Notes under the pieces: model-generated
The model's input: the letters and a program-made list of their open reading frames with translations, nothing else
Database searches by the model: none
Told to the model about the DNA's origin: nothing
Part shown: positions 1-64,000 of the stretch, piece after piece
Numbering within the stretch: the stretch's first letter is position 1
How the letters are laid out: the number at the start of each line of letters is the position of its first letter
Assembly: GCA_035549295.1 (NCBI GenBank)
Contig: DASZRG010000039.1
Location: forward strand, 31 to 64,030
Source of the DNA: Patescibacteria group bacterium
GTDB taxonomy: Bacteria > Patescibacteriota > Microgenomatia > Levybacterales > GWA1-39-11
Direction: 5' to 3'
Length of the DNA stretch: 64,000 nt
Program-made: the position numbers and the translations under genes

Positions 1-469
1 ATAAGCGCAAGTTTGATGAGTACTATATAGTAACTTGTAAGTGATTCGGAGTATGGGTCATTTCTCGTTTTCCTATATGTTGGAATAAAAGATATAACTT
101 CAGAAATTGTAACAATAGCTAGCGAAATAACAGGAAAATTTCGGACTAACACATACGTTAAAACTCCAATTACTGAAATGCTTAGACAAATCTTGTCCAG
201 GAATACAATATCTTTTGTCCCGTATCGAAAACAATAAAACAGAATAACAATATCAATTAAGTCTCCTATAAATGTTGGAATTGCACCAACTCCAGCGCCA
301 CCAATTAGCTGGATATACGCAACTATTGAAGTTACAAGCACAATACTTACCCATGTATACAAATGTGGCCTATTTTTACCTCGGAACATATCAACCAAAT
401 AAGGAATGTATGCAACAACTGCAATCATCGAAGCAACACTAGAAGCAATAACCTTCAAATCAACATTCA
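1..469 (-). CDS. hypothetical polytopic membrane protein, truncated by the window edge
   Basis: Reverse-complement translation from the ATG at 469..467 reads MNVDLKVIASSVASMIAVVAYIPYLVDMFRGKNRPHLYTWVSIVLVTSIVAYIQLIGGAGVG..., which is strongly hydrophobic. It is absent from the ORF track because it runs off the window start. Confidence 0.4.
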
Positions 470-744
470 TACAACAATTATAGTGTAAACCCATCCACAA
501 TATTAACTCGTTAACCTACATTTTTATTATTTAAAGTATCTTTTGTTTAGGGTCTACTGTCTACCGACTACTGTAGACAATAAGCCAATATGCTTAATAC
601 TTTCTACTTAATACTAAATACTCGCTTATTCCATATTCACAATTATTTAGCTCGTGATACCCTTGATACCCTTGATACTTCTGATACCTTTCCCCTAACC
701 CCTTGTATCCTAATCGCATAAGTATGCTATGCTATTAACTACCT

Positions 745-2145
745 ATGAAATACATCGTATTCACATTTGATGGATCAGGTACGCCAGTTGCACAACATCT
801 TCAATTGGAGGGTCAAGATGTTGTTCTCGCCATGGTCGAGAACATGAGGACTCTCGCACCTGACGATGACGAATATGTTGAGGACAAAGCTGACAAAGAG
901 GCCAGACTCTCCATATTTGATGGTCTCATCAAGAAAAAAAGCGCAGAGGAAATTATCAAAGAAATGAAGAAATACAAAAATCCTCAGGACTATTTCTTGT
1001 ACTTTGATACTAATGGCCTCTATCCACTTGCAGAACAAGTCAAAGATCTTGGATTTCATGGTAATTTTCCAACTGAGGAAGATTATCAATATGAAGTTGA
1101 CCGTGACAAAGCAAAAGATTTTGTTAAAAAATATTATTCCAAACTCAATATCGCACGCAAGAAAGAATTTAAAAAGCCAGCTGATGCCAAAAAATTCCTC
1201 GAAGGCACTGATGAAGTATGGGTGCTCAAAGGAAATAGCGACGACTCAAATGCCTTTGTTCCTGACGTAGATGATCCAGTTCTTGCAGCCAAACAGGTGA
1301 TTGAAGCGCTCGACAAAGACTCAAGCACATATGAGTCTGAGGGATTTATTCTAGAACTTCTTATCCCATCAGTTATGGAAATTACGCCGGAGAAGTTATA
1401 TTACGACGGGGTACCAATCGCTATGTCGATTGATATTGAAAATAAGCCGATTGGCAGCGGAAATATTTCTGTCCAGACAGGATGCGCGGCAGATATGGTC
1501 TTCCCTATCGCAGAAACTGACCGCATCGCCCAAATTGCTTTTCCGCCAATCGTTGACGAGCTAGCCAAAAAACACAAAGGGTTATTCTACTGGGATGCTT
1601 CAATTCTGATCAACAAGCGCGACGGAAAAATGTATTTTGGGGAGTTTTGCCCTAACAGACCTGGCTACAATGCTTCATTTACCGAATTCGCCCAGTGTGG
1701 CAGCGTACACGATTTTTTTGAAAAAGTCTCACAGCAAAAAAACCCATTCACCCTTGGCACAGTAGCTACTTCTATACGTATATTTAATTTACACCGTGAT
1801 ATTGATACTCAACAAACACTTGGAGGTCTTGCAATTCATTTTGCCCCAGAAGTTGAGAAAGACATATGGCTTTGGGACGTAAAAAAGAAAGGACAAAAAA
1901 TGGTTAATATTGGGTACGGTGATATTATTGCCGTTGTTACTGGTACCGGCGACTCAGTTGAAGAGGCAGTCAATAGAATGTATCGTAATTTGGATAAATT
2001 TTCGTTCTTAGGGGCATATTACAGACCAAAAGCAGACTATGTATCACTTGGCTACTCTACTTCAATTCTTAATCGTTTAAATTACGGAATGGAACGAGGA
2101 CTTTACCAGATACCGTTCAAAGTTAAAGTAGGCAATCTTCTGTAA
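745..2145 (+). CDS. ATP-grasp protein, divergent PurD (phosphoribosylamine--glycine ligase)-like
   Basis: 466 aa. The N-terminal Rossmann-like segment reads MKYIVFTFDGSG. The C-terminal VTGTGDSVEEAVNRMYRNL resembles the PurD C-domain. Canonical PurD motifs such as RFGDPE are altered (here FCPNRPGY). Confidence 0.45.
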   Translation: MKYIVFTFDGSGTPVAQHLQLEGQDVVLAMVENMRTLAPDDDEYVEDKADKEARLSIFDGLIKKKSAEEIIKEMKKYKNPQDYFLYFDTNGLYPLAEQVKDLGFHGNFPTEEDYQYEVDRDKAKDFVKKYYSKLNIARKKEFKKPADAKKFLEGTDEVWVLKGNSDDSNAFVPDVDDPVLAAKQVIEALDKDSSTYESEGFILELLIPSVMEITPEKLYYDGVPIAMSIDIENKPIGSGNISVQTGCAADMVFPIAETDRIAQIAFPPIVDELAKKHKGLFYWDASILINKRDGKMYFGEFCPNRPGYNASFTEFAQCGSVHDFFEKVSQQKNPFTLGTVATSIRIFNLHRDIDTQQTLGGLAIHFAPEVEKDIWLWDVKKKGQKMVNIGYGDIIAVVTGTGDSVEEAVNRMYRNLDKFSFLGAYYRPKADYVSLGYSTSILNRLNYGMERGLYQIPFKVKVGNLL

Positions 2146-2146
2146 A

Positions 2147-2584
2147 TTATCTTACTTTCCAGTTCTTGTTAGATTTTCTAGCAATTTTTTTCTTTGAAGG
2201 CTTTAATTTAACCTCAACGTTATAGACCTCTTTTTGGTATTCTTTCCAATCTAGCCCCATATTTTCGATAAATTGGCGCTCTATGTTGTTGGCCATTCTG
2301 TGATATTTACAATATAGCTTATATTGCTCGGGATACTTTTCCTGAGTTGTCTCATTTGTATCAAAACCATCTATCATTTTGACAGGGATACCTGCTGACC
2401 TAATAAGCGTATACTCTATAAATTCATGAAGCATAATCCCATTGTTATAAATAGGATTCTTCATGTCATACGAAATAATCGTGGAGTCAAAATAGTCCCC
2501 GACGTCATCGTACCTCATCGATTTACTAACTTTGAATTTAATCTTAGAGTAATCCACTAATTTGGCTAGATCTTGCTTTTTCAT
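2147..2584 (-). CDS. hypothetical protein
   Basis: 145-aa ORF converging on the ATP-grasp gene with a 1-nt gap. No recognisable motif. Confidence 0.3.
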   Translation of the reverse strand: MKKQDLAKLVDYSKIKFKVSKSMRYDDVGDYFDSTIISYDMKNPIYNNGIMLHEFIEYTLIRSAGIPVKMIDGFDTNETTQEKYPEQYKLYCKYHRMANNIERQFIENMGLDWKEYQKEVYNVEVKLKPSKKKIARKSNKNWKVR

Positions 2585-2735
2585 AGGCTTATATTATACC
2601 TCACAGGCACGGAGTTGTAAATAAGTCATTTTTGAGGCTAGAAGGCCAATTTCTCAGATTTAAACCTATAGTTTAAGGCTGATAAGTCTTTTAGAAGCTC
2701 CTGGACTTTATCCAGGCACGAATTGAGGCTAAATT

Positions 2736-4097
2736 CTACTCCGTAGTTTCATTCTGTGGCTGATCAATTGTCCTATTTCTTCTTGCTCGATCCATAAGCC
2801 TTATGGCCATTTTGCCGTCGGGTAAAATTCCAAGCCAGATCTGCTCTATTGATGTTACTTCACGGCCTTTTACATACATCTTAACAGATCCACATATGTC
2901 TGTTGCACCTCTCATTGAAACCATCTCTACCTTCATTTCAACTTCATCTCCTGGGAAAATAAATCCGCCTTTTCCACCCCCTGTAAAATCAACCTCTCCA
3001 CTCAGGCCATCAAGCGTTGCAGCAGCGCCTACGGCGTCTGGCTCAAGTCCCATGAATAGAAGGCCGACTGCTTGCCCTGCCATTTCAATACGCTCATGTG
3101 CAGGTACCAGTTTCCCACCATATTCTTCTTTAAAATGGCCTACTGCATCCTCGTCACGTGCTGTATACCAGGCTGTTCCAGACATTCTGTCAGCTGACGA
3201 CTCCCACCTATCAACCATGACCCTATTTCTGACTGAGTTATCGTACATCTCAAGCTTTGCCTCAATTTGTGCTCTATCAAGGATTACTGGACCAATATGC
3301 TCAGGCGGAAGAGGTTCCGCATTGTCACCTCCAGCAAAATAGACCTCTCCAGAATCGTGAGCTGAAAGCAAAAACTCGCGAAGACTGTCCCCGGTCTCCT
3401 TAGGAGTAGGCGATTTACCCTCTCGCTCCTCCATTGCCTTCACACCATCTTTAGAAATGTGAGACATTACGGAATAAGCCCCAGTTTCAGATACAAGGCG
3501 GGTTGAAAAAACGCTTAGGCGGTTTCCTTTTTTAGCCATTTCGTCACGCTTGGCGAGAAGTGAATCCTCTCCTGCTCTTTTTGACCTTGCAATTTCTCGG
3601 TAGAAAGGCGGAATTCGGACTGCACCATATCCATGTGCCCAATTACTTGTTACTAAGACCGTATCAGAATCTGAGTTCATGTGAGGAAGAGCCTCGTCCA
3701 GCAAGTCTACCTGGGCATAATTATTAATAACGTCTGCATATCCGTAGTCCTTATCTTTTTCGAAACCACCAGCCGCATTCAGAACCAAAACATCTATTCC
3801 CTGTCCCAAATCTGTGGCGGCATTAACGAGTGCTCTTCTCCCGTCCGCAGTAGTTATATCTGCCCGAACGGATACAAACTTCCCACCCATTGCCTCAATC
3901 TCTGTTCCAAGCGTATTTTGACGCTTTTCACTACCTTCACTCACATAACAACCAACAACAGTTGCGCCGGCTTCAGCAAGAGACAATGCAGTACCACGGC
4001 CTATTCCACGAGAGGTTCCTGTTATTACTGCTACTTTACCCGCAAGAGGTTTTATTTCTTTTATATCTGGGTTGGGCGTTAATTCAGATTCTGACAT
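2736..4097 (-). CDS. SDR-family Rossmann-fold oxidoreductase domain fused to a C-terminal hotdog (MaoC-like)-type domain
   Basis: The N-terminal segment carries GKVAVITGTSRGIGRG and LVLNAAGG (TGxxxGxG and NAG motifs) and a Y-x6-K-like FYREIARSK. The C-terminal segment reads GGGKGGFIFPGDEVEMKVEMV...GSVKMYVKGREV, which looks hotdog-like. GC is clearly higher than the surrounding DNA. Confidence 0.5.
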   Translation of the reverse strand: MSESELTPNPDIKEIKPLAGKVAVITGTSRGIGRGTALSLAEAGATVVGCYVSEGSEKRQNTLGTEIEAMGGKFVSVRADITTADGRRALVNAATDLGQGIDVLVLNAAGGFEKDKDYGYADVINNYAQVDLLDEALPHMNSDSDTVLVTSNWAHGYGAVRIPPFYREIARSKRAGEDSLLAKRDEMAKKGNRLSVFSTRLVSETGAYSVMSHISKDGVKAMEEREGKSPTPKETGDSLREFLLSAHDSGEVYFAGGDNAEPLPPEHIGPVILDRAQIEAKLEMYDNSVRNRVMVDRWESSADRMSGTAWYTARDEDAVGHFKEEYGGKLVPAHERIEMAGQAVGLLFMGLEPDAVGAAATLDGLSGEVDFTGGGKGGFIFPGDEVEMKVEMVSMRGATDICGSVKMYVKGREVTSIEQIWLGILPDGKMAIRLMDRARRNRTIDQPQNETTE

Positions 4098-4169
4098 AAG
4101 AAGTTAGAATAAGTGCAATATACATCAATAGATTTTGTTATGCAATATATAACACTAATCTACTGGAGG

Positions 4170-4769
4170 CTAAGAGTTTATATCGTGGGTTTCGACATTT
4201 CCTGCACGTCTGTATTTTGCGAAAATTACACCAGTTGGAGTTACTTTCGATTCTAAAAGCTCAAAAGCATAAGGCTTGGTACCATCCTCGAATAGTCTTT
4301 TCCCACTCCCTAGAGTGATAGGAAATGTTTTGAGCCAAAACTCATCGATTAAATCATGCTCCATGAGTGTCTGGACTAGATTTGCGCTTCCATAGACCTG
4401 CAAATCAGGACCATCAGAATTTTTAAGCGCTTTAAGTCCCTCAACATCCTTTATCACTTCTGTATTTTTCCATTTCGGGTCTTTCAGAGTTGAAGAAACA
4501 ACATATTTAGTAATTTCATTTACCTGAGGCCAGGATTCTGTGTGTGTCGGCCAAAAATTAACCCATATGTCGTAAGTTTTGCGCCCCAAAAGCAGTGCTG
4601 CAGTCGCCTTCATTTGCTCATCCATCTCCCGTCCTCCTACTTCCCCTTCAAAAAGTGGACCCATCCACCCACCGTATTTGAAACCCTCAGCTGCATCTTC
4701 ACGTGAACCACCTGGCGCTTGGATAACGCCGTCAAGGGTCATGAATTCTAGAACAAAAATCTTTCTCAT
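4170..4769 (-). CDS. dihydrofolate reductase family protein (RibD C-terminal domain type)
   Basis: MRKIFVLEFMTLDGVIQAPGG...FKYGGWMGPLFEGE...LLLGRKTYDIW...LQVYGSANLVQTLMEHDLIDEF is the typical RibD_C / YwjB-like signature. Confidence 0.7.
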   Translation of the reverse strand: MRKIFVLEFMTLDGVIQAPGGSREDAAEGFKYGGWMGPLFEGEVGGREMDEQMKATAALLLGRKTYDIWVNFWPTHTESWPQVNEITKYVVSSTLKDPKWKNTEVIKDVEGLKALKNSDGPDLQVYGSANLVQTLMEHDLIDEFWLKTFPITLGSGKRLFEDGTKPYAFELLESKVTPTGVIFAKYRRAGNVETHDINS

Positions 4770-5111
4770 TTAGTCTATTCTCTTGTGCTGCTCAGGATAC
4801 CATGCGGGTGAGCAAGAAATAATGAGCGTAAAATCCCCTTCCCAGGAGAATTTCTCACCTGGCTCGATTAGGACTTCTGAACCTTCATTAAGCTGGTATT
4901 CTTCGCCTTCCACGAAAATCTTACCAGACCCTTTTAAAACATATGCAAGTTCTTTGCATACGGTGTTCATAGCAGATCCACTCACGGGATATTTACCAAC
5001 CACCTCAACATAAGCGGCATCTATGTCCTTTTCGCCCAATGGATATTCATAAGCAACAACCGTCTCTCCGTTTTGAAGCTTTTTAGCCTGATCTTTTGAT
5101 GCAATCTTCAT
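4770..5111 (-). CDS. cupin domain protein
   Basis: 113 aa with a small cupin beta-barrel pattern (G-x5-E...G...P.G-like segments: VLKGSGKIFVEGEEYQLNEGSEVLIEPGEKFSWEG). It lies 0 nt from the upstream gene. Confidence 0.55.
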   Translation of the reverse strand: MKIASKDQAKKLQNGETVVAYEYPLGEKDIDAAYVEVVGKYPVSGSAMNTVCKELAYVLKGSGKIFVEGEEYQLNEGSEVLIEPGEKFSWEGDFTLIISCSPAWYPEQHKRID

Positions 5112-5140
5112 TTTTTTGTTTCAAAATTCATTCTACCGCT

Positions 5141-5512
5141 TTATTTAAAACTTTTCCACACGGGCCTCATAGCTAAATATAAGATTCCTAACACAATAAC
5201 GTTTACCCCCAGAACGAACAACAAACTTTCAGATACTATGATTATATTCGAAATGATATTCAACTCATTTATTGCCGTTACTAAAAATATTATAACTGCT
5301 GAAGATAGGTAAAGAGTAACACCGATCTTTTTCCACATGAAAAGCTGAACTATCGCATAAATTTGCACAAAACCGGCCGCAATTCCGAAAATACTTATAT
5401 AGTTTTTTGTCAAACTTATAATAGGAAGATATGTGAGGGAATCAATCGTGATTGCTACTGAGAAGAGAAGTATTAAAACCAACCATGTTGTTAAAAAAAG
5501 TGATCTTTTCAT
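5141..5512 (-). CDS. hypothetical membrane protein (4 predicted TM helices)
   Basis: 123-aa hydrophobic ORF overlapping the next gene by 4 nt (operon-like). Confidence 0.35.
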   Translation of the reverse strand: MKRSLFLTTWLVLILLFSVAITIDSLTYLPIISLTKNYISIFGIAAGFVQIYAIVQLFMWKKIGVTLYLSSAVIIFLVTAINELNIISNIIIVSESLLFVLGVNVIVLGILYLAMRPVWKSFK

Positions 5513-5898
5513 ATGTTTTTTGCTTTCGAATTCATCGCAACCGTTTCTCGTATAAGTTCTTTCAAACTCACCTCATTAATTGCATCATTCTCAGAAAAGT
5601 CTATTGCTCGAACAGATTTACTATCTAGTCGTGTATTGAACAGTTTTTTGGGATCTTTTATTAATGCACCTTTGGGAAACGTCAGACGCACAGCGCTTTT
5701 TAACGCCTCACCAATACAGATTATTCCGTCGTGGGACCAAACTGGTACTCCTTCGGGCTTTGAAGGCTTCTTCCATTTCACTTCCTCTATCAACTCTGGA
5801 TCTGCATCGTTAATTATTGTGCGGAGCTGCGACAACCTTTCGCCCCGCCAGTCGCTCATATTCTTGATGATGTTGTCAATTTCTTGAGAGGCACTCAC
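5509..5898 (-). CDS. DUF1801 (YdhG-like) domain protein
   Basis: WKKPSKPEGVPVWSHDGIICIGEALKSAVRLTFPKGALIKD matches the DUF1801 core by memory. Confidence 0.5.
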   Translation of the reverse strand: MSASQEIDNIIKNMSDWRGERLSQLRTIINDADPELIEEVKWKKPSKPEGVPVWSHDGIICIGEALKSAVRLTFPKGALIKDPKKLFNTRLDSKSVRAIDFSENDAINEVSLKELIRETVAMNSKAKNI

Positions 5899-5925
5899 AA
5901 ATTTATTATAGCAAATGAGGCCAAA

Positions 5926-6114
5926 TTACCTAAAGTGAATAAAACTATAAATTCCAATAGCAACTATTTCAATTAGACTGATGAAAAATATCAATAGTCC
6001 TCGCGAGTGAATCCTCGCATTCTTTCCACTGTTTTGAATAGCACGATACAAAACGAAATTATTAATGGATATGACAAGAGCGGCAAAGAGGATAAGGCTT
6101 GTTCTAGGATCCAT
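5926..6114 (-). CDS. small hypothetical membrane protein
   Basis: 62 aa with two hydrophobic helices. Weak support. Confidence 0.25.
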   Translation of the reverse strand: MDPRTSLILFAALVISINNFVLYRAIQNSGKNARIHSRGLLIFFISLIEIVAIGIYSFIHFR

Positions 6115-6115
6115 A

Positions 6116-6487
6116 TTATTTGAAGTAATTCATTTCCGGCCTCATGTCGATAAGCTCAAAAGCATTTTTCATCTCATCCGGAGTATTGATGCGGATGATT
6201 CTAAATTTACCCGATGTAGTTTTTTTAACATAATCCAGAGTAGTCTCGAGGACATGGACCAAGCCCCAATATATCCATTTTCCATCTCTGTTCTCAACGA
6301 AAAAATTTCTTGTTGGTGGTGTTTTATAAACTCTAATGTCTGGCTTATCGTGAAATTCAAAAATTTTATCTTTGAACTCCTCAAGGGTGTAGGGTTTATC
6401 TAGATGTTTCTCTAAAACGAGCTCTGATGGAAACCCTTGGTCTGAAGTCAACTGAAGCGTATCATTTAACTCTATAAAACTCCCCAT
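6116..6487 (-). CDS. hypothetical protein
   Basis: 123-aa ORF with good coding appearance and no recognised motif. Confidence 0.35.
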   Translation of the reverse strand: MGSFIELNDTLQLTSDQGFPSELVLEKHLDKPYTLEEFKDKIFEFHDKPDIRVYKTPPTRNFFVENRDGKWIYWGLVHVLETTLDYVKKTTSGKFRIIRINTPDEMKNAFELIDMRPEMNYFK

Positions 6488-6608
6488 AACATATTATACC
6501 AGTTTCGGATATCTACCTCGCTGGATATGTTGAACGCATTCGAAGCTATATTAATAAGCAAATTGAAGCCGGCGAGGTTTTTTTATATAATGTAACGCGC
6601 TGCCACAT

Positions 6609-6679
6609 TGCTGAATCGTCTAATGGTAGGACAACGGACTTTGGATCCGTTTATTCTGGTTCGAATCCAGGTTCAGCAG
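6609..6679 (+). tRNA. tRNA-Gln (anticodon TTG)
   Basis: Hand-folded cloverleaf. The acceptor stem TGCTGAA/TTCAGCA is 7 bp with U1-A72, as in bacterial tRNA-Gln. The D-stem is GTCT/GGAC. The anticodon stem is ACGGA/TCCGT with loop CTTTGGA. The T-arm is TCTGG-TTCGAAT-CCAGG. The discriminator is G. Confidence 0.65.
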
Positions 6680-6723
6680 CAATGTAAAGGTGTATAATCA
6701 GAGATGGTAAATGGTACCTTTTT

Positions 6724-8103
6724 ATGGCGGATAAGAAAATTACTTCAATTAATCCTTCAACCTACGAAACCCTCGGAGAGGTAGCTTACACTTCGGAAGA
6801 AGAAATCAAAAATATAATTGCAAAGGCTAATCAAGCACGAAAGGAATGGAAAGAATTAGGTCTTGGGGGAAGAGTAAAAGCATTAAGGAAAGTGTCAGAT
6901 AAATTAACTGAGAAAAAGGATGAACTAGCTAAATTAGGTGCTCAAGAAATGGGTATGCCCATTTCCCAAAGTAATGCAGATGTTCAAGATGGAATAAATT
7001 TCTTCAACTGGTATCTCGATAACGCATCAAAATACTTATCTCCAGAAGTTGTATATGAAGATAACAAGATTACTCAAACTGTCTACTATGAACCGATAGG
7101 GACAGCCGCCGTTATTACTCCTTGGAACTTCCCTGTATCAAATTTCGTTTGGGGTGCAGGGCAAAACCTGATTGCAGGGAATACGGTTATTTATAAGACA
7201 TCTGAAGAGTGTCCTCTATTTGGCAAGCTACTTGAAGAAACAATTAACAGCGCTGGGTTACCCGAAGGCGTTTTTTCAGAAATTTATGGTGACGGAACTG
7301 TGGGAGACTTCCTTACTCATCAAGATATAAATCTTATCAGCTTCACTGGTAGCACGAAGGTTGGTAAATACTTATATCAAGTGGGGGGAGAAAAATTCAT
7401 TAAAGTTGTCTGTGAGTTGGGTGGCTCTGCTCCTGGCATTGTTTTTTCGGATGCTGACCTGGATGAGGTAATTGAAGTTATCTATGGAAACAGATTCACT
7501 AACTGTGGACAGATGTGCGACGCCCTTAAGAGACTTATTGTTCATGACAGTATATTTGATAAAGTAGCAGAGAGATTAAGAAAAAAACTGGAATCTCTTA
7601 AAGTTGGAAACGCAGAAGATGAATCCACAGATATTGGACCATTAGTTGCAAAGAGACAGCTCGAGTTACTGGAGGAACAAATACAAGATGCAGTAGACAA
7701 GGGAGCAAAAGTAATAATTGGTGGTAAGCGACCTGAGGGTCTGAATGGGGCATATTACGAACCAACTATTTTAACTAATGTCACAAAGGAAATGAGAGTT
7801 TGGCAAGAGGAAGTCTTTGGCCCAGTGCTTCCCATCGTAGCCTTTGATACAGACGAGAAATCAGTTAAGATGGCAAATGATACAAACTATGGTTTGGGTT
7901 CTTATATTTACACAAAAGATAAAGAAAAAGCTCTTAAAGTGGCAACACAAATAGAAGCAGGAATGGTCAGTATTAATACTGCCAGCTACATTAACGCTTG
8001 CAGTCCATTTGGTGGATATAAAGATTCAGGTATAGGGCGAGAGCATGGTAAATTTGGATTTGCTGAATTGACTCAAGTTAAAGTCGTAGCAATAGAAAAA
8101 TAA
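6724..8103 (+). CDS. NAD(P)-dependent aldehyde dehydrogenase
   Basis: ELGGSAPGIVFSDADLD (catalytic Glu region) and FTNCGQMC (catalytic Cys). The length fits the ALDH family. Confidence 0.85.
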   Translation: MADKKITSINPSTYETLGEVAYTSEEEIKNIIAKANQARKEWKELGLGGRVKALRKVSDKLTEKKDELAKLGAQEMGMPISQSNADVQDGINFFNWYLDNASKYLSPEVVYEDNKITQTVYYEPIGTAAVITPWNFPVSNFVWGAGQNLIAGNTVIYKTSEECPLFGKLLEETINSAGLPEGVFSEIYGDGTVGDFLTHQDINLISFTGSTKVGKYLYQVGGEKFIKVVCELGGSAPGIVFSDADLDEVIEVIYGNRFTNCGQMCDALKRLIVHDSIFDKVAERLRKKLESLKVGNAEDESTDIGPLVAKRQLELLEEQIQDAVDKGAKVIIGGKRPEGLNGAYYEPTILTNVTKEMRVWQEEVFGPVLPIVAFDTDEKSVKMANDTNYGLGSYIYTKDKEKALKVATQIEAGMVSINTASYINACSPFGGYKDSGIGREHGKFGFAELTQVKVVAIEK

Positions 8104-8168
8104 ATTAACCCTTAAGAACCAACAGGGTATCTGTAGAAGTTATCCTATGAGTGAGACAATTTATCGGG

Positions 8169-8534
8169 CTATTTTCTGAGGATTTTGGCCATTTCTTTTC
8201 CGCGCGCGAGCTCATCGATGAGCTTATCTATATATCGAATTCCCTGCATAGTAGGCTCTTTTATCTCTTCTACTCGAACTCCGCAAATAAGACCCGTGAT
8301 AAGTCGTCTATTGGGATTCAACTTAGGAGCATCACTCAAGAACTTTTCAAAAGTCGTTTCTTTTTTAAGTTCCGTCTCAAATTGCTTTTGACTATACCCT
8401 GTTAACCAGCAAATAACCTCGTCGACTTCCCCTTTTGTCCGGCCTTTCTTCTTAGCTTTCGCAATATACAATGGATAAACGCTCGCCACACTCATCCCAT
8501 AAATCCTTTGCCTATTCTTATCATCTCCGCTCAT
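8169..8534 (-). CDS. DUF2200 domain protein
   Basis: [33 protein letters not shown]...[22 protein letters not shown]...[13 protein letters not shown] matches DUF2200 family members from memory. Confidence 0.5.
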
Positions 8535-8597
8535 ATTGACATTTTATCATTTTGTTTATGCATCAAATAGCTTAAGAACTTTTGATATACTTCAGTA

Positions 8598-9038
8598 ATG
8601 TCTGATGTGAAACGTTTTTTGCTTAGATCTGCGGTTTACCTAATTCCAATCAAAGACAATAAGATTTTACTTGCGAAAAGATTTAATACTGGATGGATGG
8701 ACGGAATGTATAGTTTGATCTCTGGGCATCTAGATGGAAATGAATCTGTGACTTCTGCGATTATTCGAGAGGCTTACGAAGAGGCAAAAATTAAAGTGGC
8801 GAAAAATGATTTAGAACCCGCCACAGTTCTCCACAGGAAGTCAGATCAAGAATACGTGGACTTCTTTTTTGTCACAAAGCGTTGGGACGGAGAACCATCC
8901 ATTGGCGAACCAGATAAATGCGACGACTTAAGATGGACATTAATAAATGATCTTCCAGATAATACTCTCCCATATATAAAAGACGTTATAGATAATTACA
9001 GAAATCGTGTTGCGTTTTCAGAAAGTGGCTGGGAATAA
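8598..9038 (+). CDS. NUDIX hydrolase
   Basis: Nudix box GHLDGNESVTSAIIREAYEEAKIKV (G-x5-E-x7-REUxEE). Confidence 0.7.
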   Translation: MSDVKRFLLRSAVYLIPIKDNKILLAKRFNTGWMDGMYSLISGHLDGNESVTSAIIREAYEEAKIKVAKNDLEPATVLHRKSDQEYVDFFFVTKRWDGEPSIGEPDKCDDLRWTLINDLPDNTLPYIKDVIDNYRNRVAFSESGWE

Positions 9039-9113
9039 ACTCTTACAAAATCGATCATTTTGATATATCCTGCAAAATCTCATTTTTATATATCGTCTTG
9101 ATATACTATAGCT

Positions 9114-10892
9114 GTGAGCAAAGAGTTTAAAGAAATTCTGATTGGTATAAGAAGGGCGATTAGCCTTCTCAGTGCTAGAGAAAAACGGAGTCTGTATATC
9201 GCAACGGGTCTGATGCTTATTATTGGTATACTCACCAATCTTCCAGCAGTCATATTGGGAAAACTCGTCGACACTCTTACGGGCACGAAAACAATTGATT
9301 TTAGCTTAGTAACACCCTTTGTCACGTTTATTGTTGTCATTATTCTTATACGTGAGAGTCTAAACGTTGTAAGAAAGTACCTCATCGAAAATATAGCCAC
9401 GCAAATAGATAAAGAGCAGACAGTAGAACTTATTGGAAGATTACTAAAAACTGATATTCGAGGATTTCTACAAGATCAACAAATTGGCGCGCTGCATGGA
9501 AGAATTTTCCGTTCTATGCAGGGTCTCATCTGGATTATCAAACTTACTTTCAACGAATTTGCGCCAATCTTTTTTAGTGCTTTGGCGGCAATTGCTATTG
9601 CTCTTTATCAGAAACCTCTTATTGCAACAATTATGGTTTTGGTCATCCCTTCAGGACTTTACCTTATTGTGAAGCAAGTGTCATCTCAAAAGGGAATACG
9701 AGTTGCTTTACTTCGTGGTAAAGAAAAGGTGGATGGAAAAGTTGTAGAAATGCTTTCTGGAATAGAAACAATTCGCGTATTGGATACTGTGGACTATGAA
9801 ATGCAGAAGGTAGAAGTCATAACTGAGCAACAAAGAAAAATTGAAATACGACATCACATTTATATGGCTTTATTCGACGCGGCCAAATATCTCAATGAAG
9901 GGTTTTTTTATATCTTTGTTATTGTTCTTTCCATCTTTCTTGCATCAAAGGGAATTATTACCAAGGGAGATATTCTCGTGTACTCGATATTGTTCTTGAG
10001 TATTACTGGTCCACTCCGAGAGATACACCGCATTTTAGACCAAACACATGAAAACTCTATAAGAGTAAATGACCTGTATGGCATGCTTCACGAACCTATT
10101 GACGAGGCATACAAGAATGGTAGAGAAACCCAGAGCTTGGAAAATGTCTCAGAAATTGTAAGGACAAAAGACCTCTCTTTTTCTTATGGAAATGAAACTG
10201 GTGGCTTGCTAGATAAAATAAACATACATATTAAACAGGGGCAAAGTATTGGTATCGCAGGTGCTTCAGGTTGCGGTAAAACAACATTTATACATATCCT
10301 TCTAAAACTTATTCACGGATACAAAGGAGATGTATTACTTTTCGGAGAAGATCTACGTGATATTGGCAGAAATGAAATTGCTCAAAAGATCGCTTACGTA
10401 CCACAAAGTCCTTTTATTTTTTCTGGGACAATCAGGGAAAACATAACTTATGGAGTGCAACGAAATACAACAGAGGAAGATATAGTCCATGCCGCAAAAC
10501 AGGCACATATCTACGATGAAATACTAAAGAGCCTTGGTGGCTTAGAAGGAAAAGTCACTGAGGCGGGAGGTAATCTAAGTGGAGGACAAAGGCAGAGACT
10601 TGCCATTGCTCGCGTGATGCTTTCATCAGCAGAGCTTCTGATATTTGACGAAGCCACATCTGCTCTTGATAATACAAACGAAGCAATTATCCAAGAAAAT
10701 ATTGAAAAACAGTTTAAGGATAAAACTATTATTACTATTGCACACAGGCTGACGACTTTAAAAAACAGCGACAAAATATTAGTTTTCGATAGAGGAAAAG
10801 TCGCCCAAGAAGGAAGCTTTAAAGAATTATCAAGCAAAAAGGGTCTCTTTCAAGATTTCCTTCTACAGAAAGCAGAAAGAAACCAAAACTAA
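9114..10892 (+). CDS. ABC transporter permease/ATP-binding protein (type I exporter, MsbA-like)
   Basis: Six N-terminal TM segments. Walker A is GASGCGKTT, the ABC signature is LSGGQRQR, and Walker B is LLIFDEATSALD. The start is probably GTG at 9114. Confidence 0.85.
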   Translation: MSKEFKEILIGIRRAISLLSAREKRSLYIATGLMLIIGILTNLPAVILGKLVDTLTGTKTIDFSLVTPFVTFIVVIILIRESLNVVRKYLIENIATQIDKEQTVELIGRLLKTDIRGFLQDQQIGALHGRIFRSMQGLIWIIKLTFNEFAPIFFSALAAIAIALYQKPLIATIMVLVIPSGLYLIVKQVSSQKGIRVALLRGKEKVDGKVVEMLSGIETIRVLDTVDYEMQKVEVITEQQRKIEIRHHIYMALFDAAKYLNEGFFYIFVIVLSIFLASKGIITKGDILVYSILFLSITGPLREIHRILDQTHENSIRVNDLYGMLHEPIDEAYKNGRETQSLENVSEIVRTKDLSFSYGNETGGLLDKINIHIKQGQSIGIAGASGCGKTTFIHILLKLIHGYKGDVLLFGEDLRDIGRNEIAQKIAYVPQSPFIFSGTIRENITYGVQRNTTEEDIVHAAKQAHIYDEILKSLGGLEGKVTEAGGNLSGGQRQRLAIARVMLSSAELLIFDEATSALDNTNEAIIQENIEKQFKDKTIITIAHRLTTLKNSDKILVFDRGKVAQEGSFKELSSKKGLFQDFLLQKAERNQN

Positions 10893-10934
10893 TATCTCCA
10901 AAACTTTATTTAAACACTTTGATATACTCAAAAT

Positions 10935-11780
10935 ATGGGTTGGCTTTATCTTACGCTTCTGAGCGTGGTTATTACTGCGTTTGCAAACATTCTTCAACGA
11001 GTGCTAATGAAGGATGACAAGAGCAATCCCTATTCATACGCTATTGCCTTCCATCTAGTTGTCACCGTTTTCTATTTTGCATTCTCTTCTATAAACGGGT
11101 TTTCTCTACCTGCTTTCAGCATCAAGTTTTTATTCATGCCACTTGCCTCAATGCTTTGGGGACTTGGAACGGTTTTTTTGTTTAGAGCCCTTAAATTGCT
11201 TGAGATATCAGAAGTTACCATAATTGGCTCGACGCGTACGTTAGTAACTATTGTTGGTTCTGTCCTTTTTCTAGGAGACACCTTTGGTTTCCAAAAAATC
11301 GTAGGTACGGCTATCATGTTCCTATCCGTCTTCCTAGCAACCAATCTCAAAAATGGTATTAAGTTCAATAAGGGCATCACGTATTCATTCGGGATGGCAA
11401 TTTGTTATGGTCTAGGACTAGTCTTTGATGCATTCAACATCAAATCATTTGATCCCATATCTTATCTTGCGATAGGAAATTTAATGATAAGTCTATTTTT
11501 ATTGCTGTTATTCCCACAAACAGTTAAGGCTTGGAAAGAATACGTCAACCCACCATTCCTTAAGAAAATGCTTCCGCTTGGGATCTTAAGCTCGACACAA
11601 GCCGTAGCATATTATTTTGCAATAAAATATGGACCAACATCCCAAATAGCATCCATTAACCTTTCACTCATTATTGTTACGGTATTACTTGCAGCCATTT
11701 TGCTAAAAGAAAGGGACAACCTTTTCAAAAAAATTATCGCTGCACTGTTAGTTACTCTTGGAATATTTCTTCTGAGATAA
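10935..11780 (+). CDS. EamA/DMT family transporter
   Basis: Ten predicted TM helices in two repeated halves, with an N-terminal MGWLYLTLLSVVITAFANILQRVLMK EamA-like segment. Confidence 0.6.
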   Translation: MGWLYLTLLSVVITAFANILQRVLMKDDKSNPYSYAIAFHLVVTVFYFAFSSINGFSLPAFSIKFLFMPLASMLWGLGTVFLFRALKLLEISEVTIIGSTRTLVTIVGSVLFLGDTFGFQKIVGTAIMFLSVFLATNLKNGIKFNKGITYSFGMAICYGLGLVFDAFNIKSFDPISYLAIGNLMISLFLLLLFPQTVKAWKEYVNPPFLKKMLPLGILSSTQAVAYYFAIKYGPTSQIASINLSLIIVTVLLAAILLKERDNLFKKIIAALLVTLGIFLLR

Positions 11781-11840
11781 ACCTACGAAAAAGAGGCATC
11801 TCGATCCGAGATACCTCTTTACACAGTAATTTTTTTAAAA

Positions 11841-12179
11841 TTACATTGGTAATGCTTCGTAGACGCGGACTGCGCCTGTGTTTTCTTGAGCTAAAGGACA
11901 ACCTTTCGCAATTTCAACTGCATCATCCATGCTATTCGCGTTGATGATGGTATAACCTGTTGCAGGTGTCATTTCAGCTGAAACTGTCTCGACGCCCTTT
12001 GAAGTCACAGACTTTCCGCTTGGCGCAAATGGATTTCCGCCATCGACCATTTTGTCGTGGAATGTTCCAAACCATGCCATCCACTTGTCTTTTGAGGCTG
12101 CCATGACTTCTGAGCTAGCATTAGCATCAACATCGCTCCCATGATATACAAATACAAATTTCTTCATCTTTTTATTCAC
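11841..12179 (-). CDS. YciI-like / DGPF-type small domain protein
   Basis: 112 aa. KFVFVYHGSD...DKWMAWFGTFHDKMVDGGNPF...GCPL resembles the YciI family. Confidence 0.4.
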   Translation of the reverse strand: MNKKMKKFVFVYHGSDVDANASSEVMAASKDKWMAWFGTFHDKMVDGGNPFAPSGKSVTSKGVETVSAEMTPATGYTIINANSMDDAVEIAKGCPLAQENTGAVRVYEALPM

Positions 12180-12359
12180 CTCCTTTCGTTAGAATTTGTT
12201 TACGAACTTGTGAGTAATTACAAATTCTTACGTCCGCCAAAGCGAAGTTTCGACTGCATGGATGTAACCCATGAGGCGAACCTGAGCGACGGCGGAACAC
12301 TTTCATTTTTCTTAAGCCTCGCCACGGTCCCATTTGACGGGATGAAGGCGGTCACTTAA

Positions 12360-12713
12360 TCACTTCCCATTTTTCTTCGAACTCTTTAGAAACGTTGTGT
12401 AATTTTCGAGCGTTGCATTGTTACCGCCCCAATACGTGTGGTACTGAGCAAGCCAATCTTGCAATATGTGAAGGGTTATTTTGTTGAGTGTCAAAAAATG
12501 AGTTCTACCAATCTTTTTGTCTTGTACCAAGTTCGCAGTTTTTAGTATTCGGATATGCTTGTGGATGGCCTGAAGTGATAAATCTCGCATTGATGCAAGC
12601 TGGTGAACTGAATAGGGCTGAAGCCCGAGGACATAAACAATGTCTCGCCTATGCTCGTTTGCAAGAGCTTCAAAAATAAGATTTAGTTCGTTTGGAATAT
12701 GTTGGTCTGGCAT
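12360..12713 (-). CDS. ArsR/SmtB-family winged-helix transcriptional regulator
   Basis: ALANEHRRDIVYVL...SVHQLASMRDLSLQAIHKHIRILKTANLV is the ArsR HTH signature. Confidence 0.6.
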   Translation of the reverse strand: MPDQHIPNELNLIFEALANEHRRDIVYVLGLQPYSVHQLASMRDLSLQAIHKHIRILKTANLVQDKKIGRTHFLTLNKITLHILQDWLAQYHTYWGGNNATLENYTTFLKSSKKNGK

Positions 12714-12827
12714 AAACTTAACTCAGAAGTTAAGTTTACAACCAAAAAATATTTCTGTCAATCTTTGGAATTTATTGTTCAACTGACTCACAGTCCCACA
12801 GCGTTACGTTTCACTGAATTAGGAGAT

Positions 12828-15800
12828 CTATTTCTTCTCTGTCGTAGGAGTTACCACTGGAGTTTCTGTGGACGCCATTGTTGGCGTCGCCGCGGGTGTC
12901 GGGGCTTGGGCCTGTCCTGATATTGTCGGGGTCGGTATTGAAGTCGGAGCTAAGGTCGGAGTTGGCGTAATTTTTTGTGTTGGAGTTGGAGTTGAAGTCG
13001 GTGACTGTGTCGGTGTATTAACCACGCTTTGAGACATCGCTGGTGCTTGGGAAGGAATTGGCGTCGCAACAGGTGTTGTTGCGGGAAGCAACAAGCCTTG
13101 ATCAGAACACCACGTAATTTTTCCAGCAGAAATTGTTATATCATTCTGCCAAGAAGCTGTTTGCCCCTCTGTGTTAGAGTTTTTTATTGACGCCCCAGTT
13201 GTCGTACTTCCAGTACCACAATCTGTTTGCTTCCATCCCCCTGTCAGACCATTTTCATAAACAAGTATCCCATAATTACCTGCAGGAATTTGGTCAAAGA
13301 AAACCCACCCATCATCTGTACCGACAGTTTTTGAGGTAGCTGTCTGAATAACAGTATTTCCTGTAGTGTCTGTTAGTTTTGCCGTTGCACCATTTACATA
13401 TTTACCATCTGGCGAACCATTGCTCCCAATTTCTCGGACTCTAAAATGGATTCCACCTGCTGCTTGTGTATTTGGATTTTTGAGACCTACATCAGAACAC
13501 CACAAGATGTCGCCGCCAGGAATATGCAAATTTGATTGCCAAGCTGCTGTTTGATTTTCAGTGTTGTCGTTTTGTATGGTAACTGAATTCGTAGTGCCAC
13601 TATTGTTGCAGTCTGTTTGTCGCCAATATCCTGTGTACCCTTTTAAGTAAGTTGCGGCTCCATAGTATCCAGCCTGCACATTATCAAAGAATACCCAGCC
13701 ATCCTCACCATTCACTGTTTTTGAAGTTGTTGTTTGAAGCACGGTGTTTCCAGTTGTATCAGTCAGCTTCGCCGTTGCACCATTTATATATTTCCCAGTC
13801 CAATTTCCCGAACTATCAAATTCCTTTACTCGATAGTGAACTCCCCCATTACCGTGGAATCCAAGGTCGTAGCAATAATTTGTAACTCCTGCAACAATAA
13901 CTACACTATTATTCCATGCAGCCTTATTGTTCTCAGTTTGTGAATTTTGAATAGAGGCATTTGGGTCTGATGCTCCTGCACAGCTTGTCATTTTCCAAAA
14001 TCCTTCAAATCCCGCCTTGTACGCCATAAGGCCATAATTTCCAGCTGGAATATTTTGGAAAAAGGCCCATCCATCTTGACCATTGGATGCTTGAGTTGTT
14101 GTGCTTTGGATGACAGTAGAGCCTGTTGGATCGGTGAGCTTAACCGTCGCACCGTTCACATGATCTGTTGCAAGATACGATTTTGGAACATTTGGATCAT
14201 TCTCTATTAGATCTACTCTCATCGCCAAATTTCCAGATGTAACCGTTTGCAACCCCTCATCAGAACACCACGTTATTTGATTTGGCATAACTTTCAAATT
14301 ATTCTGCCAAGCAGCCGTGAAATTGTTCGTATTTTGATTTTTAATATTTGCGCTTTGCGTAGTGCCTGCGCCGTCACAAGTTGTTTGTTTCCAAGCGCCT
14401 ATCGAATTCCCTTTGTAAGTAAGTGCTCCATATTGGCCGGATGGTACATTGTCAAAAAATACCCAACCATCTTGCCCATTTACTGTTTTTGAGGTTGTTG
14501 TTTGAAATGCAACAGTACCGGTAGTATCAGTCAAAACCGCCGTAGCATCGTTAACAAACTTTCCAGTTGGATTACCATTTTTGTCTATATCCCGAACTCT
14601 AAAATGTATGCTTCCATTGCCAGTTGGCGTTTCGGTGAAACTAACAAGATATGCAGAGCTTGTCGCAGGAGTTGTGAAGTTATGAGACTGAGCGAGTTTG
14701 TCAGACCACGCGTTAAAGTTATAGTTAAAACCGTTCAGCGTTTGAAGGTTTGGAGTATCAAGACCGTGTATAAAACCTACAACACTTTCTACATTATACG
14801 GAGTGCTATGCGGGATACCATCTAGCATAAAAGTAAGACCGCTTACCGGGTAGCTATCAAACGTAAGATTAACCGTGTTCGGAGAAATAATCCTACTTGT
14901 GGTTGCTGATAGACCTGACGAGTCAACTACAGTTAGTATTATTTCATAACTTGTCTCGGCTGATGGCTCGCCAGTATTCGGAATTACAAAAGTTCCATTT
15001 TTAACTCCCTGTATTTGGTCTATGAATGGATGAATATGTGTTTGATGATGAAAAATAACACTCCAGGTGAAATCACTTGCTGGTAGGTCTCCGTCTTGCG
15101 CGTCGTTTGCTTCTCCGGAAAACGATATTGTATCTCCAGCGTTATAATGTGTCCCGTCAATCGGTGTGTCTATCTTTGGCACAGGAAGAGTCTTGCCGAC
15201 TGTTATTTTAGTGCTAGCGTTTGTCTTGCCTTTTGCATTACTAACCGTGAGTACAACTGTATATGTTCCATTGTTTTGATAAGTATGGGTAGGATTGGCT
15301 GATGTTAACTTTGAACCATCTCCAAAATCCCAGGAATAGGTAAGATTTCCACCTAGAGGATCGCTTGATCCTGCACTCGAAAAGGTTACTTTCAAAGGAG
15401 CAAGTCCGGCAATAGGATTTGCCGTAATTGCCGCAACGGGGGGAAGATTTGTTGCATTGTAAGTAATTTTGTACATTGATCCGGTATTTGAGCTAAAAGT
15501 CGAGTCAGCAACAGTTACGAAATACATGTTGCCATCTGGCCCATTCATCAAATCAACAACCTCACCAGCAGCATCATCAAAAGCATTGTCAGAAATAAAA
15601 TCTCCCTCAGAGTCAATTTTTAGGTATCTTATAAACCCCTTTGCGTAATCTCCATAAAAATAAACGCCTTGCATACTAGATCCAAGACTAGTCGACGAGT
15701 TAACATATCCACCGACAACTGCTGCCGATCCACCGTTATGCTGATAAGTAAAGAGAGGATCTATATATTTTCCGTTCGGAGGCGTACACGGACCCTCACA

Positions 15801-16556
15801 ATCAGGCCATCCGTAGTCTCCGCCTTTTTGAATTATATTAACCTCCTCAGTCGTCGCCTCACCGACGTCTCCAACAATTGGTCTACCATCAGGCAAAAAG
15901 TTAAATCTAAAAGGATTTCGAAATCCATATGCCCAAATACTTGCCTGTCCACCAGCAAGGCCGTAGAATGGATTGTCAGTTGGTATAGACCCATCAGAGT
16001 TAATCCTCAAAAGCTTTCCCTGTATATTTGATAAATCTTGTGAATTGGCGTTATTCGCGTTATTTCCAACTGATACCCAAAGCTTTCCATCCGGACCAAA
16101 GCGAAGTGTCCCTGATATATGATAAGTATTTAGTGTCTGAGTCGACTTTAGAAGAATCTTCTCGCTTCCAGCATTTATCGTATCCCCTGTTACAGTAAAC
16201 CTTGAAACTCTAAATTCATTAGGGGAAGCATTTACATATGCGAGGTAGACATAGTTGTTTGACGCAAACGATGGATCAAAAGCTATACCAAGCAGCCCAT
16301 GTTCTCCATTAGCATCAACGGGAAGTGTTATAGCCGGTGTTGCAGCAAGCGTTCCATTTTTATATATTTTGACCTCACCTGTCTTTTGAAGAATAAATAT
16401 CCGCCCATCAGGCGACTGACCCAATGCGTCTGGAAAGTTAAGACCTGAGACTACAGTGCTTTTTTGAAAACCTGTAGGTAATGCCGCCTGTACCTTTGGT
16501 ACAAAAAGCAATGACAAAAAAACTAAATATACTAGTACAAATAACTTCTTGAACAT
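12828..16556 (-). CDS. secreted 1242-aa multidomain surface protein: signal peptide, glucose/sorbosone-dehydrogenase-like beta-propeller, PKD domain, four ~128-aa Cys-containing CnaB-like (SpaA/carboxypeptidase-regulatory-type) repeats, and a Pro/Thr/Ser-rich C-terminal tail
   Basis: The signal peptide is MFKKLFVLVYLVFLSLLFVPKVQA. GLNFPDALGQSPDGRIFILQKTGEVKIY is the SGDH-type propeller start. LTYSWDFGDGS...HTYQNNGTYTVVLTVSNAKG is a PKD signature. Four repeats match the pattern HFRVRDID.NGNPTGKFVNDATA.LTDTTG..V.QTTTSKTVNGQDGWVFFDNVP.G.YG......W.QT.C......WCSD.GL. The tail is ...TPTQSPTSTPTPTQKITPTPTLAPTSIPTPT... Confidence 0.7.
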   Translation of the reverse strand: MFKKLFVLVYLVFLSLLFVPKVQAALPTGFQKSTVVSGLNFPDALGQSPDGRIFILQKTGEVKIYKNGTLAATPAITLPVDANGEHGLLGIAFDPSFASNNYVYLAYVNASPNEFRVSRFTVTGDTINAGSEKILLKSTQTLNTYHISGTLRFGPDGKLWVSVGNNANNANSQDLSNIQGKLLRINSDGSIPTDNPFYGLAGGQASIWAYGFRNPFRFNFLPDGRPIVGDVGEATTEEVNIIQKGGDYGWPDCEGPCTPPNGKYIDPLFTYQHNGGSAAVVGGYVNSSTSLGSSMQGVYFYGDYAKGFIRYLKIDSEGDFISDNAFDDAAGEVVDLMNGPDGNMYFVTVADSTFSSNTGSMYKITYNATNLPPVAAITANPIAGLAPLKVTFSSAGSSDPLGGNLTYSWDFGDGSKLTSANPTHTYQNNGTYTVVLTVSNAKGKTNASTKITVGKTLPVPKIDTPIDGTHYNAGDTISFSGEANDAQDGDLPASDFTWSVIFHHQTHIHPFIDQIQGVKNGTFVIPNTGEPSAETSYEIILTVVDSSGLSATTSRIISPNTVNLTFDSYPVSGLTFMLDGIPHSTPYNVESVVGFIHGLDTPNLQTLNGFNYNFNAWSDKLAQSHNFTTPATSSAYLVSFTETPTGNGSIHFRVRDIDKNGNPTGKFVNDATAVLTDTTGTVAFQTTTSKTVNGQDGWVFFDNVPSGQYGALTYKGNSIGAWKQTTCDGAGTTQSANIKNQNTNNFTAAWQNNLKVMPNQITWCSDEGLQTVTSGNLAMRVDLIENDPNVPKSYLATDHVNGATVKLTDPTGSTVIQSTTTQASNGQDGWAFFQNIPAGNYGLMAYKAGFEGFWKMTSCAGASDPNASIQNSQTENNKAAWNNSVVIVAGVTNYCYDLGFHGNGGVHYRVKEFDSSGNWTGKYINGATAKLTDTTGNTVLQTTTSKTVNGEDGWVFFDNVQAGYYGAATYLKGYTGYWRQTDCNNSGTTNSVTIQNDNTENQTAAWQSNLHIPGGDILWCSDVGLKNPNTQAAGGIHFRVREIGSNGSPDGKYVNGATAKLTDTTGNTVIQTATSKTVGTDDGWVFFDQIPAGNYGILVYENGLTGGWKQTDCGTGSTTTGASIKNSNTEGQTASWQNDITISAGKITWCSDQGLLLPATTPVATPIPSQAPAMSQSVVNTPTQSPTSTPTPTQKITPTPTLAPTSIPTPTISGQAQAPTPAATPTMASTETPVVTPTTEKK

Positions 16557-16646
16557 GAAACCACATTATATTATAGGTTTATACATTTTACAACAATCCG
16601 ATGTATACTCAGCTAAAATTAAGGTATATGGTAGAACTATAGGGGA

Positions 16647-17222
16647 TTAAATACTGACTGGCTTTCCAACTGCAACAAACCTCTGCGTATCAAGAAATCC
16701 CGTACAAGTGTATATAGTAATTCTTGCATCCCCTGTCGAGTCCAGAATACTGGTATTACTAGGTGCAACAACCGTCGTATAGACAATTTTAAATGTCTTT
16801 TTAGCACCATTCGTATAGGTAATATCGACCAAATCGCCAGGCTTAACGCCCGTAAGCGGTCCTAAAAGACTTGTCCAATTATGACCGTAAAGCACACTAT
16901 TTCCAAGCATTCCTGGAATAGGTGAGCTAATAAGATATGATACGCCACTTGTTGTTGCCTGCCATGAATTGTTCTGTATTTGAGCAGGATATATCGGAAG
17001 ATTGATTTTGACTTTCTTTATGACTATCTGGCGTGGAAGCGTACCTGTCGATACGCTAGGCGTCTCCAAAACATTTTCAAAAGACAGATTTTGGGGACTA
17101 TATCGCTGAACCATCAAAAAACTGCCGAATGCAATAAGTAGGATTCCTATAAATAATGAGGTTTTCGCGAAAAAGCGCATAAGTGCTCCTTTACTTGTTT
17201 TCGCGGGATTTAAGAAGACCAA
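16647..17222 (-). CDS. sortase (class E-like transpeptidase)
   Basis: N-terminal TM anchor. The active-site His is in VLYGHN, the Cys is in the TLxTC motif (ITIYTCTG), and the Arg is in RFVAVGKP. It overlaps the upstream LAXTG substrate gene by 32 nt. Confidence 0.8.
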   Translation of the reverse strand: MVFLNPAKTSKGALMRFFAKTSLFIGILLIAFGSFLMVQRYSPQNLSFENVLETPSVSTGTLPRQIVIKKVKINLPIYPAQIQNNSWQATTSGVSYLISSPIPGMLGNSVLYGHNWTSLLGPLTGVKPGDLVDITYTNGAKKTFKIVYTTVVAPSNTSILDSTGDARITIYTCTGFLDTQRFVAVGKPVSI

Positions 17223-17823
17223 TTACTACAAAGAGTATACCCGCTCCAAAAATAGAAGCTATGAACTGCAGATTACCTGTGTTAGCAAGTCCAAATGCAG
17301 ACGCACCTAGAACCGCGTTGTCTGATCGGCCATCTGAGCGACCGTCTGAACGACCATCAGAAAGGCCATCTCCTGGACCGCCAGGGTTGCCGCCCCCTAC
17401 TTGTGGGTCTCCACATGTAAAATTGGCATTTTGGGCCAAATATGGCTCAGGTTCAAGACCCCATGCAGATCCATCTGGAACATATATCCAACCTTGACTT
17501 GTCATGACCTGAATTTGAGCAGGATCCATATTGCCGACTTTTTGCCAGTTTGTCTGAATACCTGCTCCATTGTCTGCACAGAAACATTGCATTAGATTGC
17601 CATCTGAGAGTGTATAAACAGTATCTTTTCCTGTGTGAGTCGCAGAATCTCCTACGATACCGTGAGTACCCGAATCGAAATTCTCTTTTACAGTTCCTTG
17701 AGGATTAACACAATTAGGGAAGTCAGCGTTCGTCGCAGCTGAGGCATGGCTTACTGCGCTTATCAATAAAGCTATATTTAGAAGTCCAATTTTTATACCG
17801 TTTTTAATATTCATATTAGGCAC
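17191..17823 (-). CDS. LAXTG-type sortase-anchored surface protein
   Basis: N-terminal signal peptide, a Cys-containing domain, a Gly/Pro-rich linker with (SDGR)x3, then the sorting signal LANTG, a hydrophobic segment NLQFIASIFGAGILFVVIGLL and a positive tail KSRENK. Confidence 0.7.
   Translation of the reverse strand: MPNMNIKNGIKIGLLNIALLISAVSHASAATNADFPNCVNPQGTVKENFDSGTHGIVGDSATHTGKDTVYTLSDGNLMQCFCADNGAGIQTNWQKVGNMDPAQIQVMTSQGWIYVPDGSAWGLEPEPYLAQNANFTCGDPQVGGGNPGGPGDGLSDGRSDGRSDGRSDNAVLGASAFGLANTGNLQFIASIFGAGILFVVIGLLKSRENK
17321..17368. repeat. in-frame 12-bp tandem repeat x4 (tctga-cg-cc-) encoding the (SDGR)n linker of the LAXTG protein
   Basis: Units are tctgatcggcca / tctgagcgaccg / tctgaacgacca / tcagaaaggcca. 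Confidence 0.6.
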
Positions 17824-17899
17824 AAAAATGTGTAAGAGTAGTATTATAATATATTATTATAGGTTTGTCAATAGGCATGCCGATACCTAGACTTTAGGT

Positions 17900-19150
17900 T
17901 TATTTTATGCCTAAGAAGAATTTACGGAGCTTAAATATAATATCCTCTTTTTCGCGTTTAAGGGTGATCGTCTGCTTACCGGATGGTTTGACTGAAATAG
18001 TCGTTCCGAAGTAGTTATCAGCCTCAACACGTGCACTCTCAGAGACTCCCACTATAGGTACTGTAAACATACCATTTTTATCAGTAAAGTATGTTTTATC
18101 GCCAATTATTATATATGCATTTGAAATACCATCTCCTAACTCATCAGAAATAACGCCACTCGCATTCTCAGGATTATAGGCTGTTTTGATAACTTCGGAA
18201 ACAGATCTTGCAGTTCCATTATCATTCCAGATAGATGTCGTACTGCCAATATTTGTCCAGTAGTTAACTCCAATAAGCTCTGGAGTACTTATTAGCTTTG
18301 AAAAAGCATCTGCGACCCACTGTTTTTGCTGTTCATCAGTCATATCTCCATTTATGTCCGGTATTGGTGCACCAAATTCACCCAAAACTATGCTCCCACC
18401 TGATTCTGCAGAAATGGCCTTTATATCTGACGTTAACTTTTCGGGAGTCGAAACGTAATGGTCAATAGTTACTACTCCATCCATTGCGGCTGTTGTCGCA
18501 TGATCCATAACAGCTCGAGCAACATCCCCGTTCATCGAGTCATAATTTGAAGCCACATTTTTGCCTATTGAGTGAAACGCTGACTTCGTAACCTTATATT
18601 CATCGATCATAAACTGTCGAAAACCATCAATGTCTCCTGTTTGTCTTGGGTCACCCGGTCCTCCATTCTCACACTCAGGACATGCAGTAAATATGTCTCC
18701 ATTTTCAAAAATGTCAGGGTGTTTGAGTATGAAGCTTTTCGTCATACTCATATGCTGTTCTCGAGTAATTTTGCTGTAGTTAAACCACCCTTCCCACCCC
18801 GAAAAATTACCTCTAAACCAAACATTTAAGTGGTATTTTCGCGCAGCAGCAACCCAATGCTCGAGCATGGGATAAAACTCCTCGTCATATGGCGTCGCAA
18901 TCGCGACATGTGTCGCGCCTAGATCTGCAATATTTTTAACCTGAGCATCAATTGTCGCCATAAAAGCTGGGTCGTTTAGCTTTTCGCGCGAAAGGTCACG
19001 AGAAAACTTCATCGTATCAATCGACTGGAATCTCCACCAACGCGTCACTGGACTGGAGGAAGCCCTATGACTCGTAAATAGTACAATTAAAAATATGATT
19101 GGAACGATAATAAGTAATTTACTTTTCATTTTTCTGAGTGTTTTCTTCAT
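17900..19150 (-). CDS. secreted putative glycoside hydrolase (clan GH-A-like TIM barrel) with a C-terminal beta-sandwich domain
   Basis: N-terminal TM/signal region. A candidate acid/base Glu lies in PECENGGPG and a candidate nucleophile in VLGEFGAP (xxExG), as in GH5/GH113-type enzymes. The C-terminal YIIIGDKTYFTDKNGMFTVP is carboxypeptidase-regulatory-like. The family assignment is tentative. Confidence 0.4.
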   Translation of the reverse strand: MKKTLRKMKSKLLIIVPIIFLIVLFTSHRASSSPVTRWWRFQSIDTMKFSRDLSREKLNDPAFMATIDAQVKNIADLGATHVAIATPYDEEFYPMLEHWVAAARKYHLNVWFRGNFSGWEGWFNYSKITREQHMSMTKSFILKHPDIFENGDIFTACPECENGGPGDPRQTGDIDGFRQFMIDEYKVTKSAFHSIGKNVASNYDSMNGDVARAVMDHATTAAMDGVVTIDHYVSTPEKLTSDIKAISAESGGSIVLGEFGAPIPDINGDMTDEQQKQWVADAFSKLISTPELIGVNYWTNIGSTTSIWNDNGTARSVSEVIKTAYNPENASGVISDELGDGISNAYIIIGDKTYFTDKNGMFTVPIVGVSESARVEADNYFGTTISVKPSGKQTITLKREKEDIIFKLRKFFLGIK

Positions 19151-19167
19151 ACTCTATAAATTAGTTT

Positions 19168-19230
19168 TTAGCGTTTAGCGTTTGGCACTTATTTAAAGCT
19201 ACCAACCCCCAAGAGCTAACAGCTAACTCC
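19168..19230. repeat. dispersed ~70-bp intergenic element with inverted ends (TTAGCGTTTAGC ... ACCAACCCCCAAG ... GCTAACAGCTAA), copy A
   Basis: ttagcgtttagcgtttggcacttatttaaagctaccaacccccaagagctaacagctaa. Confidence 0.55.
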
Positions 19231-19231
19231 A

Positions 19232-20863
19232 TTACTTCTGGTACCCAAGCGTCGGTTTGGTGTTTATGGTTTTAAGAAACTGTGGCTTGATCTCATAGAT
19301 ATCGGCAAACGGATAGTGATTGACAAGTGTATAATCCCCATTTTTATATGCCGCCGTTTTACTCACGAGCTTAAAAGTTTGGTCGTTATTGTCATTTGTA
19401 CGCATAACTATCCATCTAGCCCACCTGTCGGGAGCAGTTGTCGCACTTATCCAGTAGGCGCCCGTTCCTTCGTGTATAAATTTACTCATTGGCAAACCAG
19501 ATGAGAAGATAATAGCATCGTGGGATGCGGCAGAGATCAAAACAAATCCAGGCTTATTTTTAGCATTAGCAGCAAGCCACCCAGAAACCTCAGTAACGTT
19601 TTTCTGACTTGAACCAACTCTCGCATCGTCAATAGTTACTGCATCGGCATTCGCAAATGAAAAGTAAAGAACAAACGCAAGAAGCGCAATAACAATAATC
19701 TTTAATTTATCAATTTTTTGAGTAAGATAGCCTATAAATATGGCAATCGAAGGCATCATGAGAATGCCGTATCGAACATTAAACCAGGTGTTTCCTGATA
19801 AGCCCTGAATAAACAAAACTGATTGTCCAGCATAGAGGGCTATTACGTTAAAAACAAGAGGCACAAAGAGTGCTGTGGCCGCAATTTTTATGTCAGTTTT
19901 TATCTTCTTATCAAGCCACAAAAATGCCGCACCTATTACCGAAAGAACTGAAATAAACGCGTTTGAGTTATATGCAAGTGCAAAAAGATAAACTTTTATT
20001 GAAAATAATAGATCGCCTTTTGTAGGTAGATTTCCAGCCTCAGAAAGCTGCGATTGTTGAGTCGCAGCAGCATAAGGTCCAAAAATAAAGTATAGAGGAT
20101 CTTTGAAGATCAAAAGATTCCACAAGAACCAAAGAGCTATTCCAAGCCCTGCAAGCGTACAAAAAAGAATAACGGTCCCCTCAGCTGCTTTGTATCCCTT
20201 TTTACGGAAGACTTGCAAAGCGATTAGACCGCTTGAGAAAACGAACAAAAACCAACCATCATAACGAATAAGGGTTGCGAGCATAACAAAGAACGCTGCT
20301 TTTATAAGGTGGAGAGTGTCGTCATATTTGAACCATTTAAGAAGCTGGTATATAGACGCCGTCATAGTTGCAATGAGGAGAAGTTCTGTCATTGCGGTCG
20401 ACTGAAGGTAAAGGACATTTAAATTTGCAGCAAAAACAACTACTCCCACAACTCTACCTAGAATTCCCACTCCAAGCTCCTCCAAGAATTTATATATAAG
20501 AAGTCCCGTTGCGACAAAAGATATCATCGAAACAATCGCCCCAGATAAACCTGAATGCCACATAAAATCATTCCAGATAGTCAAAACCATTAGTATGTGC
20601 GGCAAAGGAAGCCACACTGATCCAAGCTGAGCAGCACCAGGTTTCAAACCTTCGACAACACGACGTCCTATATCAAGATGTGACCTTGCATCGTTATATG
20701 CGAGACCTAATCCGTTTTTCAAGAAGAATAAGTAGTAAAATGTTGCCGCTGACACTAGAAGAAAAAGCAAAGCTTCAAATGTATGCTTTTGGACAAACTT
20801 ATTAATCGTACCAATGGTACTTTTATTAAACTCAAACTCTGATAAAAATTTATTCATTTTCAT
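19232..20863 (-). CDS. GT-C fold membrane glycosyltransferase (ArnT/PMT, GT39/GT83-like)
   Basis: About 12 TM helices with an N-terminal loop DARSHLDIGRR and a C-terminal periplasmic domain. The start probably lies at internal Met codons near 20863/20857 rather than 20908, which gives minimal overlap with the upstream ORF. Confidence 0.45.
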   Translation of the reverse strand: MKMNKFLSEFEFNKSTIGTINKFVQKHTFEALLFLLVSAATFYYLFFLKNGLGLAYNDARSHLDIGRRVVEGLKPGAAQLGSVWLPLPHILMVLTIWNDFMWHSGLSGAIVSMISFVATGLLIYKFLEELGVGILGRVVGVVVFAANLNVLYLQSTAMTELLLIATMTASIYQLLKWFKYDDTLHLIKAAFFVMLATLIRYDGWFLFVFSSGLIALQVFRKKGYKAAEGTVILFCTLAGLGIALWFLWNLLIFKDPLYFIFGPYAAATQQSQLSEAGNLPTKGDLLFSIKVYLFALAYNSNAFISVLSVIGAAFLWLDKKIKTDIKIAATALFVPLVFNVIALYAGQSVLFIQGLSGNTWFNVRYGILMMPSIAIFIGYLTQKIDKLKIIVIALLAFVLYFSFANADAVTIDDARVGSSQKNVTEVSGWLAANAKNKPGFVLISAASHDAIIFSSGLPMSKFIHEGTGAYWISATTAPDRWARWIVMRTNDNNDQTFKLVSKTAAYKNGDYTLVNHYPFADIYEIKPQFLKTINTKPTLGYQK

Positions 20864-22334
20864 AATCTTTTTTAGGTGTAAAAATAAAATACGCACCTGC
20901 TGCAACAACCAAAGCTAAAATAACGAAGTAATAAGCGACGGCTGGGATGCTTTTTTGCAAAACAAAGTTATAGAAAAATGAGTCAAGCTCACCCTTCTGA
21001 AGCATTCGAATGTTGATTATGTACCACGAATCAAGATTGATATATCTAGCCTCAACGTAAGGTGGAATAACATTTGTTGTCAGGGGAGCAAGGAGCGAAA
21101 TAGCTGCGCTGTATGTAAAGACCACGATGTATATAATTTTTACTAAAAGATTTTTTGCAAAACGCTGCAGTCCAACCCCAGCAAGAATACAAAGCTCGGG
21201 AAGTACTGCGATCATATATCGAGATCCAAACGCCCATCCACCATATGGATCTCCAAACATTGAATAAAGGACAAGACAAGTTGCAGGTAGAGCGAGTAAT
21301 CCTGCCTCCTCCCATTTTTTACTTTTTTTCAGATACCCTACTCCAAAAATAAATAACAAAACAACTGGTGAGTAAACCAAGATCCCACGGTCATGACTAA
21401 CTGTGAAAGAAGTAAGTCCATTCAGCAAATTCCTAGTTCTCAATGCACCCGTCGCATCAGTTCCTGATTCAGGAGCTGAAAGGTCAGTATTTTTAAGATC
21501 TTTTACTCTTGGAATGGTATTACTAAATTTAAGAGGGCTTCCGAAATGAATATAGTTGTAGTAACCATAAACAGTCATGAGTGCAAGAAATATAATCGGC
21601 GCAAAGATTACAAACCAATTTATTTTTATCTTAAATTTCTCTTTAAACTCTGTAATATTTACCATCTTGAGTGTTGCAAGCCCAACGATAGGCAAGAATA
21701 TAAATAGATTTGGAAAATCGACAAATACCGCCATACTATACAAAAACCAAGCGAGAATAGCCTTTATTCCACGCTTTTTGTCATCAAGCGGCAACACGAC
21801 GAAAAGCCCCAATAAGAGTAGAAATGCTGAAACTAAATGCGCATATAACGTAACCGAATAACCCCACGCGTTTGTTGCAAACCCAAATGCTACTGCTGCA
21901 AATGCTGATATGCTCCAGTGCAAACCAAGTCTCTTTGAGAACAGAAATATCATAATAATTGTCAAAAAGGAGAATATCGTTGAAATTGAAAAAGTGAATA
22001 TCTGAGCTGCTCCAAGTTGAGTTCCCAGAATATACAAAGGAATGGCCATCATAGATACGGCAGGCGGGAAAAAAGAGTAATAGTGACCTTTTAATGCACC
22101 AATGTCAGGCGTTCCCATTGAGGCATAGTTGTCTATCGCAAAAGAATGGTCATTGATAAGTGATAAAATTATTGCGTATCTAGACCTCTCCTGGGACGTT
22201 TCAAAAGCTTGACCAGAAGAATTCTCCTCAAACTCAATTTGATGCGGCGTAGGATTACCTGCTTGTCCACGAAAAGTAAGCGCAAATAAAAACAACGAAA
22301 ATACAACTAAAAATGGAAAAATATACTTTTTCAT
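20850..22334 (-). CDS. GT-C fold membrane glycosyltransferase (ArnT/PMT-like), second paralog
   Basis: 494 aa with many TM helices and a first-loop acidic motif (NDHSFAIDNYASMGTPD), in the typical GT-C arrangement. Confidence 0.45.
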   Translation of the reverse strand: MKKYIFPFLVVFSLFLFALTFRGQAGNPTPHQIEFEENSSGQAFETSQERSRYAIILSLINDHSFAIDNYASMGTPDIGALKGHYYSFFPPAVSMMAIPLYILGTQLGAAQIFTFSISTIFSFLTIIMIFLFSKRLGLHWSISAFAAVAFGFATNAWGYSVTLYAHLVSAFLLLLGLFVVLPLDDKKRGIKAILAWFLYSMAVFVDFPNLFIFLPIVGLATLKMVNITEFKEKFKIKINWFVIFAPIIFLALMTVYGYYNYIHFGSPLKFSNTIPRVKDLKNTDLSAPESGTDATGALRTRNLLNGLTSFTVSHDRGILVYSPVVLLFIFGVGYLKKSKKWEEAGLLALPATCLVLYSMFGDPYGGWAFGSRYMIAVLPELCILAGVGLQRFAKNLLVKIIYIVVFTYSAAISLLAPLTTNVIPPYVEARYINLDSWYIINIRMLQKGELDSFFYNFVLQKSIPAVAYYFVILALVVAAGAYFIFTPKKDYENE

Positions 22335-22336
22335 AT

Positions 22337-24118
22337 TTATGCAAAAGAACTTTTCAACTTTAATAATCTCATAAAATTACTATTGAAGAGAAGTCCCAAA
22401 TCTGATATCAAAGTTTGAAACTGGCGAGTATCAACTCTGCCTTCAATACAAATTCTATCGATCGTAAATTTGTCAGCATCTGACACTTGTCCACCATCCG
22501 TTGAAAATGCCGCTTCAAATCCAGCTTTCTTAACTACTTCTTTTACCTGGTCTGTATACTCACCCATAGGATACGCAAAGTATTTGAGTTTAAAACCAAG
22601 CTTTTTTTCAAGTCTTTTTTTGCCATCAATTATCTCTGATTTGAGTGCGGCAGCAGATAATGCCGAGAGCTTCGCGTGCGTGCTTGAATGGAAACCCACT
22701 TCCCACCCCATAGATTTAATCTTCCTCATATCCTCAATGGACATAAGCTCTTTTGTGTTTGCAAGAGTCTCTCGATTCGGCTCCTCGCTCGCTCCGAGGA
22801 CGAAGATCGTCCCGACAACACCTTCCTTTTTCATAATAGGGAGGGCGTCTGTCATGAAATCACGATATCCATCGTCAAATGTAATAGCTATGTTTTTGGT
22901 ATTATTTGGTTCATTAAGCATCTGATCAAGACTTACAATGTCTCGCATTTTTTTGATATATGCTATTTGCTTTTTAAAATTGTCTTCATTAACCGAATAC
23001 CTCCAACTATCATTGCTAATTGAATGGTAGCAAAGAATCGCAGGCTGCTCTGAAGCCTTTGACTTAAGAAGATTGTTGAGAAAACTTAAAACATTTAGAC
23101 CGCCAAAATAAATTTTTTCACCAAAGGTTGTTTTGTTAATAACTCCAAGATCAACTGCAACAGATTCCATATGCTTTTTAAGGAAGTTTTCCGCCTCGAT
23201 ATAATCTGGGTCGTTTTTTGCTCTAATCGCCATCATTTGAATAGCGTAATAGATAGATAGAGCGACAAATTTTTTCTTTTCTTGAGGTTTATCAAAAAAG
23301 CTACCGAATAGCTCGACCAAAGTTTTATGAGGTAATTCTTCAGAAAAGTATCGAACTGAATGAGCTGCATCTGTTTCAGGATCTGCTAGAACACAAATTT
23401 CAGGGTCAATAACATAAGCTTTTTTTCCTTTTATCAAAATATTTTGTGAATGTAGGTCTTTATGAGCTAAAATGTATTGCGTTCTAAATATAGAAGAATT
23501 TGCATATAGGCTCAAAAAACTACGCAAGTAAGAAAAATAACTCTTTATATTTTTAAAATCTCGCAATGTAACAAGCGTCAAGAATACTGGAAACGTCAAA
23601 GTTATTTGTAGTGAAGATCTCTTCGGAAGTTTTCTTAGCGTTTCAGAGGGTATATTTTTTGAGATATTTTTAAAGTCCTCGAGTATTCCTTTTATTGTTA
23701 CAACTTTTACCTTTTCGCTTACTTTGACAAGCGGTGTACCGTCAATTAACTCTGTCACAAGATGCAGGCTCGCAATGTTTGAGATAAATTCAAGAACTTT
23801 TGGAAAGGCTACTGTTTTTTTACCAGGTAGATTAGATAGTAGCTTGAGCATGTTACCTTCATTTAAAAGCTGTTCGTAAGCAAGATTTTTAGCACCAAAT
23901 TCAACAGTTTTTATAATAGCTTTTTTATTTTTTTTAGAACTAAATACTCCAACCGAAGTCCAACTTTCATCATTCTGCGCTTTTATAAGGTTGACAAGCT
24001 TATACCCGGCAACGCGATTAACATCTGAGGGTCTAGGGCTCTTCTTGAAAAGTCTTTCGTAAGCACCCATTATGCTACCTTTTAAGTAGTATTTTGCTGT
24101 TAAAAAATGCTCTTCCAT
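22337..24118 (-). CDS. bifunctional protein: N-terminal protein-kinase-like/APH-fold domain fused to a C-terminal polysaccharide deacetylase (NodB/CE4) domain
   Basis: The kinase-like catalytic loop is ILAHKDLHSQNILIKG (compare HGDLHPGNIL) plus a YVIDPE metal-binding-like motif. The CE4 motifs are ITFDDGYRDF, FHSSTHAKLS and YFAYPMGEY. The probable start is an internal Met at 24118. Confidence 0.55.
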   Translation of the reverse strand: MEEHFLTAKYYLKGSIMGAYERLFKKSPRPSDVNRVAGYKLVNLIKAQNDESWTSVGVFSSKKNKKAIIKTVEFGAKNLAYEQLLNEGNMLKLLSNLPGKKTVAFPKVLEFISNIASLHLVTELIDGTPLVKVSEKVKVVTIKGILEDFKNISKNIPSETLRKLPKRSSLQITLTFPVFLTLVTLRDFKNIKSYFSYLRSFLSLYANSSIFRTQYILAHKDLHSQNILIKGKKAYVIDPEICVLADPETDAAHSVRYFSEELPHKTLVELFGSFFDKPQEKKKFVALSIYYAIQMMAIRAKNDPDYIEAENFLKKHMESVAVDLGVINKTTFGEKIYFGGLNVLSFLNNLLKSKASEQPAILCYHSISNDSWRYSVNEDNFKKQIAYIKKMRDIVSLDQMLNEPNNTKNIAITFDDGYRDFMTDALPIMKKEGVVGTIFVLGASEEPNRETLANTKELMSIEDMRKIKSMGWEVGFHSSTHAKLSALSAAALKSEIIDGKKRLEKKLGFKLKYFAYPMGEYTDQVKEVVKKAGFEAAFSTDGGQVSDADKFTIDRICIEGRVDTRQFQTLISDLGLLFNSNFMRLLKLKSSFA

Positions 24119-24119
24119 A

Positions 24120-25013
24120 TTATTTGGTACTTGAGATCTGTGACCATGAACCACCTATTTTTCGTGGGCTTATAAATGAGACTAAATGCACATAAACTTG
24201 CACAAGTAAATATGCGAGAGAAACAATTAGATCTTTATTAAAGTAGATCATAAGAGTTCGAATTTTTTGGACAACTGTGAAGTGCGGACGCTTGTTTGGC
24301 AGAAAATCTAGCTCTTGATCTGATATATGACGCGATAAATAGCGACTCATTTGTTTTACATAATCTTTTAAATTTGCGGGTAACGAAAAATATACAACAG
24401 CACCCTTTTCAAACCCTATTCGTTTTCCAAGACTTTTTGCATAAAGGTAGTAAAACTCGTCATGCATATAGTTATATTTTTTAATTCTTGCTTCTGGGAA
24501 ATCTGCAATTCTGAGTATAATAACTGGGTCTGAACTTCGAAAAAACATTTGGTCTACTTTTGCTTTTTGCACCATATCTTCCCAGACATAAAACCCTAAC
24601 TGGCCAATTTTTTGTGCCAAGTTTTCAGCTTTTATAGGCTTTGCGAAGCCAGATACGGCAATCAGTTGGTTATTTGCTGTAATTTTTTTGAACAGCTTTG
24701 AAACAATTAAGTTCGATTTTATTTGAAGGTCTGCATCCAAAATTACCAAGAAGCTATATTTTTCGGTTTTTGCCTTTGAGATTAAGGCTTTGATTGCGGC
24801 GGTTTTGCCAACCTGTTTTTTTGATTCGATAACCTCAACGTATTTATTTTTGATATTTTTTATAATCTCAACTGATTTATCACGACTTCCATCCGAAAAA
24901 ACAGCAATTCTCCTATCAAAATTGCCCTTCTGGGAAAGCGCAGACATCACAACGCTCTCGATCGAACGTTCTTCGTTGTAGGCTGGAATTCCAATTAAAA
25001 TTCTTTTTTTCAT
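24120..25013 (-). CDS. family 2 glycosyltransferase
   Basis: ILIGIPAYNEERSIESVV...VFSDGSRDKSVEI...ILDADL (GT-A DxD). Confidence 0.75.
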   Translation of the reverse strand: MKKRILIGIPAYNEERSIESVVMSALSQKGNFDRRIAVFSDGSRDKSVEIIKNIKNKYVEVIESKKQVGKTAAIKALISKAKTEKYSFLVILDADLQIKSNLIVSKLFKKITANNQLIAVSGFAKPIKAENLAQKIGQLGFYVWEDMVQKAKVDQMFFRSSDPVIILRIADFPEARIKKYNYMHDEFYYLYAKSLGKRIGFEKGAVVYFSLPANLKDYVKQMSRYLSRHISDQELDFLPNKRPHFTVVQKIRTLMIYFNKDLIVSLAYLLVQVYVHLVSFISPRKIGGSWSQISSTK

Positions 25014-25019
25014 AACGAG

Positions 25020-25628
25020 CTAAATTGATGCAGATAAATTAGAAATTCTGTTGAAAAATATCATTCTCTGCCTCACGTATTGCCTAACAGACGAACCATT
25101 GAGTTTCTTTTTCATTTCCACATACTCCCTAAGCAACTTATTATTTGACTTTATTAGCTGATCTTGCTTTATCGTACTTGAAAAGCTTCTCAGGGATGGA
25201 TCAGCAAGCAAAACTTCTACTTTTATGTTATTTCGCATGAATTTCCACTCAACAAATCGTTTTCTTTCTTTTGTCGGTTCTCCAAACAGCTTACTAAGCT
25301 TAGGTGTATACTTTTCAAACTTTTGCGGTGGGCAAGCGATCAAGAGGTCCACATCATTAAGGCCAAGTATTTTATAACTGGCTGAGCCAACAAAATACAC
25401 TTTTAGAGTTGGTGTTATGTGCTTAATTTTAGCTATAATCTTCTGACCCGTTGTTGATAAATCTTTTCTGAAAGGCTTCATTACAACACGTCGCTTATTC
25501 GAATACGTATATAGATATAAATAATCTTTTGGAGATTCACATAAAAGTTTAAGATCAACCGCCACGTACTTAGCCAAGCTATTGAATCGTCTAATTATTT
25601 TTGAAGTAAAGCCTGCGATATTTTTCAT
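25020..25628 (-). CDS. nucleotidyltransferase-fold protein (GrpB / aminoglycoside-lincosamide NTase-like)
   Basis: YFVGSASYKILGLNDVDLLIACP fits the pol-beta-type GS-x9-DxD pattern. The start is taken at the internal Met (25628) to avoid a 50-nt overlap. Confidence 0.4.
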   Translation of the reverse strand: MKNIAGFTSKIIRRFNSLAKYVAVDLKLLCESPKDYLYLYTYSNKRRVVMKPFRKDLSTTGQKIIAKIKHITPTLKVYFVGSASYKILGLNDVDLLIACPPQKFEKYTPKLSKLFGEPTKERKRFVEWKFMRNNIKVEVLLADPSLRSFSSTIKQDQLIKSNNKLLREYVEMKKKLNGSSVRQYVRQRMIFFNRISNLSASI

Positions 25629-25632
25629 AAGC

Positions 25633-27633
25633 TTAAATCTCCACGATAACTTTCGTGCTCGTTGCAATCTCCCACATTCCATATGAATTTAAGCTGTCTG
25701 TGTATGGAGTGATTTTTAATATTAGGTTTAGCGCTACTGCCAAAGGTACATAGACTGGGTTTTTGAAAAGTGTTTTAAAAAGTCCTCGTAGCTTGTACAC
25801 CATTGAGATGTCGTGCAACTTCTCTACATCTTCACCAAAATATTCAACAAGTACGTCGCGTTCATTAAGAAACCTCTTGCCTTGCAATACAACTTCGCGC
25901 ACGTTTTCCGGTGTTTTAAAGAGAATTGAAACATTTTTAAGGAATCTAAATCCATTTTTCTCTTTCGCTTTTACATATAGATATTCTTCATCGCAGGTAA
26001 TATCTGAAGGATAAATGAAAGATTTTGAAAACTTTTTTCTTAGCATGCTCGCTCCTCCATAAAGGTTTGCGATATGATCCCCGCCGTTTATATCTTCCCT
26101 TGTATTATTCCAGAGCAAATTGTTCGCATAGATTATGCGACCCATCACGCTTTTTGCCTTAGCGGGAATAAAATTGCCTGCTGCAACTTGTGCTTTTTTA
26201 TCTTTTAAAAACACTTCAACCATTTTACCGAGTGTTTCCTCGTCCCTTAAATAAACATCGGCGTCAAAAGTTGCGAGCAAATCACTTTTGTTTATTTTGT
26301 AGATTTCATTTAAGCGGTGCGGCTTCCCACGCCTTACTATTCCCCCCATTACTTTTATTCGCTTATCACTTTTTGCGAGTTTCTTTGCAACCGACAAGGT
26401 TTTATCACTCGACCCGTCAATATTTATATAAATTCTTTCAAGTCTGAAATTTGAATTTTTCTGCTTTTTAATTGAAGCGATTAATTTCGACAAGTTACCC
26501 TCTTCGTTATATGCTGGAATGCCAACGCTTACAGAAACTGTATTTGACTTTATCGTATCTAAAATAACGTTTACTATCTTTCTGATTGTTTCCATGTTTA
26601 TGTCGTGAAACATAGGAAGACAGAGGATCCTCTTTGCAACTGATTCAGAAACAGGACAAGCTACATACTCAACATAAGGCATAGTGTTAAGTGATGGATA
26701 GAAATACCTTCTTGGAAATATGTTTTCTGCTTCAAGAGCTTTCTTAACAAGAAGAAGCTCTTCTTCACTTTTAAAAACAACTGGGAAATATGAGTAATTG
26801 TAAATAACGCTATTCAAATACTTAATTTCGTGAAGACCACTGTCCTTAAGAAGCCTTTTATACTCGTCGTACGCACGATTTCTAACCTCACGTATGGCAG
26901 GTACATATTTTAGGTTAGCAAGACCCATTGCAGCGTGCATTTCAGAGTTTTTAGCATTAATACCAAGTTCTGTTGGAAAACCTTCACGAGAAAGCCCAAA
27001 ATCACGCATTCTACGCACTTTCTTGGCGACTTTGTCGTTATCTGTTATTACAAATCCTCCCTCAACTGTGTGGAACAATTTTGTTGCATGAAGACTCAGC
27101 GTTGAAACATCACCGTATTTAAATATTGATCTGCCGTTAATTTTTACCCCAAACGCATGTGCCGCATCGTATATAACCTTGAGATTGTGCTTTTTAGCTA
27201 TTTTTTCAATTTTTTCAACGTTACAGGGATATCCAAACACGTGCACCGCAAGAATAGCTGTTGTTTCAGGCGTTATAGCAGCTTCAATCTTTTCCTCATC
27301 AATTGTAAGATCGTCTTCTTTGATGTCGACAAAAACAGGCTTACAATTCTCCCATACAATTGATGTAGTAGTCGCAGCAAATGTAAAAGGTGTAGTTATG
27401 ATTTCTCCACGAAGATCAAGCGCGCGTATTGCAAGTTGTATTGCAACTGTACCGTTTGTAACAAAAAAAGCATGTTTAACTTTTAGGAGCTTTTTGATGT
27501 TATTTTCAAGCTCCTGCGCGAGCACTCCGTGATTTGTAATCCAGCGAGATTCCCATGCACGCTTTAAAATCTTTTCGTACTCCTCAAAAGGTGGAAGAAA
27601 GGTCCTTGTAACTAATACTTTTTTACTTTGCAT
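25633..27633 (-). CDS. fusion: DegT/DnrJ/EryC1/StrS-family PLP-dependent sugar aminotransferase (N-terminal) + family 2 glycosyltransferase (C-terminal)
   Basis: The N-terminal segment carries FFVTNGTVAIQLAIRAL...AILAVHVFGYPCN...DAAHAFG (DegT). The C-terminal segment carries VSVSVGIPAYNEEGNLSKLIASI...YINIDGSSDKT...ATFDADV (GT2). Confidence 0.65.
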   Translation of the reverse strand: MQSKKVLVTRTFLPPFEEYEKILKRAWESRWITNHGVLAQELENNIKKLLKVKHAFFVTNGTVAIQLAIRALDLRGEIITTPFTFAATTTSIVWENCKPVFVDIKEDDLTIDEEKIEAAITPETTAILAVHVFGYPCNVEKIEKIAKKHNLKVIYDAAHAFGVKINGRSIFKYGDVSTLSLHATKLFHTVEGGFVITDNDKVAKKVRRMRDFGLSREGFPTELGINAKNSEMHAAMGLANLKYVPAIREVRNRAYDEYKRLLKDSGLHEIKYLNSVIYNYSYFPVVFKSEEELLLVKKALEAENIFPRRYFYPSLNTMPYVEYVACPVSESVAKRILCLPMFHDINMETIRKIVNVILDTIKSNTVSVSVGIPAYNEEGNLSKLIASIKKQKNSNFRLERIYINIDGSSDKTLSVAKKLAKSDKRIKVMGGIVRRGKPHRLNEIYKINKSDLLATFDADVYLRDEETLGKMVEVFLKDKKAQVAAGNFIPAKAKSVMGRIIYANNLLWNNTREDINGGDHIANLYGGASMLRKKFSKSFIYPSDITCDEEYLYVKAKEKNGFRFLKNVSILFKTPENVREVVLQGKRFLNERDVLVEYFGEDVEKLHDISMVYKLRGLFKTLFKNPVYVPLAVALNLILKITPYTDSLNSYGMWEIATSTKVIVEI

Positions 27634-28750
27634 AAGAAGCCTCCTTTTTTAGAACCATGTAGAAAAATTCTTCAAATTCGCTTGCAACGCGTGACCATGT
27701 GAACTTTGCAGCGTATCGACGAGCTTCTTTTCCGAGCTTGCCGTTTTGGTTTTTTTTGACTGCATCAAGCAACAGGCTTGCATACTCGTTTACATTGAAA
27801 GCTTTAGCCTTTGATGCAACATTGTCGCCTGTCCAAGAAATTCCTGGTATATCAAACGCAACGAGTGGAAGCTGTGAAGCCAAAGCTTCTAGTGCAAAAC
27901 ATGAAAATGTTTCATTTCTTGAAGGAAAAGCAACAAAAAGTGATTCTGACAAATATGCGGCTTTTTTGTCACCATAAGTTGGACCGACCATCGAAACTTT
28001 ATTTTCGAGTTTCAATTTCTTAATAAGTTCGGCAACCTTCTTCTCATCGGGACCATTTCCTGCTATAACAAGCGGATATTTAACTTTGTTTGCTATTTTT
28101 GCATAAGCATGGAGAAGCAGATCGATTCCTTTTTGATCCATATCAAGTCTGCCGAGAAAAAGAATATGCTTTGAGCGCTTTTTCTTTATTTTGAAGAATT
28201 CTTCACCGACACCTTCTGGTATAACTGTTGAGATAACTTTTGGGTTGGAAACCTTCATTTTCTTTTCAAAAAATATAGTCAACGCTACAAAATATTTGTA
28301 AAAACGAAGCCCAAAACGCTCGACTAGATAAAATGGAAGGTGGTACATTTTTGAAAAACGATCCGCTTCAAAAGACGTTGAAAGACCAACGACAGGAATA
28401 TTTGTAAACAAAGGCGAAAGAAGCGTTGAAACAGGAGCCGTAAAGCACTCGAGAATAACATCTACATTTTTGAGGCTTGTTACGGCAAGCGGTGCAGCAG
28501 CAAGATATGCGAAATTATTTACCTTAATGTTGCCCGTGCCAATACCGATATGCTTGTAATAAATTCCATTCTCAAATCTATCCTTATACCCTGGGTACTT
28601 TGAGCAAAGGACTGTGACTTTGTGTCCTTTCTCAACCAGACGACCACCAACCTCATAAGTTGCCCTTGCTTGGCCACCGTTAAGTATTGGATTTTTAACA
28701 TCATCAAGATCCAAAAACACAATATGCAGTCTTTTATTTATTTTCTTCAT
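27623..28750 (-). CDS. family 4 (GT1-clan) glycosyltransferase
   Basis: N-terminal LHIVFLDLDDVKNPILNGGQARATYEVGGRLVEKGHKVTVL. The C-terminal E-x7-E-like region is FPSRNETFSCFALEALASQLPLVAFDIPG. Confidence 0.7.
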   Translation of the reverse strand: MKKINKRLHIVFLDLDDVKNPILNGGQARATYEVGGRLVEKGHKVTVLCSKYPGYKDRFENGIYYKHIGIGTGNIKVNNFAYLAAAPLAVTSLKNVDVILECFTAPVSTLLSPLFTNIPVVGLSTSFEADRFSKMYHLPFYLVERFGLRFYKYFVALTIFFEKKMKVSNPKVISTVIPEGVGEEFFKIKKKRSKHILFLGRLDMDQKGIDLLLHAYAKIANKVKYPLVIAGNGPDEKKVAELIKKLKLENKVSMVGPTYGDKKAAYLSESLFVAFPSRNETFSCFALEALASQLPLVAFDIPGISWTGDNVASKAKAFNVNEYASLLLDAVKKNQNGKLGKEARRYAAKFTWSRVASEFEEFFYMVLKKEASYAK

Positions 28751-28751
28751 A

Positions 28752-31241
28752 TTAAAAAAGTGAGATTATTCGAGAGAATGCAGTTGTTGCTTTCGCAAAT
28801 GAAAATCTTGATTTTCTGGCCTCAACTTCCTCATAAGCGGTTAGGTAGAAGCTGTTTGCGCTATTTTTCCAGTTAAATTGCTTCGCCCACTCAAAGGCAT
28901 TCTTAGAAGTGGTATTTCTAAAAGATTTGTTTGTCAAAATTTTGTTAAGAGCTGCTGCAAATTCATTAACGTCCCCTACGCGCGCAAGAAGTCCAGTTCG
29001 AGTGTCAATTATCGAATCCCTCAACCCATTTGTGTCAGATGCAACGACAGGAGTCTTACACGCATTTGCCTCGATAACAGTTATTCCCCATCCCTCAACC
29101 TGTGAAGGCTGCACAGCAACCCATGCTTTTGACATAAGCTCGATTTTCTTAGAATTTGTGACTTTACCAAAGAACTTTACTTTTTTGGTAAGACTTTGCT
29201 CTACAACTATATCCCTTAGAATATCTCCCATATCACCTTCGCCTACGATCCAAAATTCAGCATTTTTAAGACGTTTTAGAATTTTTTTGAACGCATGGAT
29301 TGCAACATCGATATTTTTGTATGCCTTGAGTCTGCCAACATACACAACAGATGGGTATGTTGTTTTTTTGTATTTCCTGGAAGGAAGATCAATTCCTGGG
29401 TTGATTATTTGAATATTTGCCTCATTTGCAATTCCATTTTTTACTATTTCCTCTTTTGTCGAGGAAGAAACCGTAATCACTGTTCGGTTGCGATAGACGA
29501 ATGGCATTATTTTGCCCTCGATAAATCTTCCGATATATGAAAGGGGGAACTTCATTTGCGAAATAAACACGTCTTGGTGCACGTGATGGATCAGAAGAAG
29601 CACTGGTTTTGTTGAAAAAAGCGGTGTAAAAAATGGTATTCCATTCTCAGAGTCAACAACTACATCAAAATTTTTTCTAAATTTAAATATGTAGTAAAGC
29701 GCGGCCCAAATATATACCGTGTAAAATCCACCACGTCTTATCACTTTAACTCCATCGACAGTTTGGTTGCGTGCGCTCTTGCGATCATTCCCACAAAATA
29801 AAGTGACCGAATTACCCTCTTTCACCCACTGTTTTGCAAGTTCATGCACATATACTTCTGCGCCCCCTGCCCACATGTGCTTTGTGTCGCGCCAATTAAA
29901 TATCAGAATTCTAAGTCCGCGAGTATTTTTTTGGTTTTTCCATGGCAAAAACGCCTCAAAAAAGTCGTAAAGGTTGATTGCAACTGTTTCATATGTTGAT
30001 TCAAACATATATAAAAGTCCCAAAACAACAAGGTTTACAAAACCCATGACAATCATAACGTTTGCAATAGCAGCCATTGAATTGTGGTAAAGATTTATTC
30101 CAAGAATCTGAACAAGCGCTAGAAGAAAGCTTACAATTGGAAGTAAATGCTTACCTTTGATCTGCTGGAAAGCTACGATATTCGTTGCAATTGTAAAGGC
30201 AACCATAGATAGTGCGTATCCCGAGATTAGTGGCACAATAGGAAGCGCCTTACTTCCAAAAACAAGCGGCATTGTGATAAAACCAAGAGCTCCGAAGAGA
30301 ACATAGGCAGCGAAGCTTGAAACAAATGATGCAGCAAGAAGTTGATAGAAGACTTTTCTCGAGCTTCCACCCGCACCCTCTTTGTGGCTGACTATAGGTA
30401 AAATAAACTGGGCAAATAAATATCCAGCAAAGAAAACCATCTTACCTGAGAGAGATAAAAGTGCATAAAGTCCTGCTTGCTCTTGAGACAAAAAGTGCTT
30501 TGCAAGAACAACGTCAATCGAAAGATAAACAACTGTTGAAATTCGAGTCAAGGCTGAGGACAAATAAAAACCTGCTGGAAATTTTTCTTTTGCTTTAGTT
30601 TTAGCTTTCTCTGGAACTACTTTTACCCTCTGCGCGGCTATTGTAATCAATGAAAATGAAACAAATGTAGAGAAAACTACGGCTGCATATACATACTTCT
30701 CAAAGCCTAAAATAACCAAAACAAATGAAGCAACAAATTTTACAACAGACTCAATTACAGCGATTGTCGCCAAATAGTTAAACTCCAAATTTCCTGTTAG
30801 ATATCCTCCATCAACTGAAGCAACTATCGTGAAGAACCAGATTGGCGTAAATGCCAAGATAGGAAGTACACTTCCAATATTAAAAAAGTTAGCAATTTGT
30901 GAAGCAATAGCGAGCCATGCAACAGTTATAACTACTGCTAAAAGTATTGACCTGCCTCTAAGGTACTTCCAAAACCGCGTCGCAGGCTGCTTATACTTTC
31001 CAAATAAATATGCACTTTTATAAGTAACTGTTTTACCAAGGGCTCCTATTGGAATATCTGACAAGCTCAGGATACTTCCAAACAACGAAATTAAGGCGAA
31101 GTTCTCGATACTTATACTTCTTCCAAGATATGCGTTGTAAAGAAGGTTAAAAAAGTTTGAAAACACAGCTGCGCCGACAAGGTACGCACCTCTCTTTTGT
31201 GTTTTATCAGCATTTAAGATTTTTTTTGCGAATGATTTCAT
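28752..31241 (-). CDS. fusion: polysaccharide-biosynthesis/Wzx-like multi-TM flippase domain (N-terminal) + GT4 glycosyltransferase (C-terminal)
   Basis: About 12-14 TM helices in the first ~480 aa. The C-terminal segment carries RILIFNWRDTKHMWAGGAEVYVHELAKQWVKEGNSVTLF and EGWGITVIEANACKTPVVASD (GT4). The start is taken at ATG 31241 (MKSFAKK), 1 nt after the upstream stop. Confidence 0.6.
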   Translation of the reverse strand: MKSFAKKILNADKTQKRGAYLVGAAVFSNFFNLLYNAYLGRSISIENFALISLFGSILSLSDIPIGALGKTVTYKSAYLFGKYKQPATRFWKYLRGRSILLAVVITVAWLAIASQIANFFNIGSVLPILAFTPIWFFTIVASVDGGYLTGNLEFNYLATIAVIESVVKFVASFVLVILGFEKYVYAAVVFSTFVSFSLITIAAQRVKVVPEKAKTKAKEKFPAGFYLSSALTRISTVVYLSIDVVLAKHFLSQEQAGLYALLSLSGKMVFFAGYLFAQFILPIVSHKEGAGGSSRKVFYQLLAASFVSSFAAYVLFGALGFITMPLVFGSKALPIVPLISGYALSMVAFTIATNIVAFQQIKGKHLLPIVSFLLALVQILGINLYHNSMAAIANVMIVMGFVNLVVLGLLYMFESTYETVAINLYDFFEAFLPWKNQKNTRGLRILIFNWRDTKHMWAGGAEVYVHELAKQWVKEGNSVTLFCGNDRKSARNQTVDGVKVIRRGGFYTVYIWAALYYIFKFRKNFDVVVDSENGIPFFTPLFSTKPVLLLIHHVHQDVFISQMKFPLSYIGRFIEGKIMPFVYRNRTVITVSSSTKEEIVKNGIANEANIQIINPGIDLPSRKYKKTTYPSVVYVGRLKAYKNIDVAIHAFKKILKRLKNAEFWIVGEGDMGDILRDIVVEQSLTKKVKFFGKVTNSKKIELMSKAWVAVQPSQVEGWGITVIEANACKTPVVASDTNGLRDSIIDTRTGLLARVGDVNEFAAALNKILTNKSFRNTTSKNAFEWAKQFNWKNSANSFYLTAYEEVEARKSRFSFAKATTAFSRIISLF

Positions 31242-31242
31242 A

Positions 31243-33603
31243 TTAGATAAGAACGGACATAGCGAATTTAAGCGGCTTTTCAAAAGTTCTCCATCCAAAA
31301 TTACCAACGACATAAACAGCACGCACAGGTGCAGCTGCAACGCTTCTAACACTAATGCTTGGAAGTGCAGGAATATCAATCCAACCAAAAGTTTTTCTAG
31401 GTTGTTCGTCGACCTTCTTCTCAGGTTTCGCAGCAACTACCTGAGGCTTGGTCTTGAGAAGATGCAATCCGTGAACAGTCTTCTCCCAGTAATGAGGTTT
31501 GAAAAGAAGCTGGTACAATGCAATAAACGCTGAAATACTTATCATGATCCAGTAAATCGGGATCAAGTAAACATATTTCATGAGACTCCACTGACCCTTT
31601 TTTGCAACTCCGATCATGTAGTAATACAAGAACATGAAATTACCAAACACGAGTGAAAATACAGCCATATAGAAAACTGCGCTTGGGTAAAGAGCTTCAA
31701 TTTGTGGCCCTACGTAAGCATAGAGCGCAAAATATGCAATTGTTGCAAGCCATAAGAATGGATTTATCAAGACGAATGCAATTTTTCCACCGATAAGAAG
31801 CTGGAACATCAGTGAATGCTTCTGGGTCATTCTTGATTCGGATGGTCTCGTGTGAACGAGATATGTCTGCATGTAACCCTTGATCCATCTAGACCTTTGT
31901 CGCAACCAGTTACCAAAGCGGCTATTTGCTTCCTCAAGTGTTACAGAATCAATAATCGCAGTTTTAAAACCCTTCTTAAAAAGCCTTACACCAAGATCGG
32001 CGTCTTCAGTAACATTGAACGGATCCCATCCTTCAACGGCGCGAAGACTTTCTATCTTAAAGTGATTTGACGTACCACCAAGAGGAATAGTCGTATCGAC
32101 CGACTGTAATCCAGTAAGTGTTACATCAAACCAAAGCGAATATTCGGCTGTAAAGAATCGAGTTAGTAAATTTTGGTTAGGGTTGTAATAATTAAGTTTT
32201 GCCTGAAGACAAATAGTCTCGGCTGATACTTTCGAAAAGGCAACATATGCTTTTTTAAGCTGAAGTGGGTCAGGCATATCCTCAGCATCATAAATAACCA
32301 AATATTCACCCTTTGCATGCGATAGACCATAATTACAAGCCTTTGGTTTTGTTTTTGGTGCGGAATCAGGAACTATAAGAGTTCTTACGTATGATGGTAA
32401 GCTCATTTTTTTAACTGCCTCAATTGACTCTTGGTCGTCTGCTTCAAGAAGCAAGATCACGTCTAGTTTTTTCTTAGGCCATGAAATCTTTTCTATGGCG
32501 CTCATAAACTGAGGTATAACGTGAGCCTCTTTATATAGCGGACATAAAATCGTGTAGATCGGTAGATCACGATCATTAAGTCTTGCAATCTCGCTTTTTG
32601 TCGATGTAATCTCCTGTGGGTGTGCCAAACTTTTACCGATAAGGTACATGTTGAAAAGTACGTCGGCAAAATAAATCGAAGACAAGGTTGCAACTACGAT
32701 CTGTAAAGTTAGCTTTGTATTAATGTAAAGCCCAAGTAAAACGTCAAGAATTATAAGTCCTGAGATGATCTTTTGAGCAAGTGTAAACGTCGTAAGAGCT
32801 GATGCATCATGCTTTATCGTTGTGTGCGTTGTGTACTTTCTTTGTTTGTATCCAATACCCGCACCAACCATAGCCTGTCCAGTAGGCGCAAAATGAATAG
32901 GTTCTATTTTTTTCGCACGAACTCTTATTGCATTTATTCCTATCTCAAGAGTCTGTTTAACAAAGTTCATCTTTGACTCGCCATTTACACGAGGAGCAAA
33001 AGTAATATTCTGGTTGACTATCTTGAATCCCGCCTCTTTTGCACGGTGAAGAAATTCAAGATCAAAAGTCCAAGGAGACGTTGGGTCAAACTTGACAGAA
33101 TCAACAACTTCTTTTTTGAAAAGCTTCAAACCTGACTGGATATCATGTTTTAAGTTAAATAGAGTGCTTCCGAAGACAAATCGAAACACACGGCTAAAAA
33201 CTCTTCTCGAAACGGAATCTTGGTAATTCTTCCTGTTTGTGACAACAATATCTGCAGTATTTAACTTTTCAATCATTTCAGGCAACGCCTCAGGCGGATA
33301 TTGCAAGTCAGCATCAATCATCGCAACGCTTTCGTATTTCGCGTGACGCATACCCTCATAAATTGAATATGACTTACCTTTTTTACCCTGCTTGAGAAAA
33401 TATGAGACAGGATAAAACATCGCCATAGCAGAAATAGCTGAAAGCGTACTGTCTGTTGAATGATCATCAATGAAGATGATTTCGTATTTTATATTTCTTT
33501 TTGACAAAGTTTTGTGAACGCGCTTTATAAGATTCTCAACGCTTCCTTCTTCGTTGTATGTTGGAACGATAATTGAAACTGATTTTTTAAGTGTTTTACC
33601 CAT
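31243..33603 (-). CDS. dual glycosyltransferase: N-terminal GT2 (DPM1-like) + membrane-embedded processive GT2 (cellulose/chitin-synthase-like, QxxRW)
   Basis: The N-terminal segment carries VSIIVPTYNEEGSVENLI...IFIDDHSTDST...IDADLQY. The C-terminal segment carries TEDADLGVRLFKKGFK and the processive-synthase motif QRSRWIKG, with several TM helices. Confidence 0.65.
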   Translation of the reverse strand: MGKTLKKSVSIIVPTYNEEGSVENLIKRVHKTLSKRNIKYEIIFIDDHSTDSTLSAISAMAMFYPVSYFLKQGKKGKSYSIYEGMRHAKYESVAMIDADLQYPPEALPEMIEKLNTADIVVTNRKNYQDSVSRRVFSRVFRFVFGSTLFNLKHDIQSGLKLFKKEVVDSVKFDPTSPWTFDLEFLHRAKEAGFKIVNQNITFAPRVNGESKMNFVKQTLEIGINAIRVRAKKIEPIHFAPTGQAMVGAGIGYKQRKYTTHTTIKHDASALTTFTLAQKIISGLIILDVLLGLYINTKLTLQIVVATLSSIYFADVLFNMYLIGKSLAHPQEITSTKSEIARLNDRDLPIYTILCPLYKEAHVIPQFMSAIEKISWPKKKLDVILLLEADDQESIEAVKKMSLPSYVRTLIVPDSAPKTKPKACNYGLSHAKGEYLVIYDAEDMPDPLQLKKAYVAFSKVSAETICLQAKLNYYNPNQNLLTRFFTAEYSLWFDVTLTGLQSVDTTIPLGGTSNHFKIESLRAVEGWDPFNVTEDADLGVRLFKKGFKTAIIDSVTLEEANSRFGNWLRQRSRWIKGYMQTYLVHTRPSESRMTQKHSLMFQLLIGGKIAFVLINPFLWLATIAYFALYAYVGPQIEALYPSAVFYMAVFSLVFGNFMFLYYYMIGVAKKGQWSLMKYVYLIPIYWIMISISAFIALYQLLFKPHYWEKTVHGLHLLKTKPQVVAAKPEKKVDEQPRKTFGWIDIPALPSISVRSVAAAPVRAVYVVGNFGWRTFEKPLKFAMSVLI

Positions 33604-33605
33604 AG

Positions 33606-33836
33606 TTATTTATTTTTTTTGTTTTTTACAATATGGAATTCGATGAATTTAGAAAGAGAGGATTTTCCGATACGGTAGTGACCGCCAAATTCAATGGCTT
33701 CAAGTTTTTGAGCTCTGATATACTTATATATAGTGAGCTCGGATAGCTTCAAGAGATTCGAGACGTCCTTAACAGTAAGGAAGTCGTTTTCGTTATAATA
33801 TCTCATAGTTTTGGCAAGAATTGTCATATATACCAC
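33606..33836 (-). CDS. excisionase/Xis-family helix-turn-helix DNA-binding protein
   Basis: 76 aa. LTVKDVSNLLKLSELTIYKYIRAQKLEAIEFGGHYRI is a MerR-like HTH_17/excisionase-type domain. It is the first gene of the long minus-strand operon. Confidence 0.55.
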   Translation of the reverse strand: MVYMTILAKTMRYYNENDFLTVKDVSNLLKLSELTIYKYIRAQKLEAIEFGGHYRIGKSSLSKFIEFHIVKNKKNK

Positions 33837-34043
33837 ACTTTTCTCACCTTGTCAATACTATGAGTTACTTTTGTAGGCTATTTTGTTATCTTATAATCTG
33901 CAATTAATCTGAGTTATATTGGGTGATATGAGGTGATGTTGAGTAGTATTTGTCGAAAGTATCACAAGATAGAGATTGCGAATAATGAATAAAGAAGAAT
34001 GAATAATGAAAATGCGATAACTCGTTAACACGCCCACTAGCTA

Positions 34044-34110
34044 TTAGCGTTTAGCAGTTAGCTTTTAGTTAAGAATACCTACCAACCCCCAAGCGCCAAC
34101 CGCCAACCCC
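34044..34110. repeat. same element, copy B (divergent promoter region between the Xis-like gene and typA)
   Basis: ttagcgtttagcagttagcttttagttaagaatacctaccaacccccaagcgccaaccgccaacccc. Confidence 0.55.
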
Positions 34111-34116
34111 TTACAC

Positions 34117-34147
34117 CTGATACCCGTTTTGGGCGATCTGTTATAAT
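34117..34147 (+). promoter_or_regulatory. putative sigma70-type promoter of typA (TGATAC -35-like ... TATAAT)
   Basis: cTGATACccgttttgggcgatctgtTATAATat with ~18-nt spacing, 40 nt upstream of the typA ATG. Confidence 0.35.
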
Positions 34148-34187
34148 ATAGGTCAGCACCGCATTCGCCCATCGCGGTGTTTTATTT

Positions 34188-36002
34188 ATGATAAATATAC
34201 GAAACGTTGCCATTATTGCTCACGTTGACCATGGAAAAACAACCTTGGTTGATGCGCTTCTTAAACAGTCAAAGACGAAGATGCATAAGGATACCGCGGA
34301 ATCCCTTATCATGGACTCAAATGAGCTCGAGCAGGAGCGTGGTATAACCATTTTTTCTAAAAATGCGTCAGTCGTTTTCAACGATACAAAGATAAATATT
34401 ATTGACACCCCAGGCCATGCCGATTTTGGCGGAGAAGTCGAGCGTGTATTAAAAATGGCAGATGGGTGTCTATTGTTGATAGACGCCAAAGAAGGGCCTA
34501 TGCCACAGACTCGTTTTGTTCTCAAGAAGGCTCTTGAAATGAAACATAAGATAATAGTCGTTGTTAACAAAATAGACAAGCCAGACGCAAGAATTCACCA
34601 TGTACTTGATAAGACCCTTGAGCTCTTTTTTGATCTAGGTGCGGATGATGAGGCTGCCGACTTTCCTATAGTCTACGCATCGGCCAAAAACGGCGTCGCC
34701 GGGCTTGAGCCTGATATATCTACGATGTCTGACATAACTCCCGTTTTTGATGCCATTTTGAGCCAAATCCCGGCTCCTACAGGAGATCCTGAAAAACCGC
34801 TTCAAATGCTTGTCACAACACTCTCCTCAGACTCTCACCTTGGGAGAATTGCTATAGGGCGCGTCTATAATGGCCGCATGCGTCAGAGCCAGGAAATCGC
34901 CCAGATTACACGTGAAGGTAATATCAATAAATTCAAGGTAACGTCCCTCATGACCTTTGAAGGTCTAGATCGAGTAACAACCGAAGAGATTAGCGCAGGA
35001 GACATAGTCGCAGTTGCTGGGGTTGCGGATCCTGTCATCGGAGAGACAATTGCCGACCTTCAGAATCCGATTGCGCTTCCGCTTCTTAATATTGAAGAGC
35101 CTACAATTCGTGTAACATTTACGGTTAACAGTTCACCATTTGGTGGTCGTGAAGGTGAATTTAAGACTTCAAGACAGATTGAGGAGAGACTATATAAAGA
35201 GCTAGAGACAGATATGGCGCTACGAGTTGAAAACAATCCCTCGGGTGGATGGACAGTGTCTGGACGTGGAGAGCTTCATTTGGCCATACTCATGGAACGA
35301 ATGAGGCGCGAAGGATATGAATTCCAAGTCGCAAGACCTCAAGTTATTGACCGAGTAATTGATGGTAAGACACTTACGCCGTACGAAAAAGTCTACATCG
35401 AAGTGCCTGAGGAATTTTCGGGAGCGGTTATCCAAAAAATGGGGGAGAGACGCGGAGATTTGAAGGATATGAAAAATGAAAATGGGATAGCATTCATGGA
35501 ATTTGTTATCTCAACTCGTGGTTTATTTGGTTACAGAAGTGAGTTTGTAACCGACACACGAGGTCTGGGAATAATTAACACTCTCTTTTTCGAATACGCT
35601 CCGGATAATGGATTCTCTTATGAGCGCCAACAAGGCTCCATCACAGCATTTGAAACAGGAGTTTCAAATGGTTATGCGATTACGAGCGCCCAAGACCGCG
35701 GTCAACTCTTTATAGGACCTGCTGAAAACGTATATAAAGGTCAAGTTATAGGCCAGAATGCTAGAAGCGAAGATATATCTATTAATATATGTAAAACAAA
35801 AAACCTCACTAATATGAGATCGAAAGGTGAAGGCGTGAATGTCCACGTGAAAGCGCCTCGTCGCATGGGTTTAGAAGACGCATTGGAATATATAGCGGAT
35901 GATGAGCTTGTTGAAATCACTCCAAAGAGCATCCGCATACGAAAAGTAATTCTCGATGAGAATGAAGCACGCCGCCTCAGATCGCAGGGAAAACAAGTAT
36001 AA
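34188..36002 (+). CDS. typA: translational GTPase TypA/BipA
   Basis: VAIIAHVDHGKTTLVDALL, DTPGHADFGGEVER and NKIDKP. 604 aa with EF-G-like domain order. Confidence 0.9.
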   Translation: MINIRNVAIIAHVDHGKTTLVDALLKQSKTKMHKDTAESLIMDSNELEQERGITIFSKNASVVFNDTKINIIDTPGHADFGGEVERVLKMADGCLLLIDAKEGPMPQTRFVLKKALEMKHKIIVVVNKIDKPDARIHHVLDKTLELFFDLGADDEAADFPIVYASAKNGVAGLEPDISTMSDITPVFDAILSQIPAPTGDPEKPLQMLVTTLSSDSHLGRIAIGRVYNGRMRQSQEIAQITREGNINKFKVTSLMTFEGLDRVTTEEISAGDIVAVAGVADPVIGETIADLQNPIALPLLNIEEPTIRVTFTVNSSPFGGREGEFKTSRQIEERLYKELETDMALRVENNPSGGWTVSGRGELHLAILMERMRREGYEFQVARPQVIDRVIDGKTLTPYEKVYIEVPEEFSGAVIQKMGERRGDLKDMKNENGIAFMEFVISTRGLFGYRSEFVTDTRGLGIINTLFFEYAPDNGFSYERQQGSITAFETGVSNGYAITSAQDRGQLFIGPAENVYKGQVIGQNARSEDISINICKTKNLTNMRSKGEGVNVHVKAPRRMGLEDALEYIADDELVEITPKSIRIRKVILDENEARRLRSQGKQV

Positions 36003-36293
36003 AGTATTAAGCAATTACTTTTTAGTGATTAAGACTAAAGGAATTAGTGATTAAGATAATTGACTAATCACTTTAATCTTTTAATCCTAATCACTAGTAG
36101 AGACTTCTAGTATCTCGCATTCTCTTTATTAATTTAACCTAGTACATAAGGACCTAGTACTTAGTGCGCAGTTAAGTACAATAATTAACTACGAACTATG
36201 TTCTATTTCCTGCGTACTAGAGAGTTGCTCTTGATACTTTTGATACCCTTCACTATACTCTCCTTATACTTATCCGAGAGGAGGTGATATTAG

Positions 36294-36503
36294 ATGAAAA
36301 TACTACACATCGCTTCATACATTTTAGTCTTTATCGGCGGTCTTAACTGGGGGCTTATGGGATTGTTCAATCTTAATTTAGTCGACGCATTGATTGGCTC
36401 AGCTCCTCAGGTTGAGAAAATCGTATATATCTTGGTAGGTGTTGCTACAATATATTTGATCGCAACTCACAAGACATACTGTAAATACTGCAGTACAAAA
36501 TAG
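36294..36503 (+). CDS. DUF378 family small membrane protein
   Basis: GGLNWGLMGLFNLNLV matches the DUF378 signature. A strong RBS (gagaggaggtgat) lies upstream. Confidence 0.6.
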   Translation: MKILHIASYILVFIGGLNWGLMGLFNLNLVDALIGSAPQVEKIVYILVGVATIYLIATHKTYCKYCSTK

Positions 36504-36543
36504 CTTTCCAAAGTAATATAATTGTAGCCAGTTTTATTACGCT

Positions 36544-37446
36544 ATGGCAAGGAAGCGCAAAATAGACGAAAAAGGTTCTTCGTATTATTATTATCTTGGT
36601 ATCGTTATTGGTTTGATCATTGTTGTATGCTTCTCTCTTTTATTCATAACCAAACTCTCGGAGAGAAAAGCTCGCTTGTATTTCGCACTACGTAGTCAAC
36701 CAACTTTAATTACATTCAATAATCCACGAAATTTTAACATTCCTATACTTCTTTACCACTACATAGAAATTGTGCAGGATCAGAATGATACTATAAGAAA
36801 ATCCCTAAACATCCTTCCTTATACTTTTGAAAATCAGGTTTCAACCCTCAAAAATGCAGGCTATACATTTCTAACTCCCGCCGATATTAATTCTATTCTT
36901 GAGAACCATATGAGTATCCCCAAAAAACCAGTCATACTCTCCTTCGATGATGGGTATGGAGATTTTTATACAGACGTGTTACCTATTCTAAAAAAATACA
37001 AGGTTCGCGCTGTGGAATATGTTATCTCTGGCTTTTTGGACCACCCTAATTATATGACTCGAGATCAGGTACGGGAAGTTATAGACAGCAAATTGGTAGA
37101 AATCGGCTGTCATACAGTAGACCATCCTGCACTTAAAACGGTTTCAGCAGAAGATGCTACGCGAGAGATAGAGGGTTGCGAGGAGGATATAAATCGAGAT
37201 TTTGGATTCAGACCTGTTTCATTTGCGTATCCTTATGGCTCATATGCCGATTTTCTTTTTCCGATTCTAGCAAAGGCTGGTCTTAAAAATGCAGTAACTA
37301 CAGATTCAGGGACAGAAATTGCATCAACAAGTCTTTATGCAATACCAAGAATAAGGCCTGGAGAAAGAGTAGGGATTGAACTGCTAACTTACCTTACGAG
37401 CGAAATCGCCCATATCCAAAAGGACCTATCGATCGTCGTAAGATAA
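36544..37446 (+). CDS. polysaccharide deacetylase (NodB/CE4), membrane-anchored
   Basis: N-terminal TM helix. VILSFDDGYGDFYTDVLPIL, IGCHTVDHPAL and FAYPYGS are CE4 motifs. Confidence 0.7.
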   Translation: MARKRKIDEKGSSYYYYLGIVIGLIIVVCFSLLFITKLSERKARLYFALRSQPTLITFNNPRNFNIPILLYHYIEIVQDQNDTIRKSLNILPYTFENQVSTLKNAGYTFLTPADINSILENHMSIPKKPVILSFDDGYGDFYTDVLPILKKYKVRAVEYVISGFLDHPNYMTRDQVREVIDSKLVEIGCHTVDHPALKTVSAEDATREIEGCEEDINRDFGFRPVSFAYPYGSYADFLFPILAKAGLKNAVTTDSGTEIASTSLYAIPRIRPGERVGIELLTYLTSEIAHIQKDLSIVVR

Positions 37447-37674
37447 AGAATGTATCACGAGTTTAATACTACAAATAAGCAAAGTTCAATTAAGCAAATT
37501 AATCTATAAATGAATCAATGGATAAATTTATATTTAGAATTTTATACATTTAACAATTTAGAATTCATTTGAACTTTATCATTTGCATATTTGATTACTA
37601 AGATTGGCAGTGTTACCCATCTTAACTTTCTCCCCCGCACCTTTTCCAAAACCCTAGTATCTAATATCTAGTTT

Positions 37675-37902
37675 CTAGTCCCGCGTCTTACGTTTGTCGA
37701 CCTCTCCTTTGAGTATCTTAGTTACCCGTTCAAAATCTTCTTTTCTCACGTTCAATCTAAATCTCGCCGGCACACCATATTTCTGGATAGGAACACCTTC
37801 GAAATTATCCTCGCTTATGGACGTTTCAACTCCTAACTTTTTCAAAACTTCTTGAGCCCTTTCCGCCTCTATCCTCGTCCTAAATATCCGTATCCACACC
37901 AT
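37675..37902 (-). CDS. small hypothetical protein (DUF2007-like)
   Basis: 75-aa ORF ERAQEVLKKLGVETSI...FRLNVRKEDFERVTKIL. Weak similarity by memory. Confidence 0.3.
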   Translation of the reverse strand: MVWIRIFRTRIEAERAQEVLKKLGVETSISEDNFEGVPIQKYGVPARFRLNVRKEDFERVTKILKGEVDKRKTRD

Positions 37903-37991
37903 AGAGAAATTATATCACCCCCCAACCTCCCAAACTTCCCCAACTACCCTAACTCTTGAAAATAACCTCTTCGGAAATGTAGAATCATAAT

Positions 37992-39212
37992 ATGCTGGTG
38001 AGACGTATCAAAAACATCGCACATGGTGTTGAAGCGGAACTCGCAAATGCAATCTACGGATTTGGAAGAAAACAAATTCCAACAATTGGTGTCACCGGCA
38101 CAGATGGTAAGACGACTACAACTAGCCTTATATTTCATATTTTAAAAACGGCAGGATTTAATCCCGCTATGGTAACAACAGTCGGAGCACAAATTGGCGA
38201 CACAACATATGAAACAGGACTTCACACTACAACACCGTCACCGTTTGCTTTACAGAAATATATCAAGAAAGCATCGGATGCTAACTGTGACTATCTAGTT
38301 TTGGAAGTTACATCTCACTCGCTTGACCAGAATAGAACTCGAGGCGTTGACTTCAAAATAGGAGTGCTCACCAATATCACACATGAACATCTAGATTACC
38401 ACGGAACTTACGAAAAATATGCTAGAACAAAAGGGAGACTATTCAAGCGATCTGATATTTCACTTATTAACAAAGACGATGACTCATATAAATTGCTTAA
38501 GCCACTCCTCTCAAACAGAAATGTACTCACATACTCCATAAAAGGTCCCGCTGATTATACGAGTAAGTCAGTGGGGATTAAATTTCCAGGTGAGTACGAT
38601 TTTAATTATGAAAATTTTTTAGCAGCCGTCTCGACTGCCGAGATTTTGGGGATAAAAAAAGAAATGGTACAGAAAGCTTTAGAGACATTTAAATTTCCCA
38701 AAGGCAGACAAGAAATTGTTTATGACCGTGATTTTCGGGTGATTATAGACTTTGCCCACACCCCAAATTCATTTGAACGGATTTTGCCTACGTTAAAGAA
38801 AAATACGAAAGGAAGACTAATTCATATTTTTGGCGCTGCGAGCAAGAGAGACGCTACCAAGCGTCCTCTCATGGGCCATGCATCAGCTTCCCATTCAGAT
38901 ATCATTATTTTGACAGCAGAAGATAGTCGAAACGAAAAAGTTCTTGATATTAACACCCAAATCAAACTCGGCATAACGGGATTTGAAGAGATTGATACCG
39001 AAGAGGCAATTCAGAAGAACAAAAAATTGCTTTTTGAAATATCAGATCGCGCGCGGGCGATTGAGTTTGCCGTTTCGATTGCCCAAACAGGTGACACAGT
39101 TGCTATTACTGGAAAAGGGCATGAACAATCCATGAATCTAGGACACGGTGAAATCCCCTGGAGCGACCACGAAGCCGTTGAAAAAGCAATCAAATTAAAG
39201 TTAACGAGTTAA
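37992..39212 (+). CDS. Mur ligase family protein, MurE-like but lacking the N-terminal domain
   Basis: The P-loop IGVTGTDGKTTTTSLI sits at residue ~33. THEHLDYHGTYEKYARTKGRLF matches the MurE catalytic region and DFAHTP the C-terminal domain. Confidence 0.55.
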   Translation: MLVRRIKNIAHGVEAELANAIYGFGRKQIPTIGVTGTDGKTTTTSLIFHILKTAGFNPAMVTTVGAQIGDTTYETGLHTTTPSPFALQKYIKKASDANCDYLVLEVTSHSLDQNRTRGVDFKIGVLTNITHEHLDYHGTYEKYARTKGRLFKRSDISLINKDDDSYKLLKPLLSNRNVLTYSIKGPADYTSKSVGIKFPGEYDFNYENFLAAVSTAEILGIKKEMVQKALETFKFPKGRQEIVYDRDFRVIIDFAHTPNSFERILPTLKKNTKGRLIHIFGAASKRDATKRPLMGHASASHSDIIILTAEDSRNEKVLDINTQIKLGITGFEEIDTEEAIQKNKKLLFEISDRARAIEFAVSIAQTGDTVAITGKGHEQSMNLGHGEIPWSDHEAVEKAIKLKLTS

Positions 39213-39371
39213 CGCGTTTGCGTGTTAACGAGTTCAATATTTAAAAATTCCAAATTTCTAATAGCTAGTTACTAATCAAGTTTTAATAAATTAACAAATT
39301 ATCAATTTCTATTTTTTAGAAATTAAAAATTAGTAATTAGAAATTCCAACGATGCTCTGATACCCTATGAC

Positions 39372-40388
39372 CTATACCTTCCTTATCTTCCGTCTCAATT
39401 TCTCAAACCAATAATCCACAAGGTATCTCTTACCCTCTACTACCAAGTCTTGTGCGGGCAAATACGCAACGTCTTGTCCTCCAAATCCCCTCTTAAAGAG
39501 AGAGAGTCCTGCGAACCTGTGGTCCTTTGAGCCTTCAGGTGAGACTCCCCAAAAGTTATATCGACTCATTCCTCTTTTTTTTGCCTCGCATATTGCCTCC
39601 CACTGGAGAAGGTATGCTCCAGGGTATCTGCGTCCATCCTCAGTACTTGCCCCATAGTGATATACGGCTTCTTGCCCATAAAAAATAATGAAGGCTTGAG
39701 CTAGTATTTTTCCTTCAAATTTTGCAGTATAAAGGATTGCTTTTTCGTCTTTAATAAAGATATCGAATTGGTTCAAAAGAAATTTCTTAGAAAATGGGAC
39801 AAATTTTTGACGATTTGCAGTTTCAATTTGTAGATCGTAAAACTTTTCAATATTTTTTTCTCCATTTTTCTCAATTTTTATTTCTAACTTTTCTGCTTTT
39901 TTGACCTCGTATCGAGTTGCTTTTCGCATATTAGCGAGTAGCTCTTCTTCGCTTTTTGTTATATCAAGCTGACGAGTAAGCTCAGCATGAAGATACATCG
40001 GAGCAGGCTTAAATCCCAATTTATTAAACGTTACTTGTGAAAAATTATCATCCACGAGTTGCGGACGACATCTTACAAAAACGCATGAATTATCACTTGC
40101 GATTTTTCTAAGTTCCTCGGCAAACTTTTTTAACAAATCTTTGTCTTTCCAATCAACGATGGGGCCTCCAGGAACAACTAGAAATTTACCACGTTTTGAA
40201 GTTTCAATATACGCAAACATCAGACCAAGAAGTTTTTGATTTTCAAAAAAACCAACTCTAAATATTTTTCGAGATAGAGAGGCCTGGAAGTCTCCCCAAA
40301 GCCAACTTTGTAAAAAATTAGCCTCAGTGTGATCGTCCAAAAACCCCTCCCAAGTATTTTTCTCAGATATCTCCCTTGATTCAACCAT
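39372..40388 (-). CDS. FemAB-family peptidoglycan interpeptide-bridge aminoacyltransferase
   Basis: 338 aa. FLQSWLWGDF...AVYHYGASTEDGRRYPGAYLLQWEAICEAKKRG...FKRGFGG is FemX/FemAB-like. Confidence 0.65.
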   Translation of the reverse strand: MVESREISEKNTWEGFLDDHTEANFLQSWLWGDFQASLSRKIFRVGFFENQKLLGLMFAYIETSKRGKFLVVPGGPIVDWKDKDLLKKFAEELRKIASDNSCVFVRCRPQLVDDNFSQVTFNKLGFKPAPMYLHAELTRQLDITKSEEELLANMRKATRYEVKKAEKLEIKIEKNGEKNIEKFYDLQIETANRQKFVPFSKKFLLNQFDIFIKDEKAILYTAKFEGKILAQAFIIFYGQEAVYHYGASTEDGRRYPGAYLLQWEAICEAKKRGMSRYNFWGVSPEGSKDHRFAGLSLFKRGFGGQDVAYLPAQDLVVEGKRYLVDYWFEKLRRKIRKV

Positions 40389-40395
40389 ATTTTGG

Positions 40396-40466
40396 TAGTG
40401 TCATTCTGAACTTGTTTCAGAATCTCATGTCTGAAACCCCGGATCAAGCCCGGGGTGACAAAAAGT
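40396..40466. repeat. dispersed ~65-bp hairpin element, copy 1 (gtcattctgaa..ttcagaatctcat..cccggatcaagcccggg..tgaca); supplies the stop codon and last 4 codons (SPRA*) of the DegT gene
   Basis: Near-identical to copy 2 at 41617-41685. It has nested inverted repeats. In gene-sense RNA it forms CCCCGGGCUUGAUCCGGGG followed by UUU, which is terminator-like. Confidence 0.6.
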
Positions 40467-41610
40467 TATTAATAATTGTGCAGATACGCATCGCATCCTT
40501 TTCCCGCACATTAATATGCGTGGGCAGGTTGACTATTATTTTCGAGTCGGCAACGGCGTTTGGACATTCTGGTGCAACATCAACATACCAAATATCCTCA
40601 AGATAAATCCCCTGCTCTTTTAGTTTTTTTAGGAGTTTGCTTCTCTGTTCGACAAAAATTGGGAACCGCAAGTTTGATGACAGCTTAACTGCTTCCAAAG
40701 TTTTTTGCTTGTCAAACATAAACATGGAGTCAGAAAGCTCCTCGACATATATCGAAGCAATTTTTCTTCTATGCGATAACTGCTCTGATAGCGTCTTAAA
40801 CTGAAATACCGCAAGTGATGCATTCCATGAAGGCAACGAATAATACTCATACAGAGATTCATCCATGATATTTGATAAAAATCCCATTTTCTTTAACAAA
40901 AAATGATAAGCCTTACCAAGCCCCACACCATACATTTCCCTAATTTTGTAAGTAAAACTAGGATAAAACCTCTCCCTTAATCCGCCTGCATTTTTTTGAT
41001 ATTTGATATTTGATATTTGATATTTGATATTCCTAACAACTACCGCTCCTCCCGATACCGCATCAATTATCTTGTCTTGGCTAAAAGAAAGGACTACAAA
41101 ATCGCCAACAGTCCCCGCCTCTTTTCCATTTTTATACTTCGCGCCAATACAATGAGCAAGATCCTCTATCAAGATCAGCTTATGCTCTTTACATATTTTT
41201 TGAATTTCCTCAATATTACATGGGTATCCAAGCGTATTCTGCACAACAACCGCCTTTATTTTTTTATTCATCCTTAAAGACTTCAGGAGACCTTCAGGTG
41301 TGAAATTTAAACCACCGGTCTCTTCTAGATCGATGCAAACAGGCTCAGCTCCCGCGGTTCTAATAGCATTAAAAACCGCAACGCATGTAAAGCCATTTAT
41401 CGCAATTTCAGCATCTTCGGGTAAATCGAGCGCTTTGATTGTTGCCGTTAAAGCCTCTCGCCCCTTGTAAAACAAAGTGGCTTTCCCGCCATATTTTTCC
41501 TCAAGAAGATTTGTAAGCTTGTTTTTATCAGAAGCAGAACCAACGGTCGCAAGGGACTTTAGAACATATGATAAATTGTAATTTGATCCTAACGAATTAA
41601 ATATCGCCAT
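40444..41610 (-). CDS. DegT/DnrJ/EryC1/StrS-family PLP-dependent aminotransferase
   Basis: GFTCVAVFNAIRTAGAEPVCIDLEE...LAHCIGAKYKNGKEAG...DFVVLSFSQDKII. It contains an internal 7-bp tandem repeat and a repeat-derived C-terminus. Confidence 0.75.
   Translation of the reverse strand: MAIFNSLGSNYNLSYVLKSLATVGSASDKNKLTNLLEEKYGGKATLFYKGREALTATIKALDLPEDAEIAINGFTCVAVFNAIRTAGAEPVCIDLEETGGLNFTPEGLLKSLRMNKKIKAVVVQNTLGYPCNIEEIQKICKEHKLILIEDLAHCIGAKYKNGKEAGTVGDFVVLSFSQDKIIDAVSGGAVVVRNIKYQISNIKYQKNAGGLRERFYPSFTYKIREMYGVGLGKAYHFLLKKMGFLSNIMDESLYEYYSLPSWNASLAVFQFKTLSEQLSHRRKIASIYVEELSDSMFMFDKQKTLEAVKLSSNLRFPIFVEQRSKLLKKLKEQGIYLEDIWYVDVAPECPNAVADSKIIVNLPTHINVREKDAMRICTIINNFLSPRA
40998..41031. repeat. heptanucleotide tandem repeat (gatattt) x~5 inside the DegT coding sequence
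   Basis: The DNA reads tttttttGATATTTGATATTTGATATTTGATATTTGATATTcc. It encodes NIKYQISNIKYQ on the minus strand. The 7-bp unit is not a multiple of 3. Confidence 0.7.
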
Positions 41611-41616
41611 ATTTTA

Positions 41617-41685
41617 GATGTCATTCTGAATTTATTTCAGAATCTCATTATCGAGATCCCGGATCAAGTCCGGGATGACAGAAAA
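41617..41685. repeat. dispersed ~65-bp hairpin element, copy 2; supplies the stop codon and last 4 codons (SSRT*) of the alpha/beta hydrolase gene
   Basis: atgtcattctgaatttatttcagaatctcattatcgagatcccggatcaagtccgggatgacag, in the same orientation as copy 1. Confidence 0.6.
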
Positions 41686-42398
41686 CCATTTACTATCTCA
41701 AAAACTTCTTTTGTATTTGTAAATTGAGGAGAATGTTTAGCATTGTCAATAACGAATAGTTTAGACCCGCTAATTAGCTTATTTATTTTAATTCCTCCTG
41801 AAAGAGGAGTAAGCTTATCTTGCTTTCCCCATATTATTAAAGTAGGTGACTGAATTTTTTCGTAAAATTGACCACAATCTATTGAAATCAGATTTAACAT
41901 TGTCATTTTCACTATCGGATTAGCTTTTTCATAATCGTGTTCACCGGCCAGTCTGTAAACCAATTTGCGCAAAATTGGAGCCTGCGTAAACTTCTTGCCA
42001 GATTTAGCCAATATTTTAAAGAAGTTCTTTCTGAATGTTGTAGCTAAATCTTTTCTAAGAATTCCTGCCGCACCAATAAATATTATCTTCTCAACTTTTG
42101 CGGGATATTTAGAAGCAAAAGCTGAAGCAATTCTTGCTCCATTTGAGTGTGCAAGTAGAATGATTTTCTTTTCGCTCTTTGTTTCGCTAGTGAGCCATTC
42201 AACATAATCGTTAATTTCCCAAACAGTATCAAGTGGCGCTGTTAGACCTGGAATCTTGAGCATTTCATAATCCGTTTTATTTTTATCGAGCAGGTCCAGA
42301 AATGGTTTCCATTTTTCTGTTGAGTAAGACCACCCATGCAGTATATATACTTTGATATTTTTGCCTATAGTCCCCATTGTTTTCTTCTTATTTCCCAA
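41664..42398 (-). CDS. alpha/beta hydrolase fold protein
   Basis: GxSxG nucleophile elbow ILLAHSNGARIA. 244 aa. Confidence 0.6.
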   Translation of the reverse strand: MGNKKKTMGTIGKNIKVYILHGWSYSTEKWKPFLDLLDKNKTDYEMLKIPGLTAPLDTVWEINDYVEWLTSETKSEKKIILLAHSNGARIASAFASKYPAKVEKIIFIGAAGILRKDLATTFRKNFFKILAKSGKKFTQAPILRKLVYRLAGEHDYEKANPIVKMTMLNLISIDCGQFYEKIQSPTLIIWGKQDKLTPLSGGIKINKLISGSKLFVIDNAKHSPQFTNTKEVFEIVNGFLSSRT

Positions 42399-43630
42399 AT
42401 CTTTTCGCGACGAGATAGCTTTGACGCTTCCTGCTTGTTTTTAAGGATATTTTCAATAATACCCTCCATAAATCGAGCTCCTTTGAAAAGTATAGTTTCT
42501 CCACCTTTTATATTTACCGTCAGGTAATCTAAGACATCCTTAGGTGATACAAATGAAACAACATTTTTCCCATAGTGGTTTTCGAGAATTGAAAAACCAT
42601 GCTTTTTAATTCTAGGACCTAGCAAAATTACCTTTTCGTAATCTGACTTAACGACAAGTTTTGCCAATTTCTCATGCTCCTCTTTTTCTTCCTCTCCTTG
42701 CTCAAGCATGTCTCCAATAACAGCCCATTTGTTATCTGCCTTTATTAGATTGAACATGTTGATGATCTCAGTTGCCGAGGAAAAGCTTGAATTGTAGCAA
42801 CTATCGACTATCGTTGTATTTTTTACACCTTCAAATATGCTGCTTCGACCTGGCGGAATATCAAATTTGTCAAACTTATCATCAAACGAAAAACCAAGAT
42901 AATTTGTTAATTCCAATATTGCCGATATGGAGTATGAAATTGCCCTGGGAAGTAAAAATCTAAATTTGTATATATCATTTTTAAGCTGATATTCTGTTCC
43001 ACCCGTCGAAACCTTGTAGCTTTTTAGACTTTTTTCTGTGACTTTAATTACATCTGCTTTACTTCTAATAAGTTGCGACATTATTAAATCTGAATCAGAA
43101 TTAATAATTACAAGCTTTGATGTATTTTCTAGGAAATATCCGTATTCGTACGCAATAGCTTCTTCAACATTTTTAAACTTACCAGATGAAACTAAATAAT
43201 CAAAATTCATGCTGTGCGTTCTAGATGAGGATAGCCAAATTGTCACTTCGGGTTTTAAGAATTCTGAAAGAAATATTCCTTCGTTAGGTCTATCACAATC
43301 TGCTTCCACAACATATATTTTCTGTCTCGGAACACTCGAAAAAGCTTTAATTGGTGCGCTCAAAAAAATATTAATCCATTCTAACTTCTGTAAGGTTTCA
43401 CGATGGATTCCAAGAATATTAAATGGGATACCAAATGAGCTGTTCGCATGATGAGAATAAGTAGCGTTTTCCCTCAACTGCGCAATAGCAAGATTCATAG
43501 TTGTCGTTTTACCTGCTGATCCAGTAATAACAACGACTCGCGGCTTCCACCGTGCGAGTTTTATCTTCGCAAAGAAGCGAAAATACCCCGCGATCGGAAA
43601 ATACAATAATTTCTTTATTGATCCCAACAT
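42365..43630 (-). CDS. Mur ligase family protein, MurF-like
   Basis: P-loop VVVITGSAGKTTTMNLAIAQL. The C-terminal DSCYNSSFSSATEIINMF resembles MurF DDSYNAN. Confidence 0.5.
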   Translation of the reverse strand: MLGSIKKLLYFPIAGYFRFFAKIKLARWKPRVVVITGSAGKTTTMNLAIAQLRENATYSHHANSSFGIPFNILGIHRETLQKLEWINIFLSAPIKAFSSVPRQKIYVVEADCDRPNEGIFLSEFLKPEVTIWLSSSRTHSMNFDYLVSSGKFKNVEEAIAYEYGYFLENTSKLVIINSDSDLIMSQLIRSKADVIKVTEKSLKSYKVSTGGTEYQLKNDIYKFRFLLPRAISYSISAILELTNYLGFSFDDKFDKFDIPPGRSSIFEGVKNTTIVDSCYNSSFSSATEIINMFNLIKADNKWAVIGDMLEQGEEEKEEHEKLAKLVVKSDYEKVILLGPRIKKHGFSILENHYGKNVVSFVSPKDVLDYLTVNIKGGETILFKGARFMEGIIENILKNKQEASKLSRREKIWEIRRKQWGL

Positions 43631-44073
43631 TTGAATTTATTATACCAAGAACTACTAAAACAATGTCATTGCGAGCGAGCAAACGAACGCAGTGAAGTAC
43701 AGCGAAGAGAAGCAATCTCAGGTTATTCGATTTTCGGTTACGATGCCAGTATCGTTAGCAGGTCTACGTTAAACGTATGACTTAACCGATACGGGCCTCG
43801 CTACCTTACACCACAACCAATTAAAATTAGCCCGTAATACACGTGATACCCGTTATGCACTTGATACTCTTAATCACTTATTCTTTTACTGGTATACCGG
43901 TATATAAGTAATAAATGTGACCCAGCCTACAAATATATTTTAATACTAGTATACATGTATACCTGTGGCAATTAGCTCATGATACTCTTGATACTCGTGG
44001 TACCCTTGATACTCTTGGTACTTCTAAACTCCCTCTTGATTTACTCCCCGCGCTTCAACTATATTAGATACTT

Positions 44074-44598
44074 ATGAATGACGAAGATGTTGTAGCGGCC
44101 GAAGAAGAAATAGAGACCCAAAGCGATACAATCGAGACTCCAGAGGAAATGATTCAAGAAGGCCAAGTTGTTGGAGCTGATATCCCAGATTCAACTATGA
44201 CGGGCTCCTCAAGCGCAATGGTACTTGAAAGCCTTGAAAGCCTTATTCGCGAAAATCTGGCTAAAACTGACAAGCTCAATATCGAGCTCAATCAGCAGAA
44301 AGAAATGCTTGACTCGGTCCTTGAGAATGACGAGACATACAAGCTCCATTCAGAAGCCGCCAAGCAAGCTGCAAAGGTAAAAAGCTCAACAAAAAGTGAA
44401 ATAATAAAAAGGCCAGAAGTTGCTCATGTTGCTAGAAAAGTTCAAGATATTTCAACCGAAATTAAAGAAATCAAAGATTCGATGAATTCCTATCTCCAGG
44501 AATACCAGAGACTCTCAGGAAGCAATGAGATAGATGATGCCAACGGTGAACCAATGCAAATCATCTCCTCCGTTAAATTAGTTAAACGCCGCCCATAA
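44074..44598 (+). CDS. hypothetical acidic coiled-coil protein
   Basis: 174 aa, with an N-terminal Glu/Asp-rich low-complexity segment and a heptad-like middle region. Confidence 0.3.
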   Translation: MNDEDVVAAEEEIETQSDTIETPEEMIQEGQVVGADIPDSTMTGSSSAMVLESLESLIRENLAKTDKLNIELNQQKEMLDSVLENDETYKLHSEAAKQAAKVKSSTKSEIIKRPEVAHVARKVQDISTEIKEIKDSMNSYLQEYQRLSGSNEIDDANGEPMQIISSVKLVKRRP

Positions 44599-44603
44599 TT
44601 TTT

Positions 44604-44672
44604 GCATTTAGCAGCTAGGGGTTGGCAGTTAGTTTTATTACTAACACCCAAAAGCCAAGCGCTAAACCCTAA
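44604..44672. repeat. same element, copy C (inverted orientation; convergent gene ends)
   Basis: gcatttagcagctaggggttggcagttag...ccaagcgctaaaccc contains ggggttgg, the reverse complement of ccaacccc. Confidence 0.45.
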
Positions 44673-44675
44673 AAA

Positions 44676-45266
44676 TCATTTTTTTGCGAGTACAAGCGTC
44701 CATGCGAAGGGGGCTTTTGACGCAGAAATTTTGTAGTGGTTTTTCCTCAAAAAGCTTTTAAACCCAGGGTTGGTCCAATGGTTAATATGCTCGGGATGAT
44801 TTCCGAATCTTGTTATATATTGACCTCGGGCAAGATGAGCAAGCATGAAAAACGGTTCGTTCGGAACAGAGAACACAACATATTTACTCGTTACACGCCT
44901 CAACTCTTTTACCGCGGCGGCAGGATCTTCTAAATGCTCCAAGACTTCCGTGCAGATAAGTAAATCAAATGAATTGTCTTTATAAGGAAGCTTGTAAATG
45001 TCTCCAATTTTTATGTTTATATTCGGATACTGTTTTTTACCTATCTTTATCGCATCTTCAGAATTGTCTACACCCTCATAGCTTTTACCAATTTTTGCGC
45101 GAGATAGCCTCACAATCGTGATGCCCTCCCCGCAACCAACATCCAGGATCTTGACAGGCCTTACGGGTTTTAAGGTTTTGAAAAGTTGACGGTAGAAATT
45201 GTCAATAAGAAGACGCTGAATTGGGTTCTTGGATGAGTGTTTTGTGTAGTTTGTCGTCTCAGGCAT
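44676..45266 (-). CDS. class I SAM-dependent methyltransferase
   Basis: Motif I is KILDVGCGEGITIV and the post-I acidic residue is in YEGVDNSE. About 196 aa. Confidence 0.7.
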   Translation of the reverse strand: MPETTNYTKHSSKNPIQRLLIDNFYRQLFKTLKPVRPVKILDVGCGEGITIVRLSRAKIGKSYEGVDNSEDAIKIGKKQYPNINIKIGDIYKLPYKDNSFDLLICTEVLEHLEDPAAAVKELRRVTSKYVVFSVPNEPFFMLAHLARGQYITRFGNHPEHINHWTNPGFKSFLRKNHYKISASKAPFAWTLVLAKK

Positions 45267-45312
45267 ATAAAGTATAGATTATATATGAAAGAAAGTTTAT
45301 TATATAGTACCA

Positions 45313-46260
45313 ATGAAAAAATTAGTGCTGCTCATTTTGCTAATTATTACAGCAGCAGGCCTTGTATATTTTCAAAACCCCAAACCTAAAAACTTTAATA
45401 TAACTTCACCTCTCCCCGACCTTCTAACACACGCTTTTCCAAAAGTGTTGGGTGAAGAAAATATTTGGAAACCAAGGGATATAACGATCGCATCAAGCAT
45501 AAAACAGCCTGATTTGACTGCCAAATCTGCAGCCGCATATGACATTACCACAAACCAATACCTATATAAAAAAGATGTCGACACAAAAAGACCAATAGCC
45601 TCACTTACCAAGATTATGACGGCTATTATTGCACTCGAAAACGAAGACATAAATAAAGAATTTACTGTCAGTCATGCAGCAGCAAATATTGGCGAAGATT
45701 CAATGGGCTTGTCGGAAGGCGAAAAATTTGCTCTAAGCGACCTACTTTACGGTCTCGTTCTCAATTCAGGAAATGATGCAGCTGAAACAATTGCACAAGA
45801 TTCACAATTTGGCCGCGCCAACTTTGTATATCTCATGAACAAGAAGGCAGAAGATCTAGCGCTTTCTGGAACCCATTTCACCAACCCCACCGGTCTTCAG
45901 GGGGATGGCAATCAATACAGTACTATTTCAGATTTGTTGTCGATAACTCACTATGCACTCCAAAATTCTACTTTTGCAAAAGTTGCAGCAACATATGAAT
46001 ATGATATTCCAGAGTCGTCCACTCACAAGGCATATACTCTGTATAATGAGACAAACCTACTTACAACCTACCCAGGCGTTAAAGGTGTTAAAACAGGGTT
46101 TACTGACGAGGCTGGCATGTGTCTTGTGACATATCTTGAATATGACGGGCATAAGATCATAGCAATCGTCTTAAACGCAGAAAACAGACGCGAAGAAATG
46201 AAAGAACTCCTCGACTATTCACTCAAAACAGAAGGCATCACCCCACCACCGCACGATTAG
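45313..46260 (+). CDS. D-alanyl-D-alanine carboxypeptidase (PBP5/S11 family)
   Basis: Signal/TM N-terminus. SxxK is in ASLTKIMTAI, SxN in LNSGND and KTG in VKGVKTGFT. Confidence 0.75.
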   Translation: MKKLVLLILLIITAAGLVYFQNPKPKNFNITSPLPDLLTHAFPKVLGEENIWKPRDITIASSIKQPDLTAKSAAAYDITTNQYLYKKDVDTKRPIASLTKIMTAIIALENEDINKEFTVSHAAANIGEDSMGLSEGEKFALSDLLYGLVLNSGNDAAETIAQDSQFGRANFVYLMNKKAEDLALSGTHFTNPTGLQGDGNQYSTISDLLSITHYALQNSTFAKVAATYEYDIPESSTHKAYTLYNETNLLTTYPGVKGVKTGFTDEAGMCLVTYLEYDGHKIIAIVLNAENRREEMKELLDYSLKTEGITPPPHD

Positions 46261-46300
46261 CGAACCTGTCAGGCATAATACTCCTGTCATTTCCGCGCAC

Positions 46301-47791
46301 GTGGGAATCCAGAGTAAATTTTTCCAATATCTAACTTTGAATCAGAATTGGTATTGCTGTAAAATCGCACTTATGGCAACTTATGAATCCGAAACTCAGG
46401 TAACCGCCGAACGAACAGCCGAACAAGACGTAAAGTTTAATGTTGTTCGTAATCTAAAATTTGGCAGTTTACTTCCACTCCCCAACGGGAAACCATTCGG
46501 TGGGGAGACTGTCACTGCATACAGATATCAACAAGGCGCCAGAACGGAATACCTCATCGTTTTTGGTCCACTTAGTGGGTATCAATTATACAAGAGACTA
46601 AATGACGTAGCACGCGTAAAAGACGAGTTTGATGGTGTAAGAGCCGATTTCAGTGGAATTCTTTCAAGTGCAGAACTTTGGAAGCGACACAATGCTGACA
46701 TGCCAGAAGCGTGGGCAGAATATGCGTCCTCAATTCAGCGTCAAAATGATGTAATGCAAACATTCAAACCTAGCGGGCTGCCTATTATACCCCACCAAGC
46801 ATATATGCAATTGGAGAGAGCCAGGAACTCTTACTCAGCACTTGCGGAACACCAATCACAAGCTGACAACACAGTCGATAAAGCTTACAACCAAGCAACT
46901 AGAATGCTTTCTGGAGATATGCCTGTAGATATTCAATTTATCTCCCACTTTCTTCAAATTAGTAGCAGCGACATTGGAATGCGAGGGGTTAGTAGGGGGG
47001 ATTTTACCAGATTAGTAAATGGGTTTGGATCACCTAAAATTAGAGAACAATTCCTTAATCGTTTCAAGAAGGTAGTTGCAGAAAAGTCGAGGGACGAGAA
47101 TGGTGATTTGGATAAAACTAAATTAAGAAGTTACGCAGAACAAACGACCACAACACCCAAAGGCCTAATTAGGAAAAAAATTGACGACAAATATTTCTTG
47201 TATCCTACACACCTCGAACCATATTTAAATTCCTGGCATGTTCAGCAAATATCGGGTGTACAACTTAATGAGAATGGGGAATTCGTTATTCCACCTGATG
47301 CCAAAGAGAAAGTAGATGCAGAAATCAAAAGATTAGACGGAGATATTTTAAGAAAGCGTTCAATAATACCCATAATTCGCTTTGCAGAAACAGATCAGGG
47401 AGTTTCGGGTTTTGTGTTTAGTCATTCTGAAGCAAGTACGCCCCTGCCTTCATCTGTTCTAAAAGACATTGATAGCTCTACTGCCCGAGAAGCTTTGGAT
47501 ACAGAAGAATTTCACGAAGGCTGGCTATCAGGCGCAGTAGGAAATTTACTACTCATAGGTAGTCATCCCAAAATTAAGGAAATTAATGACTCTTGGAGCA
47601 GAATTTGGCAGAGAACTATGATTAGACGATCAGAAGCGGCTGGGCTTGATTCTACACTCCACGAACCACTGAATATTAATGGGCCTGTTCAAGTAGGTCT
47701 TATAGCAACCGTTGCACTCGCAAGATATCCCCAACACTTCAACCACTTTAAAGAAGCAGTCAAGAATCAGTTTGGAAGAATTAGAGATTAG
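46301..47791 (+). CDS. large hypothetical protein with no recognisable domain
   Basis: 496-aa ORF. The real start may be the internal Met near 46373 (MATYESE). It ends 53 nt from the 3' end of the tRNA-Leu. Confidence 0.4.
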   Translation: MGIQSKFFQYLTLNQNWYCCKIALMATYESETQVTAERTAEQDVKFNVVRNLKFGSLLPLPNGKPFGGETVTAYRYQQGARTEYLIVFGPLSGYQLYKRLNDVARVKDEFDGVRADFSGILSSAELWKRHNADMPEAWAEYASSIQRQNDVMQTFKPSGLPIIPHQAYMQLERARNSYSALAEHQSQADNTVDKAYNQATRMLSGDMPVDIQFISHFLQISSSDIGMRGVSRGDFTRLVNGFGSPKIREQFLNRFKKVVAEKSRDENGDLDKTKLRSYAEQTTTTPKGLIRKKIDDKYFLYPTHLEPYLNSWHVQQISGVQLNENGEFVIPPDAKEKVDAEIKRLDGDILRKRSIIPIIRFAETDQGVSGFVFSHSEASTPLPSSVLKDIDSSTAREALDTEEFHEGWLSGAVGNLLLIGSHPKIKEINDSWSRIWQRTMIRRSEAAGLDSTLHEPLNINGPVQVGLIATVALARYPQHFNHFKEAVKNQFGRIRD

Positions 47792-47843
47792 CTCGTGATA
47801 CACTTGGTACCCTTGATACTCGTGATGCTTTTGACTAACTCGG

Positions 47844-47958
47844 TGCCTGGGGTGGGACTCGAACCCGCATGACGTAAGTCACACGCTCTTAAGGCGTGCG
47901 TGTATACCATTCCACCACTGGCCCAATTCTGCTGGATGGATTATTCCACCACCCAGGC
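47844..47958 (-). tRNA. tRNA-Leu (anticodon TAA) with a ~33-bp insertion/duplication in the D-loop region (possible pseudogene)
   Basis: Hand-fold. The anticodon arm is CACGC-CUUAAGA-GCGUG. There is a variable-arm hairpin UGAC-UUAC-GUCA (type II). The T-arm is GCGGG-UUCGAGU-CCCAC with one C-A mismatch. The 3' acceptor strand is CCCAGGC+A. A perfectly matching 5' acceptor GCCUGGG-UG-GUGG-AAU exists only at 47943-47958. A degenerate duplicate (GCCAGUG-GUGG-AAU) lies at 47909-47922. Confidence 0.5.
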
Positions 47959-48011
47959 TAGTGTGTCCAAACATTTTATCTCAAAGTAGTTCGGTAGACA
48001 ATATAAAGCTT

Positions 48012-48875
48012 TTATGCCGCTGGAATTAGTATTTCAACGTCCACGGTAGACTTTGGAGCATTGGGGTTTTTGAGCATCCCGCCTTTTTTAGCAAAAAACA
48101 TAATAGCAATATTATCCTGTTGATGTTCAGAAAACTTGGGATAAATTTGCCGATTGATGCGAAGCGCGCTACTTCGCAGCGCTCCATGATGACTCCTGAC
48201 ATCGTCTTCAGAGTAGTAACCGTACACATACTTTATTAAATTAGGGTAAGGAACAATTACCCCTTCATTAAGGGAAAGTATTTTCAATAATCTACCATCT
48301 ACTGGTGCCACTTTTACCTGAGTCTGATCTTTTCTAGTAAGAACCCTCAATTCTTCGTTGTAAGTGAAATCAGGATGATAGTAAATATTATCATCTAGAT
48401 TATGCGTACTCTCCTGGAGCACGTTTAATCGTTCATCAATGAATCTGTACCCACTTTCTCTTACCGTTTCTATCGGATTTGAGTCAAATCTAACAATCTT
48501 ATCTCTAACTTTACACACTACTGTTCTAACTGTCGCGTGGTCATCTTCCAACATATTTTCACTTTCCCAAAGCGCAAATGCAATCTTTTTAATAGGTGTC
48601 ACTCTGTTTGGTCTAAGCTGTAACTCATGCAGGACCTTTGCTTCAGTTTTAGTTAAGTGAATTTTGTTTAAATGATTACCGCTTTCATCTTCGCCTTTAT
48701 ATAACTCGCTTGTATTTGAATTTGGGTTGAATTTGAAACTATAGCTGGGATAGTGCCAGGTTACATTAGGTTGTTCCGAAAGATATTTTCCCGGTGGAAT
48801 TGAATTCGGGGTATTTAAACCTCGCGGTCTCTGAATTTCCCTTATCCTAGGGACAGTTTGTAGCCGCTCACTCAT
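48012..48875 (-). CDS. putative transcriptional regulator with two tandem OmpR/PhoB-type winged-helix (trans_reg_C-like) domains and no receiver domain
   Basis: LTKTEAKVLHELQLRPNRVTPIKKIAFALWESENMLEDDHATVRTVVCKVRDKIV...IETVRESGYRFI matches the OmpR C-terminal domain. A second, weaker copy is LTRKDQTQ...LLKILSLNEGVIVPYPNLIKYVYG...ALRSSALRINRQI. Confidence 0.5.
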   Translation of the reverse strand: MSERLQTVPRIREIQRPRGLNTPNSIPPGKYLSEQPNVTWHYPSYSFKFNPNSNTSELYKGEDESGNHLNKIHLTKTEAKVLHELQLRPNRVTPIKKIAFALWESENMLEDDHATVRTVVCKVRDKIVRFDSNPIETVRESGYRFIDERLNVLQESTHNLDDNIYYHPDFTYNEELRVLTRKDQTQVKVAPVDGRLLKILSLNEGVIVPYPNLIKYVYGYYSEDDVRSHHGALRSSALRINRQIYPKFSEHQQDNIAIMFFAKKGGMLKNPNAPKSTVDVEILIPAA

Positions 48876-48946
48876 TTTAGAAGCATATTATCAAAATCTA
48901 AATTGAGTATCAATATTTTAGGCAGATACATCTGTTAAAATGGGCT

Positions 48947-50872
48947 ATGACCGATATTGTCCTATTAAAAAATGCCACCGAAGTTGGAACTTTTGGAGGC
49001 AAGGCAGTGAATCTTGCAAAACTATTGAACGCGGGACTTCCTGTACCAAACGGTTTTGCGGTTGGACTTGGCGCATTCGGACCTGATGGCAAACTGTTCG
49101 CTGGGGCTAAAGAAGAAATAAGCAAACTTACCAAAGACCAGCCTTATGCAGTTCGATCTTCTGCTACTGCTGAAGACGCTGAAAATTCTTCCTGGGCCGG
49201 CCAATTCGAAACATTCCTCAATGTAAAGCCAAGTGACTTGATTTCAAATATCGAAAAATGTCACGCATCGGCAAAAATAAGAGCTAAATCATACGCAGAT
49301 CAAAAGGGTGAGAAAGCAGTATTCCAAGTTGCCGCTGTAGTACAAGAAATGCTAAATCCTGAGTACGCTGGCGTACTATTTACCAAAGACCCTATCTCAG
49401 GCGAGAGTAAATTTGCTACTGAATATATCGAGGGTCTTGGCGAGGAATTAGTAAGTGGTCGAGCTGACCCAAAGCAAATTAGTTGGCAGAAAGACAAAAT
49501 GCCTGACGCACCTTTTGATGTCAAGCAATTGAGCGAATTGGCTAAAAAGACAGAGAAACTCTTTGGCGAGCCGCAGGATATAGAATGGGTTTGGGCGGAT
49601 AATAAAATTTGGCTAGTACAGGCTCGTCCAATTACAACAAAAGGGGGAATCAACAATGGTTATTATCTAGGTGAACCAGATGATCTTTTTTACTGGGGAC
49701 CATCCCGAGCAAAACCACTCTATATGAGCGACTACATGCAAGCAGTTGAAAATTTTCTTCTCGAGTCGTCATTTCATAAAAACTTACCCAAACCACCCAA
49801 GACACTAGTTTTATTCCATGAGGGAAAAATGGTATGGCTAAATAATGCACATGCATTTGTCGAATTTGTAGAGAAGGTCTTCGAAGCCTATGAATTAAAA
49901 AATCGAATTGAAGAGGATATAAAAGCATGGCAAAATTCCATCGAAATATTGCCAACTCTAAAAGGTGAACACTTCAAAAAAGAGCTACTAAAGGCATGGA
50001 AATTGACTTTATTTGCGGAATTTTCGCTATATGGCGCAGATAGCGTGATAACCAGACGCTTAAGTCGCTTCGATGTTGCAACTCGACAAAAAATTTTTGG
50101 GACTTTTACCATACCAGATAAACAAACATTTCTGACCAGGATTGATGAAGAGTTACTCGAGTCGAAAGATCCACAAAGCCTATCCAAGAAGTACCCATGG
50201 ATAAATGACGGTTATGATGGTGTACACGATACTGCCGAAAGTTATTTTGCAGATAGACTCAAGATTTTGCTTCAAGATAACACGAACAGCCATCTATCAA
50301 AACCAGATAAGTCGGCTCTCGAACACGAATTTTCTTTAAGCGGTGAAGAAATTAAGGTTTTGACTCTAACAAGAAGGTTAGCAGAATTTATGGATGATAG
50401 AAAGGAGTGGATGATGAAAACACGCAGATTAATAGAAGAGTTTTCGATATACATTGAGCATGGATGGATGCTTGACGACGGTAAAGCATCAAAAATAGAT
50501 GAAGCAAATACAACAGACCTGTGGCAACGCTATATAAATTTCAAAGGGTCTACAAATGCAGTTACCGGCATCGTTGCGAGCAATGGAGGACGACATTTTG
50601 TAACGGGTGAGATTGTGATCGTTTCAGGTCCGACAGATACGGTTGCAAGCGGCATGATTCTAGTCGTTCCATCTACAAGCCCAAGCTATGTCCCCCTTAT
50701 GAGGAGTGCAAAAGCACTTATCACAGACCATGGCGGCATGATGTCTCATGCGGCTATTGTCGCGCGCGAGTTCGGTCTACCATGTATTGTAGGCACAAAA
50801 CACGCAACAAAAGTCCTAAAAACAGGCGATAAAGTAGTCCTGGATCTCGTCAAAGGCGAAGTCAATAGATAA
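48947..50872 (+). CDS. PEP-utilizing enzyme (PEP synthase / rifampicin-phosphotransferase-like: N-terminal ATP-grasp PPDK_N domain + C-terminal phospho-His swivelling domain)
   Basis: N-terminal segment GGKAVNLAKLLNAGLPVPNGFAV. C-terminal segment GGRHFVTGEIVIVSG...DHGGMMSHAAIVAREFGLPCIVG. Confidence 0.75.
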   Translation: MTDIVLLKNATEVGTFGGKAVNLAKLLNAGLPVPNGFAVGLGAFGPDGKLFAGAKEEISKLTKDQPYAVRSSATAEDAENSSWAGQFETFLNVKPSDLISNIEKCHASAKIRAKSYADQKGEKAVFQVAAVVQEMLNPEYAGVLFTKDPISGESKFATEYIEGLGEELVSGRADPKQISWQKDKMPDAPFDVKQLSELAKKTEKLFGEPQDIEWVWADNKIWLVQARPITTKGGINNGYYLGEPDDLFYWGPSRAKPLYMSDYMQAVENFLLESSFHKNLPKPPKTLVLFHEGKMVWLNNAHAFVEFVEKVFEAYELKNRIEEDIKAWQNSIEILPTLKGEHFKKELLKAWKLTLFAEFSLYGADSVITRRLSRFDVATRQKIFGTFTIPDKQTFLTRIDEELLESKDPQSLSKKYPWINDGYDGVHDTAESYFADRLKILLQDNTNSHLSKPDKSALEHEFSLSGEEIKVLTLTRRLAEFMDDRKEWMMKTRRLIEEFSIYIEHGWMLDDGKASKIDEANTTDLWQRYINFKGSTNAVTGIVASNGGRHFVTGEIVIVSGPTDTVASGMILVVPSTSPSYVPLMRSAKALITDHGGMMSHAAIVAREFGLPCIVGTKHATKVLKTGDKVVLDLVKGEVNR

Positions 50873-50890
50873 TATGCGTCAACTCAGCTC

Positions 50891-50956
50891 TTAGCGTTTA
50901 GCAGTTAGTAAAATCACCAACCTGCTGCAAGTACCAATCGCAAACCCTTAACAGCC
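50891..50956. repeat. same element, copy D (convergent gene ends between the PEP-enzyme gene and rarA)
   Basis: ttagcgtttagcagttagtaaaatcaccaacctgctgcaagtaccaatcgcaaaccc. The first 18 nt are identical to copy B. Confidence 0.55.
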
Positions 50957-51019
50957 AGGAATCTCCCTAATACCTTATACCAGACACTTGATACCCACGA
51001 TACTGAATACTGATGCGGC

Positions 51020-52267
51020 TTACTTCCAGTCCTCCTTATAGTACTTCTTCCCCACAAGATTCTTTGGCATATATTCTTGATCTACTTTTTCACCAGTCTC
51101 GCGTTCTACTTTCCAGGTATACCTAATGTGCCCCTTTCCGTAGTCGAGCTTTTTCATAACTTTGTTTGCCGCGTTTCGTAGGTGAAGAGGTATAGGATCC
51201 AAATTTTCTTCGTCGATGTCAGCCATCGCCTCACCTATTCCGACAGTCGATGCAATAGACTTTTTGGCAGTAGCAAGGTATGTTGCTGTTTGGGCCAGAA
51301 TGAGCTGCGCCTCAGGCATTCCTATCATGTTTACCGCTTGCATACATGCTGTTGCAAGCACCATTGCGGTTGGCTGGGCATTCCCTACATCTTCAGAGGC
51401 AAAAATAAGCATACGTCTTGCAATAAACATCGGGTCTTCGCCAGCCTTCAACATACGAGCAAGATAATGAAGCGTGGCATCTGGCTGACTGCCACGCATT
51501 GATTTTATAAATGCTGATATAGTGTCGTAATGCCAATCCCCTTTTTTGTCATAAAAAATTGCTTTTTGCTGAACAGCAAGTTCTGCTGTCTTGAGATCTA
51601 CCTTTTTACTTATCGATGCCGCGAGCTCTACAGCATTTATAGCTGTACGAGCGTCACCATTTGACTGATTTATAACGTGAGCAATAGCATCCTTGGACCA
51701 TTTTGATTTGGTTTCCCTTATTGCGCGATCAACTATTGCTTCAAGCTCTTCGTTCGATAAAGAATTCAGAACATACACCTGCGAACGAGAAATAAGGGGA
51801 GCATTTACACGAAATCCAGGATTTTCTGTGGTTGCTCCAATCAAAATTATCGTGCCATCCTCAACGCTTGGCAGAAATGCATCCTGTTGAGATTTGTTAA
51901 AGCGATGTATTTCGTCAACAAACAATACGGTCTGCTGCTGCTCGAGTCCACGTCGAAGATTTTTTGCATCATCTATCACGCGGCGGACATCCGCCACTCC
52001 ACTCGTAACAGCTGAAAAGGATACAAATGCAGCATCAATATAATTGGCGATAAGTGATGCTAGGGTCGTCTTACCAACTCCAGGAGGTCCCCAGAGGATC
52101 ATGGAGGTAACTTTTCTGTTCTCAATCATCCGCCTAATAGGGCGCCCTTCACCCAACAGATGTTGTTGCCCAATATAGTCTTCAATCTTTTGTGGCCTCA
52201 ATTTTTCGGCGAGAGGAACTGTTGTATTTGTCATCCTGGATACGTATATTCTAACATGCATGCTCAA
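51020..52267 (-). CDS. rarA: replication-associated recombination protein A (AAA+ ATPase)
   Basis: Walker A is ILWGPPGVGKTTLASLIA and Walker B is LFVDEIHRFNKSQQDAFLP. MgsA C-terminal region (~415 aa). Confidence 0.85.
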   Translation of the reverse strand: MSMHVRIYVSRMTNTTVPLAEKLRPQKIEDYIGQQHLLGEGRPIRRMIENRKVTSMILWGPPGVGKTTLASLIANYIDAAFVSFSAVTSGVADVRRVIDDAKNLRRGLEQQQTVLFVDEIHRFNKSQQDAFLPSVEDGTIILIGATTENPGFRVNAPLISRSQVYVLNSLSNEELEAIVDRAIRETKSKWSKDAIAHVINQSNGDARTAINAVELAASISKKVDLKTAELAVQQKAIFYDKKGDWHYDTISAFIKSMRGSQPDATLHYLARMLKAGEDPMFIARRMLIFASEDVGNAQPTAMVLATACMQAVNMIGMPEAQLILAQTATYLATAKKSIASTVGIGEAMADIDEENLDPIPLHLRNAANKVMKKLDYGKGHIRYTWKVERETGEKVDQEYMPKNLVGKKYYKEDWK

Positions 52268-52305
52268 CCCTACTCCAAATGTAAATATGGGTTATAATTC
52301 GCACC

Positions 52306-53112
52306 ATGACAGTTGAAACAAGAAATCCTAAATTCTTTCCAGGGATTCGCCGTACACACAACCCAATACCTTTTAACCCAGAGGACCCAACCTCAACACT
52401 ACCAGATTATCGCAGGTTCCACGCTCTTCCACGTCTTGACTTTATGAACGATTATACATATGGGGATTTACAAACTTTGAGAAGAATTGCTGAAGAACTC
52501 GGCAAGGGAGTCCCACTTGATGAAATAGGCCGTGGGGAAGATATGGCAGCATATTCTCGTGCTGACTTAAATTTCATAGTTAAATTTCCTTACGATGACT
52601 CTACCTGGCAACCAACAACGTTTAATTACAGAATGAACTATGGATACAGCATTTCAAAAGAATATTTAGGAGAACTTTTTGTTCCAAGCATGGATGTTTA
52701 TGGAAAATTCACAAATTATCGCGGCGAAGAACAAAATGTATTGGCGATAGTTCAACATAAGGTGCAAACAGTCGCGAAAGTATTATCTCAGCTAAGAAAT
52801 GAAGGTAATGAGGATAGAATTAAAAAAGTTAAACAAGATTTTTTAGATTTCAATCGACGAGCCTGGGAGTTAGGAATACTTGATGCTGATAGCAACTGGG
52901 AAGAAAATTATGGATACATGAGCGACGGGTCATTCAGATTAATCGATTTCGGAAGAATAACAGACGACCCTGCGCAATTTGCTTTTTTTGAAGGCCTACC
53001 CCGCACCAGTCAGTACGAAAGAGACCTTAGAGATTATTTTACAAATGAAAATTTCATGAAATTTTTTGGTTCACGCACCAGCTCACGCACTAGATCTTCA
53101 AATCCAAAGTAA
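52306..53112 (+). CDS. hypothetical protein (possible minimal atypical kinase-like fold)
   Basis: 268 aa. A DFG-like motif GSFRLIDFGRI lies near the C-terminus. No other canonical kinase motifs were verified. Confidence 0.3.
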   Translation: MTVETRNPKFFPGIRRTHNPIPFNPEDPTSTLPDYRRFHALPRLDFMNDYTYGDLQTLRRIAEELGKGVPLDEIGRGEDMAAYSRADLNFIVKFPYDDSTWQPTTFNYRMNYGYSISKEYLGELFVPSMDVYGKFTNYRGEEQNVLAIVQHKVQTVAKVLSQLRNEGNEDRIKKVKQDFLDFNRRAWELGILDADSNWEENYGYMSDGSFRLIDFGRITDDPAQFAFFEGLPRTSQYERDLRDYFTNENFMKFFGSRTSSRTRSSNPK

Positions 53113-53446
53113 TCCTCTCGTTAACAATAATTTGATATATTTATTTCCCAAATTATTTTGTTACAATGAACTTAGTTTTGGGCTACCGTAGAAAAATTTA
53201 AAAGATTTTTCTATAAATTGTTAACAACACCTTAGGATGTATCTGTTCAGAGAGTCTGCAGGCTCTTTGGACAAGATTTAACAAACAAATCTCCGCTACA
53301 AACGGCTTGCTTCTTTAGTATCTTTAAATATTTTCTGATATAATTTTCTGAAACTTGGAGGGGTTTACCACATGAAAATGTAAACATTTTCAGTGCGAGC
53401 CTGAAAAGTTTTAAATAAGTTTACATTTAATTTTGTAAACTTTTGA

Positions 53447-53519
53447 GGGCCTATAGCTCATTTGGTAGAGCGCCTGCATGGCATGTAGGAGGTGAGGGGT
53501 TCGAGCCCCCTTAGGTCCA
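53447..53519 (+). tRNA. tRNA-Ala (anticodon GGC)
   Basis: The acceptor GGGCCTA/TAGGTCC carries the G3-U70 Ala identity pair. The D-arm is GCTC-ATTTGGTA-GAGC. The anticodon arm is CCTGC-ATGGCAT-GTAGG. The T-arm is AGGGG-TTCGAGC-CCCCT. The discriminator is A. Confidence 0.8.
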
Positions 53520-54650
53520 CTAATCTTTTTTTGTAGGTTGTCTACTTCTTTTGAATTCCACGGCCACCATTGAGGCAATGAATGTAACAATTGGTACGGC
53601 AAGTATGAGTCCTAGCGATCCTGCAACAGTTGACACTATTTCTCCACTTATTGTCTCTGTATTAAATATTACCCAGTATGGCACCTTCCCTGGATTTAGC
53701 ACTAAGAATATAAAAATGAAAAGAGACGAACCGGCATATGCTAATACCAACGTGTTTACCAGAGACAAAATGTGCTCGCGCCCCACATTAAATCCTTTTT
53801 TAAAAAGATCATAGGCTTTTATTTTTTCGTGAGCTTCTGCAAGCTCAAAAATAGTTGCGGATTGGCTTATTGTTACGTCATTTAAAGCACCAAGTGTACC
53901 AATTATAATTCCGCTCAAGAAAAGCCCTTTCAGATTTATGATTTTTGTCGCGCCAATCGCAAGTTGTGCTATGTCTTCATTCCCTACGCCTGTCAATGTT
54001 GCGAAATCTGTAAAAAGCATCGCTATTACTGTCGCAATAAGAAGAGAAATAAACGTAGACGCTAGTGCTACGCTTGTTTTTTTACTAATTCCGTGTGCTA
54101 CGTATGTACTTATGATAAGTATTATCACCGCCCCAACTAGTGTTACAACGAGTGGACTAACCCCATTTAAAATATTAGGAACAATAAAGAACAGAATCAC
54201 AGATAGACTTATCAAAAGACCCAGAAGCGAACCTAATCCCGCAACACCCGTTACAATAAGCAACATAACAACAAAAACAGCAAGTATTATAAAAATATTC
54301 ATAGATCTATATTTGTCGTACACCGAATAGACTGTTTTTCCATTCATTGTTTGCCTCAATAGCACTACCGTATCTCCTTCTGAGACTTCATGGTCGAGAG
54401 TTAAAGTGTCAGGGTCGCCAATATGAATATTTAGTGTTTTATTTTCTTCGCTGCCACTAAGGATCTTAACTTTTAAATCTTGATAGTAATTAGTCTGACC
54501 AGAGGAAACTACTTTTCCAGAATCGACAACACTAACAATCTGTGCCTTTGAATACTCTTCTTTTACTGAAGGTGATTGAGCAAATGCGCGAGGCGAGAAA
54601 ATGAGTATAAATAAAAACAGCGAGAAAAAGATTCTCTTCAAACGACCCAT
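53520..54650 (-). CDS. YibE/F-like polytopic membrane protein
   Basis: Signal peptide, a ~110-aa extracytoplasmic segment, then ~8 TM helices. The family call is by memory and tentative. Confidence 0.4.
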   Translation of the reverse strand: MGRLKRIFFSLFLFILIFSPRAFAQSPSVKEEYSKAQIVSVVDSGKVVSSGQTNYYQDLKVKILSGSEENKTLNIHIGDPDTLTLDHEVSEGDTVVLLRQTMNGKTVYSVYDKYRSMNIFIILAVFVVMLLIVTGVAGLGSLLGLLISLSVILFFIVPNILNGVSPLVVTLVGAVIILIISTYVAHGISKKTSVALASTFISLLIATVIAMLFTDFATLTGVGNEDIAQLAIGATKIINLKGLFLSGIIIGTLGALNDVTISQSATIFELAEAHEKIKAYDLFKKGFNVGREHILSLVNTLVLAYAGSSLFIFIFLVLNPGKVPYWVIFNTETISGEIVSTVAGSLGLILAVPIVTFIASMVAVEFKRSRQPTKKD

Positions 54651-54673
54651 AAGGGTAATTTTATATTTTCCTG

Positions 54674-55429
54674 CTAAACAAATCTAGTGACTGTAAAAAT
54701 AAAGATAACTCCAAGAATTGTAAGTCCAATCATTTTGTAAGAGCTATGTTCAGAATGGGCCTCTGGAAGCAGATCGCTTGCTCCAATATAAAGTAAAAAT
54801 CCTGCGAAGAACCCAAGATACGAAACAAGCCATGCCTCAGGAATTTTAAACACAAATGTCGATAAAACTCCAAGGATTGGTGTTACTGCGTCCAGTAGCA
54901 AAAACTTAATAGCACGCTTATTACTGTTTTTGTTGGTTAAAAGAAGTGTGACCGTATTTAGTCCATCTGAAAAATCATGAGCGATAACTGCAAAAGCGAT
55001 TAGCAAACCCACATGAGGATTCACCTGAAATCCAAGCCCAATTCCGACGCCATCAAGAAAACTATGAAAAGATAGGCCAGATGCCCCTAGAATGCCGATT
55101 GATGGGTGTTTATGGCTTGCGTACTCATCTTCATGCGCATGGTGAATAATGATAGTCTTCTCAAGAACATGGAAGACTAAAAAGCCAATAACTGTCGCGA
55201 TAAGCATTTGAGTTACATCAAGGTGACGCTCAACTACCATTTCAAAAGCCTCAGGCATGATATCAAAAAAGCAGACAGCTAGCAGAACCCCTGCCGTAAA
55301 ACTCATGATATAGTGCAGCTTGCTTTTATTCTTGAGTGCGAACAGTCCACCGGCGGTTGTCGATAAAAACGTAAAAAATGACAATAAAATCGCTTCCATA
55401 TTAATTCTGGCAAGTATTACAGAGGCCAA
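54674..55429 (-). CDS. ZIP family zinc/iron permease (ZupT-like)
   Basis: HSFLDGVGIGLGF, HDFSDGLN and a His-rich loop HHAHEDEYASHKH. Confidence 0.8.
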   Translation of the reverse strand: MASVILARINMEAILLSFFTFLSTTAGGLFALKNKSKLHYIMSFTAGVLLAVCFFDIMPEAFEMVVERHLDVTQMLIATVIGFLVFHVLEKTIIIHHAHEDEYASHKHPSIGILGASGLSFHSFLDGVGIGLGFQVNPHVGLLIAFAVIAHDFSDGLNTVTLLLTNKNSNKRAIKFLLLDAVTPILGVLSTFVFKIPEAWLVSYLGFFAGFLLYIGASDLLPEAHSEHSSYKMIGLTILGVIFIFTVTRFV

Positions 55430-55820
55430 AAAACTCTATATTGTGTTTTTCTATCGTAAATTTAGTATTCGTCTGAATCTTTTCTTCTTGCGTTTTAAAA
55501 ATAAAATCAAAATCATCAAGGTCCTCTACTCGTCCGCAACTCAAACACACTATATGGTGGTGATGGTTTTTTGTTTTTAGCTCATATCTCTTTTTACCAT
55601 CGCCAAACTCTATCTCAATCACAATATTCTGACACTTCAGAAAATCTAGTTCACGATATATGGTTGTTTTATTCGCTGAAAGATCTTTCTTGTAAAGATT
55701 AGTGATGATCTCACTAACAGATAGTGGCTTTTGGGTAGAGTTTAGAATTGAAAGTATCGAATCACGAATCTTGGTAACTCTAAATCCTTTATTTTTGAGA
55801 TCAATGCTGTTTTTATTCAT
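55401..55820 (-). CDS. Fur-family metalloregulator (Zur/Fur-like)
   Basis: RVTKIRDSILSILNSTQKPLSVSEIITNL...TIYRELDFL...HHHHIVCLSCGRVEDLD...CNTCQ. The start is taken at the internal Met (55820) because the upstream palindromic operator would otherwise lie inside the ORF. It overlaps the ZIP gene by 29 nt. Confidence 0.7.
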   Translation of the reverse strand: MNKNSIDLKNKGFRVTKIRDSILSILNSTQKPLSVSEIITNLYKKDLSANKTTIYRELDFLKCQNIVIEIEFGDGKKRYELKTKNHHHHIVCLSCGRVEDLDDFDFIFKTQEEKIQTNTKFTIEKHNIEFFGLCNTCQN

Positions 55821-55821
55821 T

Positions 55822-55862
55822 TTGCAACTTGGTTGCATTTAGTATATGCAACTCAGTTGCAC
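55822..55862. promoter_or_regulatory. two tandem 7-3-7 palindromes (TTGCAAC ttg GTTGCA / ATGCAAC tca GTTGCA), candidate Fur-family operator
   Basis: They lie directly upstream of the inferred start of the Fur-family gene in the fur-ZIP-yibEF operon. Confidence 0.4.
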
Positions 55863-55986
55863 TTGTCAACCCGCAATTCATAATGGCGCCTTGAGTTCGA
55901 GTATGAAAATAGTTAAAATATACAATCAAGCTTTTTAGAAGTTTGGTTAGTTTGTTGTTTTCGTTAATTTGTTAATTGTCGGACTA

Positions 55987-56058
55987 CGGGGTGTAGTTCA
56001 TCGGTAGAACGCTCGCTTTGGGAGCGAGAAGTAGCAGGTCCAATTCCTGTCACCCCGA
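55987..56058 (+). tRNA. tRNA-Pro (anticodon TGG)
   Basis: The acceptor is CGGGGTG/CACCCCG. The D-arm is GTTC-ATCGGTA-GAAC. The anticodon arm is CTCGC-TTTGGGA-GCGAG. The T-arm is GCAGG-TCCAATT-CCTGT. The discriminator is A. Confidence 0.75.
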
Positions 56059-56082
56059 CAAACAAGTTCAAGATGATAGTTT

Positions 56083-56640
56083 TTATACCTCTTCCGATCT
56101 TCGAGGAATAAACCTTGATAGAATCAATCCGTTTTGTCCAGCCTGCATGCTAAGATTACTCACCCTTGGCAATCCAAATCTAACGGGCGCCACGTAACCC
56201 TCGCCCTCCCAAAAGCTTTGTAAAATTCCCATACCGTAAGTGACGTTGTAAGAAACAACGTCTTCTGGTTGATATCGATCTGATTTTAAGTCTAGTGCTA
56301 ACTGTTCATTCGGCGCAAGACAAACAATTTCTAACTCCCCAGCTTCAGCATCTATGCTGAATCTTTCTGGATCATATTCACGTCTAGTAACCGGGGCATT
56401 CAATCCCACTTCTATAATAAGGTTTGGAAAAGTTGTCGAACCCAAAAAAGTTCTTGGATTTTTGCCATCATCCTTTTCAGAGGCAACTTTAAAATCTTTA
56501 AAACCAAAATAATGAGCTTTCACATTCGGTACCTTGGGAATCATAGGCTCTTTTACTCCCAAGCCGTCAGGTCCTGGAAATCCGTTATACTCAACGACTA
56601 ATTCTTTTTCCGGTGCAAAAGACTCTGTTTCAGTTGCCAT
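56083..56640 (-). CDS. hypothetical protein
   Basis: 185-aa ORF lying between tRNA-Pro and tRNA-Gly. No recognised motif. Confidence 0.35.
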   Translation of the reverse strand: MATETESFAPEKELVVEYNGFPGPDGLGVKEPMIPKVPNVKAHYFGFKDFKVASEKDDGKNPRTFLGSTTFPNLIIEVGLNAPVTRREYDPERFSIDAEAGELEIVCLAPNEQLALDLKSDRYQPEDVVSYNVTYGMGILQSFWEGEGYVAPVRFGLPRVSNLSMQAGQNGLILSRFIPRRSEEV

Positions 56641-56740
56641 AGAGTGTATCTTAATAGCTTGCAGGAATCATGTCAAATAAGACGAGGAGCGGGCAGCCCA
56701 CCTTTGGTGTCTAGCTTCGCTCAAATTTTTGAACAATTTG

Positions 56741-56812
56741 AGCGGGATACCGGATTCGAACCGGTGACCTCCTCCTTGGAAGGGAGGCATTCTACCACTG
56801 AACTAATCCCGC
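56741..56812 (-). tRNA. tRNA-Gly (anticodon TCC)
   Basis: Reverse complement GCGGGAU-UA-GUUC-AGUGGUA-GAAU-G-CCUCC-CUUCCAA-GGAGG-AGGUC-ACCGG-UUCGAAU-CCGGU-AUCCCGC-U. The discriminator is U, as is typical for tRNA-Gly. Confidence 0.8.
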
Positions 56813-56904
56813 AATAGCATAACATTATATCAGTTAGGAAAGCCCACCTCAAGAAACTCAAACAATTCAGATTATTTGCTTATTAAGTTTGCTATACTTT
56901 TTCC

Positions 56905-58020
56905 ATGGGGAAGGAGTTTAAGAATTTATTTCTCTTCTATACTTCTTATCAGTGGTTTAACAGGATTAGCACTGCTATTCTGCCTACTATATTTCTGGCC
57001 TCAAATCTTACACTTCAAGAAATGGTCTTTGGTATTGCGCTCTGCTTTACTGCTCAGTCCCTCTTGCTTCTATTTGTTAGAAAGCTTTCTTCAAAACTAT
57101 CTTGGAAGATTGCCCTTATTTGTGTTGCTATATATATCTGTCTAATTATATCCATCAAGTCGCCGCTTCAATTCTATCTGGGCTCATCTATAAATGGCTT
57201 TGCGTTGTTTTTCTTTTTTGTTGTCTACAACATTGCTCATTTTGCAAATACGCCAAAACGCAAGCGCGGTCACAGCTCAGCCCTTATGTTTGCAATTCCA
57301 AGCGCAATTGGTGTAGTCGCGCCAATTATTGCAGGGTTTTTCGCGCAACTTAACGTCACTTATCTCTGGGCCATTTCTTTAGCATCCTTCATCCTTTCCT
57401 TCTCGTTTATAAACAGACAAGAAGATTTTAAGGTCAATATTGATATTAGAAAATCTCTCAACTCTATTGAGGCAACTAGGGCTCTAATTTTCATAGAAGG
57501 CGTATGGGAAGCTTTAATATTCGCAGTGATACCCATTTACACACTGTATTTTATCCAAAAACCCCTTAACTACGGAGTCTTTGCTTCATACCTCGCTGTG
57601 CTCAGCGTTATCGCAAACCTAACACTTGGAAGATTGACGGACAAGCTTCAGAAAAGAAGTGTCTTCTTATTTCCTCTGACAATCATCATGGGAGTGGCAA
57701 CCACACTCTTCGCTGTATTTCCACAAAACCTAACCTATTGGATAATAATGACTGGTGTTATTCAATTTCTGCTTCCTCTTTTCTGGAATCTTACCATGGC
57801 TATGGTTGTCGATTCTCACGCAAATCTTAAATTAGCCATTCCGGGACGTGAAATTTTACTTGCAGCGGGGAGAACACTAGGCGCAAGTTTTGTAATAGTG
57901 AGTCTTTGTCTTGAACCCTACCCTCACTACATTTTTATACTACTCGGTATTATCATGTTCGCATTCACAGGAGTTCTGTATTACAACAAGCACCTCACAA
58001 AACGCCACAGCTACCTTTAA
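56905..58020 (+). CDS. MFS transporter
   Basis: 371 aa with ~12 TM helices in a 6+6 arrangement. Confidence 0.55.
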   Translation: MGKEFKNLFLFYTSYQWFNRISTAILPTIFLASNLTLQEMVFGIALCFTAQSLLLLFVRKLSSKLSWKIALICVAIYICLIISIKSPLQFYLGSSINGFALFFFFVVYNIAHFANTPKRKRGHSSALMFAIPSAIGVVAPIIAGFFAQLNVTYLWAISLASFILSFSFINRQEDFKVNIDIRKSLNSIEATRALIFIEGVWEALIFAVIPIYTLYFIQKPLNYGVFASYLAVLSVIANLTLGRLTDKLQKRSVFLFPLTIIMGVATTLFAVFPQNLTYWIIMTGVIQFLLPLFWNLTMAMVVDSHANLKLAIPGREILLAAGRTLGASFVIVSLCLEPYPHYIFILLGIIMFAFTGVLYYNKHLTKRHSYL

Positions 58021-58154
58021 TAATCAGTAACCAAATTCCAATTAACAAACCAATTTTTAAAATCAAAACTGAAAAAACGATTTCTTAATTTAGAATTGAA
58101 AATTTGTTAATTGGTTTGATCAATTGGTAACAGGATATTGGTAAATTCTAGCTA

Positions 58155-58331
58155 CTAAATTCCGAGTGCTCCTGTCACGAGGAAATGATAGAGGATGTAA
58201 GCAATTGCTATCAGAACTACAGCTATCAATATGGGGCGAATAAAGTCGACGAGATATGTGAAAGCCATAAAAAGAAGGCTTATTATGACAATAATAACTA
58301 TTACTCTCAATAAATTCGGATCAATGATCAT
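58155..58331 (-). CDS. small hydrophobic membrane protein (58 aa, below the ORF-track cutoff)
   Basis: Reverse-complement translation MIIDPNLLRVIVIIVIISLLFMAFTYLVDFIRPILIAVVLIAIAYILYHFLVTGALGI*. Confidence 0.25.
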   Translation of the reverse strand: MIIDPNLLRVIVIIVIISLLFMAFTYLVDFIRPILIAVVLIAIAYILYHFLVTGALGI

Positions 58332-58374
58332 TGGTATTATTTAACACAAATTTACAAACTAATGTCAACTGGGG

Positions 58375-58440
58375 TTAGCATTTAGGTTTTAGCTCTTGGT
58401 TCAATTTCTAACACCTAACCCCCAAAACCCAACGCCAAAA
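58375..58440. repeat. same element, copy E (upstream of gdhA)
   Basis: ttagcatttaggttttagctcttggttcaatttctaacacctaacccccaaaacccaacgccaaaa. Confidence 0.5.
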
Positions 58441-58459
58441 TTTCGCTCCGGTTTTCCCC

Positions 58460-59779
58460 TTGCATCTTGTCTCCAATCATTCTAAAATATTTTGTTCAAT
58501 GGATAAAAATTCACTTTACAACGCAAGCGCGGACCAAATCAGAGAAATAGCAAAAAAATTTAAACTCCCCAAAGACAAGGTCGATAACTTCTTAAAACAC
58601 GAAAGGATAGTCGAACTCAATATTCCTTTTACTAATGCTTTGGGAAAAACGGAAAAGATCCCAGGATACAGAATACAGCACAATAGTAAGCTTGGCCCAT
58701 ACAAGGGGGGCATCAGATTTCATCAAAATGTCACTCGCGATGAAGTTATGGCGCTTTCTCTCTGGATGAGTCTCAAATGTGCGGTTGTAAATATCCCCTT
58801 CGGCGGTGGAAAAGGTGGGGTCACAATCGACCCAAAAAGTCTTTCAGAGGAAGAGCTCGAAACTCTTTCACGTGCTTATTCAAGAGCAATTTATGACATC
58901 ATAGGTCCTGACATAGACGTTCCAGCACCTGATGTTAACACTAACGCGAAGATCATAAATTGGATGACAGATGAGTACATAAAAATCGCAAAGAAGAGAA
59001 AAGAATACACCTCCAAAAGTATAGGGACATTTACTGGAAAGCCTGTTAAAAAAGGTGGTCTTGAAGCTCGCGAAGAAGCAACTGGTTTTGGTGGCGCTGT
59101 AATTCTTGATCACCTTGCAAAACAACTCAAACTAAAACCCGAAAAGACAACAATTGCTGTTCAGGGTTTTGGGAATGTCGGGTATTTCTTCGCCCATCAT
59201 GCAGCTGCACGTGGCTTTTTAGTTACCGCACTTTCTGATTCAAAGGGAGGTATCACCAAAAAAGGCACAACTGCAACAGTTTCGCTTGATATAGAAAAGG
59301 TGATGGAATGCAAAAATGAACAAGGATATCTCGCTGGTTGCTACTGCGTCGGCGGCGTTTGCGATATAAGCGAGGGGCGCGTGATAACCAACGAAGAATT
59401 ACTAGCACTTCCAGTTGATGTACTCGTCCCGTCAGCACTTGAAAATGTGATTAATAAAGACAACATGAAAAATATAAAAGCCAAAATTATCATAGAGATG
59501 GCAAATGGTCCCGTTACACCTGAGGCTTATGACTATCTCACCAAAAAAGGAGTAATCATAGTTCCTGATATTCTTGCAAATGCCGGTGGAGTCACAGGAT
59601 CATGGATCGAATGGAAGCAAAACGTAGAGACTAAAAACTACACCAAAAAACAAGGACTCGATCTTCTTGATAAAAAAATGGAGACAGCATTTTCTGAGAT
59701 CTGGTCAACAATGAAGAAAAACAAAAGCACAATGCGCGAGGCAGCACTTCTTGTTGCACTTGCTCGCTTGATGGACTAA
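58460..59779 (+). CDS. gdhA: Glu/Leu/Phe/Val-family dehydrogenase (glutamate dehydrogenase)
   Basis: KGGIRFHQNVTRDEVMALSLWMSLKCAVVNIPFGGGKGGV and GFGNVG. The start may be the internal Met at 58499. Confidence 0.85.
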   Translation: MHLVSNHSKIFCSMDKNSLYNASADQIREIAKKFKLPKDKVDNFLKHERIVELNIPFTNALGKTEKIPGYRIQHNSKLGPYKGGIRFHQNVTRDEVMALSLWMSLKCAVVNIPFGGGKGGVTIDPKSLSEEELETLSRAYSRAIYDIIGPDIDVPAPDVNTNAKIINWMTDEYIKIAKKRKEYTSKSIGTFTGKPVKKGGLEAREEATGFGGAVILDHLAKQLKLKPEKTTIAVQGFGNVGYFFAHHAAARGFLVTALSDSKGGITKKGTTATVSLDIEKVMECKNEQGYLAGCYCVGGVCDISEGRVITNEELLALPVDVLVPSALENVINKDNMKNIKAKIIIEMANGPVTPEAYDYLTKKGVIIVPDILANAGGVTGSWIEWKQNVETKNYTKKQGLDLLDKKMETAFSEIWSTMKKNKSTMREAALLVALARLMD

Positions 59780-59788
59780 CATACGTCT

Positions 59789-60985
59789 ATGGGCGTCAAC
59801 GAAGACTCGGTCAAACTCCACCAGAAACTCCACGGAAAACTCTCTGTAAAGCCGAAGATAAAAGTTAAGACAAGAGAAGATCTTTCACTTGCCTACACTC
59901 CCGGTGTCGCTGAGGTCTGTCGAGAAATTAAAAATGACCCTGATCAAGTTTATGAACTTACAATCAAACGAAATTCGGTCGCCGTCGTATCTGACGGGTC
60001 GGCTGTACTTGGCTTGGGAAATATAGGTGCAAGTGCAGCAATTCCGGTTATGGAAGGGAAAGCACTACTTTTCAAAGAATATGCGGATATTGACGCATTT
60101 CCTATTACTGTCGAAACTCAAAGCGCATTTGAAATAATCAGTCTTGTCAAAAATATTGCTCCAGTTTTTGGAGGGATAAATCTTGAGGACATCTCAGCTC
60201 CAAGGTGTTTTGAAATAGAACAAGCTCTTCAAGATATTGGTATTCCGGTATTCCATGATGACCAACACGGTACGGCGATTGTCATCCTCGCAGCACTTAT
60301 CAATGCCTGCAAACTTACAGACAAAAAACTTACAGATTTAAAAGTAGTTATACTGGGAGCAGGAGCGGCAGGCACAGCAATCGCGAATCTCCTACTCTGC
60401 GTTGGGCAGGATAAAAAAGTGTGCGAACCAGTTCGCGAAGTTATAGTGGTCGATTCCAAAGGGATTATCAATCGTAGTCGTCCAGACCTTCTGAATAATT
60501 CATCAAAAATGAGACTTGCTGGAATTACCAACAGGCAAGATACCACAGGATCACTTGAAAACGCAATAGTTGGTGCTGATGTATTTATTGGAGTCTCATC
60601 TGGTGGTAAATTACCAGGTAGGCTTATCAAGAAAATGGCAGAAAAGCCAGTTATTCTAGCGATGGCCAACCCAACACCGGAAATAATGCCGGATGAGGCC
60701 CTCAAAAATGGCGCTTATATCGTTGGGACAGGCCGATCTGACCTACCTAATCAGGTTAACAATGTTCTCGCATTTCCAGGGGTTTTTCGAGGCGCTCTTG
60801 ATGCCCGGGCCAAAATTATAACGAGTGGGATGAAGATAGCAGCGGCGTTTGCTCTAGCCAAATCAACCAAAAATTTATCGATTAATAATATCCTACCCTC
60901 TCCTCTCGATAAATCAGTACCAAAGCAGATAGCAAAAGCTGTTCAGAAGACCTACTTGACCGAACAAAAACTCTACAACCTCTAG
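59789..60985 (+). CDS. NAD(P)-dependent malic enzyme (short form)
   Basis: LSLAYTPGVAEVC, VVSDGSAVLGLGNIGA, FHDDQHGTAIV and ILGAGAAGTAI. Confidence 0.8.
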   Translation: MGVNEDSVKLHQKLHGKLSVKPKIKVKTREDLSLAYTPGVAEVCREIKNDPDQVYELTIKRNSVAVVSDGSAVLGLGNIGASAAIPVMEGKALLFKEYADIDAFPITVETQSAFEIISLVKNIAPVFGGINLEDISAPRCFEIEQALQDIGIPVFHDDQHGTAIVILAALINACKLTDKKLTDLKVVILGAGAAGTAIANLLLCVGQDKKVCEPVREVIVVDSKGIINRSRPDLLNNSSKMRLAGITNRQDTTGSLENAIVGADVFIGVSSGGKLPGRLIKKMAEKPVILAMANPTPEIMPDEALKNGAYIVGTGRSDLPNQVNNVLAFPGVFRGALDARAKIITSGMKIAAAFALAKSTKNLSINNILPSPLDKSVPKQIAKAVQKTYLTEQKLYNL

Positions 60986-61701
60986 AATCTGACAACGACT
61001 GCTGTTGCGTCATCGTTTGAAAATCCAAATTCAGCTGCTTCTTTCTCCGATCGTGTGGCGGGCTGAATACTACCCAGACCAATGCCAATTCTTCTTCTGG
61101 CAGCATTTACAATAGCGGCTGCGGGATCATCTTCGATCATGCATCTCTCTATTTCTTCTTGAGTTAAATTTCGCCAAATCCCATCTGTAACTAGCACAAG
61201 GCGATCCGCAGGTTTTATATCCAAATGATTAAACTTGGGCTGTAATTGTGCTTCATGACTTCCCAACACGGGTCCAGCTGAGCTATCAATGGCTTCAAAA
61301 AAACATCCGTCAGACAGTAGATACGCTCGGGCATCTCCAACATTTGCCAAATACACATCATTACATGCACTTGACGGGTGGGCGCTGTTGGGTTTTTGCA
61401 CTAGCGCAATCAGACCAGTTGACTCGCCACCCTCGGATAATTTTGAAACTATTGTAGATACTTTATTTAGAACACCTTTAAGACTGTCACGCTCCGAAGT
61501 ATTGAATAGTCCGACAAAACTATCTGCAGCAACATTCGCTGCAAGTCGACCCTCACCATCTCCTCGTCTTCCATCAAATACTCCATATATTCCCAAAAGT
61601 CGCGCGTCAATAAATCTATCTGCGTTTGTCTCTGGACCATTTCTACCCATACTACTCGCCCAAGAATTTATTTCAGGAAGTCTCTCCAATCTTTCTCTCA
61701 T
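60982..61701 (-). CDS. PP2C-family Ser/Thr protein phosphatase
   Basis: GVFDGRRGDGEGRLAANVAADSF (GVFDGHGG-like) and LVLVTDGIW (DG metal-binding motif). Confidence 0.55.
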   Translation of the reverse strand: MRERLERLPEINSWASSMGRNGPETNADRFIDARLLGIYGVFDGRRGDGEGRLAANVAADSFVGLFNTSERDSLKGVLNKVSTIVSKLSEGGESTGLIALVQKPNSAHPSSACNDVYLANVGDARAYLLSDGCFFEAIDSSAGPVLGSHEAQLQPKFNHLDIKPADRLVLVTDGIWRNLTQEEIERCMIEDDPAAAIVNAARRRIGIGLGSIQPATRSEKEAAEFGFSNDDATAVVVRF

Positions 61702-61739
61702 AGATATTAAGCAAGTAAAACTTTAAGGTACTAAGAGGA

Positions 61740-62261
61740 TTATATCTCAAAGACAGTAAGTTGGGAGTGACCATCGTAAACAATTCTTCTATGATTCATT
61801 TTTCTCCTCATAAACATTCTTTCGTAGTTTGATCGATGCCCCGGATTATTTGAACCGCGTTCTTCATAAGTAAATATATCATCACCCTCCACCGACTGCA
61901 GGCTTACTGATTCCGCTCCGGCCCTGACTACTCCAGGATTGTCCATTACGAAATTATGCTGCGCAATATCTACATTTCTCCCAACAGTTAGACCATACTG
62001 AGTATTACCACCAGCGTATTGAAGAACATAGAATTTACCATCAGTTGATATTCTCTCGACATACTCTTGCCCAGCGAACCTTCCTTTATGCTCCGTAGAA
62101 ACATCGACGTATCTCATTCCAGACTTTTCGTATTTAAATCCGTACTCATTAGCCTTTCCGGTCGGATAATTTGGTTCTCCACCAATCTTATAGCTCTTTC
62201 GTCTTGATTCGGCAACGAATTCTTGCACATCCTCTGGTACAGCTCTCAAAAGTTCACTCAT
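61740..62261 (-). CDS. hypothetical protein
   Basis: 173-aa ORF with GC somewhat above the window background and no recognised motif. Confidence 0.3.
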   Translation of the reverse strand: MSELLRAVPEDVQEFVAESRRKSYKIGGEPNYPTGKANEYGFKYEKSGMRYVDVSTEHKGRFAGQEYVERISTDGKFYVLQYAGGNTQYGLTVGRNVDIAQHNFVMDNPGVVRAGAESVSLQSVEGDDIFTYEERGSNNPGHRSNYERMFMRRKMNHRRIVYDGHSQLTVFEI

Positions 62262-62558
62262 TCCGGAATATTATCAAACAACTATTCTTAAGTCAATGCT
62301 ATAGGCCTCTATATTTTTGGTAATAGCCTAAAGCCATAGTCTCCCTCTCCTTATTTATTGTAATGACTTAAACATTGATTTCCTTCTCCCTGGAGGGGAG
62401 AAGGTTAGGATGAGGGTGGGCGAAAATACAATGCAAATTAGGGAGAGGATTTGATGAGGTAAGAATAACTTTCGAAGCTAATACTGGCAAGGACGGACCC
62501 TACCACAGATGGGCGGTAGTTTTACTATCCTATAGCGGTTTGGTATAATTCATGCCAT

Positions 62559-63233
62559 ATGGGTTGCGAACAGGAAGCATTTACATCGATTGCCAGTGGT
62601 CTACAGAGTCCTGGAGTCAAAGAGGCATTTTCTTCGGCTGCCGCAGGCAAAGGCGAGATAAATCTACCTCAGGAGCTGAGGGTTATTAATAGATGCTTTG
62701 AAAAGGTAAATGTGATGCTCGCAAGCACAGATCCTATTCACCGCGATTTTGCCGGAGTTAGAGACACAAAAATCTTGCTGCAGATAAACAATACTACCCC
62801 GGCCATACTCCCCAACCCATTTGCTGGAACTGATTCAAGAAGAACTTGGATTCTAAACTGGTCCGAAACTCTTAATGAAACTATCAAGACAGGTAATGAA
62901 GAAATTAAGCCAGCTGGGACGGTATACATGGATCCTTCTGAAATAAATGGCGGAAATCCACTGAGCGTATTTGAGTGGTATCTCTACGATGGTGCGGCTC
63001 GCATGGTCGCAATTCACTTAGGCTTCCAAAATAAAGATCAAGAGCAAGAAAATGCAGGAGACTCAATCGCATGCGCACTTACTGAGGCGGCTGTAGTCCT
63101 GGCAGAAGAGGGGGATTCAGAAGCACGCGATGTAGTCAAAAACATGCTTGATATGAAATTTATTGTTCACGATTGGGCTTTCGCCCATGAACTAGTTGTG
63201 CGCGCTGAAAAAGTTGCTAATAGTCAAACCTAA
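62559..63233 (+). CDS. hypothetical protein
   Basis: 224-aa ORF preceded by TTTACT-17-TATAAT promoter-like elements. Confidence 0.3.
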   Translation: MGCEQEAFTSIASGLQSPGVKEAFSSAAAGKGEINLPQELRVINRCFEKVNVMLASTDPIHRDFAGVRDTKILLQINNTTPAILPNPFAGTDSRRTWILNWSETLNETIKTGNEEIKPAGTVYMDPSEINGGNPLSVFEWYLYDGAARMVAIHLGFQNKDQEQENAGDSIACALTEAAVVLAEEGDSEARDVVKNMLDMKFIVHDWAFAHELVVRAEKVANSQT

Positions 63234-63651
63234 AGTTTTCCAGAAGTGTTCTTCCGTCATTTGAGAGATTGAGTTCCAAAGCTTGATCTTTACTCATCCA
63301 CTTATATTCATCGTGTTCCCAATTGAGCACCACTTCTTCGGAATCAACTTTACATCTGTAACCAACAATTAAAACGAAGTCATTATCCCGGTTTGTGTAT
63401 GTGTGTAGAAAATATGGAGACAGGTCAGCGACAGAAAGCTGAGTCTCCTCTTCTATTTCACGCTTCACAGCCGCATATGGCTCTTCGCCGTTTTCAAGAG
63501 ATCCACCAGGTAGTGACCATTTGCCTGCCCCACCCACTTTATCTGATCTCAAAAGAACCAAGATTTGGTTTTTACTGTTTAGAATTATCGCCTTTTGCCC
63601 TATGAGTGCGAAGTCTTTTTTGTGGACATGATTTGGATCATAGTCATTCAT
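63217..63651 (-). CDS. NUDIX hydrolase
   Basis: Nudix box GGSLENGEEPYAAVKREIEEETQL. The start is taken at the internal Met (63651), 2 nt after the upstream stop. Confidence 0.65.
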   Translation of the reverse strand: MNDYDPNHVHKKDFALIGQKAIILNSKNQILVLLRSDKVGGAGKWSLPGGSLENGEEPYAAVKREIEEETQLSVADLSPYFLHTYTNRDNDFVLIVGYRCKVDSEEVVLNWEHDEYKWMSKDQALELNLSNDGRTLLENFRFDY

Positions 63652-63652
63652 T

Positions 63653-63994
63653 TTAAGCTGCGCTCGGCACTTGGAGGACCCAATTTTTTGAGACGCGGGG
63701 ATCACTGCATAGATTTCGATTGAAGCAGCACGGTCTTCGCATGCCTTTATTGAGCTTATCAAGCATCACATCGAGGTGTTTTTGGCGAGTCTCCTCAGTT
63801 TTTACAGCGCGCACCCATCTTACCCAGTCCCAGTGCGCAAGCGGCGTTGTATCGTCCCATAAAGCCTTGGCTTTAGGAGAAGTTTCAAGTGCTTTCTGCA
63901 TGTCGACTGGAACTTCTGGCTCAACCCAGTCTTGAGTAGGCTCTAGTGAAACCTTAACTGTATCACCCTCTTTTGCCTTGGCATCGACAAGCAA
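63653..63994 (-). CDS. YdeI/OmpD-associated family (DUF1905-type) protein
   Basis: ALWDDTTPLAHWDWVRWVRAVKTEETRQKHLD matches the YdeI-like C-terminal signature. Confidence 0.45.
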   Translation of the reverse strand: MLVDAKAKEGDTVKVSLEPTQDWVEPEVPVDMQKALETSPKAKALWDDTTPLAHWDWVRWVRAVKTEETRQKHLDVMLDKLNKGMRRPCCFNRNLCSDPRVSKNWVLQVPSAA

Positions 63995-64000
63995 TTTTTT

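Follow-up and report, generated by a model that had tools for sequence, protein, structure and literature searches.

A probable cell-envelope glycopolymer locus with a variable tailoring cassette in Microgenomates-type CPR bacteria

Introduction

Bacterial surface glycans are made by several well-described systems that share enzyme types with the region described here. Synthase-dependent exopolysaccharides include cellulose (BcsA/BcsZ), Psl (with PslG) and PNAG (PgaC/PgaB), while systems that combine a polyprenyl-phosphate-sugar GT2 with a GT-C enzyme include GtrB/GtrA/GtrC, CsbB/GtcA/YfhO (for LTA), GacI/GacL and Ppm1/Pmt. The Arn pathway consists of ArnB, ArnA, ArnC, ArnD, ArnE/F and ArnT, of which ArnD is a CE4-type enzyme. 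Further points of comparison are the GspA/LcpA/SrtA system of Actinomyces oris and the O-antigen and capsule loci. The original prediction did not recognise the gene order of our region as any named system, and this stands, as we found no published description of the locus in the literature searched.

We consider it fairly probable that this region represents a type of cell-envelope glycopolymer locus that has been conserved among Microgenomates-type CPR, in which a synthase-made glycan would be decorated on the outside by GT-C enzymes and displayed together with a sortase-anchored protein.

Results

Gene order and its conservation among relatives

In the 64-kb window (the whole stretch of DNA analysed), 14 consecutive ORFs run on the minus strand from position 33836 to 12828; all features described below lie on this strand. 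With the likeliest start codons, the junctions between them are, in order, +2, +1, +1, -11, +4, +6, +1, +2, -14, +81, +85, +10 and +90 nt, bearing out the predicted co-directional run of 14 genes with gaps of at most ~90 nt and a few short overlaps. The NCBI gene calls on an identical contig (CAZMXU010000021.1 of GCA_964570355.1, a Patescibacteria MAG) match this run. Profile HMMs also supported the predicted Xis-type HTH protein, GT2 plus processive QxxRW synthase, two GT4 domains, DegT aminotransferase-GT2 fusion, second GT2, kinase-fold-CE4 fusion, sortase, and domains of the 1242-aa protein.

The region was compared with related loci from CPR (11) and with 72 distinct loci from metagenomes. 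The same order of genes recurs in these, so the arrangement is more than chance. The taxon-labelled relatives are Microgenomates-type CPR (Levy-, Davies-, Curtiss- and Gottesmanbacteria) and not Saccharibacteria, which the original prediction had named beside CPR for comparison. Judged by gene order, the locus type is a fixed 5' frame, a variable tailoring cassette and a fixed 3' frame (GT-C, GT-C, GH-A, small four-Cys LAxTG protein, sortase), and is typical of Microgenomates, a large and uncultured group of very small bacteria. The frame was seen at both locus ends in L003, L007, L008 and L009, as well as in L006, where it is rearranged; the 5' frame was seen at the locus edge in L088, L089 and L091.

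The upstream gene and the 5' frame

The first ORF (33606..33836) encodes a small HTH_17/excisionase-family DNA-binding protein (PF12728, E = 3.7e-11; TIGR01764, 1.5e-11), which is a candidate regulator of the locus. We read a promoter-like site for the glycan genes at 33827..33855 (TTGACA, 17 nt, TATATA, with a TG extension), which the scanner's filter missed because of the A at position 6 of the -10 hexamer. As this site overlaps the GTG and the first ATG of the ORF, translation probably begins at the ATG at 33806 and yields a protein of 66 aa. A homologue of 68 aa with 57% identity occupies the same position in L007, and none was detected by tblastn in the other related loci.

The 5' frame begins with a bifunctional membrane GT2 of 786 aa (31243..33603; Pfam). 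Its residues 1-230, with two TM helices C-terminal to them, form a domain of the polyprenyl-phosphate-sugar synthase type, the best PDB relatives of which are DPMS (5mlz, 1e-23), ArnC (1e-18) and GtrB (3e-16), and residues 350-630, with 4-5 TM helices, form a BcsA-like processive synthase (4e-10 to BcsA) with the motifs DAED, TED and QRSRW. Its counterparts in related loci are 53-64% identical and are often fused to the product of the next gene. That gene (28752..31241) encodes a polytopic membrane domain (~12 TM, residues 1-430) fused to a GT4 domain (Pfam, residues 524-850), with full-length identity of 43-46% in L003, L008, L009 and L088. The membrane domain had been described as a Wzx-like flippase, a description that is unsupported, as neither Pfam, PDB nor hhalign profile-profile comparison gave a Wzx signal. 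The following gene (27623..28750; Pfam) encodes a cytoplasmic GT4 whose best NCBIfam matches, BshA and MshA, fall far below cut-off; six related loci have homologues of 55-62% identity, those in L006 (44%) and L088 (34%) are more distant, and none was detected in L009 or L089.

Two GT4 domains, a polyprenyl-phosphate-sugar GT2 and two GT-C enzymes, together with the absence of a priming phosphoglycosyl transferase, would also suit a lipoglycan or lipoteichoic-acid-like glycolipid modelled on corynebacterial LM/LAM (PimA/B, MptA/B, Ppm1). The GT4 enzymes would then prime a lipid on the inner face, and after flipping the GT-C enzymes would extend it outside from polyprenyl-phosphate sugars, with the sortase pair as a frequent neighbour. 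The GT4 enzymes have weak matches to the glycolipid-anchor synthases IagA/BgsA, Mgs and Dgs; however, these matches are non-specific and far under the cut-offs, and a glycolipid explains neither the GH-A hydrolase nor why a BcsA-like synthase domain is conserved. We regard this possibility as improbable.

The variable tailoring cassette

The middle genes found across loci comprise DegT/GT2/kinase-CE4, PIG-L with Acetyltransf_6, methyltransferases with an epimerase and a dTDP-sugar isomerase, or CE4 with a methyltransferase and an SDR. Here, the cassette starts with a DegT-family sugar aminotransferase fused to a GT2 (25633..27633; PF01041, 3.7e-87, plus PF00535). The DegT domain matches DesI best (TIGR04427, 4e-83; PDB 2po3, 4e-60) and ArnB more weakly (6e-43). 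L004, L005, L007 and L008 have the same fusion, as probably does L006, where the gene is cut; in L003, DegT and GT2 are separate genes. The adjacent gene (25020..25628) had been called a nucleotidyltransferase-fold protein; its product is small and GrpB-like, and that fold is possible on a weak match to GrpB (E = 1.5e-4) that falls below cut-off. Its sole homologue found among the related loci, in L008, is 42% identical. It is followed by a GT2 (24120..25013; PF00535, 1e-19) with one C-terminal TM helix (residues 263-281) and 41% identity in L004 and L005.

The last cassette gene (22337..24118) encodes a cytoplasmic fusion of an APH protein-kinase-like domain to a CE4 deacetylase (PF01636 plus PF01522), for which no TM segment or signal peptide was predicted. 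This fusion is rare, with five full-length homologues among 5.8 billion proteins, in which K70, E87, HxD219-221, N226, D238, TFDDG and H477/H481 are invariant, and its PDB matches are to CE4 enzymes and kinase catalytic loops. It always lies downstream of the DegT(-)GT2 genes, with one extra GT2 gene between them in 5/7 loci.

The original prediction held that every enzyme class needed to build, decorate, flip and trim a surface glycan is present. This claim goes too far, as the gene run has no detected nucleotidyltransferase for sugar activation and no detected dehydratase, priming phosphoglycosyl transferase, Wzy or LCP ligase. The absence of a priming phosphoglycosyl transferase, Wzy and LCP fits a route through a synthase and polyprenyl-monophosphate sugars. 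Three absences count against the glycopolymer reading that we prefer: no flippase was identified in the locus, the cluster has no dehydratase or nucleotidyltransferase to supply DegT, and it has no N-acyltransferase, which bears on the substrate of the CE4 domain.

The 3' frame

GTC1 (20850..22334) is a polytopic membrane protein and probably a GT-C glycosyltransferase, on weak scores: it matched the NCBIfam LA_3751/LA_3752 putative GT model at 2.5e-13, below cut-off, one orthologue matched PMT_2 at 1.5e-5, and hhalign comparison with GTC2 gave an E of 1e-4 and a probability of 57%. It is fast-evolving: its counterparts in most related loci are 29-34% identical, and that of L004 reaches 58%. 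GTC2 (19232..20863) has a GT-C fold by structure prediction, with a C-terminal extracytoplasmic domain, and with 60-76% identity across candidate phyla it is the best conserved of the locus proteins. Neither protein matched a Pfam GT-C family, and the PMT and STT3 models also failed. Of the two GT-C enzymes originally proposed, GTC2 is thus supported in its fold, from structure prediction only, and GTC1 is probable from its weak profile scores.

GTC2 is followed in the frame by a 416-aa extracytoplasmic clan GH-A (beta/alpha)8 glycosidase (17900..19150), so that the expected secreted clan-A-like glycoside hydrolase was upheld, though only once its structure had been predicted; the protein starts with an anchor or signal peptide and has a CarboxypepD_reg-like beta-sandwich at its C-terminus. 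The two genes abut in related loci (median -6 nt). Here, a hairpin-forming repeat (19151..19231; identified by an exact 15-mer occurring twice) is inserted between them, with a second copy at ~34030-34130. The copies are 80% identical over ~100 alignment columns, with folding energies of -23.8 and -29.6 kcal/mol (z of -2.2 and -1.8).

Among the metagenome loci, GTC2 lies directly 5' of the GH-A gene in 41/44 and GTC1 upstream of it in 32/36, with the small protein downstream in 32/46 and the sortase in 27/40. As ~30% of loci lack both the small protein and the sortase after GH-A, this pair accompanies the glycan genes often but not obligatorily. These loci favour the glycolipid alternative, as do PimE, AftA, AftB and AftD among the fold matches of GTC2; the ~70% of loci that have the pair argue against it.

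The LAxTG protein, the sortase and an internal promoter

The gene at 17191..17814 encodes a small secreted four-Cys protein with a Gly/Ser/Asp-rich stalk and a sorting signal of LANTG, TM and basic tail, read from sequence and alignments, as expected of the predicted LAXTG wall-anchored protein. Its family (355 clusters at 50% identity) has in its alignment four invariant Cys, GIQTNW, QGW, WGL, YLAxN and L-A-x-T, and 119 of 150 representatives have a sorting signal, which in 86 of those 119 is LAxTG. No other protein encoded in the window is a credible sortase substrate. The sortase gene (16647..17180; PF04203, 1.5e-17) lies 10 nt past it, with AGGAG upstream. Its H, C and R are invariant, and the protein scored under every class-specific NCBIfam cut-off (class E model, 16 bits against 160).

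Upstream of the LAxTG gene is an internal promoter candidate (17843..17871; TTGACA, 17 nt, TATAAT), which is the sole 12/12 sigma-70 match on either strand of the 64 kb (shuffled sequences average 0.07), as scored against the consensus. The same gap contains an 11-12/12 match in L004-L007 and weaker ones in L088 and L089.

The tight order GT-C, GT-C, GH-A, small protein, sortase could also indicate dedicated protein O-glycosylation, in which the GT-C enzymes would modify the stalk of the small protein during export and the sortase would link the proteoglycan to peptidoglycan, making the small protein the glycan carrier. The family-wide stalk, from Cys domain to LAxTG, is 18% Gly, 16% Ser and 10.5% Thr, and in L004 the substrate's place is taken by a Pro/Thr-rich protein that is unrelated to it but retains a sorting signal, MASTG. 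Glycosylation of a sortase substrate has a precedent in A. oris GspA (PMC6381275). The best fold matches of GTC2 are PMT and STT3; however, the lipid and glycan transferases ALG12, ArnT and AftB score almost as high, and the failure of the PMT and STT3 Pfam models also argues against protein transfer. Moreover, 14/46 loci keep GTC1-GTC2-GH-A with no small protein downstream, and the BcsA-like synthase and GH-A enzyme would be superfluous for simple protein glycosylation. O-glycosylation of this kind seems unlikely to us.

The 1242-aa protein

The final ORF (12828..16556) encodes a 1242-aa secreted protein with a GSDH-type propeller, PKD, four ~125-aa repeats, one of which weakly matches SpaA, and a Pro/Thr-rich tail (Pfam). 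Beyond it on the same strand are small genes for an ArsR-type HTH protein (12360-12713) and then a YCII-like protein (11841-12179).

The original prediction placed all 14 genes in one operon, forming one surface glycoprotein system in which this adhesin and the LAxTG protein would display the glycan. The genes are tightly co-directional, with no convincing intrinsic terminator within the run, and the Pro/Thr-rich tail is potentially O-glycosylated. A single operon is nevertheless unsupported because the LAxTG gene has its own perfect, position-conserved sigma-70 consensus and the 1242-aa gene a 10/12 promoter-like site (16565..16593; TTGTAA, 17 nt, TATAAT). The 1242-aa protein has no sorting signal, and no homologue was found in the 11 related loci or in 80 metagenome loci; where loci extend that far, unrelated genes hold the position past the sortase. 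Synteny thus largely refutes the single display system, which we consider very improbable, and the 1242-aa protein is, on this comparative reading, an unrelated neighbour of the locus.

Discussion

The analysis shows which domains and folds are present, that catalytic residues are conserved, and how topology, gene order and promoters are arranged. For the pathway proposed here, we infer from this which sugars are used, what accepts them, that flipping takes place and what the small protein does. The N-terminal DPMS/ArnC/GtrB-like domain of the 786-aa protein would charge polyprenyl phosphate with a sugar, and its BcsA-like second domain would polymerise and export a beta-linked backbone. The GT4 enzymes, one tethered to the 12-TM domain, may attach sugars on the cytoplasmic face. 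The local cassette would provide a second lipid-linked sugar: DegT would yield a 4-amino-4,6-dideoxyhexose, its fused GT2 would transfer this to polyprenyl phosphate, and the cytoplasmic kinase-CE4 protein may deacylate and phosphorylate the lipid-linked intermediate, by analogy with ArnB/ArnC/ArnD. After flipping, both GT-C enzymes would pass sugars to an acceptor on the outer face, with GTC2 as the invariant step, and the anchored GH-A enzyme may trim or release the polymer, as BcsZ and PslG do. The small LAxTG protein, expressed from its own putatively very strong promoter, would be attached to the wall by the adjacent sortase as a wall-bound partner of the glycan, whether binder, anchor or carrier. 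A decorated backbone and a protein or lipid acceptor are indistinguishable from sequence alone; lipid A is an unlikely acceptor in these organisms.

The locus differs from synthase-dependent exopolysaccharide systems in that no PilZ/c-di-GMP module was found in Pfam scans, its synthase shares one polypeptide with a polyprenyl-phosphate-sugar GT2, and it includes two GT-C enzymes and a sortase pair; its CE4 domain is cytoplasmic, whereas that of PgaB/IcaB is extracellular. It resembles the polyprenyl-phosphate-sugar GT2 and GT-C systems in the N-terminal domain of the 786-aa protein, with its two C-terminal TM helices, and in the GT-C fold of GTC2, but it has no recognised small flippase of the GtrA or ArnE/F type, and GTC1 and GTC2 fall outside the Pfam GT-C families. 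The Arn pathway offers the same series of enzyme types (DegT, GT2, cytoplasmic CE4-type deacylase, GT-C); unlike that pathway, the locus lacks an ArnA-like formyltransferase/decarboxylase, its DegT is nearer DesI than ArnB (4e-83 against 6e-43), and its CE4 enzyme carries an additional kinase-like domain. As in A. oris GspA/LcpA/SrtA (PMC6381275), a small wall-sorted protein has a genetic link to a sortase and to the synthesis of a glycan, although here Pfam found no LCP-family enzyme, the sortase fails the class E model, and glycosylation of the small protein is putative. Finally, Pfam found no Wzx/Wzy/Wzz, ABC exporter or priming phosphoglycosyl transferase of the kind found in O-antigen and capsule loci, but the locus is like them in having fixed end modules around a tailoring and glycosyltransferase centre that is highly variable among related genomes.

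A fixed frame around a variable centre

The neighbourhoods of 11 related CPR loci (individual loci carry L-numbers below) shared one architecture. Its 5' frame consisted of a two-domain GT2 protein of 786 aa (GT2-GT2; 31243-33603 on the minus strand of the window) and a 12-TM domain fused to a GT4 (TM-GT4; 28752-31241), which were often joined in one product of 1200-1570 aa. The 3' frame ran in the order GTC1 (20850-22334), GTC2 (19232-20863), a 416-aa protein designated GH-A (17900-19150), a small LAxTG protein of about 200 aa (17191-17814) and a sortase (16647-17180). We also scanned metagenomes with GH-A as the anchor, scoring its neighbours with HMMs made from our own alignments and counting them only in loci with enough flanking DNA. 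GTC2 lay directly upstream of GH-A in 41 of 44 loci (median distance -6 nt) and GTC1 upstream of it in 32 of 36; the small protein and the sortase were downstream in 32/46 and 27/40 loci, respectively. The co-localisation of these genes therefore recurs, in the 11 relatives and in 72 distinct metagenome loci, as the original prediction required. However, the 1242-aa surface protein (12828-16556) that had been included as a member was found by tblastn in 0 of 80 metagenome loci and had no homologue in the 11 related loci, where unrelated genes follow the sortase whenever the locus extends past it.

Between the frames, the window, L004, L005 and L008 contained DegT-GT2, GT2 and kinase-CE4 genes. 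A DegT-GT2 fusion directly preceded kinase-CE4 in L007 and probably also in the cut gene of L006, and in L003 DegT was unfused and accompanied by two GT2 genes and kinase-CE4; a GT4-FdtA fusion lay upstream of them. The middle was made up of PIG-L and FemAB-like acetyltransferases in L088 (Daviesbacterium), of methyltransferases, an epimerase and a dTDP-sugar isomerase in L089 (Levybacterium), and of CE4, methyltransferase and SDR genes in L091. Within the 3' frame, identity across lineages was 60-76% for GTC2; for GTC1, most related loci gave 29-34% and L004 gave 58%.

Full-length homologues of the kinase-CE4 fusion are rare: five turned up among 5.8 billion proteins, including one of Candidatus Curtissbacteria. 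The kinase motifs (K70, E87, HxD, N226 and D238) and the CE4 metal/base motifs (TFDDG, H477 and H481) are invariant, and neither a signal peptide nor a TM segment was predicted. The matches listed from a GTDB genome scan with the kinase-CE4 profile were mostly stand-alone CE4 proteins of unrelated phyla; among them, L008 alone was full-length, and L009 matched with the CE4 domain only, yet carries the rest of the locus.

L008 (CAYUPO010000002.1) is titled 'uncultured Gammaproteobacteria bacterium', yet a complete locus of the Microgenomates type is present in it, its proteins being 39-60% identical to those of the window; this bin is probably mislabelled or contaminated. In L009 (Levyibacteriota), a second GTC1 paralogue follows GH-A (17429-20195).

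Gene content and transcription units

The cluster comprises 14 minus-strand ORFs, from 33836 down to 12828, whose junctions, with the likeliest starts, are +2, +1, +1, -11, +4, +6, +1, +2, -14, +81, +85, +10 and +90 nt. This ORF set agrees with the gene calls of a Patescibacteria MAG (NCBI GCA_964570355.1, contig CAZMXU010000021.1), and co-directional genes for an ArsR-type HTH protein (12360-12713) and a YCII-like protein (11841-12179) follow it in that order. Pfam and NCBIfam searches showed the earlier domain reading to be largely right. They confirmed an HTH_17/excisionase-type protein, the two-domain GT2, a GT4 behind a region of about 12 TM segments, a second GT4, a short GT2, a DegT-GT2 fusion (its DegT part closest to DesI: TIGR04427, 4e-83; PDB 2po3, 4e-60), an APH-kinase-like domain fused to CE4, the sortase, and the 1242-aa protein with its GSDH propeller, PKD domain and SpaA-like repeats. 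The protein assigned a nucleotidyltransferase fold gave a weak GrpB-like match below cut-off (E 1.5e-4), which leaves that assignment tentative. No family match above curated cut-offs was obtained in these searches for the polytopic membrane proteins GTC1 and GTC2, for the 416-aa protein or for the LANTG protein.

The 85-nt gap before the small-protein gene contains TTGACA-17-TATAAT, the only 12/12 match to the sigma-70 consensus on either strand of the window (0.07 expected from shuffles). The position of this promoter candidate is conserved, with an 11-12/12 match in the corresponding gap of L004-L007 and weaker ones in L088 and L089. A 10/12 promoter-like site precedes the 1242-aa gene, and another, TTGACA-17-TATATA with a TG extension, stands before the HTH gene. 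Because promoter-like sites stand before these three genes, the cluster is likely divided into three units, namely the glycan genes (33.8-17.9 kb), the small protein with the sortase, and the 1242-aa gene, instead of forming the single operon originally proposed. Terminator-like sites occurred inside the cluster in the number expected by chance, none of them in an intergenic gap.

The promoter-like -10 element overlaps both the GTG listed as start of the HTH ORF (33836) and the first ATG of this ORF (33827). This ORF is probably shorter than listed, as a start at the ATG at 33806 gives a protein of 66 aa, near the 68 aa of the L007 homologue. The idea of a mobile element, raised by the Xis-type HTH protein, was dropped because no integrase was found by Pfam/NCBIfam in the 14 ORFs or in the ten genes at 36.5-47.8 kb, the G+C content of the cluster (0.36-0.43) lies within the values found elsewhere in the window, and the HTH gene has the same position in L007.

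Two kinds of hairpin were observed around these genes. In L005 (10591-10701), L006 (7651-7763) and L007 (14840-14931), a GC-containing hairpin with a T-run behind it (for example, GAAGCT-GTTT-AGCTTC-TTTTTTATT) lies between the consensus promoter and the small-protein start and looks like a leader terminator/attenuator or a stem-loop that stabilises the 5' end; no clear equivalent is present in the window. The window itself has two minus-strand copies of a hairpin-forming repeat (19151-19240 and 34030-34130), about 80% identical over about 100 alignment columns and with an exact 15-mer in common (CTTGGGGGTTGGTAG). The first copy fills the 81-nt gap between GTC2 and GH-A, a gap atypical for the family, and the second lies between typA and the HTH gene. 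The copies fold with -23.8 and -29.6 kcal/mol (z about -2), and the repeat could be a REP-like insertion or an RNA processing/stability element.

Beyond typA, a second envelope cluster (36544-46260) encodes a CE4 deacetylase, two Mur-ligase paralogues, a FemAB-family transferase, a second DegT aminotransferase, an alpha/beta hydrolase, a methyltransferase and a D-Ala-D-Ala carboxypeptidase, suggesting an unusual peptidoglycan stem or cross-bridge chemistry.

Enzymes of the 5' frame

Residues 7-216 of the 786-aa protein matched archaeal dolichyl-phosphate mannose synthase (5mlz, 1e-23), ArnC (1e-18) and GtrB (3e-16) in PDB searches, and two TM helices (276-294 and 298-316) follow this domain. 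A GT2 most like DPMS/ArnC/GtrB with C-terminal TM helices fits the profile of a polyprenyl-phosphate glycosyltransferase, a role that we predict for it; its NCBIfam equivalog scores were all under cut-off. Residues 348-631, with four or five TM helices behind them, matched cellulose synthase BcsA (4e-10). With DAED, TED and QRSRW at residues 430-575, matches to PF13641 and PF13632, and flanking TM segments (276-316 and 598-696), this second domain has the DxD, TED and Q(R/Q)xRW pattern of processive synthases of the BcsA/NodC/HAS/PgaC kind. No match to PilZ, through which c-di-GMP controls Bcs-type synthases, was found by Pfam in the 786-aa protein.

The 12-TM domain of TM-GT4 had been called a Wzx-like flippase, and we could not substantiate this call, as no test gave a Wzx/MOP signal. 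Four orthologous domains had no Pfam match at E up to 1 (Polysacc_synt, MurJ and MatE being sought), PDB profile searches and BLASTP returned nothing, and hhalign against the genuine Polysacc_synt protein of L007 gave a probability of 0.4%. A flippase identity for this domain is thus a guess.

Enzymes of the 3' frame

Profile searches of the PDB with GTC1, GTC2 and GH-A yielded nothing useful, and GTC2 and GH-A were resolved by structure prediction only. The predicted GTC2 model has a GT-C membrane fold that is PMT/STT3-like. N57-D58, D64 and E71, just after TM1, are invariant and may include the acidic residue expected of GT-C enzymes in the first extracytoplasmic loop; the loop there has a pLDDT below 50. 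GTC2 had no Pfam match in 8 orthologues, and no curated GT-C sequence family (PMT, PMT_2, STT3, ArnT, YfhO and others) fits it or GTC1. GTC1 matched the NCBIfam LA_3751/LA_3752 putative glycosyltransferase model at 2.5e-13, below cut-off, and PMT_2 at 1.5e-5 in one of 9 orthologues; hhalign aligned it to GTC2 with an E of 1e-4. The prediction of two GT-C enzymes is therefore borne out by the modelled fold for GTC2, and GTC1 is probably also a GT-C, judging from weak sequence scores.

The 416-aa model (pLDDT 89.3) is a predicted (beta/alpha)8 barrel of clan GH-A (GH5_18, 21.9; GH113, 21.1; GH164, 20.9; PslG, 18.8), which also matches many GH5 mannanases and cellulases and bears out the earlier call of a clan-A-like glycoside hydrolase. 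Glutamates are placed at the ends of strands 4 and 7, where E159/E161 (after strand 4) and E258 (in LGEFG, at the end of strand 7) are invariant. The protein also has a membrane anchor or signal peptide at its N-terminus and a CarboxypepD_reg-like sandwich at its C-terminus. All Pfam GH models scored below cut-off in 7 orthologues (best, Glyco_hydro_cc, 0.038), and no relevant PDB sequence match was found. The GTC2 and GH-A families contain at least 2340 and at least 2479 proteins, nearly all annotated as hypothetical, with named members from Levy-, Davies-, Gottesman-, Roizman- and Chisholmbacteria.

The small LAxTG protein and its sortase

The small protein begins with a signal peptide. Four Cys are invariant in its domain of about 110 aa, whose motifs are GIQTNW, QGW, WGL and YLAxN; a Gly/Ser/Thr/Asn-rich stalk, a sorting signal, a hydrophobic stretch and a basic tail come next, in that order. 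In the window, the signal is LANTG, followed by 19 hydrophobic residues and KSRENK, which together with the signal peptide marks this protein as a predicted sortase substrate, and the only credible one in the 64 kb. L-A-x-T is invariant in 9 orthologues. The family comprises 355 clusters at 50% identity, and 119 of 150 representatives have a sorting signal (86 LAxTG, 16 FAxTG and 8 LPxTG).

The sortase gene starts 10 nt past the small-protein gene, with AGGAG in front. Its product matches PF04203 with 64 bits (cut-off 26.6), and YGHN, YTC and R are invariant in 8 orthologues, consistent with the catalytic His, TxxTC-type Cys and Arg of a sortase. LAxTG signals are usually linked with class E sortases; this sortase scored below the cut-off of every class-specific NCBIfam model (best, class C, 36 bits vs 160; class E, 16 vs 160).

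Variants of this pair were seen among the relatives. Two sortase genes are present at the locus in Daviesbacterium L088 (tandem; 13277-14421) and in L005 (convergent; 11336-12538). The L008 small protein has LAATS in place of LAxTG and is encoded upstream on the opposite strand. In L009, the four-Cys domain is fused to a segment that by eye seems fibronectin-III-like and to a polytopic C-terminal membrane region, which replaces the sorting signal; there is no sortase within the flank. The protein before the L004 sortase (10268-10900) has no homology to the four-Cys family. Rich in Asn and in Pro/Thr (TPTATPTPTYTPTVTPT...), it retains a sorting signal of MASTG, TM and basic tail, so that the pre-sortase position there is taken by a different, mucin-like predicted substrate.

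Proposed function

It had been predicted that every enzyme class needed to build, decorate, flip and trim a surface glycan is present. This was too broad, since Pfam detected no priming phosphoglycosyl transferase, Wzy, ABC exporter or LCP ligase in the 14 proteins, and their absence from the enzyme set disfavours Wzx/Wzy-type and ABC-type routes. Because the hallmarks of two other processes are present, namely a BcsA-like synthase with a partner glycosidase and a polyprenyl-phosphate-sugar GT2 with GT-C transferases, we propose a synthase-made backbone that is decorated outside the cell. The synthase domain would make and export the backbone, and the two GT-C enzymes would add polyprenyl-phosphate-borne sugars outside the cell, with GTC2 performing an invariant step supplied by the conserved N-terminal GT2 domain. 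GH-A would trim or release the polymer. The local cassette has an Arn-like order (aminotransferase, GT2, cytoplasmic CE4-type deacylase, GT-C), and this analogy suggests that deacylation, and perhaps phosphorylation, of a lipid-linked amino sugar precedes its flipping. The small LAxTG protein, presumably abundant and wall-fixed, would be the wall-side partner that binds or carries the glycan.

That the small protein itself carries the glycan would suit both the PMT/STT3-like predicted fold of GTC2 and the Ser/Thr-rich stalk, but 30% of loci lack the small protein beside the GT-C genes, and we consider this reading unlikely. In a fuller version, the four-Cys protein would be the core of a proteoglycan anchored by the sortase, and this proteoglycan would be the chief glycoconjugate of the Microgenomates wall, where other monoderms have teichoic acids or arabinogalactan; GTC2 would put an invariant glycan core on the Gly/Ser/Thr stalk, and the variable cassette would give a strain-specific 'serotype' for host/phage recognition. 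We regard this combination, too, as doubtful. That the locus product is a lipoglycan seems less probable still.

Decoration of a synthase-made backbone is the preferred reading. The locus bears on the Microgenomates, which make up a large share of the candidate phyla radiation, are uncultured and have a little-known envelope chemistry. A published survey (PMC6744442) found the sortase family near ubiquitous in this group and 35 mostly hypothetical families enriched in it. Given these figures and the presence of the locus in nearly every relative examined, it is a good candidate for the principal surface glycan machinery of Microgenomates. Two hypothetical-only families of more than 2300 proteins each gain a predicted fold and a plausible role, as a GT-C transferase and a GH-A glycosidase. 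The fixed frame and variable centre predict strain-level surface diversity of the kind known from O-antigens, with consequences for host attachment and phage susceptibility, and the small LAxTG protein, with its very strong predicted promoter and dedicated sortase, offers a concrete target for antibodies, labelling and heterologous display.

Relation to known systems

As the original prediction held, the locus matches no named system, and no description of it was found in the literature searched. By its predicted gene content, it is no member of the Bcs, Pga, Arn, Gtr, PMT, Wzx/Wzy or GspA/LcpA systems, because the defining components of each were sought and not found. The Arn (L-Ara4N) pathway, for example, differs in its ArnA feature, there being no Formyl_trans or epimerase/dehydratase domain in the 14 proteins. 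The locus shares the layout of serotype loci, O-antigen loci likewise having a fixed frame and a variable centre, and it resembles a synthase-dependent exopolysaccharide system, a GtrB/GT-C extracytoplasmic glycosylation system and a dedicated sortase-substrate pair, all three combined.

Follow-up and report, generated by a model that had tools for sequence, protein, structure and literature searches.

A putative exported GSDH-propeller protein with four rare Cys-pair repeats, encoded next to a sortase in a Patescibacteria bacterium

In sGDH, His144 acts as the catalytic general base and Arg228/Asn229 contact O4/O5 of PQQ; in AA12 enzymes, the arginine is placed differently (PMC6881789). Secreted proteins that join a GSDH domain to carbohydrate-binding modules are known from the T. 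turnerae secretome (PMC12055684) and from the fungal AA12 enzyme CcPDH (PMC6881789). Among stalk domains of surface proteins, the CLIPPER (DUF11) isopeptide domains have been described, and disulfides are common in such families (PMC12617251). Here, we analyzed a gene that combines a GSDH-type propeller with tandem repeats of a stalk-like fold. On balance, we favor a reading in which this Patescibacteria (CPR) bacterium exports the product as a multi-domain surface enzyme that has no anchor and is built as a head on a stalk. It would then be a genuine surface enzyme, though unusual only to a moderate degree, that joins a widespread head to rare repeats.

The gene is one intact ORF for 1242 aa, whose ATG is the earliest start codon past the upstream stop. 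Gene calls on contig CAZMXU010000021.1 of NCBI GCA_964570355.1 and on a Logan contig give an identical protein. A CPR origin, as assumed in the preliminary description, agrees with the TypA encoded in the window (the whole stretch of 64,000 nucleotides that was analyzed), which matches at 100% identity a protein that NCBI labels "Patescibacteria group bacterium", and with orthologues of the 1242-aa protein in Candidatus Saccharimonadales. The gene is indeed richer in GC than the remaining window (42.4% vs. 39.3%). Since each orthologous locus shows the same kind of offset (+2 to +8 points) and the tail by itself reaches 53%, this excess reflects amino-acid composition (G/A/T/P codons) rather than a foreign origin. 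The order of domains is propeller, PKD, Ig, Ig, four repeats, and tail, distributed as follows.

12828..16556, minus strand: whole gene, 1242 codons plus TAG stop at 12828-12830
16485..16556, minus strand: Sec-type signal peptide, aa 1-24, read from the sequence
15462..16484, minus strand: GSDH-family beta-propeller, aa 25-365 (PF07995, PDB relatives, conservation in 127 relatives)
15198..15446, minus strand: PKD domain, aa 371-453 (PF18911, PF00801, PDB ColH)
14880..15185, minus strand: Ig-like beta-sandwich 1, aa 458-559 (AF2 model, Foldseek)
14625..14876, minus strand: Ig-like beta-sandwich 2, aa 561-644, with a conserved F..WSD..H motif (AF2 model, Foldseek)
14235..14615, minus strand: repeat 1, aa 648-774, Cys727 and Cys764 (self-comparison, AF2)
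13848..14234, minus strand: repeat 2, aa 775-903, Cys859 and Cys895, the most divergent (self-comparison)
13458..13847, minus strand: repeat 3, aa 904-1033, Cys983 and Cys1020 (self-comparison)
13077..13457, minus strand: repeat 4, aa 1034-1160, Cys1113 and Cys1150 (self-comparison)
12831..13076, minus strand: Thr/Pro/Ala/Ser-rich low-complexity tail, aa 1161-1242 (composition, 53% GC)

The preliminary description had recognized the propeller, the PKD domain, the repeats, and the tail from this architecture, and had overlooked the two Ig-like domains (aa 453-647, 195 aa). Its prediction of secretion is consistent with the N-terminus, which reads MFKK / LFVLVYLVFLSLLFV / PKVQA↓A and comprises n-, h-, and c-regions, a hydrophobic core of 15 residues, and a V-x-A site at −3/−1. 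Read heuristically, this is an N-terminal signal peptide followed by an SPase I site (VQA↓A), a layout that is kept in the orthologues, and we infer that the protein is secreted. Kyte–Doolittle windows of 19 residues exceed 1.6 only when starting at positions 1-9, so that the sole hydrophobic segment is N-terminal. As the maximum across the last 150 aa is 0.68, there is no C-terminal TM segment, and a pattern scan that detects the signals of neighboring proteins found no LPXTG-like sorting signal in the 1242 aa. The anchorless P/T-rich tail had thus been described correctly; its 82 aa consist of 27% T, 22% P, 11% A, and 10% S and end in ...PVVTPTTEKK. Tails of the orthologues differ: some are P/T-rich and others S/T/A-rich, some are missing, and in some a dockerin takes their place. 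P0008 and P0154 end in such a dockerin, which would be compatible with non-covalent docking.

The assignment of the propeller, which is of the six-blade type, to the GSDH family (PF07995; soluble glucose/sorbosone dehydrogenase-like) is firm, with a match at aa 41-350 (E 1.9e-54, 185.6 bits vs. a cut-off of 25, profile positions 3-325 of 332). Its score for the NCBIfam subfamily TIGR03606 lies far below the cut-off (117 vs. 434), and the propeller therefore does not belong to the sGDH subfamily proper. PDB relatives include 3A9G and 2ISM (E ~5e-31) and 1C9U (E 7e-28). Characteristic features are His146, Arg213-Asn214, the D230-V-G232 motif, and C253xxxC257. Residues were mapped by alignment to 1C9U and their conservation was counted across 127 relatives. 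H146, the equivalent of sGDH His144, is kept in 125/127 relatives and R213/N214, corresponding to Arg228/Asn229, in all 127; D230, G232, and E237 never vary, and E238, H273, and D303 hardly do. Such essentially invariant catalytic residues make an enzyme likelier than a lectin and disfavor the earlier suggestion that the propeller may bind rather than oxidize sugars. Other positions differ from the solved enzymes. Val231 occupies the position of sGDH Gln246 (or of the His of "EHGP") in a loop reading GDVGE. By manual alignment, the pair Arg406/Arg408 corresponds to E332/V334, where relatives have T/S and V, and the equivalent of Lys377 is not conserved, K306 being variable among relatives; the C-terminal blades align poorly to solved structures, and HMMER alignments are unreliable there. 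With a number of the PQQ/Ca ligands known from sGDH/Asd apparently missing, PQQ can be named only as a possible cofactor of this subfamily. The missing Arg pair does not exclude PQQ, since the AA12 arginine is also placed elsewhere. We found no biochemical data on any member of the subfamily in the literature.

Evidence for the PKD domain is likewise strong, as PKD_4 (PF18911; E 5.1e-24, 84.6 bits vs. a cut-off of 27) and PKD (PF00801; E 5.2e-19, 68.5 bits vs. 23.5) both match. The stretch WDFGDGS...HTYQNNGTYTVVLTV noted before spans aa 409-437 (WDFGDGS, aa 409-415), and PKD domains of ColH in the PDB match the region with E 1e-24 to 1e-14. The Ig-like pair that follows was modelled with high confidence (AF2 model m3a6bdcf2b702 of aa 453-647, pLDDT 96.6); Foldseek retrieved only generic tandem-Ig matches, and a Pfam search of both domains reached no family at its cut-off. 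A nearly invariant HHxxHxHP motif lies in the first Ig-like domain (aa 503-510, nt 15027-15050), with H51/H52/H55/H57/P58, numbered within the aa 453-647 segment, at least 90% conserved in 34 homologues. Propeller, PKD, and Ig-like domains together form a cassette of ~620 aa (aa 25-647), for which at least 3078 proteins scored E ≤ 1e-20 among 8000 candidates; the 120 matches listed cover 93-100% of it at 42-58% identity. Homologues, named "PQQ-dependent sugar dehydrogenase" in databases, span Patescibacteria, mycobacteria, Chloroflexota, and archaea, and their C-terminal modules vary (PA14, GLEYA, DUF1349/ConA-like, Laminin_G_3 (LamG), dockerin, and others). Judged by these matches, the cassette represents a large, widespread, and experimentally uncharacterized family.

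The repeats are rare: across 1.84 billion proteins, roughly 25-30 representatives of clusters carry them. Self-comparison of the protein produced diagonals at offsets of 124-132, 254-256, and 386, which bears out the proposed four units of ~128 aa, and BLAST between repeats gave 40-60% identity (E 4.6e-31 to 7.7e-55). No DNA-level repetition was found among the four, and the copies are therefore old and diverged. Orthologues carry 2 to 7 copies. Every repeat here has exactly two Cys, spaced 36-37 residues apart; across 61 full units, Cys80 and Cys117 are kept in all and 58 have exactly two Cys. One disulfide probably clamps each repeat. The preliminary description rightly saw this pair, and an addition of this kind is nothing exceptional, disulfides being frequent in stalk-domain families (PMC12617251). 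The AF2 model of repeat 1 (m48edc5da3178, pLDDT 91.1) is all-beta, and Foldseek places it closest to SdrD B domains and the CnaB domains of Gram-positive pilins (TM 0.47-0.55, none at E ≤ 1e-3). No single repeat passes a Pfam domain cut-off: SpaA scores 14.4-20.8 bits (cut-off 23.1), CarboxypepD_reg 20.1 (cut-off 32.3), and the best match, repeat 2 with SdrD_B, 23.2 (cut-off 29.7). The whole-protein SpaA sum of 41.1 bits exceeds the sequence cut-off, while no single stretch does. The next tier of matches to the repeat profile consists of tandem SdrD_B/SpaA/CarboxypepD_reg proteins. At the level of fold and clan, these weak matches (TM ≤ 0.55) point to an SdrD-B/CnaB (prealbumin-like) type. The label "CnaB-like" would apply at most at this level and does not extend to the isopeptide-forming Lys of the first strand, which is missing. 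At the conserved basic position 6 of strand 1, taken as its counterpart from its place in the sequence and not from superposed structures, 54/61 units have Arg and 2/61 Lys, and no other strand-1 column is rich in Lys; Asp119 in the last strand occurs in 59/61 units, and K27 in the third strand in 57/61, with Val in repeat 1.

Two genes upstream of the 1242-aa protein complete the locus.

16647..17180, minus strand: sortase, 177 aa, directly upstream with a 90-bp gap (PF04203, E 1.5e-17)
17191..17814, minus strand: 207-aa LANTG protein, predicted to be secreted, read from the translation

The sortase contains its TxxTC motif in "ITIYTCTG" and reaches none of the NCBIfam sortase classes, the best sub-threshold match being class C. 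The 207-aa protein ends in LANTG, a hydrophobic segment, and KSRENK and probably serves the neighboring sortase as a substrate; it matches no Pfam family and has no similarity to the CLIPPER partners of other loci. A sortase also adjoins the gene of a relative in five loci (L008, L009, L012, L013, and L014), and in eight (L002, L006, L008, L009, L010, L011, L012, and L014) the gene immediately downstream encodes a small CLIPPER protein that carries a sorting signal. The closest orthologues (L001 and L005) have neither neighbor, and their flanks share no synteny with the window. The association with a sortase/CLIPPER cassette is therefore frequent, not obligatory.

In the surface enzyme that we favor, the propeller would do the work, as an extracellular oxidoreductase whose substrate is a sugar or glycan, with the conserved His as general base and the Arg-Asn pair holding cofactor or substrate, as in sGDH/Asd. 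PQQ, if it is the cofactor, would have to be scavenged; E. coli scavenges PQQ for YliI. The four repeats, each with a C-terminal elaboration of ~40 residues, may form a stalk that withstands proteases and force, keeps the head at a distance from the cell, and possibly binds glycans as well. The Thr/Pro-rich tail may be a flexible linker, perhaps with glycans attached. Any retention at the cell surface would be indirect. The gene is part of a sortase cassette, and in related loci a sortase and a small CLIPPER protein, itself anchored by sortase, flank the enzyme gene; the enzyme may be a partner of a sortase substrate.

A different role of the head seems unlikely to us, namely that the propeller is non-catalytic and binds a sugar or protein, like vertebrate Hedgehog-interacting protein (HHIP), within a fibrillar adhesin linking epibiont and host. 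HHIP chains do match significantly in the PDB (E 7.5e-12), conservation does not extend to several of the PQQ ligands seen in sGDH/Asd, and a head on tandem beta-sandwiches resembles fibrillar adhesins (PMC12617251). Asd-type enzymes match far better (E 5e-31), with Asd, sGDH, and HHIP matches mostly covering only the N-terminal two thirds (2ISM to residue 315; 2G8S and 7CDY to 348-349). PQQ synthesis would not be expected of CPR genomes, a further point for an adhesin. Against it stand the lack of an own anchor and the active-site pattern, i.e., the His, the Arg-Asn pair, and D230, E237, E238, H273, and D303 retained in 127 diverse relatives.

A more serious, still tentative alternative concerns the repeats, which might primarily be CBM-like modules that target the enzyme to a polysaccharide, e.g., a cell wall of the host or its own. 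They take the position of PA14, GLEYA, ConA-like/DUF1349, and Laminin_G in relatives, and show weak Pfam matches to carbohydrate-associated beta-sandwiches (fn3_3 of PL4, GBD_IRG7_N, X25). Single copies occur at the extracytoplasmic C-termini of two membrane enzymes, the PMT_2 glycosyltransferase P0015 and the DUF2339 protein P0020, where a spacer makes little sense. The highly conserved aromatics W51, F54, Y62, Y67, W75, and W103 would suit glycan binding, but may be mere core residues, the nearest folds are stalk domains, and a copy number that varies from 2 to 7 is typical of stalks. The two roles are not exclusive. We give very little credence to a sortase-assembled fibre in which the protein is covalently joined to the LANTG/CLIPPER protein as pilus tip or base. 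The sortase adjoining the gene here and in five related loci, the fold matches to pilins, and the sub-threshold class C match would fit, but the protein has neither a sorting signal nor a C-terminal hydrophobic segment, the sortase stays below every class-specific threshold, and a protein that only accepted the link would yield a heterodimer without wall anchor.

Compared with sGDH (1C9U), Asd/YliI (2G8S), 3A9G, and 2ISM, the protein matches significantly along most of the propeller, least well in the last blades, and shares the catalytic His and Arg-Asn pair and, by prediction, an extracytoplasmic location. It belongs to a distinct subfamily, in which "GDVG" replaces "E(H/Q)GP", the C-terminal Arg pair and a Lys377 equivalent are lacking (by manual alignment, poor in the last blades), an EGxC motif is added, and PKD and two Ig-like domains always follow the propeller among the matches listed. 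With CcPDH and TERTU_2567/3803 of T. turnerae, it has in common a secreted GSDH-type propeller joined to non-catalytic targeting modules (PMC6881789, PMC12055684), whereas it lacks a cytochrome domain and a recognized CBM, shows low sequence similarity, and belongs to a CPR bacterium for which no connection with lignocellulose is apparent. Like sortase-dependent Gram-positive surface proteins and CLIPPER (DUF11) proteins, it has a sortase and small LPXTG-type substrates in its neighborhood; unlike them, it carries no sorting signal, and the LANTG protein of the window is not a CLIPPER. The repeats resemble SdrD B (PF17210), SpaA (PF17802), and CarboxypepD_reg (PF13620) in their probable fold class (Foldseek TM 0.52-0.55 to SdrD B/pilin CnaB), in the sequence logic "L.D..G..v....Td.dG.y.F.nv..G.Y", and in tandem arrangement. 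They differ in that only positions ~15-95 of 127 match, every unit scoring below the Pfam cut-offs, and in the Arg in place of the strand-A Lys, the invariant Cys pair, and the specific C-terminal ~40 residues.

The gene occupies the span given in the preliminary description (12828..16556) as a single unbroken open reading frame of 1242 codons on the (-) strand, starting at the earliest start codon past the upstream stop, and the identical 1242-aa protein is also called on NCBI GCA_964570355.1 and on an independent Logan assembly. Its sole hydrophobic stretch is the N-terminal MFKK-LFVLVYLVFLSLLFV-PKVQA/A, which reads as a Sec-type signal peptide, in line with the signal peptide noted earlier; the call is heuristic, and orthologues have the same layout. 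Since hydrophobicity is confined to the N-terminus, the protein has neither a membrane anchor nor an LPXTG signal. The tail was correctly described as Pro/Thr-rich and lacking both elements: its 82 residues contain 27% Thr and 22% Pro and are not hydrophobic. The gene is indeed GC-richer than its surroundings (42.4% vs. 39.3% for the remainder of the window; 53% for the tail alone). As this offset recurs in every orthologous locus, we attribute the excess to codon composition, driven by the tail and a G/A/T/P-rich composition, and discarded horizontal transfer. An Rfam scan of the window detected only tRNAs, all away from the gene, and a promoter/terminator scan yielded no more sites than shuffled sequences. 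The following features flank the gene:

16565-16593, (-) strand: promoter-like TTGTAA-17-TATAAT, a consensus match only, with the -10 box ending 9 nt 5' of the gene's ATG
12360-12713, (-) strand: ArsR-type HTH gene

A transcript from the former site could be nearly leaderless. Beside the ArsR-type gene, a perfect 24-bp palindrome, AAACTTAACTTCTGAGTTAAGTTT (12714-12737, (-) strand), ends one base 5' of the ATG and is probably the repressor's own operator; a promoter-like TTGACA-17-TAAACT site (12733-12761) lies just upstream.

The protein is arranged in the order signal peptide, propeller, PKD, Ig, Ig, four repeats, and tail. Pfam confirmed the SGDH-type propeller (GSDH, aa 41-350, E 1.9e-54) and the PKD domain (aa 371-453, E 5e-24). 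The parts named in the preliminary description were thus correct, but two Ig-like domains (aa 453-647) had been overlooked. This region has no Pfam assignment; modelled from an alignment of 34 homologues, it forms two beta-sandwiches (pLDDT 96.6), whose PDB matches were no more specific than tandem Ig-like domains of pilins and adhesins or pairs of FN3 domains. The first Ig-like domain carries a possible metal site within a family of more than 3000 proteins:

15027-15050, (-) strand: HHxxHxHP motif (aa 503-510), at least 90% conserved in the 34 homologues, which come from bacteria and archaea

Many other proteins share the N-terminal 620 aa as a cassette. When aa 25-647 were searched against a 5.8-billion-protein collection, 3078 of the 8000 candidates scored reached E <= 1e-20, and the best 120 of these align over 93-100% of the query with identities of 42-58%. 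Their labels include Patescibacteria (among them Saccharimonadales, Parcubacteria, and Minisyncoccia) as well as Mycobacterium/Mycolicibacterium, Ktedonobacteraceae, Micromonosporaceae, and Nitrosopumilaceae. Where database names are given, they read 'PQQ-dependent sugar dehydrogenase' or 'glucose/arabinose dehydrogenase'. The modules C-terminal to the cassette vary, including PA14, GLEYA, DUF1349/ConA-like, Laminin_G_3, dockerin, and others.

It had been suggested that the propeller may bind rather than oxidise sugars. We aligned it to sGDH 1C9U, whose chain numbering equals the literature numbering, and took residue roles from PMC6881789. H146 corresponds to the catalytic His144 and R213/N214 to Arg228/Asn229. 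When 127 relatives were aligned with MAFFT, 125 of them retained H146 and every one retained R213 and N214; D230, G232, and E237 do not vary at all, and E238, H273, and D303 hardly do. This active-site pattern argues against mere binding. The non-catalytic precedent, HHIP, matches far more weakly (E 7.5e-12) than the aldose sugar dehydrogenases (Asd; 5e-31), and we disfavour a pure binder. One further propeller feature could form a short disulfide-closed loop, or contribute a metal ligand, close to the active-site face:

15786-15800, (-) strand: C253xxxC257 (aa 253-257), adjoining the invariant E254/G255; C257 is conserved in 93% of the 127 relatives

A BLOSUM62 self-comparison of the protein gave diagonals at offsets of ~128, ~256, and ~386, which bears out the four ~128-aa repeats reported previously. 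A profile set their limits at 648-774, 775-903, 904-1033, and 1034-1160, and pairwise identities amount to 40-60% (BLAST E 5e-31 to 8e-55). Tandem Repeats Finder detected no DNA-level tandem repeats; the repeats show only in the protein, and the duplication is therefore old. AlphaFold modelled a single repeat (11-unit alignment) as all-beta (pLDDT 91). Foldseek searches of this model against the PDB returned Gram-positive pilin CnaB domains (EbpB, SpaC, SpaD, SpaA, and RrgB), transthyretin, and SdrD B domains (best TM 0.52-0.55), with nothing at E <= 1e-3. Single repeats missed every Pfam cut-off:

SpaA: 14-21 bits (cut-off 23.1 bits)
SdrD_B: 23.2 bits (cut-off 29.7 bits)
CarboxypepD_reg: 20 bits (cut-off 32.3 bits)

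The proposed CnaB likeness may thus hold at the level of the nearest folds (CnaB and SdrD B), but the repeats stay below the family cut-offs and have no counterpart of the isopeptide-forming strand-A Lys of CnaB domains. Run exhaustively with HMMER over 1.84 billion cluster representatives, the repeat profile retrieved 188 proteins at E <= 1e-3; ~25-30 of them match the full unit and the others positions ~15-95 only, and the partial matches that were checked are tandem SdrD_B/SpaA/CarboxypepD_reg proteins. A word-indexed search of 5.8 billion clusters found two relatives only. From these searches and the fold matches, the repeat is therefore probably a rare offshoot of prealbumin/CnaB-fold stalk domains with its own C-terminal ~40 residues, an uncurated and seldom seen form of a known fold.

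Conservation was analyzed in 61 full units from ~30 proteins. Cys80 and Cys117 (unit numbering) are present in all 61, with exactly two Cys in 58, and probably form a structural disulfide. The added Cys pair of the preliminary description is hence real but not exceptional, because disulfides in such stalk domains have been documented already (PMC12617251). Position 6 is Arg in 54 and Lys in 2 of the 61 units, and Asp119 in the last strand is near-invariant; an Arg-Asp salt bridge that would replace the isopeptide is an attractive idea. Full units mostly occur downstream of the GSDH-PKD-Ig-Ig cassette in 2 to 7 copies. Single units are also found C-terminal on membrane proteins (a PMT_2 glycosyltransferase and a DUF2339 protein) and in large proteins without Pfam matches (Pfam checked for P0012 only). 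Single Cys-pair domains in related proteins are:

P0015 aa 584-705; P0020 aa 615-744; P0014 aa 598-718
P0012 aa 74-204; P0013 aa 1082-1212 (extra CxxC inserted in both)

Since single copies sit on membrane proteins, and the repeats take the place where relatives have lectin-like modules, a glycan-binding role is possible. As a compact, very rare, and probably disulfide-stabilised stalk or binding domain, the repeat could be curated as a new family.

Directly upstream of the gene, beginning with the sortase gene, a same-strand run includes:

16647-17180, (-) strand: sortase (PF04203, E 1.5e-17)
17191-17814, (-) strand: 207-aa predicted secreted Cys-containing protein with SDGR repeats, upstream of the sortase
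17900-19150, (-) strand: 416-aa protein with an N-terminal hydrophobic segment, opening the run, which continues to the sortase and then the enzyme gene

The 207-aa protein ends in LANTG, a hydrophobic segment, and KSRENK, which together make a sorting signal. The 416-aa protein has no Pfam/NCBIfam family, apart from a faint CarboxypepD_reg-like C-terminus. Among the related loci carrying homologues (L numbers), L008, L009, L012, and L014 have a sortase gene immediately 5' of the enzyme gene, and L013 has one immediately 3' of it. In L002, L006, L008, L009, L010, L011, L012, and L014, the next gene downstream encodes a CLIPPER (PF01345) protein of ~210-250 aa, which bears a signal peptide as well as a sorting signal that reads LPVTG, LPKTG, TPATG, or TPPTG. 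The recurrent cassette regions are:

L008 7100-12677; L009 5545-11663; L012 3220-8255
L014 4866-8963; L013 6001-9407; L010 2190-7400
L011 5461-10394; L006 1-1595; L002 129-2895

Because the L014 enzyme (P0153) has no Cys repeats, the sortase/CLIPPER cassette goes with the N-terminal enzyme unit. Neither sortase nor CLIPPER neighbours were found at the closest orthologue loci, L001 and L005. Conserved synteny was rejected, as no flanking genes matched window genes at E < 1e-8 in L001, L002, and L005-L009, the loci compared; what is conserved between loci are gene kinds (sortase, CLIPPER), not orthologous flanks. The LANTG protein is likewise no CLIPPER homologue, having no Pfam family and no similarity to the CLIPPER partners of other loci. 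In the simplest reading, the anchorless enzyme would be co-expressed with a small sortase-anchored protein and perhaps docked to it, the non-homologous LANTG protein taking the place of the CLIPPER partner in the window. Two relatives terminate in a dockerin.

Regarding lineage, the window's TypA is 100% identical to an NCBI protein labelled 'Patescibacteria group bacterium', which bears out a CPR origin. The nearest named relatives of this TypA are Candidatus Levybacteria and Woesebacteria (75-77% identity), which makes a Microgenomatia-like source likelier than Saccharimonadia. Candidatus Saccharimonadales (L006/L007; P0152) have orthologues of the enzyme with the same architecture. Further orthologues (46-66% identity) stem from MAGs labelled 'uncultured Gammaproteobacteria bacterium' (L005, L008, and L009). 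L008 and L009 share the sortase/CLIPPER cassette with Patescibacteria loci, and all three labels are probably wrong. The L001 orthologue (GCA_964616095.1, 9072-12080) contains an N run, i.e., an assembly gap, within its propeller/PKD region, which explains P0001 (706 aa) as a truncated gene call.

CPR/Patescibacteria live attached to other cells, and their surface proteins are, to our knowledge, very poorly known. A joint reading would make the protein the enzymatic head of a Patescibacteria-typical three-gene module of a sortase, an anchorless GSDH-type oxidoreductase, and a small sortase-anchored partner, usually CLIPPER and here the LANTG protein. By way of the wall-anchored partner, the enzyme would stay on the surface of the epibiont after secretion and there modify envelope glycans, either the host's or the epibiont's own. 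The repeats, each clamped by its Cys pair, would make up a domain family not described before, with the disulfide, and perhaps an Arg6-Asp119 salt bridge, in place of the CnaB isopeptide, and HHxxHxHP would be a metal (e.g., copper) site acting as built-in electron acceptor for a large, as yet uncharacterised group of redox enzymes that work outside the cell. That all of this holds together is unlikely in our estimation. Judged by its conserved active-site signature, the protein is a candidate surface enzyme, one of over 3000 secreted proteins in its family, and knowing what a single member acts on, which cofactor it uses, and how it is tethered would shed light on all the others. The active site, HHxxHxHP, and the sortase/CLIPPER cassette are testable handles on CPR surface biology.

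Compared to known systems, the propeller departs from sGDH in several respects. The E(Q/H)GP loop of sGDH and Asd enzymes is replaced by GDVGE, Lys377 is not conserved among the 127 relatives, and no conserved residues appear to correspond to the C-terminal Arg406/Arg408 pair; HMMER alignment of these blades was unreliable, and manual alignment paired 'RYRDVIASPDG' with 'GEVVDLMNGPDG'. Fungal AA12 pyranose dehydrogenases likewise take an Arg from a different position (PMC6881789), and PQQ is a possible cofactor here. Our literature search, aimed at characterised GSDH-PKD proteins and at any Saccharibacteria link, returned nothing specific and no experimental study of a family member. The predicted enzymatic head adds a new member to a very large family that is named yet unstudied. 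Current ideas are not overturned, and little here should surprise the specialist: each part can be recognised as a variant of something known, with the GSDH-CBM(-cytochrome) proteins that Teredinibacter turnerae secretes (PMC12055684) and AA12 (PMC6881789) as the nearest precedents.

Follow-up and report, generated by a model that had tools for sequence, protein, structure and literature searches.

One important question raised by this locus is whether five elements of ~70 nt in the intergenic DNA of the 64-kb stretch analysed here (hereafter the window) are copies of a single repeat and, if so, to which kind of repeat they belong. The initial annotation had reported five copies, in convergent, divergent and tandem gene contexts, and five related elements were indeed present at those positions, all intergenic and in the contexts described. 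Although the heptamers at first pointed to a cyanobacterial origin (STRR/SDR), the flanking proteins place the window in the Patescibacteria, as a Levyibacteriota-like MAG. The elements, together with a neighbouring repeat, are as follows:

19161..19230, plus strand: copy 1; left arm TTAGTTT-TTAGCGT-TTAGCGT-TTGGCAC (19161-19188), loop, right arm CCAAC/CCAAG/CTAAC/CTAAC at 7-nt spacing (19202-19228); fills the 81-nt gap from the stop of 19232-20908(-) to the start of 17900-19150(-), two tandem minus-strand genes.
34037..34110, plus strand: copy 2; left arm (CTAGCTA)-TTAGCGT-TTAGCAG-TTAGCTT-TTAGTTA, right arm CCAACCC-CCAAGCG-CCAACCG-CCAACCC; lies between the divergent HTH_17 gene 33606-33836(-) and bipA 34188-36002(+).
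36020..36098, no strand assigned: a different hairpin repeat of similar kind, outside the five-copy family; arms TTAGTGATTAAG... and ...TAATCACTA; begins 18 nt after the bipA stop.
44597..44678, no strand assigned: copy 3; nearly palindromic and bordered on either side by A/T runs; occupies the 77 nt that separate convergent genes 44074-44598(+) and 44676-45266(-).
50884..50956, plus strand: copy 4; the most degenerate copy; left arm TCAGCTC-TTAGCGT-TTAGCAG-TTAGTAA, right arm decayed; lies between convergent genes 48947-50872(+) and 51020-52267(-).
58371..58443, plus strand: copy 5; left arm GGGGTTAGCA-TTTAGGT-TTTAGCT-CTTGGTT, right arm CTAACAC-CTAACCC-CCAAAAC-CCAACGC-CAAAA; lies between tandem plus-strand genes, the upstream one ending 355 nt before.

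The relationship among the copies was assessed by leave-one-out nhmmer. Each copy left out was recovered when the model was built from the remaining four (E = 3.8e-11, 5.3e-11, 6e-8, 8e-5 and 5.8e-5, the last two for copies 4 and 5), and no sixth member was found in the 64 kb, the next best match having an E of ~1. The pattern TTAGSNTTTAGSNNTTRGN{10,40}CYAACCCC matched 4 of the 5 copies and none of 100 shuffles, and TTAGCNNTTAGC with at most one mismatch matched 19 times against 5.3 expected. The leave-one-out recovery and the absence of the pattern from shuffles uphold the earlier view that the density is higher than that of a random motif. The copies are degenerate (51-77% pairwise identity); the motifs originally said to be shared do reflect related copies, but their exact forms are kept in only two or three of the five: TTAGCGTTTAGCAGTTAG in copies 2 and 4, TTAGCGTTTAGC in copies 1, 2 and 4, and both ACCAACCCCCAAG and GC(T/C)AAC(A/C)GC(T/C)AA in copies 1 and 2. 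Non-periodic sequence is also held in common, namely TACCAACCCCCAAG by copies 1 and 2, an 18-mer by copies 2 and 4, and CTAACACC by copies 3 and 5. Copy 3 had been described as inverted; its orientation is ambiguous because the element is nearly palindromic (leave-one-out scores of 28.6 bits on the plus and 23.2 bits on the minus strand). At the Rfam gathering threshold no element in the window was matched, the sole matches being five tRNAs. Plasmid and phage BLAST matches of the copies were partial and attributable to chance, and a 26-place match in a Pseudanabaena plasmid was a false lead, located in a cas gene/CRISPR region. In this Levybacteria-like genome, of which 64 kb was read, small hairpin repeats make up ~5% of the intergenic DNA. 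The five copies are thus a real family, and we consider it fairly probable that they form one lineage-specific set of non-coding REP-like hairpin repeats; this grade applies to the whole reading, that is, anatomy, common origin by copying, later drift and a neutral or mild effect.

In each element, a loop of 10-25 nt separates 3-5 degenerate heptamers TTRGCNN from 3-5 heptamers CYAASNN in inverted orientation, the whole forming an interrupted hairpin. TTAGCNN units occur 3-5 times per site at the five sites, TRF reported arrays at 19167-19183 and 34082-34108, and 5 period-7 arrays were observed in the window against 0.2 expected. The inverted termini of the initial annotation thus hold as inverted arms, though apparently not as discrete terminal inverted repeats: the arms are tandem heptamer arrays with variable unit number and no fixed terminus. 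The separate core module proposed there dissolves into this periodicity, ACCAACCCCCAAG being the inner units of the 7-nt periodic right arm (CCAAC-CC-CCAAG-AG-CTAAC-AG-CTAAC). The 7-nt periodicity, which had escaped notice, is the defining anatomical feature of the elements. Several other units likewise form arrays of period 7, 8 or 9 in excess in the window, and such arrays occur at other CPR loci too.

A conserved RNA fold was recovered in part. The RNAalifold consensus comprised 20 pairs in three to four helices, but most pairs were invariant or G-C to G-U switches, and compensatory covariation among the five copies was almost nil (covariation term +1). The best-folding hairpin is that of copy 3 (-30.7 kcal/mol, z -3.5), and the other four copies fold at best about 1-2.3 sd below shuffles. 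Folding was better on the G/U-rich strand in 4 of the 5 copies, and GC skew is uniformly negative across the window; with five near-palindromic copies, this asymmetry is not decisive for a strand-specific function. Four of the five copies close all six reading frames, in comparison with 31% of other intergenic 72-mers, and in four of five, 18-25 nt of the left arm suffice for a stop in each of three frames. The triplet UAG is spaced at exactly 7 nt, with 3-4 occurrences in each arm. The TTAGCGT unit holds no G3 tract, only single GGGGG runs being present, on the right-arm complement.

Orthologous junctions of relatives were then compared. In L206 the copy-1 junction is 1 nt long, and in L207 it is taken up by unrelated repeats (210 nt); no element was found upstream of bipA in L002 and L003. 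At the copy-3 site of L041, the orthologous methyltransferase gene has at its end just a short hairpin, ATGATTTT-GTTA-AAAATCAT, with a 4-nt loop in place of the ~62 nt of the window. Since the copy-1, bipA and copy-3 sites lack the element in relatives, these sites can dispense with it. Occupancy varies at the level of relatives, where orthologous junctions are empty or contain unrelated repeats; apart from a twin assembly (100%), the next best database match of a flanking protein was at 62% identity. A search of 1.25 Mb from 80 other CPR genomes gave no match to the window family.

Related TTAG-heptamer hairpin elements were found in the tuf-S10-spc region of sister lineages, where elements of 65-96 nt span the distance from stop to start codon: ~3 in L170, ~11 in L210, 11-12 in L216 and 6 in L217. 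The ribosomal operon of L215 is compact, with gaps of 1-48 nt and without elements, and one and the same junction of the S10/spc operon holds different, non-homologous families according to lineage. The six L217 copies (66-76 nt) are 80-97% identical, and the sister-lineage elements fold strongly (z -4.6 to -5.3). In L170, L210 and L216 the stop codon of the upstream gene lies inside the first unit, and the sister-lineage elements always end 3-14 nt before the next AUG, in place of a spacer containing a Shine-Dalgarno (SD) sequence. The five window sites ranked top with the L210/L170 family model (E 1.4e-4 to 0.6) and with the L216 family model (E 2e-5 to 0.3); conversely, the window model matched elements of L217, L216 and L170, with E down to 5e-6. 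This link is carried mainly by the TTAGCGT/ACGCTAA unit, and at the sequence level it could also reflect convergence. No elements were matched in the 4-10 kb upstream of the sister-lineage operon, and this concentration in one operon could point to a selected intercistronic function. No Rfam matches were obtained in L210, L170 and L213. Local hopping, in which neighbouring copies would be most alike, had a slight effect only (0.88 vs 0.86 and 0.81 vs 0.76). A metagenome pattern scan returned 120+ loci, 23 of them plain TTTAGGG telomere-type arrays; its pattern itself forces TTAG.../...AACCCC, and it served only as the route to L090, L163 and L170. As proof of a universal class it was discarded, complementarity beyond the pattern being only modestly above the permuted control.

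Because related families fill ribosomal-gene gaps in sister lineages, the elements probably behave like small mobile DNA and not like conserved regulators; the evidence for mobility comes from those families rather than from insertion polymorphism of the window family. The shared non-periodic positions, the empty orthologous sites and the near-identical bursts of sister lineages together argue for a common origin by copying. We suggest that a common ancestral sequence was copied into short intergenic spacers, which would include stop-to-start junctions, convergent gaps and sites just upstream of promoters. A -35-like CTGATA follows the end of copy 2 at a distance of 6 nt, with an extended -10 TGTTATAAT about 30 nt from that end, and a promoter-like TTGCAT-17-TAAAAT lies ~20 nt downstream of copy 5, ahead of a glutamate dehydrogenase gene starting at 58499. 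A scan for the sigma-70 consensus gave nothing at the elements, with counts at background. The arms would later have drifted by point mutation and by slippage gain or loss of 7-nt units. Such drift would account for the differing number of units, for a pairing register that is ambiguous and for identities of 51-77%, the copies in the window being old or degenerate. The element may be co-transcribed with its neighbours and fold as a long interrupted hairpin, better on the G/U-rich strand. The TAG- and TAA-bearing heptamers would place stops in all frames within about 20 nt, so that insertion at a gene end would be cheap and might even supply the stop codon. Much like REP/BIME elements, it would probably affect its host mildly or not at all, for example as a transcript-end or intercistronic hairpin.

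The earlier reading as miniature inverted-repeat or REP-like elements survives in its second half. The copies are multi-copy, intergenic, imperfect palindromes forming interrupted hairpins, absent from the orthologous junctions of relatives and related to multiplied sister families, but a strict MITE would not fit the lack of target-site duplications (TSDs) and of a transposase in the 64 kb, nor the apparent lack of discrete terminal inverted repeats (TIRs). The check for TSDs proposed earlier was negative both for the five window copies and for the six L217 copies. No transposase Pfam match was obtained among the genes of the 64-kb window or the 67.5-kb contig, nor in the ~20-kb sister loci; the window gene lists contain no Y1_Tnp (RAYT) match, and the 5' ends of the five copies share no invariant GTAG. 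Copying without target-site duplication would fit a single-strand or hairpin mechanism of the Y1 transposase/RAYT-like type; local template switching or gene conversion would be alternative routes.

Bacterial MITEs (Correia/NEMIS, RUP, Nezha) are small, non-autonomous, intergenic, co-transcribed and strain-variable, with inverted ends, and possess defined TIRs, TSDs and a parent IS. Such TIRs, TSDs and parent IS were not found in the 64 kb. Reportedly, the SDR/STRR of Nostocales (Elhai et al. 2008) are very small repeats with heptamer tandem arrays and hairpins and no known transposase; by this description they are alike in size, heptamer arrays and hairpins, and differ in phylum and sequences. 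The five copies, short imperfect palindromes that are multi-copy and extragenic, resemble the RAYT-associated REP/BIME and REPINs of Proteobacteria, which are often intercistronic, lack target-site duplications, form hairpins when transcribed and are lineage-specific as families (Bertels & Rainey 2011, PMC3116915). Unlike REP, a unique 20-40-nt palindrome, the arms here are tandem 7-nt arrays, with no conserved GTAG-type 5' motif and no RAYT gene in 64 kb, and the host is a CPR bacterium. Tandem 7-nt units at many intergenic sites are also known from Xanthomonas and Nostoc, where the heptamers GGGAATC / GGGGAYT are repeated 2-26 times at about 100-200 intergenic sites, are transcribed and prefer positions near stop or start codons, with 70-75 cases in Xanthomonas of two convergent arrays with a possible stem-loop (Rehm et al. 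2015, PMC4692102). The Xanthomonas and Nostoc units are rich in G and form G-quadruplexes, whereas TTAGCGT has no G-tracts; inverted pairing is the rule here and a subset there, and the units here are degenerate. The TAACTGA direct repeats of Beggiatoaceae, Cyanobacteria and Bacteroidetes have a 7-nt unit with stop triplets giving stops in three frames, extend over the stop codon of the preceding gene, come to within a few nt of start codons without SD and occur inside ribosomal protein operons, with suspected mobility (MacGregor 2015, PMC4679880). The CPR elements share the stop-bearing 7-nt unit, the closing of all frames, the abutting of stop and start codons in the sister families, and the ribosomal protein operons, but they are inverted array pairs forming hairpins, with a unit per lineage, whereas the TAACTGA arrays are direct repeats with one indirect case. 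The best reading is that of a new family of a kind known but poorly understood (REP/MITE-like; heptamer arrays of Xanthomonas, Nostoc and Beggiatoa).

A wider proposal is tentative. The window and sister families might together form an undescribed class of mobile CPR hairpin elements, all stop-bearing heptamer arrays, homing without target duplication to stop-start junctions or very short spacers. Such elements would bring with them stops in every frame and an A-rich tail ahead of the AUG, could thereby colonise even the ribosomal protein operon, and would be moved by a putative activity, perhaps encoded by the host or specific for single strands; within this class the window family would represent an older branch in decay.

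Alternatively, the arrays could be cis-regulatory, selected as intercistronic or 5'/3'-UTR control modules read by the ribosome or by a protein, one candidate being an RNA-binding protein recognising NAG triplets at 7-nt spacing. HutP binds (UAGNNNN)3, and S1/Csp/CsrA-type binders have reportedly been proposed for the TAACTGA arrays. The exact 7-nt period of UAG, 3-4 per arm, and the clustering of sister elements in the ribosomal operon, where they replace the SD spacer 3-14 nt before AUG, speak for such a role, as does the translational control argued for TAACTGA heptamers at similar positions (MacGregor 2015, PMC4679880). We nevertheless regard it as unlikely: the same junctions lack the element in lineages of similar divergence (L215; L206), one junction holds different non-homologous families, the window copies occur in every context, the divergent promoter region included, and the window Pfam lists contained neither HutP nor TRAP, nor was a candidate binder found.

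That the elements are terminators or transcript-end stabilisers, alike by convergent selection, seems quite unlikely. Copies 3 and 4 do lie between convergent genes and copy 1 follows a stop codon; the long hairpin of copy 3 has flanking T-runs whichever strand is read, and the window shows no excess of canonical terminators (17 vs 14.0 and 24 vs 14.9 expected from shuffles), so another signal might serve. Against this, copy 2 is in a divergent promoter region, copy 5 lies 355 nt past the preceding gene with a promoter directly after it, a U-tract is confined to copy 3, the element is missing from most other 3' ends of the window, and the sister elements are inside the ribosomal operon, where termination would harm. 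No intrinsic terminator overlapped the element hairpins, the nearest (19245-19260) being just outside copy 1, in the neighbouring gene.

Very unlikely, too, is an absence of common descent, with heptamer microsatellites grown in place by slippage, arms made complementary by quasi-palindrome template switching, and likeness due to a genome-wide mutational preference. The arrays of other units with periods 7, 8 and 9, in the window and at other CPR loci, and the differences in unit number and pairing register among copies would agree with it, and a passage of Rehm (2015, PMC4692102, citing Mrazek 2007) records a bacterial excess of heptamer SSRs. Slippage in place cannot, however, yield the six L217 copies of 66-76 nt at 80-97% identity, and the shared non-periodic positions and the recovery of whole elements by leave-one-out models also contradict it. 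A classical MITE, derived by deletion from a DDE transposon, with TIRs, moved in trans and forming TSDs, is highly improbable in spite of the ~70-nt size, inverted ends, multi-copy intergenic spread and variable occupancy between lineages, given that neither the five copies nor the six young L217 copies are flanked by direct repeats, the ends consist of tandem arrays lacking a fixed terminus and no transposase occurs in the window or the ~20-kb sister loci.

Taken as copied, REP-like repeats, these elements come from a group, the CPR/Patescibacteria, whose genomes are regarded as streamlined and repeat-poor, and searches of the literature on small dispersed and heptamer repeats, including one aimed at Patescibacteria/CPR, found no account of REP-like or heptamer-array repeats for CPR. 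In sister lineages the repeats fill as many as a dozen spacers between cistrons of the most conserved operon, while another lineage keeps this operon compact, which offers a natural comparative system for the spread of TSD-less hairpin repeats. A second question is how the downstream cistron is translated when a 70-90-nt hairpin replaces the Shine-Dalgarno spacer. Such repeats are also places where MAG assemblies probably switch between strains, as between L210 and L211, whose difference coincides with a drop from 99% to 86% identity, perhaps itself a chimera of the assembly.

Two minor observations concern the surroundings of the copies. CTTGATACY-type 9-mers are present 3' of copy 4, at 50987-51011. 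The hairpin repeat at 36020..36098 resembles 'family B' of L210, being the top window match of the family B model, at a weak E of 0.02.

An element was read directly from the sequence at each of the five places reported in the initial annotation, and all five copies lie outside genes, as had been claimed. They occupy the following positions:

19161-19230, copy 1
34037-34110, copy 2
44597-44678, copy 3 (described earlier as inverted; its orientation is not assignable, because the element is so nearly palindromic)
50884-50956, copy 4
58371-58443, copy 5

The strings previously described as shared are present, but are less general than claimed. Exact motif counts in the window placed the 18-mer TTAGCGTTTAGCAGTTAG in copies 2 and 4, the 12-mer TTAGCGTTTAGC in copies 1, 2 and 4, and both ACCAACCCCCAAG and the segment GCYAACMGCYAA in copies 1 and 2 only. 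Pairwise identity between copies is 51-77%, and the window copies are a modest, degenerate family. Despite this degeneracy the family is real. The motif TTAGCNNTTAGC (≤1 mismatch) was observed 19 times against 5.3 expected, grouped at the five sites, and a two-part pattern matched 4/5 copies and none of 100 shuffles. When a profile was built from four copies, the fifth was recovered in every case (E 3.8e-11 to 8e-5), whereas the best non-member match in the window had an E value of about 1. Taken together with the motif and shuffle counts, this indicates exactly five family members in the 64 kb.

Each copy consists of a left arm of 3-5 heptamers built on a constant TTRG(C) core (e.g. TTAGTTT-TTAGCGT-TTAGCGT-TTGGCAC), a loop of 10-25 nt and a right arm of 3-5 heptamers built on a constant CYAA(S) core (e.g. 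CCAAC-CC-CCAAG-AG-CTAAC-AG-CTAAC). The "core" named in the initial annotation is the inner part of this right arm. The heptamer period was picked up by TRF, and period-7 arrays are in 25-fold excess in the window (5 observed, 0.2 expected). The arms are complementary at the 4-5 constant positions within each heptamer, so a long hairpin is predicted, made up of short helices and small internal loops, for which several pairing registers are possible. The RNAalifold consensus of the G/U-rich strand contained 20 pairs, nearly all of them invariant or alternating G-C with G-U; three compensatory changes and a covariation term of +1 amount to no real covariation support for a conserved RNA fold. Taken singly, copy 3 (z -3.5) and copy 1 on its minus strand (z -2.3) were the only ones to fold clearly better than shuffles. 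In 4/5 copies three frames are stopped by the left arm within 18-25 nt, and all six frames are closed by 4/5 copies, compared with 31% of other intergenic 72-mers. No Rfam family matched the window elements, and in a consensus scan of the window no sigma-70-like or terminator-like site, both of which occur at background frequency, overlapped the hairpins.

The window was identified as contig CAZMXU010000021.1 of GCA_964570355.1. A cyanobacterial source, which the heptamers had at first suggested, was rejected: the BipA protein of the window is 82-86% identical to proteins from Patescibacteria and Candidatus Levyibacteriota MAGs. One protein flanking a copy has a 100% twin labelled "Patescibacteria group bacterium" and its next match at 62% identity; therefore, the window species has no close sequenced relative. 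Element sites are not conserved among the relatives compared, and the five-copy profile matched nothing when run against 1.25 Mb of sequence from 80 further CPR genomes. At the copy 1 junction, between genes for proteins of 543 and 416 aa, gene order is kept through to the sortase gene. Here the stop-to-start distance is 1 nt in locus L206, 210 nt with unrelated periodic repeats in locus L207, and 81 nt, nearly all of it element, in the window. Two relatives (L002 and L003) have bipA promoter regions without the element that share with the window an extended -10 (TGNTATAAT) and, between it and the start codon, a short G+C hairpin and then a T-run; this stretch may be a conserved leader or attenuator. 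The bipA leaders, each with extended -10, hairpin and T-run, are:

34139-34187, window
9945-10000, L002
6860-6905, L003

At the end of a methyltransferase gene, contig L041 reads ATGATTTT-GTTA-AAAATCAT and the window reads ATGATTTTT-(~62 nt element)-AAAAATTAT. From this single comparison, at 71% protein identity, the window element seems to have been inserted within the loop of a small hairpin.

A metagenome pattern scan, which is biased by its own pattern and some of whose matches are telomere-type TTTAGGG arrays, returned sequences with complementarity beyond the pattern only modestly above that of a permuted control. It led to three low-GC contigs (L090, L163 and L170) where similar elements exactly fill the 65-85-nt gaps between co-directional genes. 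L170 carries a tuf-S10-spc ribosomal operon whose EF-Tu has its nearest matches among proteins named Levyibacteriota, Saccharimonadales or Patescibacteria. This operon was compared in six contigs (EF-Tu 95-99% identical), at 72-83% nucleotide identity:

Element content of tuf-S10-spc operons
L215, compact, gaps of 1-48 nt, no elements
L170, about 3-5 elements
L210, about 11 elements of three families
L216, 11-12 elements
L217, 6 elements

The operon elements (65-96 nt) extend from the stop codon to 3-14 nt ahead of the next ATG, replacing the SD-containing spacer of the compact operon. The upstream stop codon often lies inside the first unit (L29 ends gagagcgtaTAG in L210 and gaggagaaaTAG in L215). 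These elements fold strongly (z -4.6 to -5.3) and have no Rfam match. In L210, L216 and L217 the copies are confined to the operon; the 4-10 kb upstream contain none. The families multiply and turn over, the same junction bearing different ones by lineage: at S14>S8, L170 carries the AGCGT type, L210 the AGTGA type, L217 TTAGTGC/CTAAGAA and L213 a further hairpin. The L217 copies are 80-97% identical to one another, which indicates recent copying. Contigs L210 and L211, which come from different samples, share 99% identity as far as position 15087 and 86% beyond it, and the switch falls exactly at an intercistronic hairpin element; it may reflect recombination or strain-chimeric assembly at the repeat. 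The S10>L3 (rpsJ-rplC) gap of L210, L211, L213, L215 and L170 is a conserved 230-290-nt spacer (e.g. L210 11555-11823) with blocks of sequence in common and a hairpin resembling a terminator (GATAGCC...GGCTATC TTTTTTT). It has no match in Rfam and might represent a leader RNA of the operon or a small ORF.

The five window sites were the top matches of two sister profiles, L210/L170 AGCGT (E 1.4e-4 to 0.6) and L216 (E 2e-5 to 0.3), and the window profile matched elements of L217, L216 and L170 with E values down to 5e-6. The unit common to them is TTAGCGT/ACGCTAA. We take the window and sister elements, on these profile matches, as one superfamily of TTAG-heptamer hairpins in a Levybacteria-like clade. 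Convergence on so short a unit might also explain the likeness. A second, different hairpin of like kind, weakly resembling the L210 AGTGA family, lies 3' of bipA (36020-36098).

Three described kinds of repeat come closest. The first is the REP/BIME/REPIN elements (PMC3116915). Dispersed GGGAATC heptamer arrays in Xanthomonas include 70-75 convergent pairs that could form stem-loops (PMC4692102), and the TAACTGA heptamer arrays of Beggiatoaceae carry all-frame stops, extend over the stop codon of the preceding gene, lie ahead of start codons without an SD and are also found within ribosomal operons (PMC4679880). The CPR elements join both themes, as hairpins of REP-like form with arms made of heptamer arrays that carry stops, and were therefore filed as a new family within a known kind whose mechanism is unexplained. 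Of the two likenesses proposed initially, REP-like repeats and miniature inverted-repeat elements, only the former holds, and the elements are not MITEs in the strict sense. Target-site duplications were visible neither at the five window copies nor at young operon copies; no transposase, integrase or Y1 enzyme was found among the genes of the window's contig, nor anything similar to the window elements in phage and plasmid collections. Given the hairpins and the lack of duplications, candidates for the copying activity are an enzyme specific for single strands or hairpins (RAYT or IS200-type) or, alternatively, template switching or gene conversion. The window copies would have arisen by copying into short spacers, their arms drifting afterwards through slippage and point mutation. 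The elements would be co-transcribed with their neighbours and fold, and may be tolerated because any incoming reading frame ends at once and the element folds back. The wider picture, a ribosomal operon colonised in sister CPR lineages, is new to us and testable.

Between its genes, this small genome is unusually rich in repeats. The 9-mer CTTGATACY forms tandem arrays at six intergenic places, each on the + strand:

653-688, +, CTTGATACY array
36230-36247, +, CTTGATACY array
43842-43868, +, CTTGATACY array
43978-44022, +, CTTGATACY array
47794-47826, +, CTTGATACY array
50987-51011, +, CTTGATACY array
34116 and 39356, single units

Several arrays lie just 5' of + strand genes, a position in which TTGATA could act as a -35 box, but two come after convergent gene ends. 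A CTTGATACY unit follows 3/5 TTAGC elements. C-rich periodic tracts at 37915-37957 and 692-702 (CCCCAACYT x4; CCCCTAACCCC), directly 5' of -35-like boxes, resemble the right arm of the element without the left. More intergenic hairpins or arrays, at 39240-39345, 58030-58150, 37500-37600 and 552-622, have other short-period units (AATTTCTAAT/TTAGAAATT; CCAATT/AATTGG; AT-rich; GTCTACT and CTTAATA heptamers). Inside a DegT/EryC1-type aminotransferase gene (40444-41610, minus strand), a perfect repeat of TTTGATA x5.3 (40992-41033; coding strand ATATCAA) encodes ...RNIKYQISNIKYQK...; adding or losing a single unit would cause a frameshift, which makes the repeat a candidate for phase variation within a cluster of surface-sugar genes. 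Heptamer SSRs are common across the CPR group, with long perfect arrays in other genomes of GTATTAA x11 immediately 3' of bipA (L073 11813-11889), GAATTTT x5 (L041 18144-18186) and CAAATCT x5 (L048 4851-4890).
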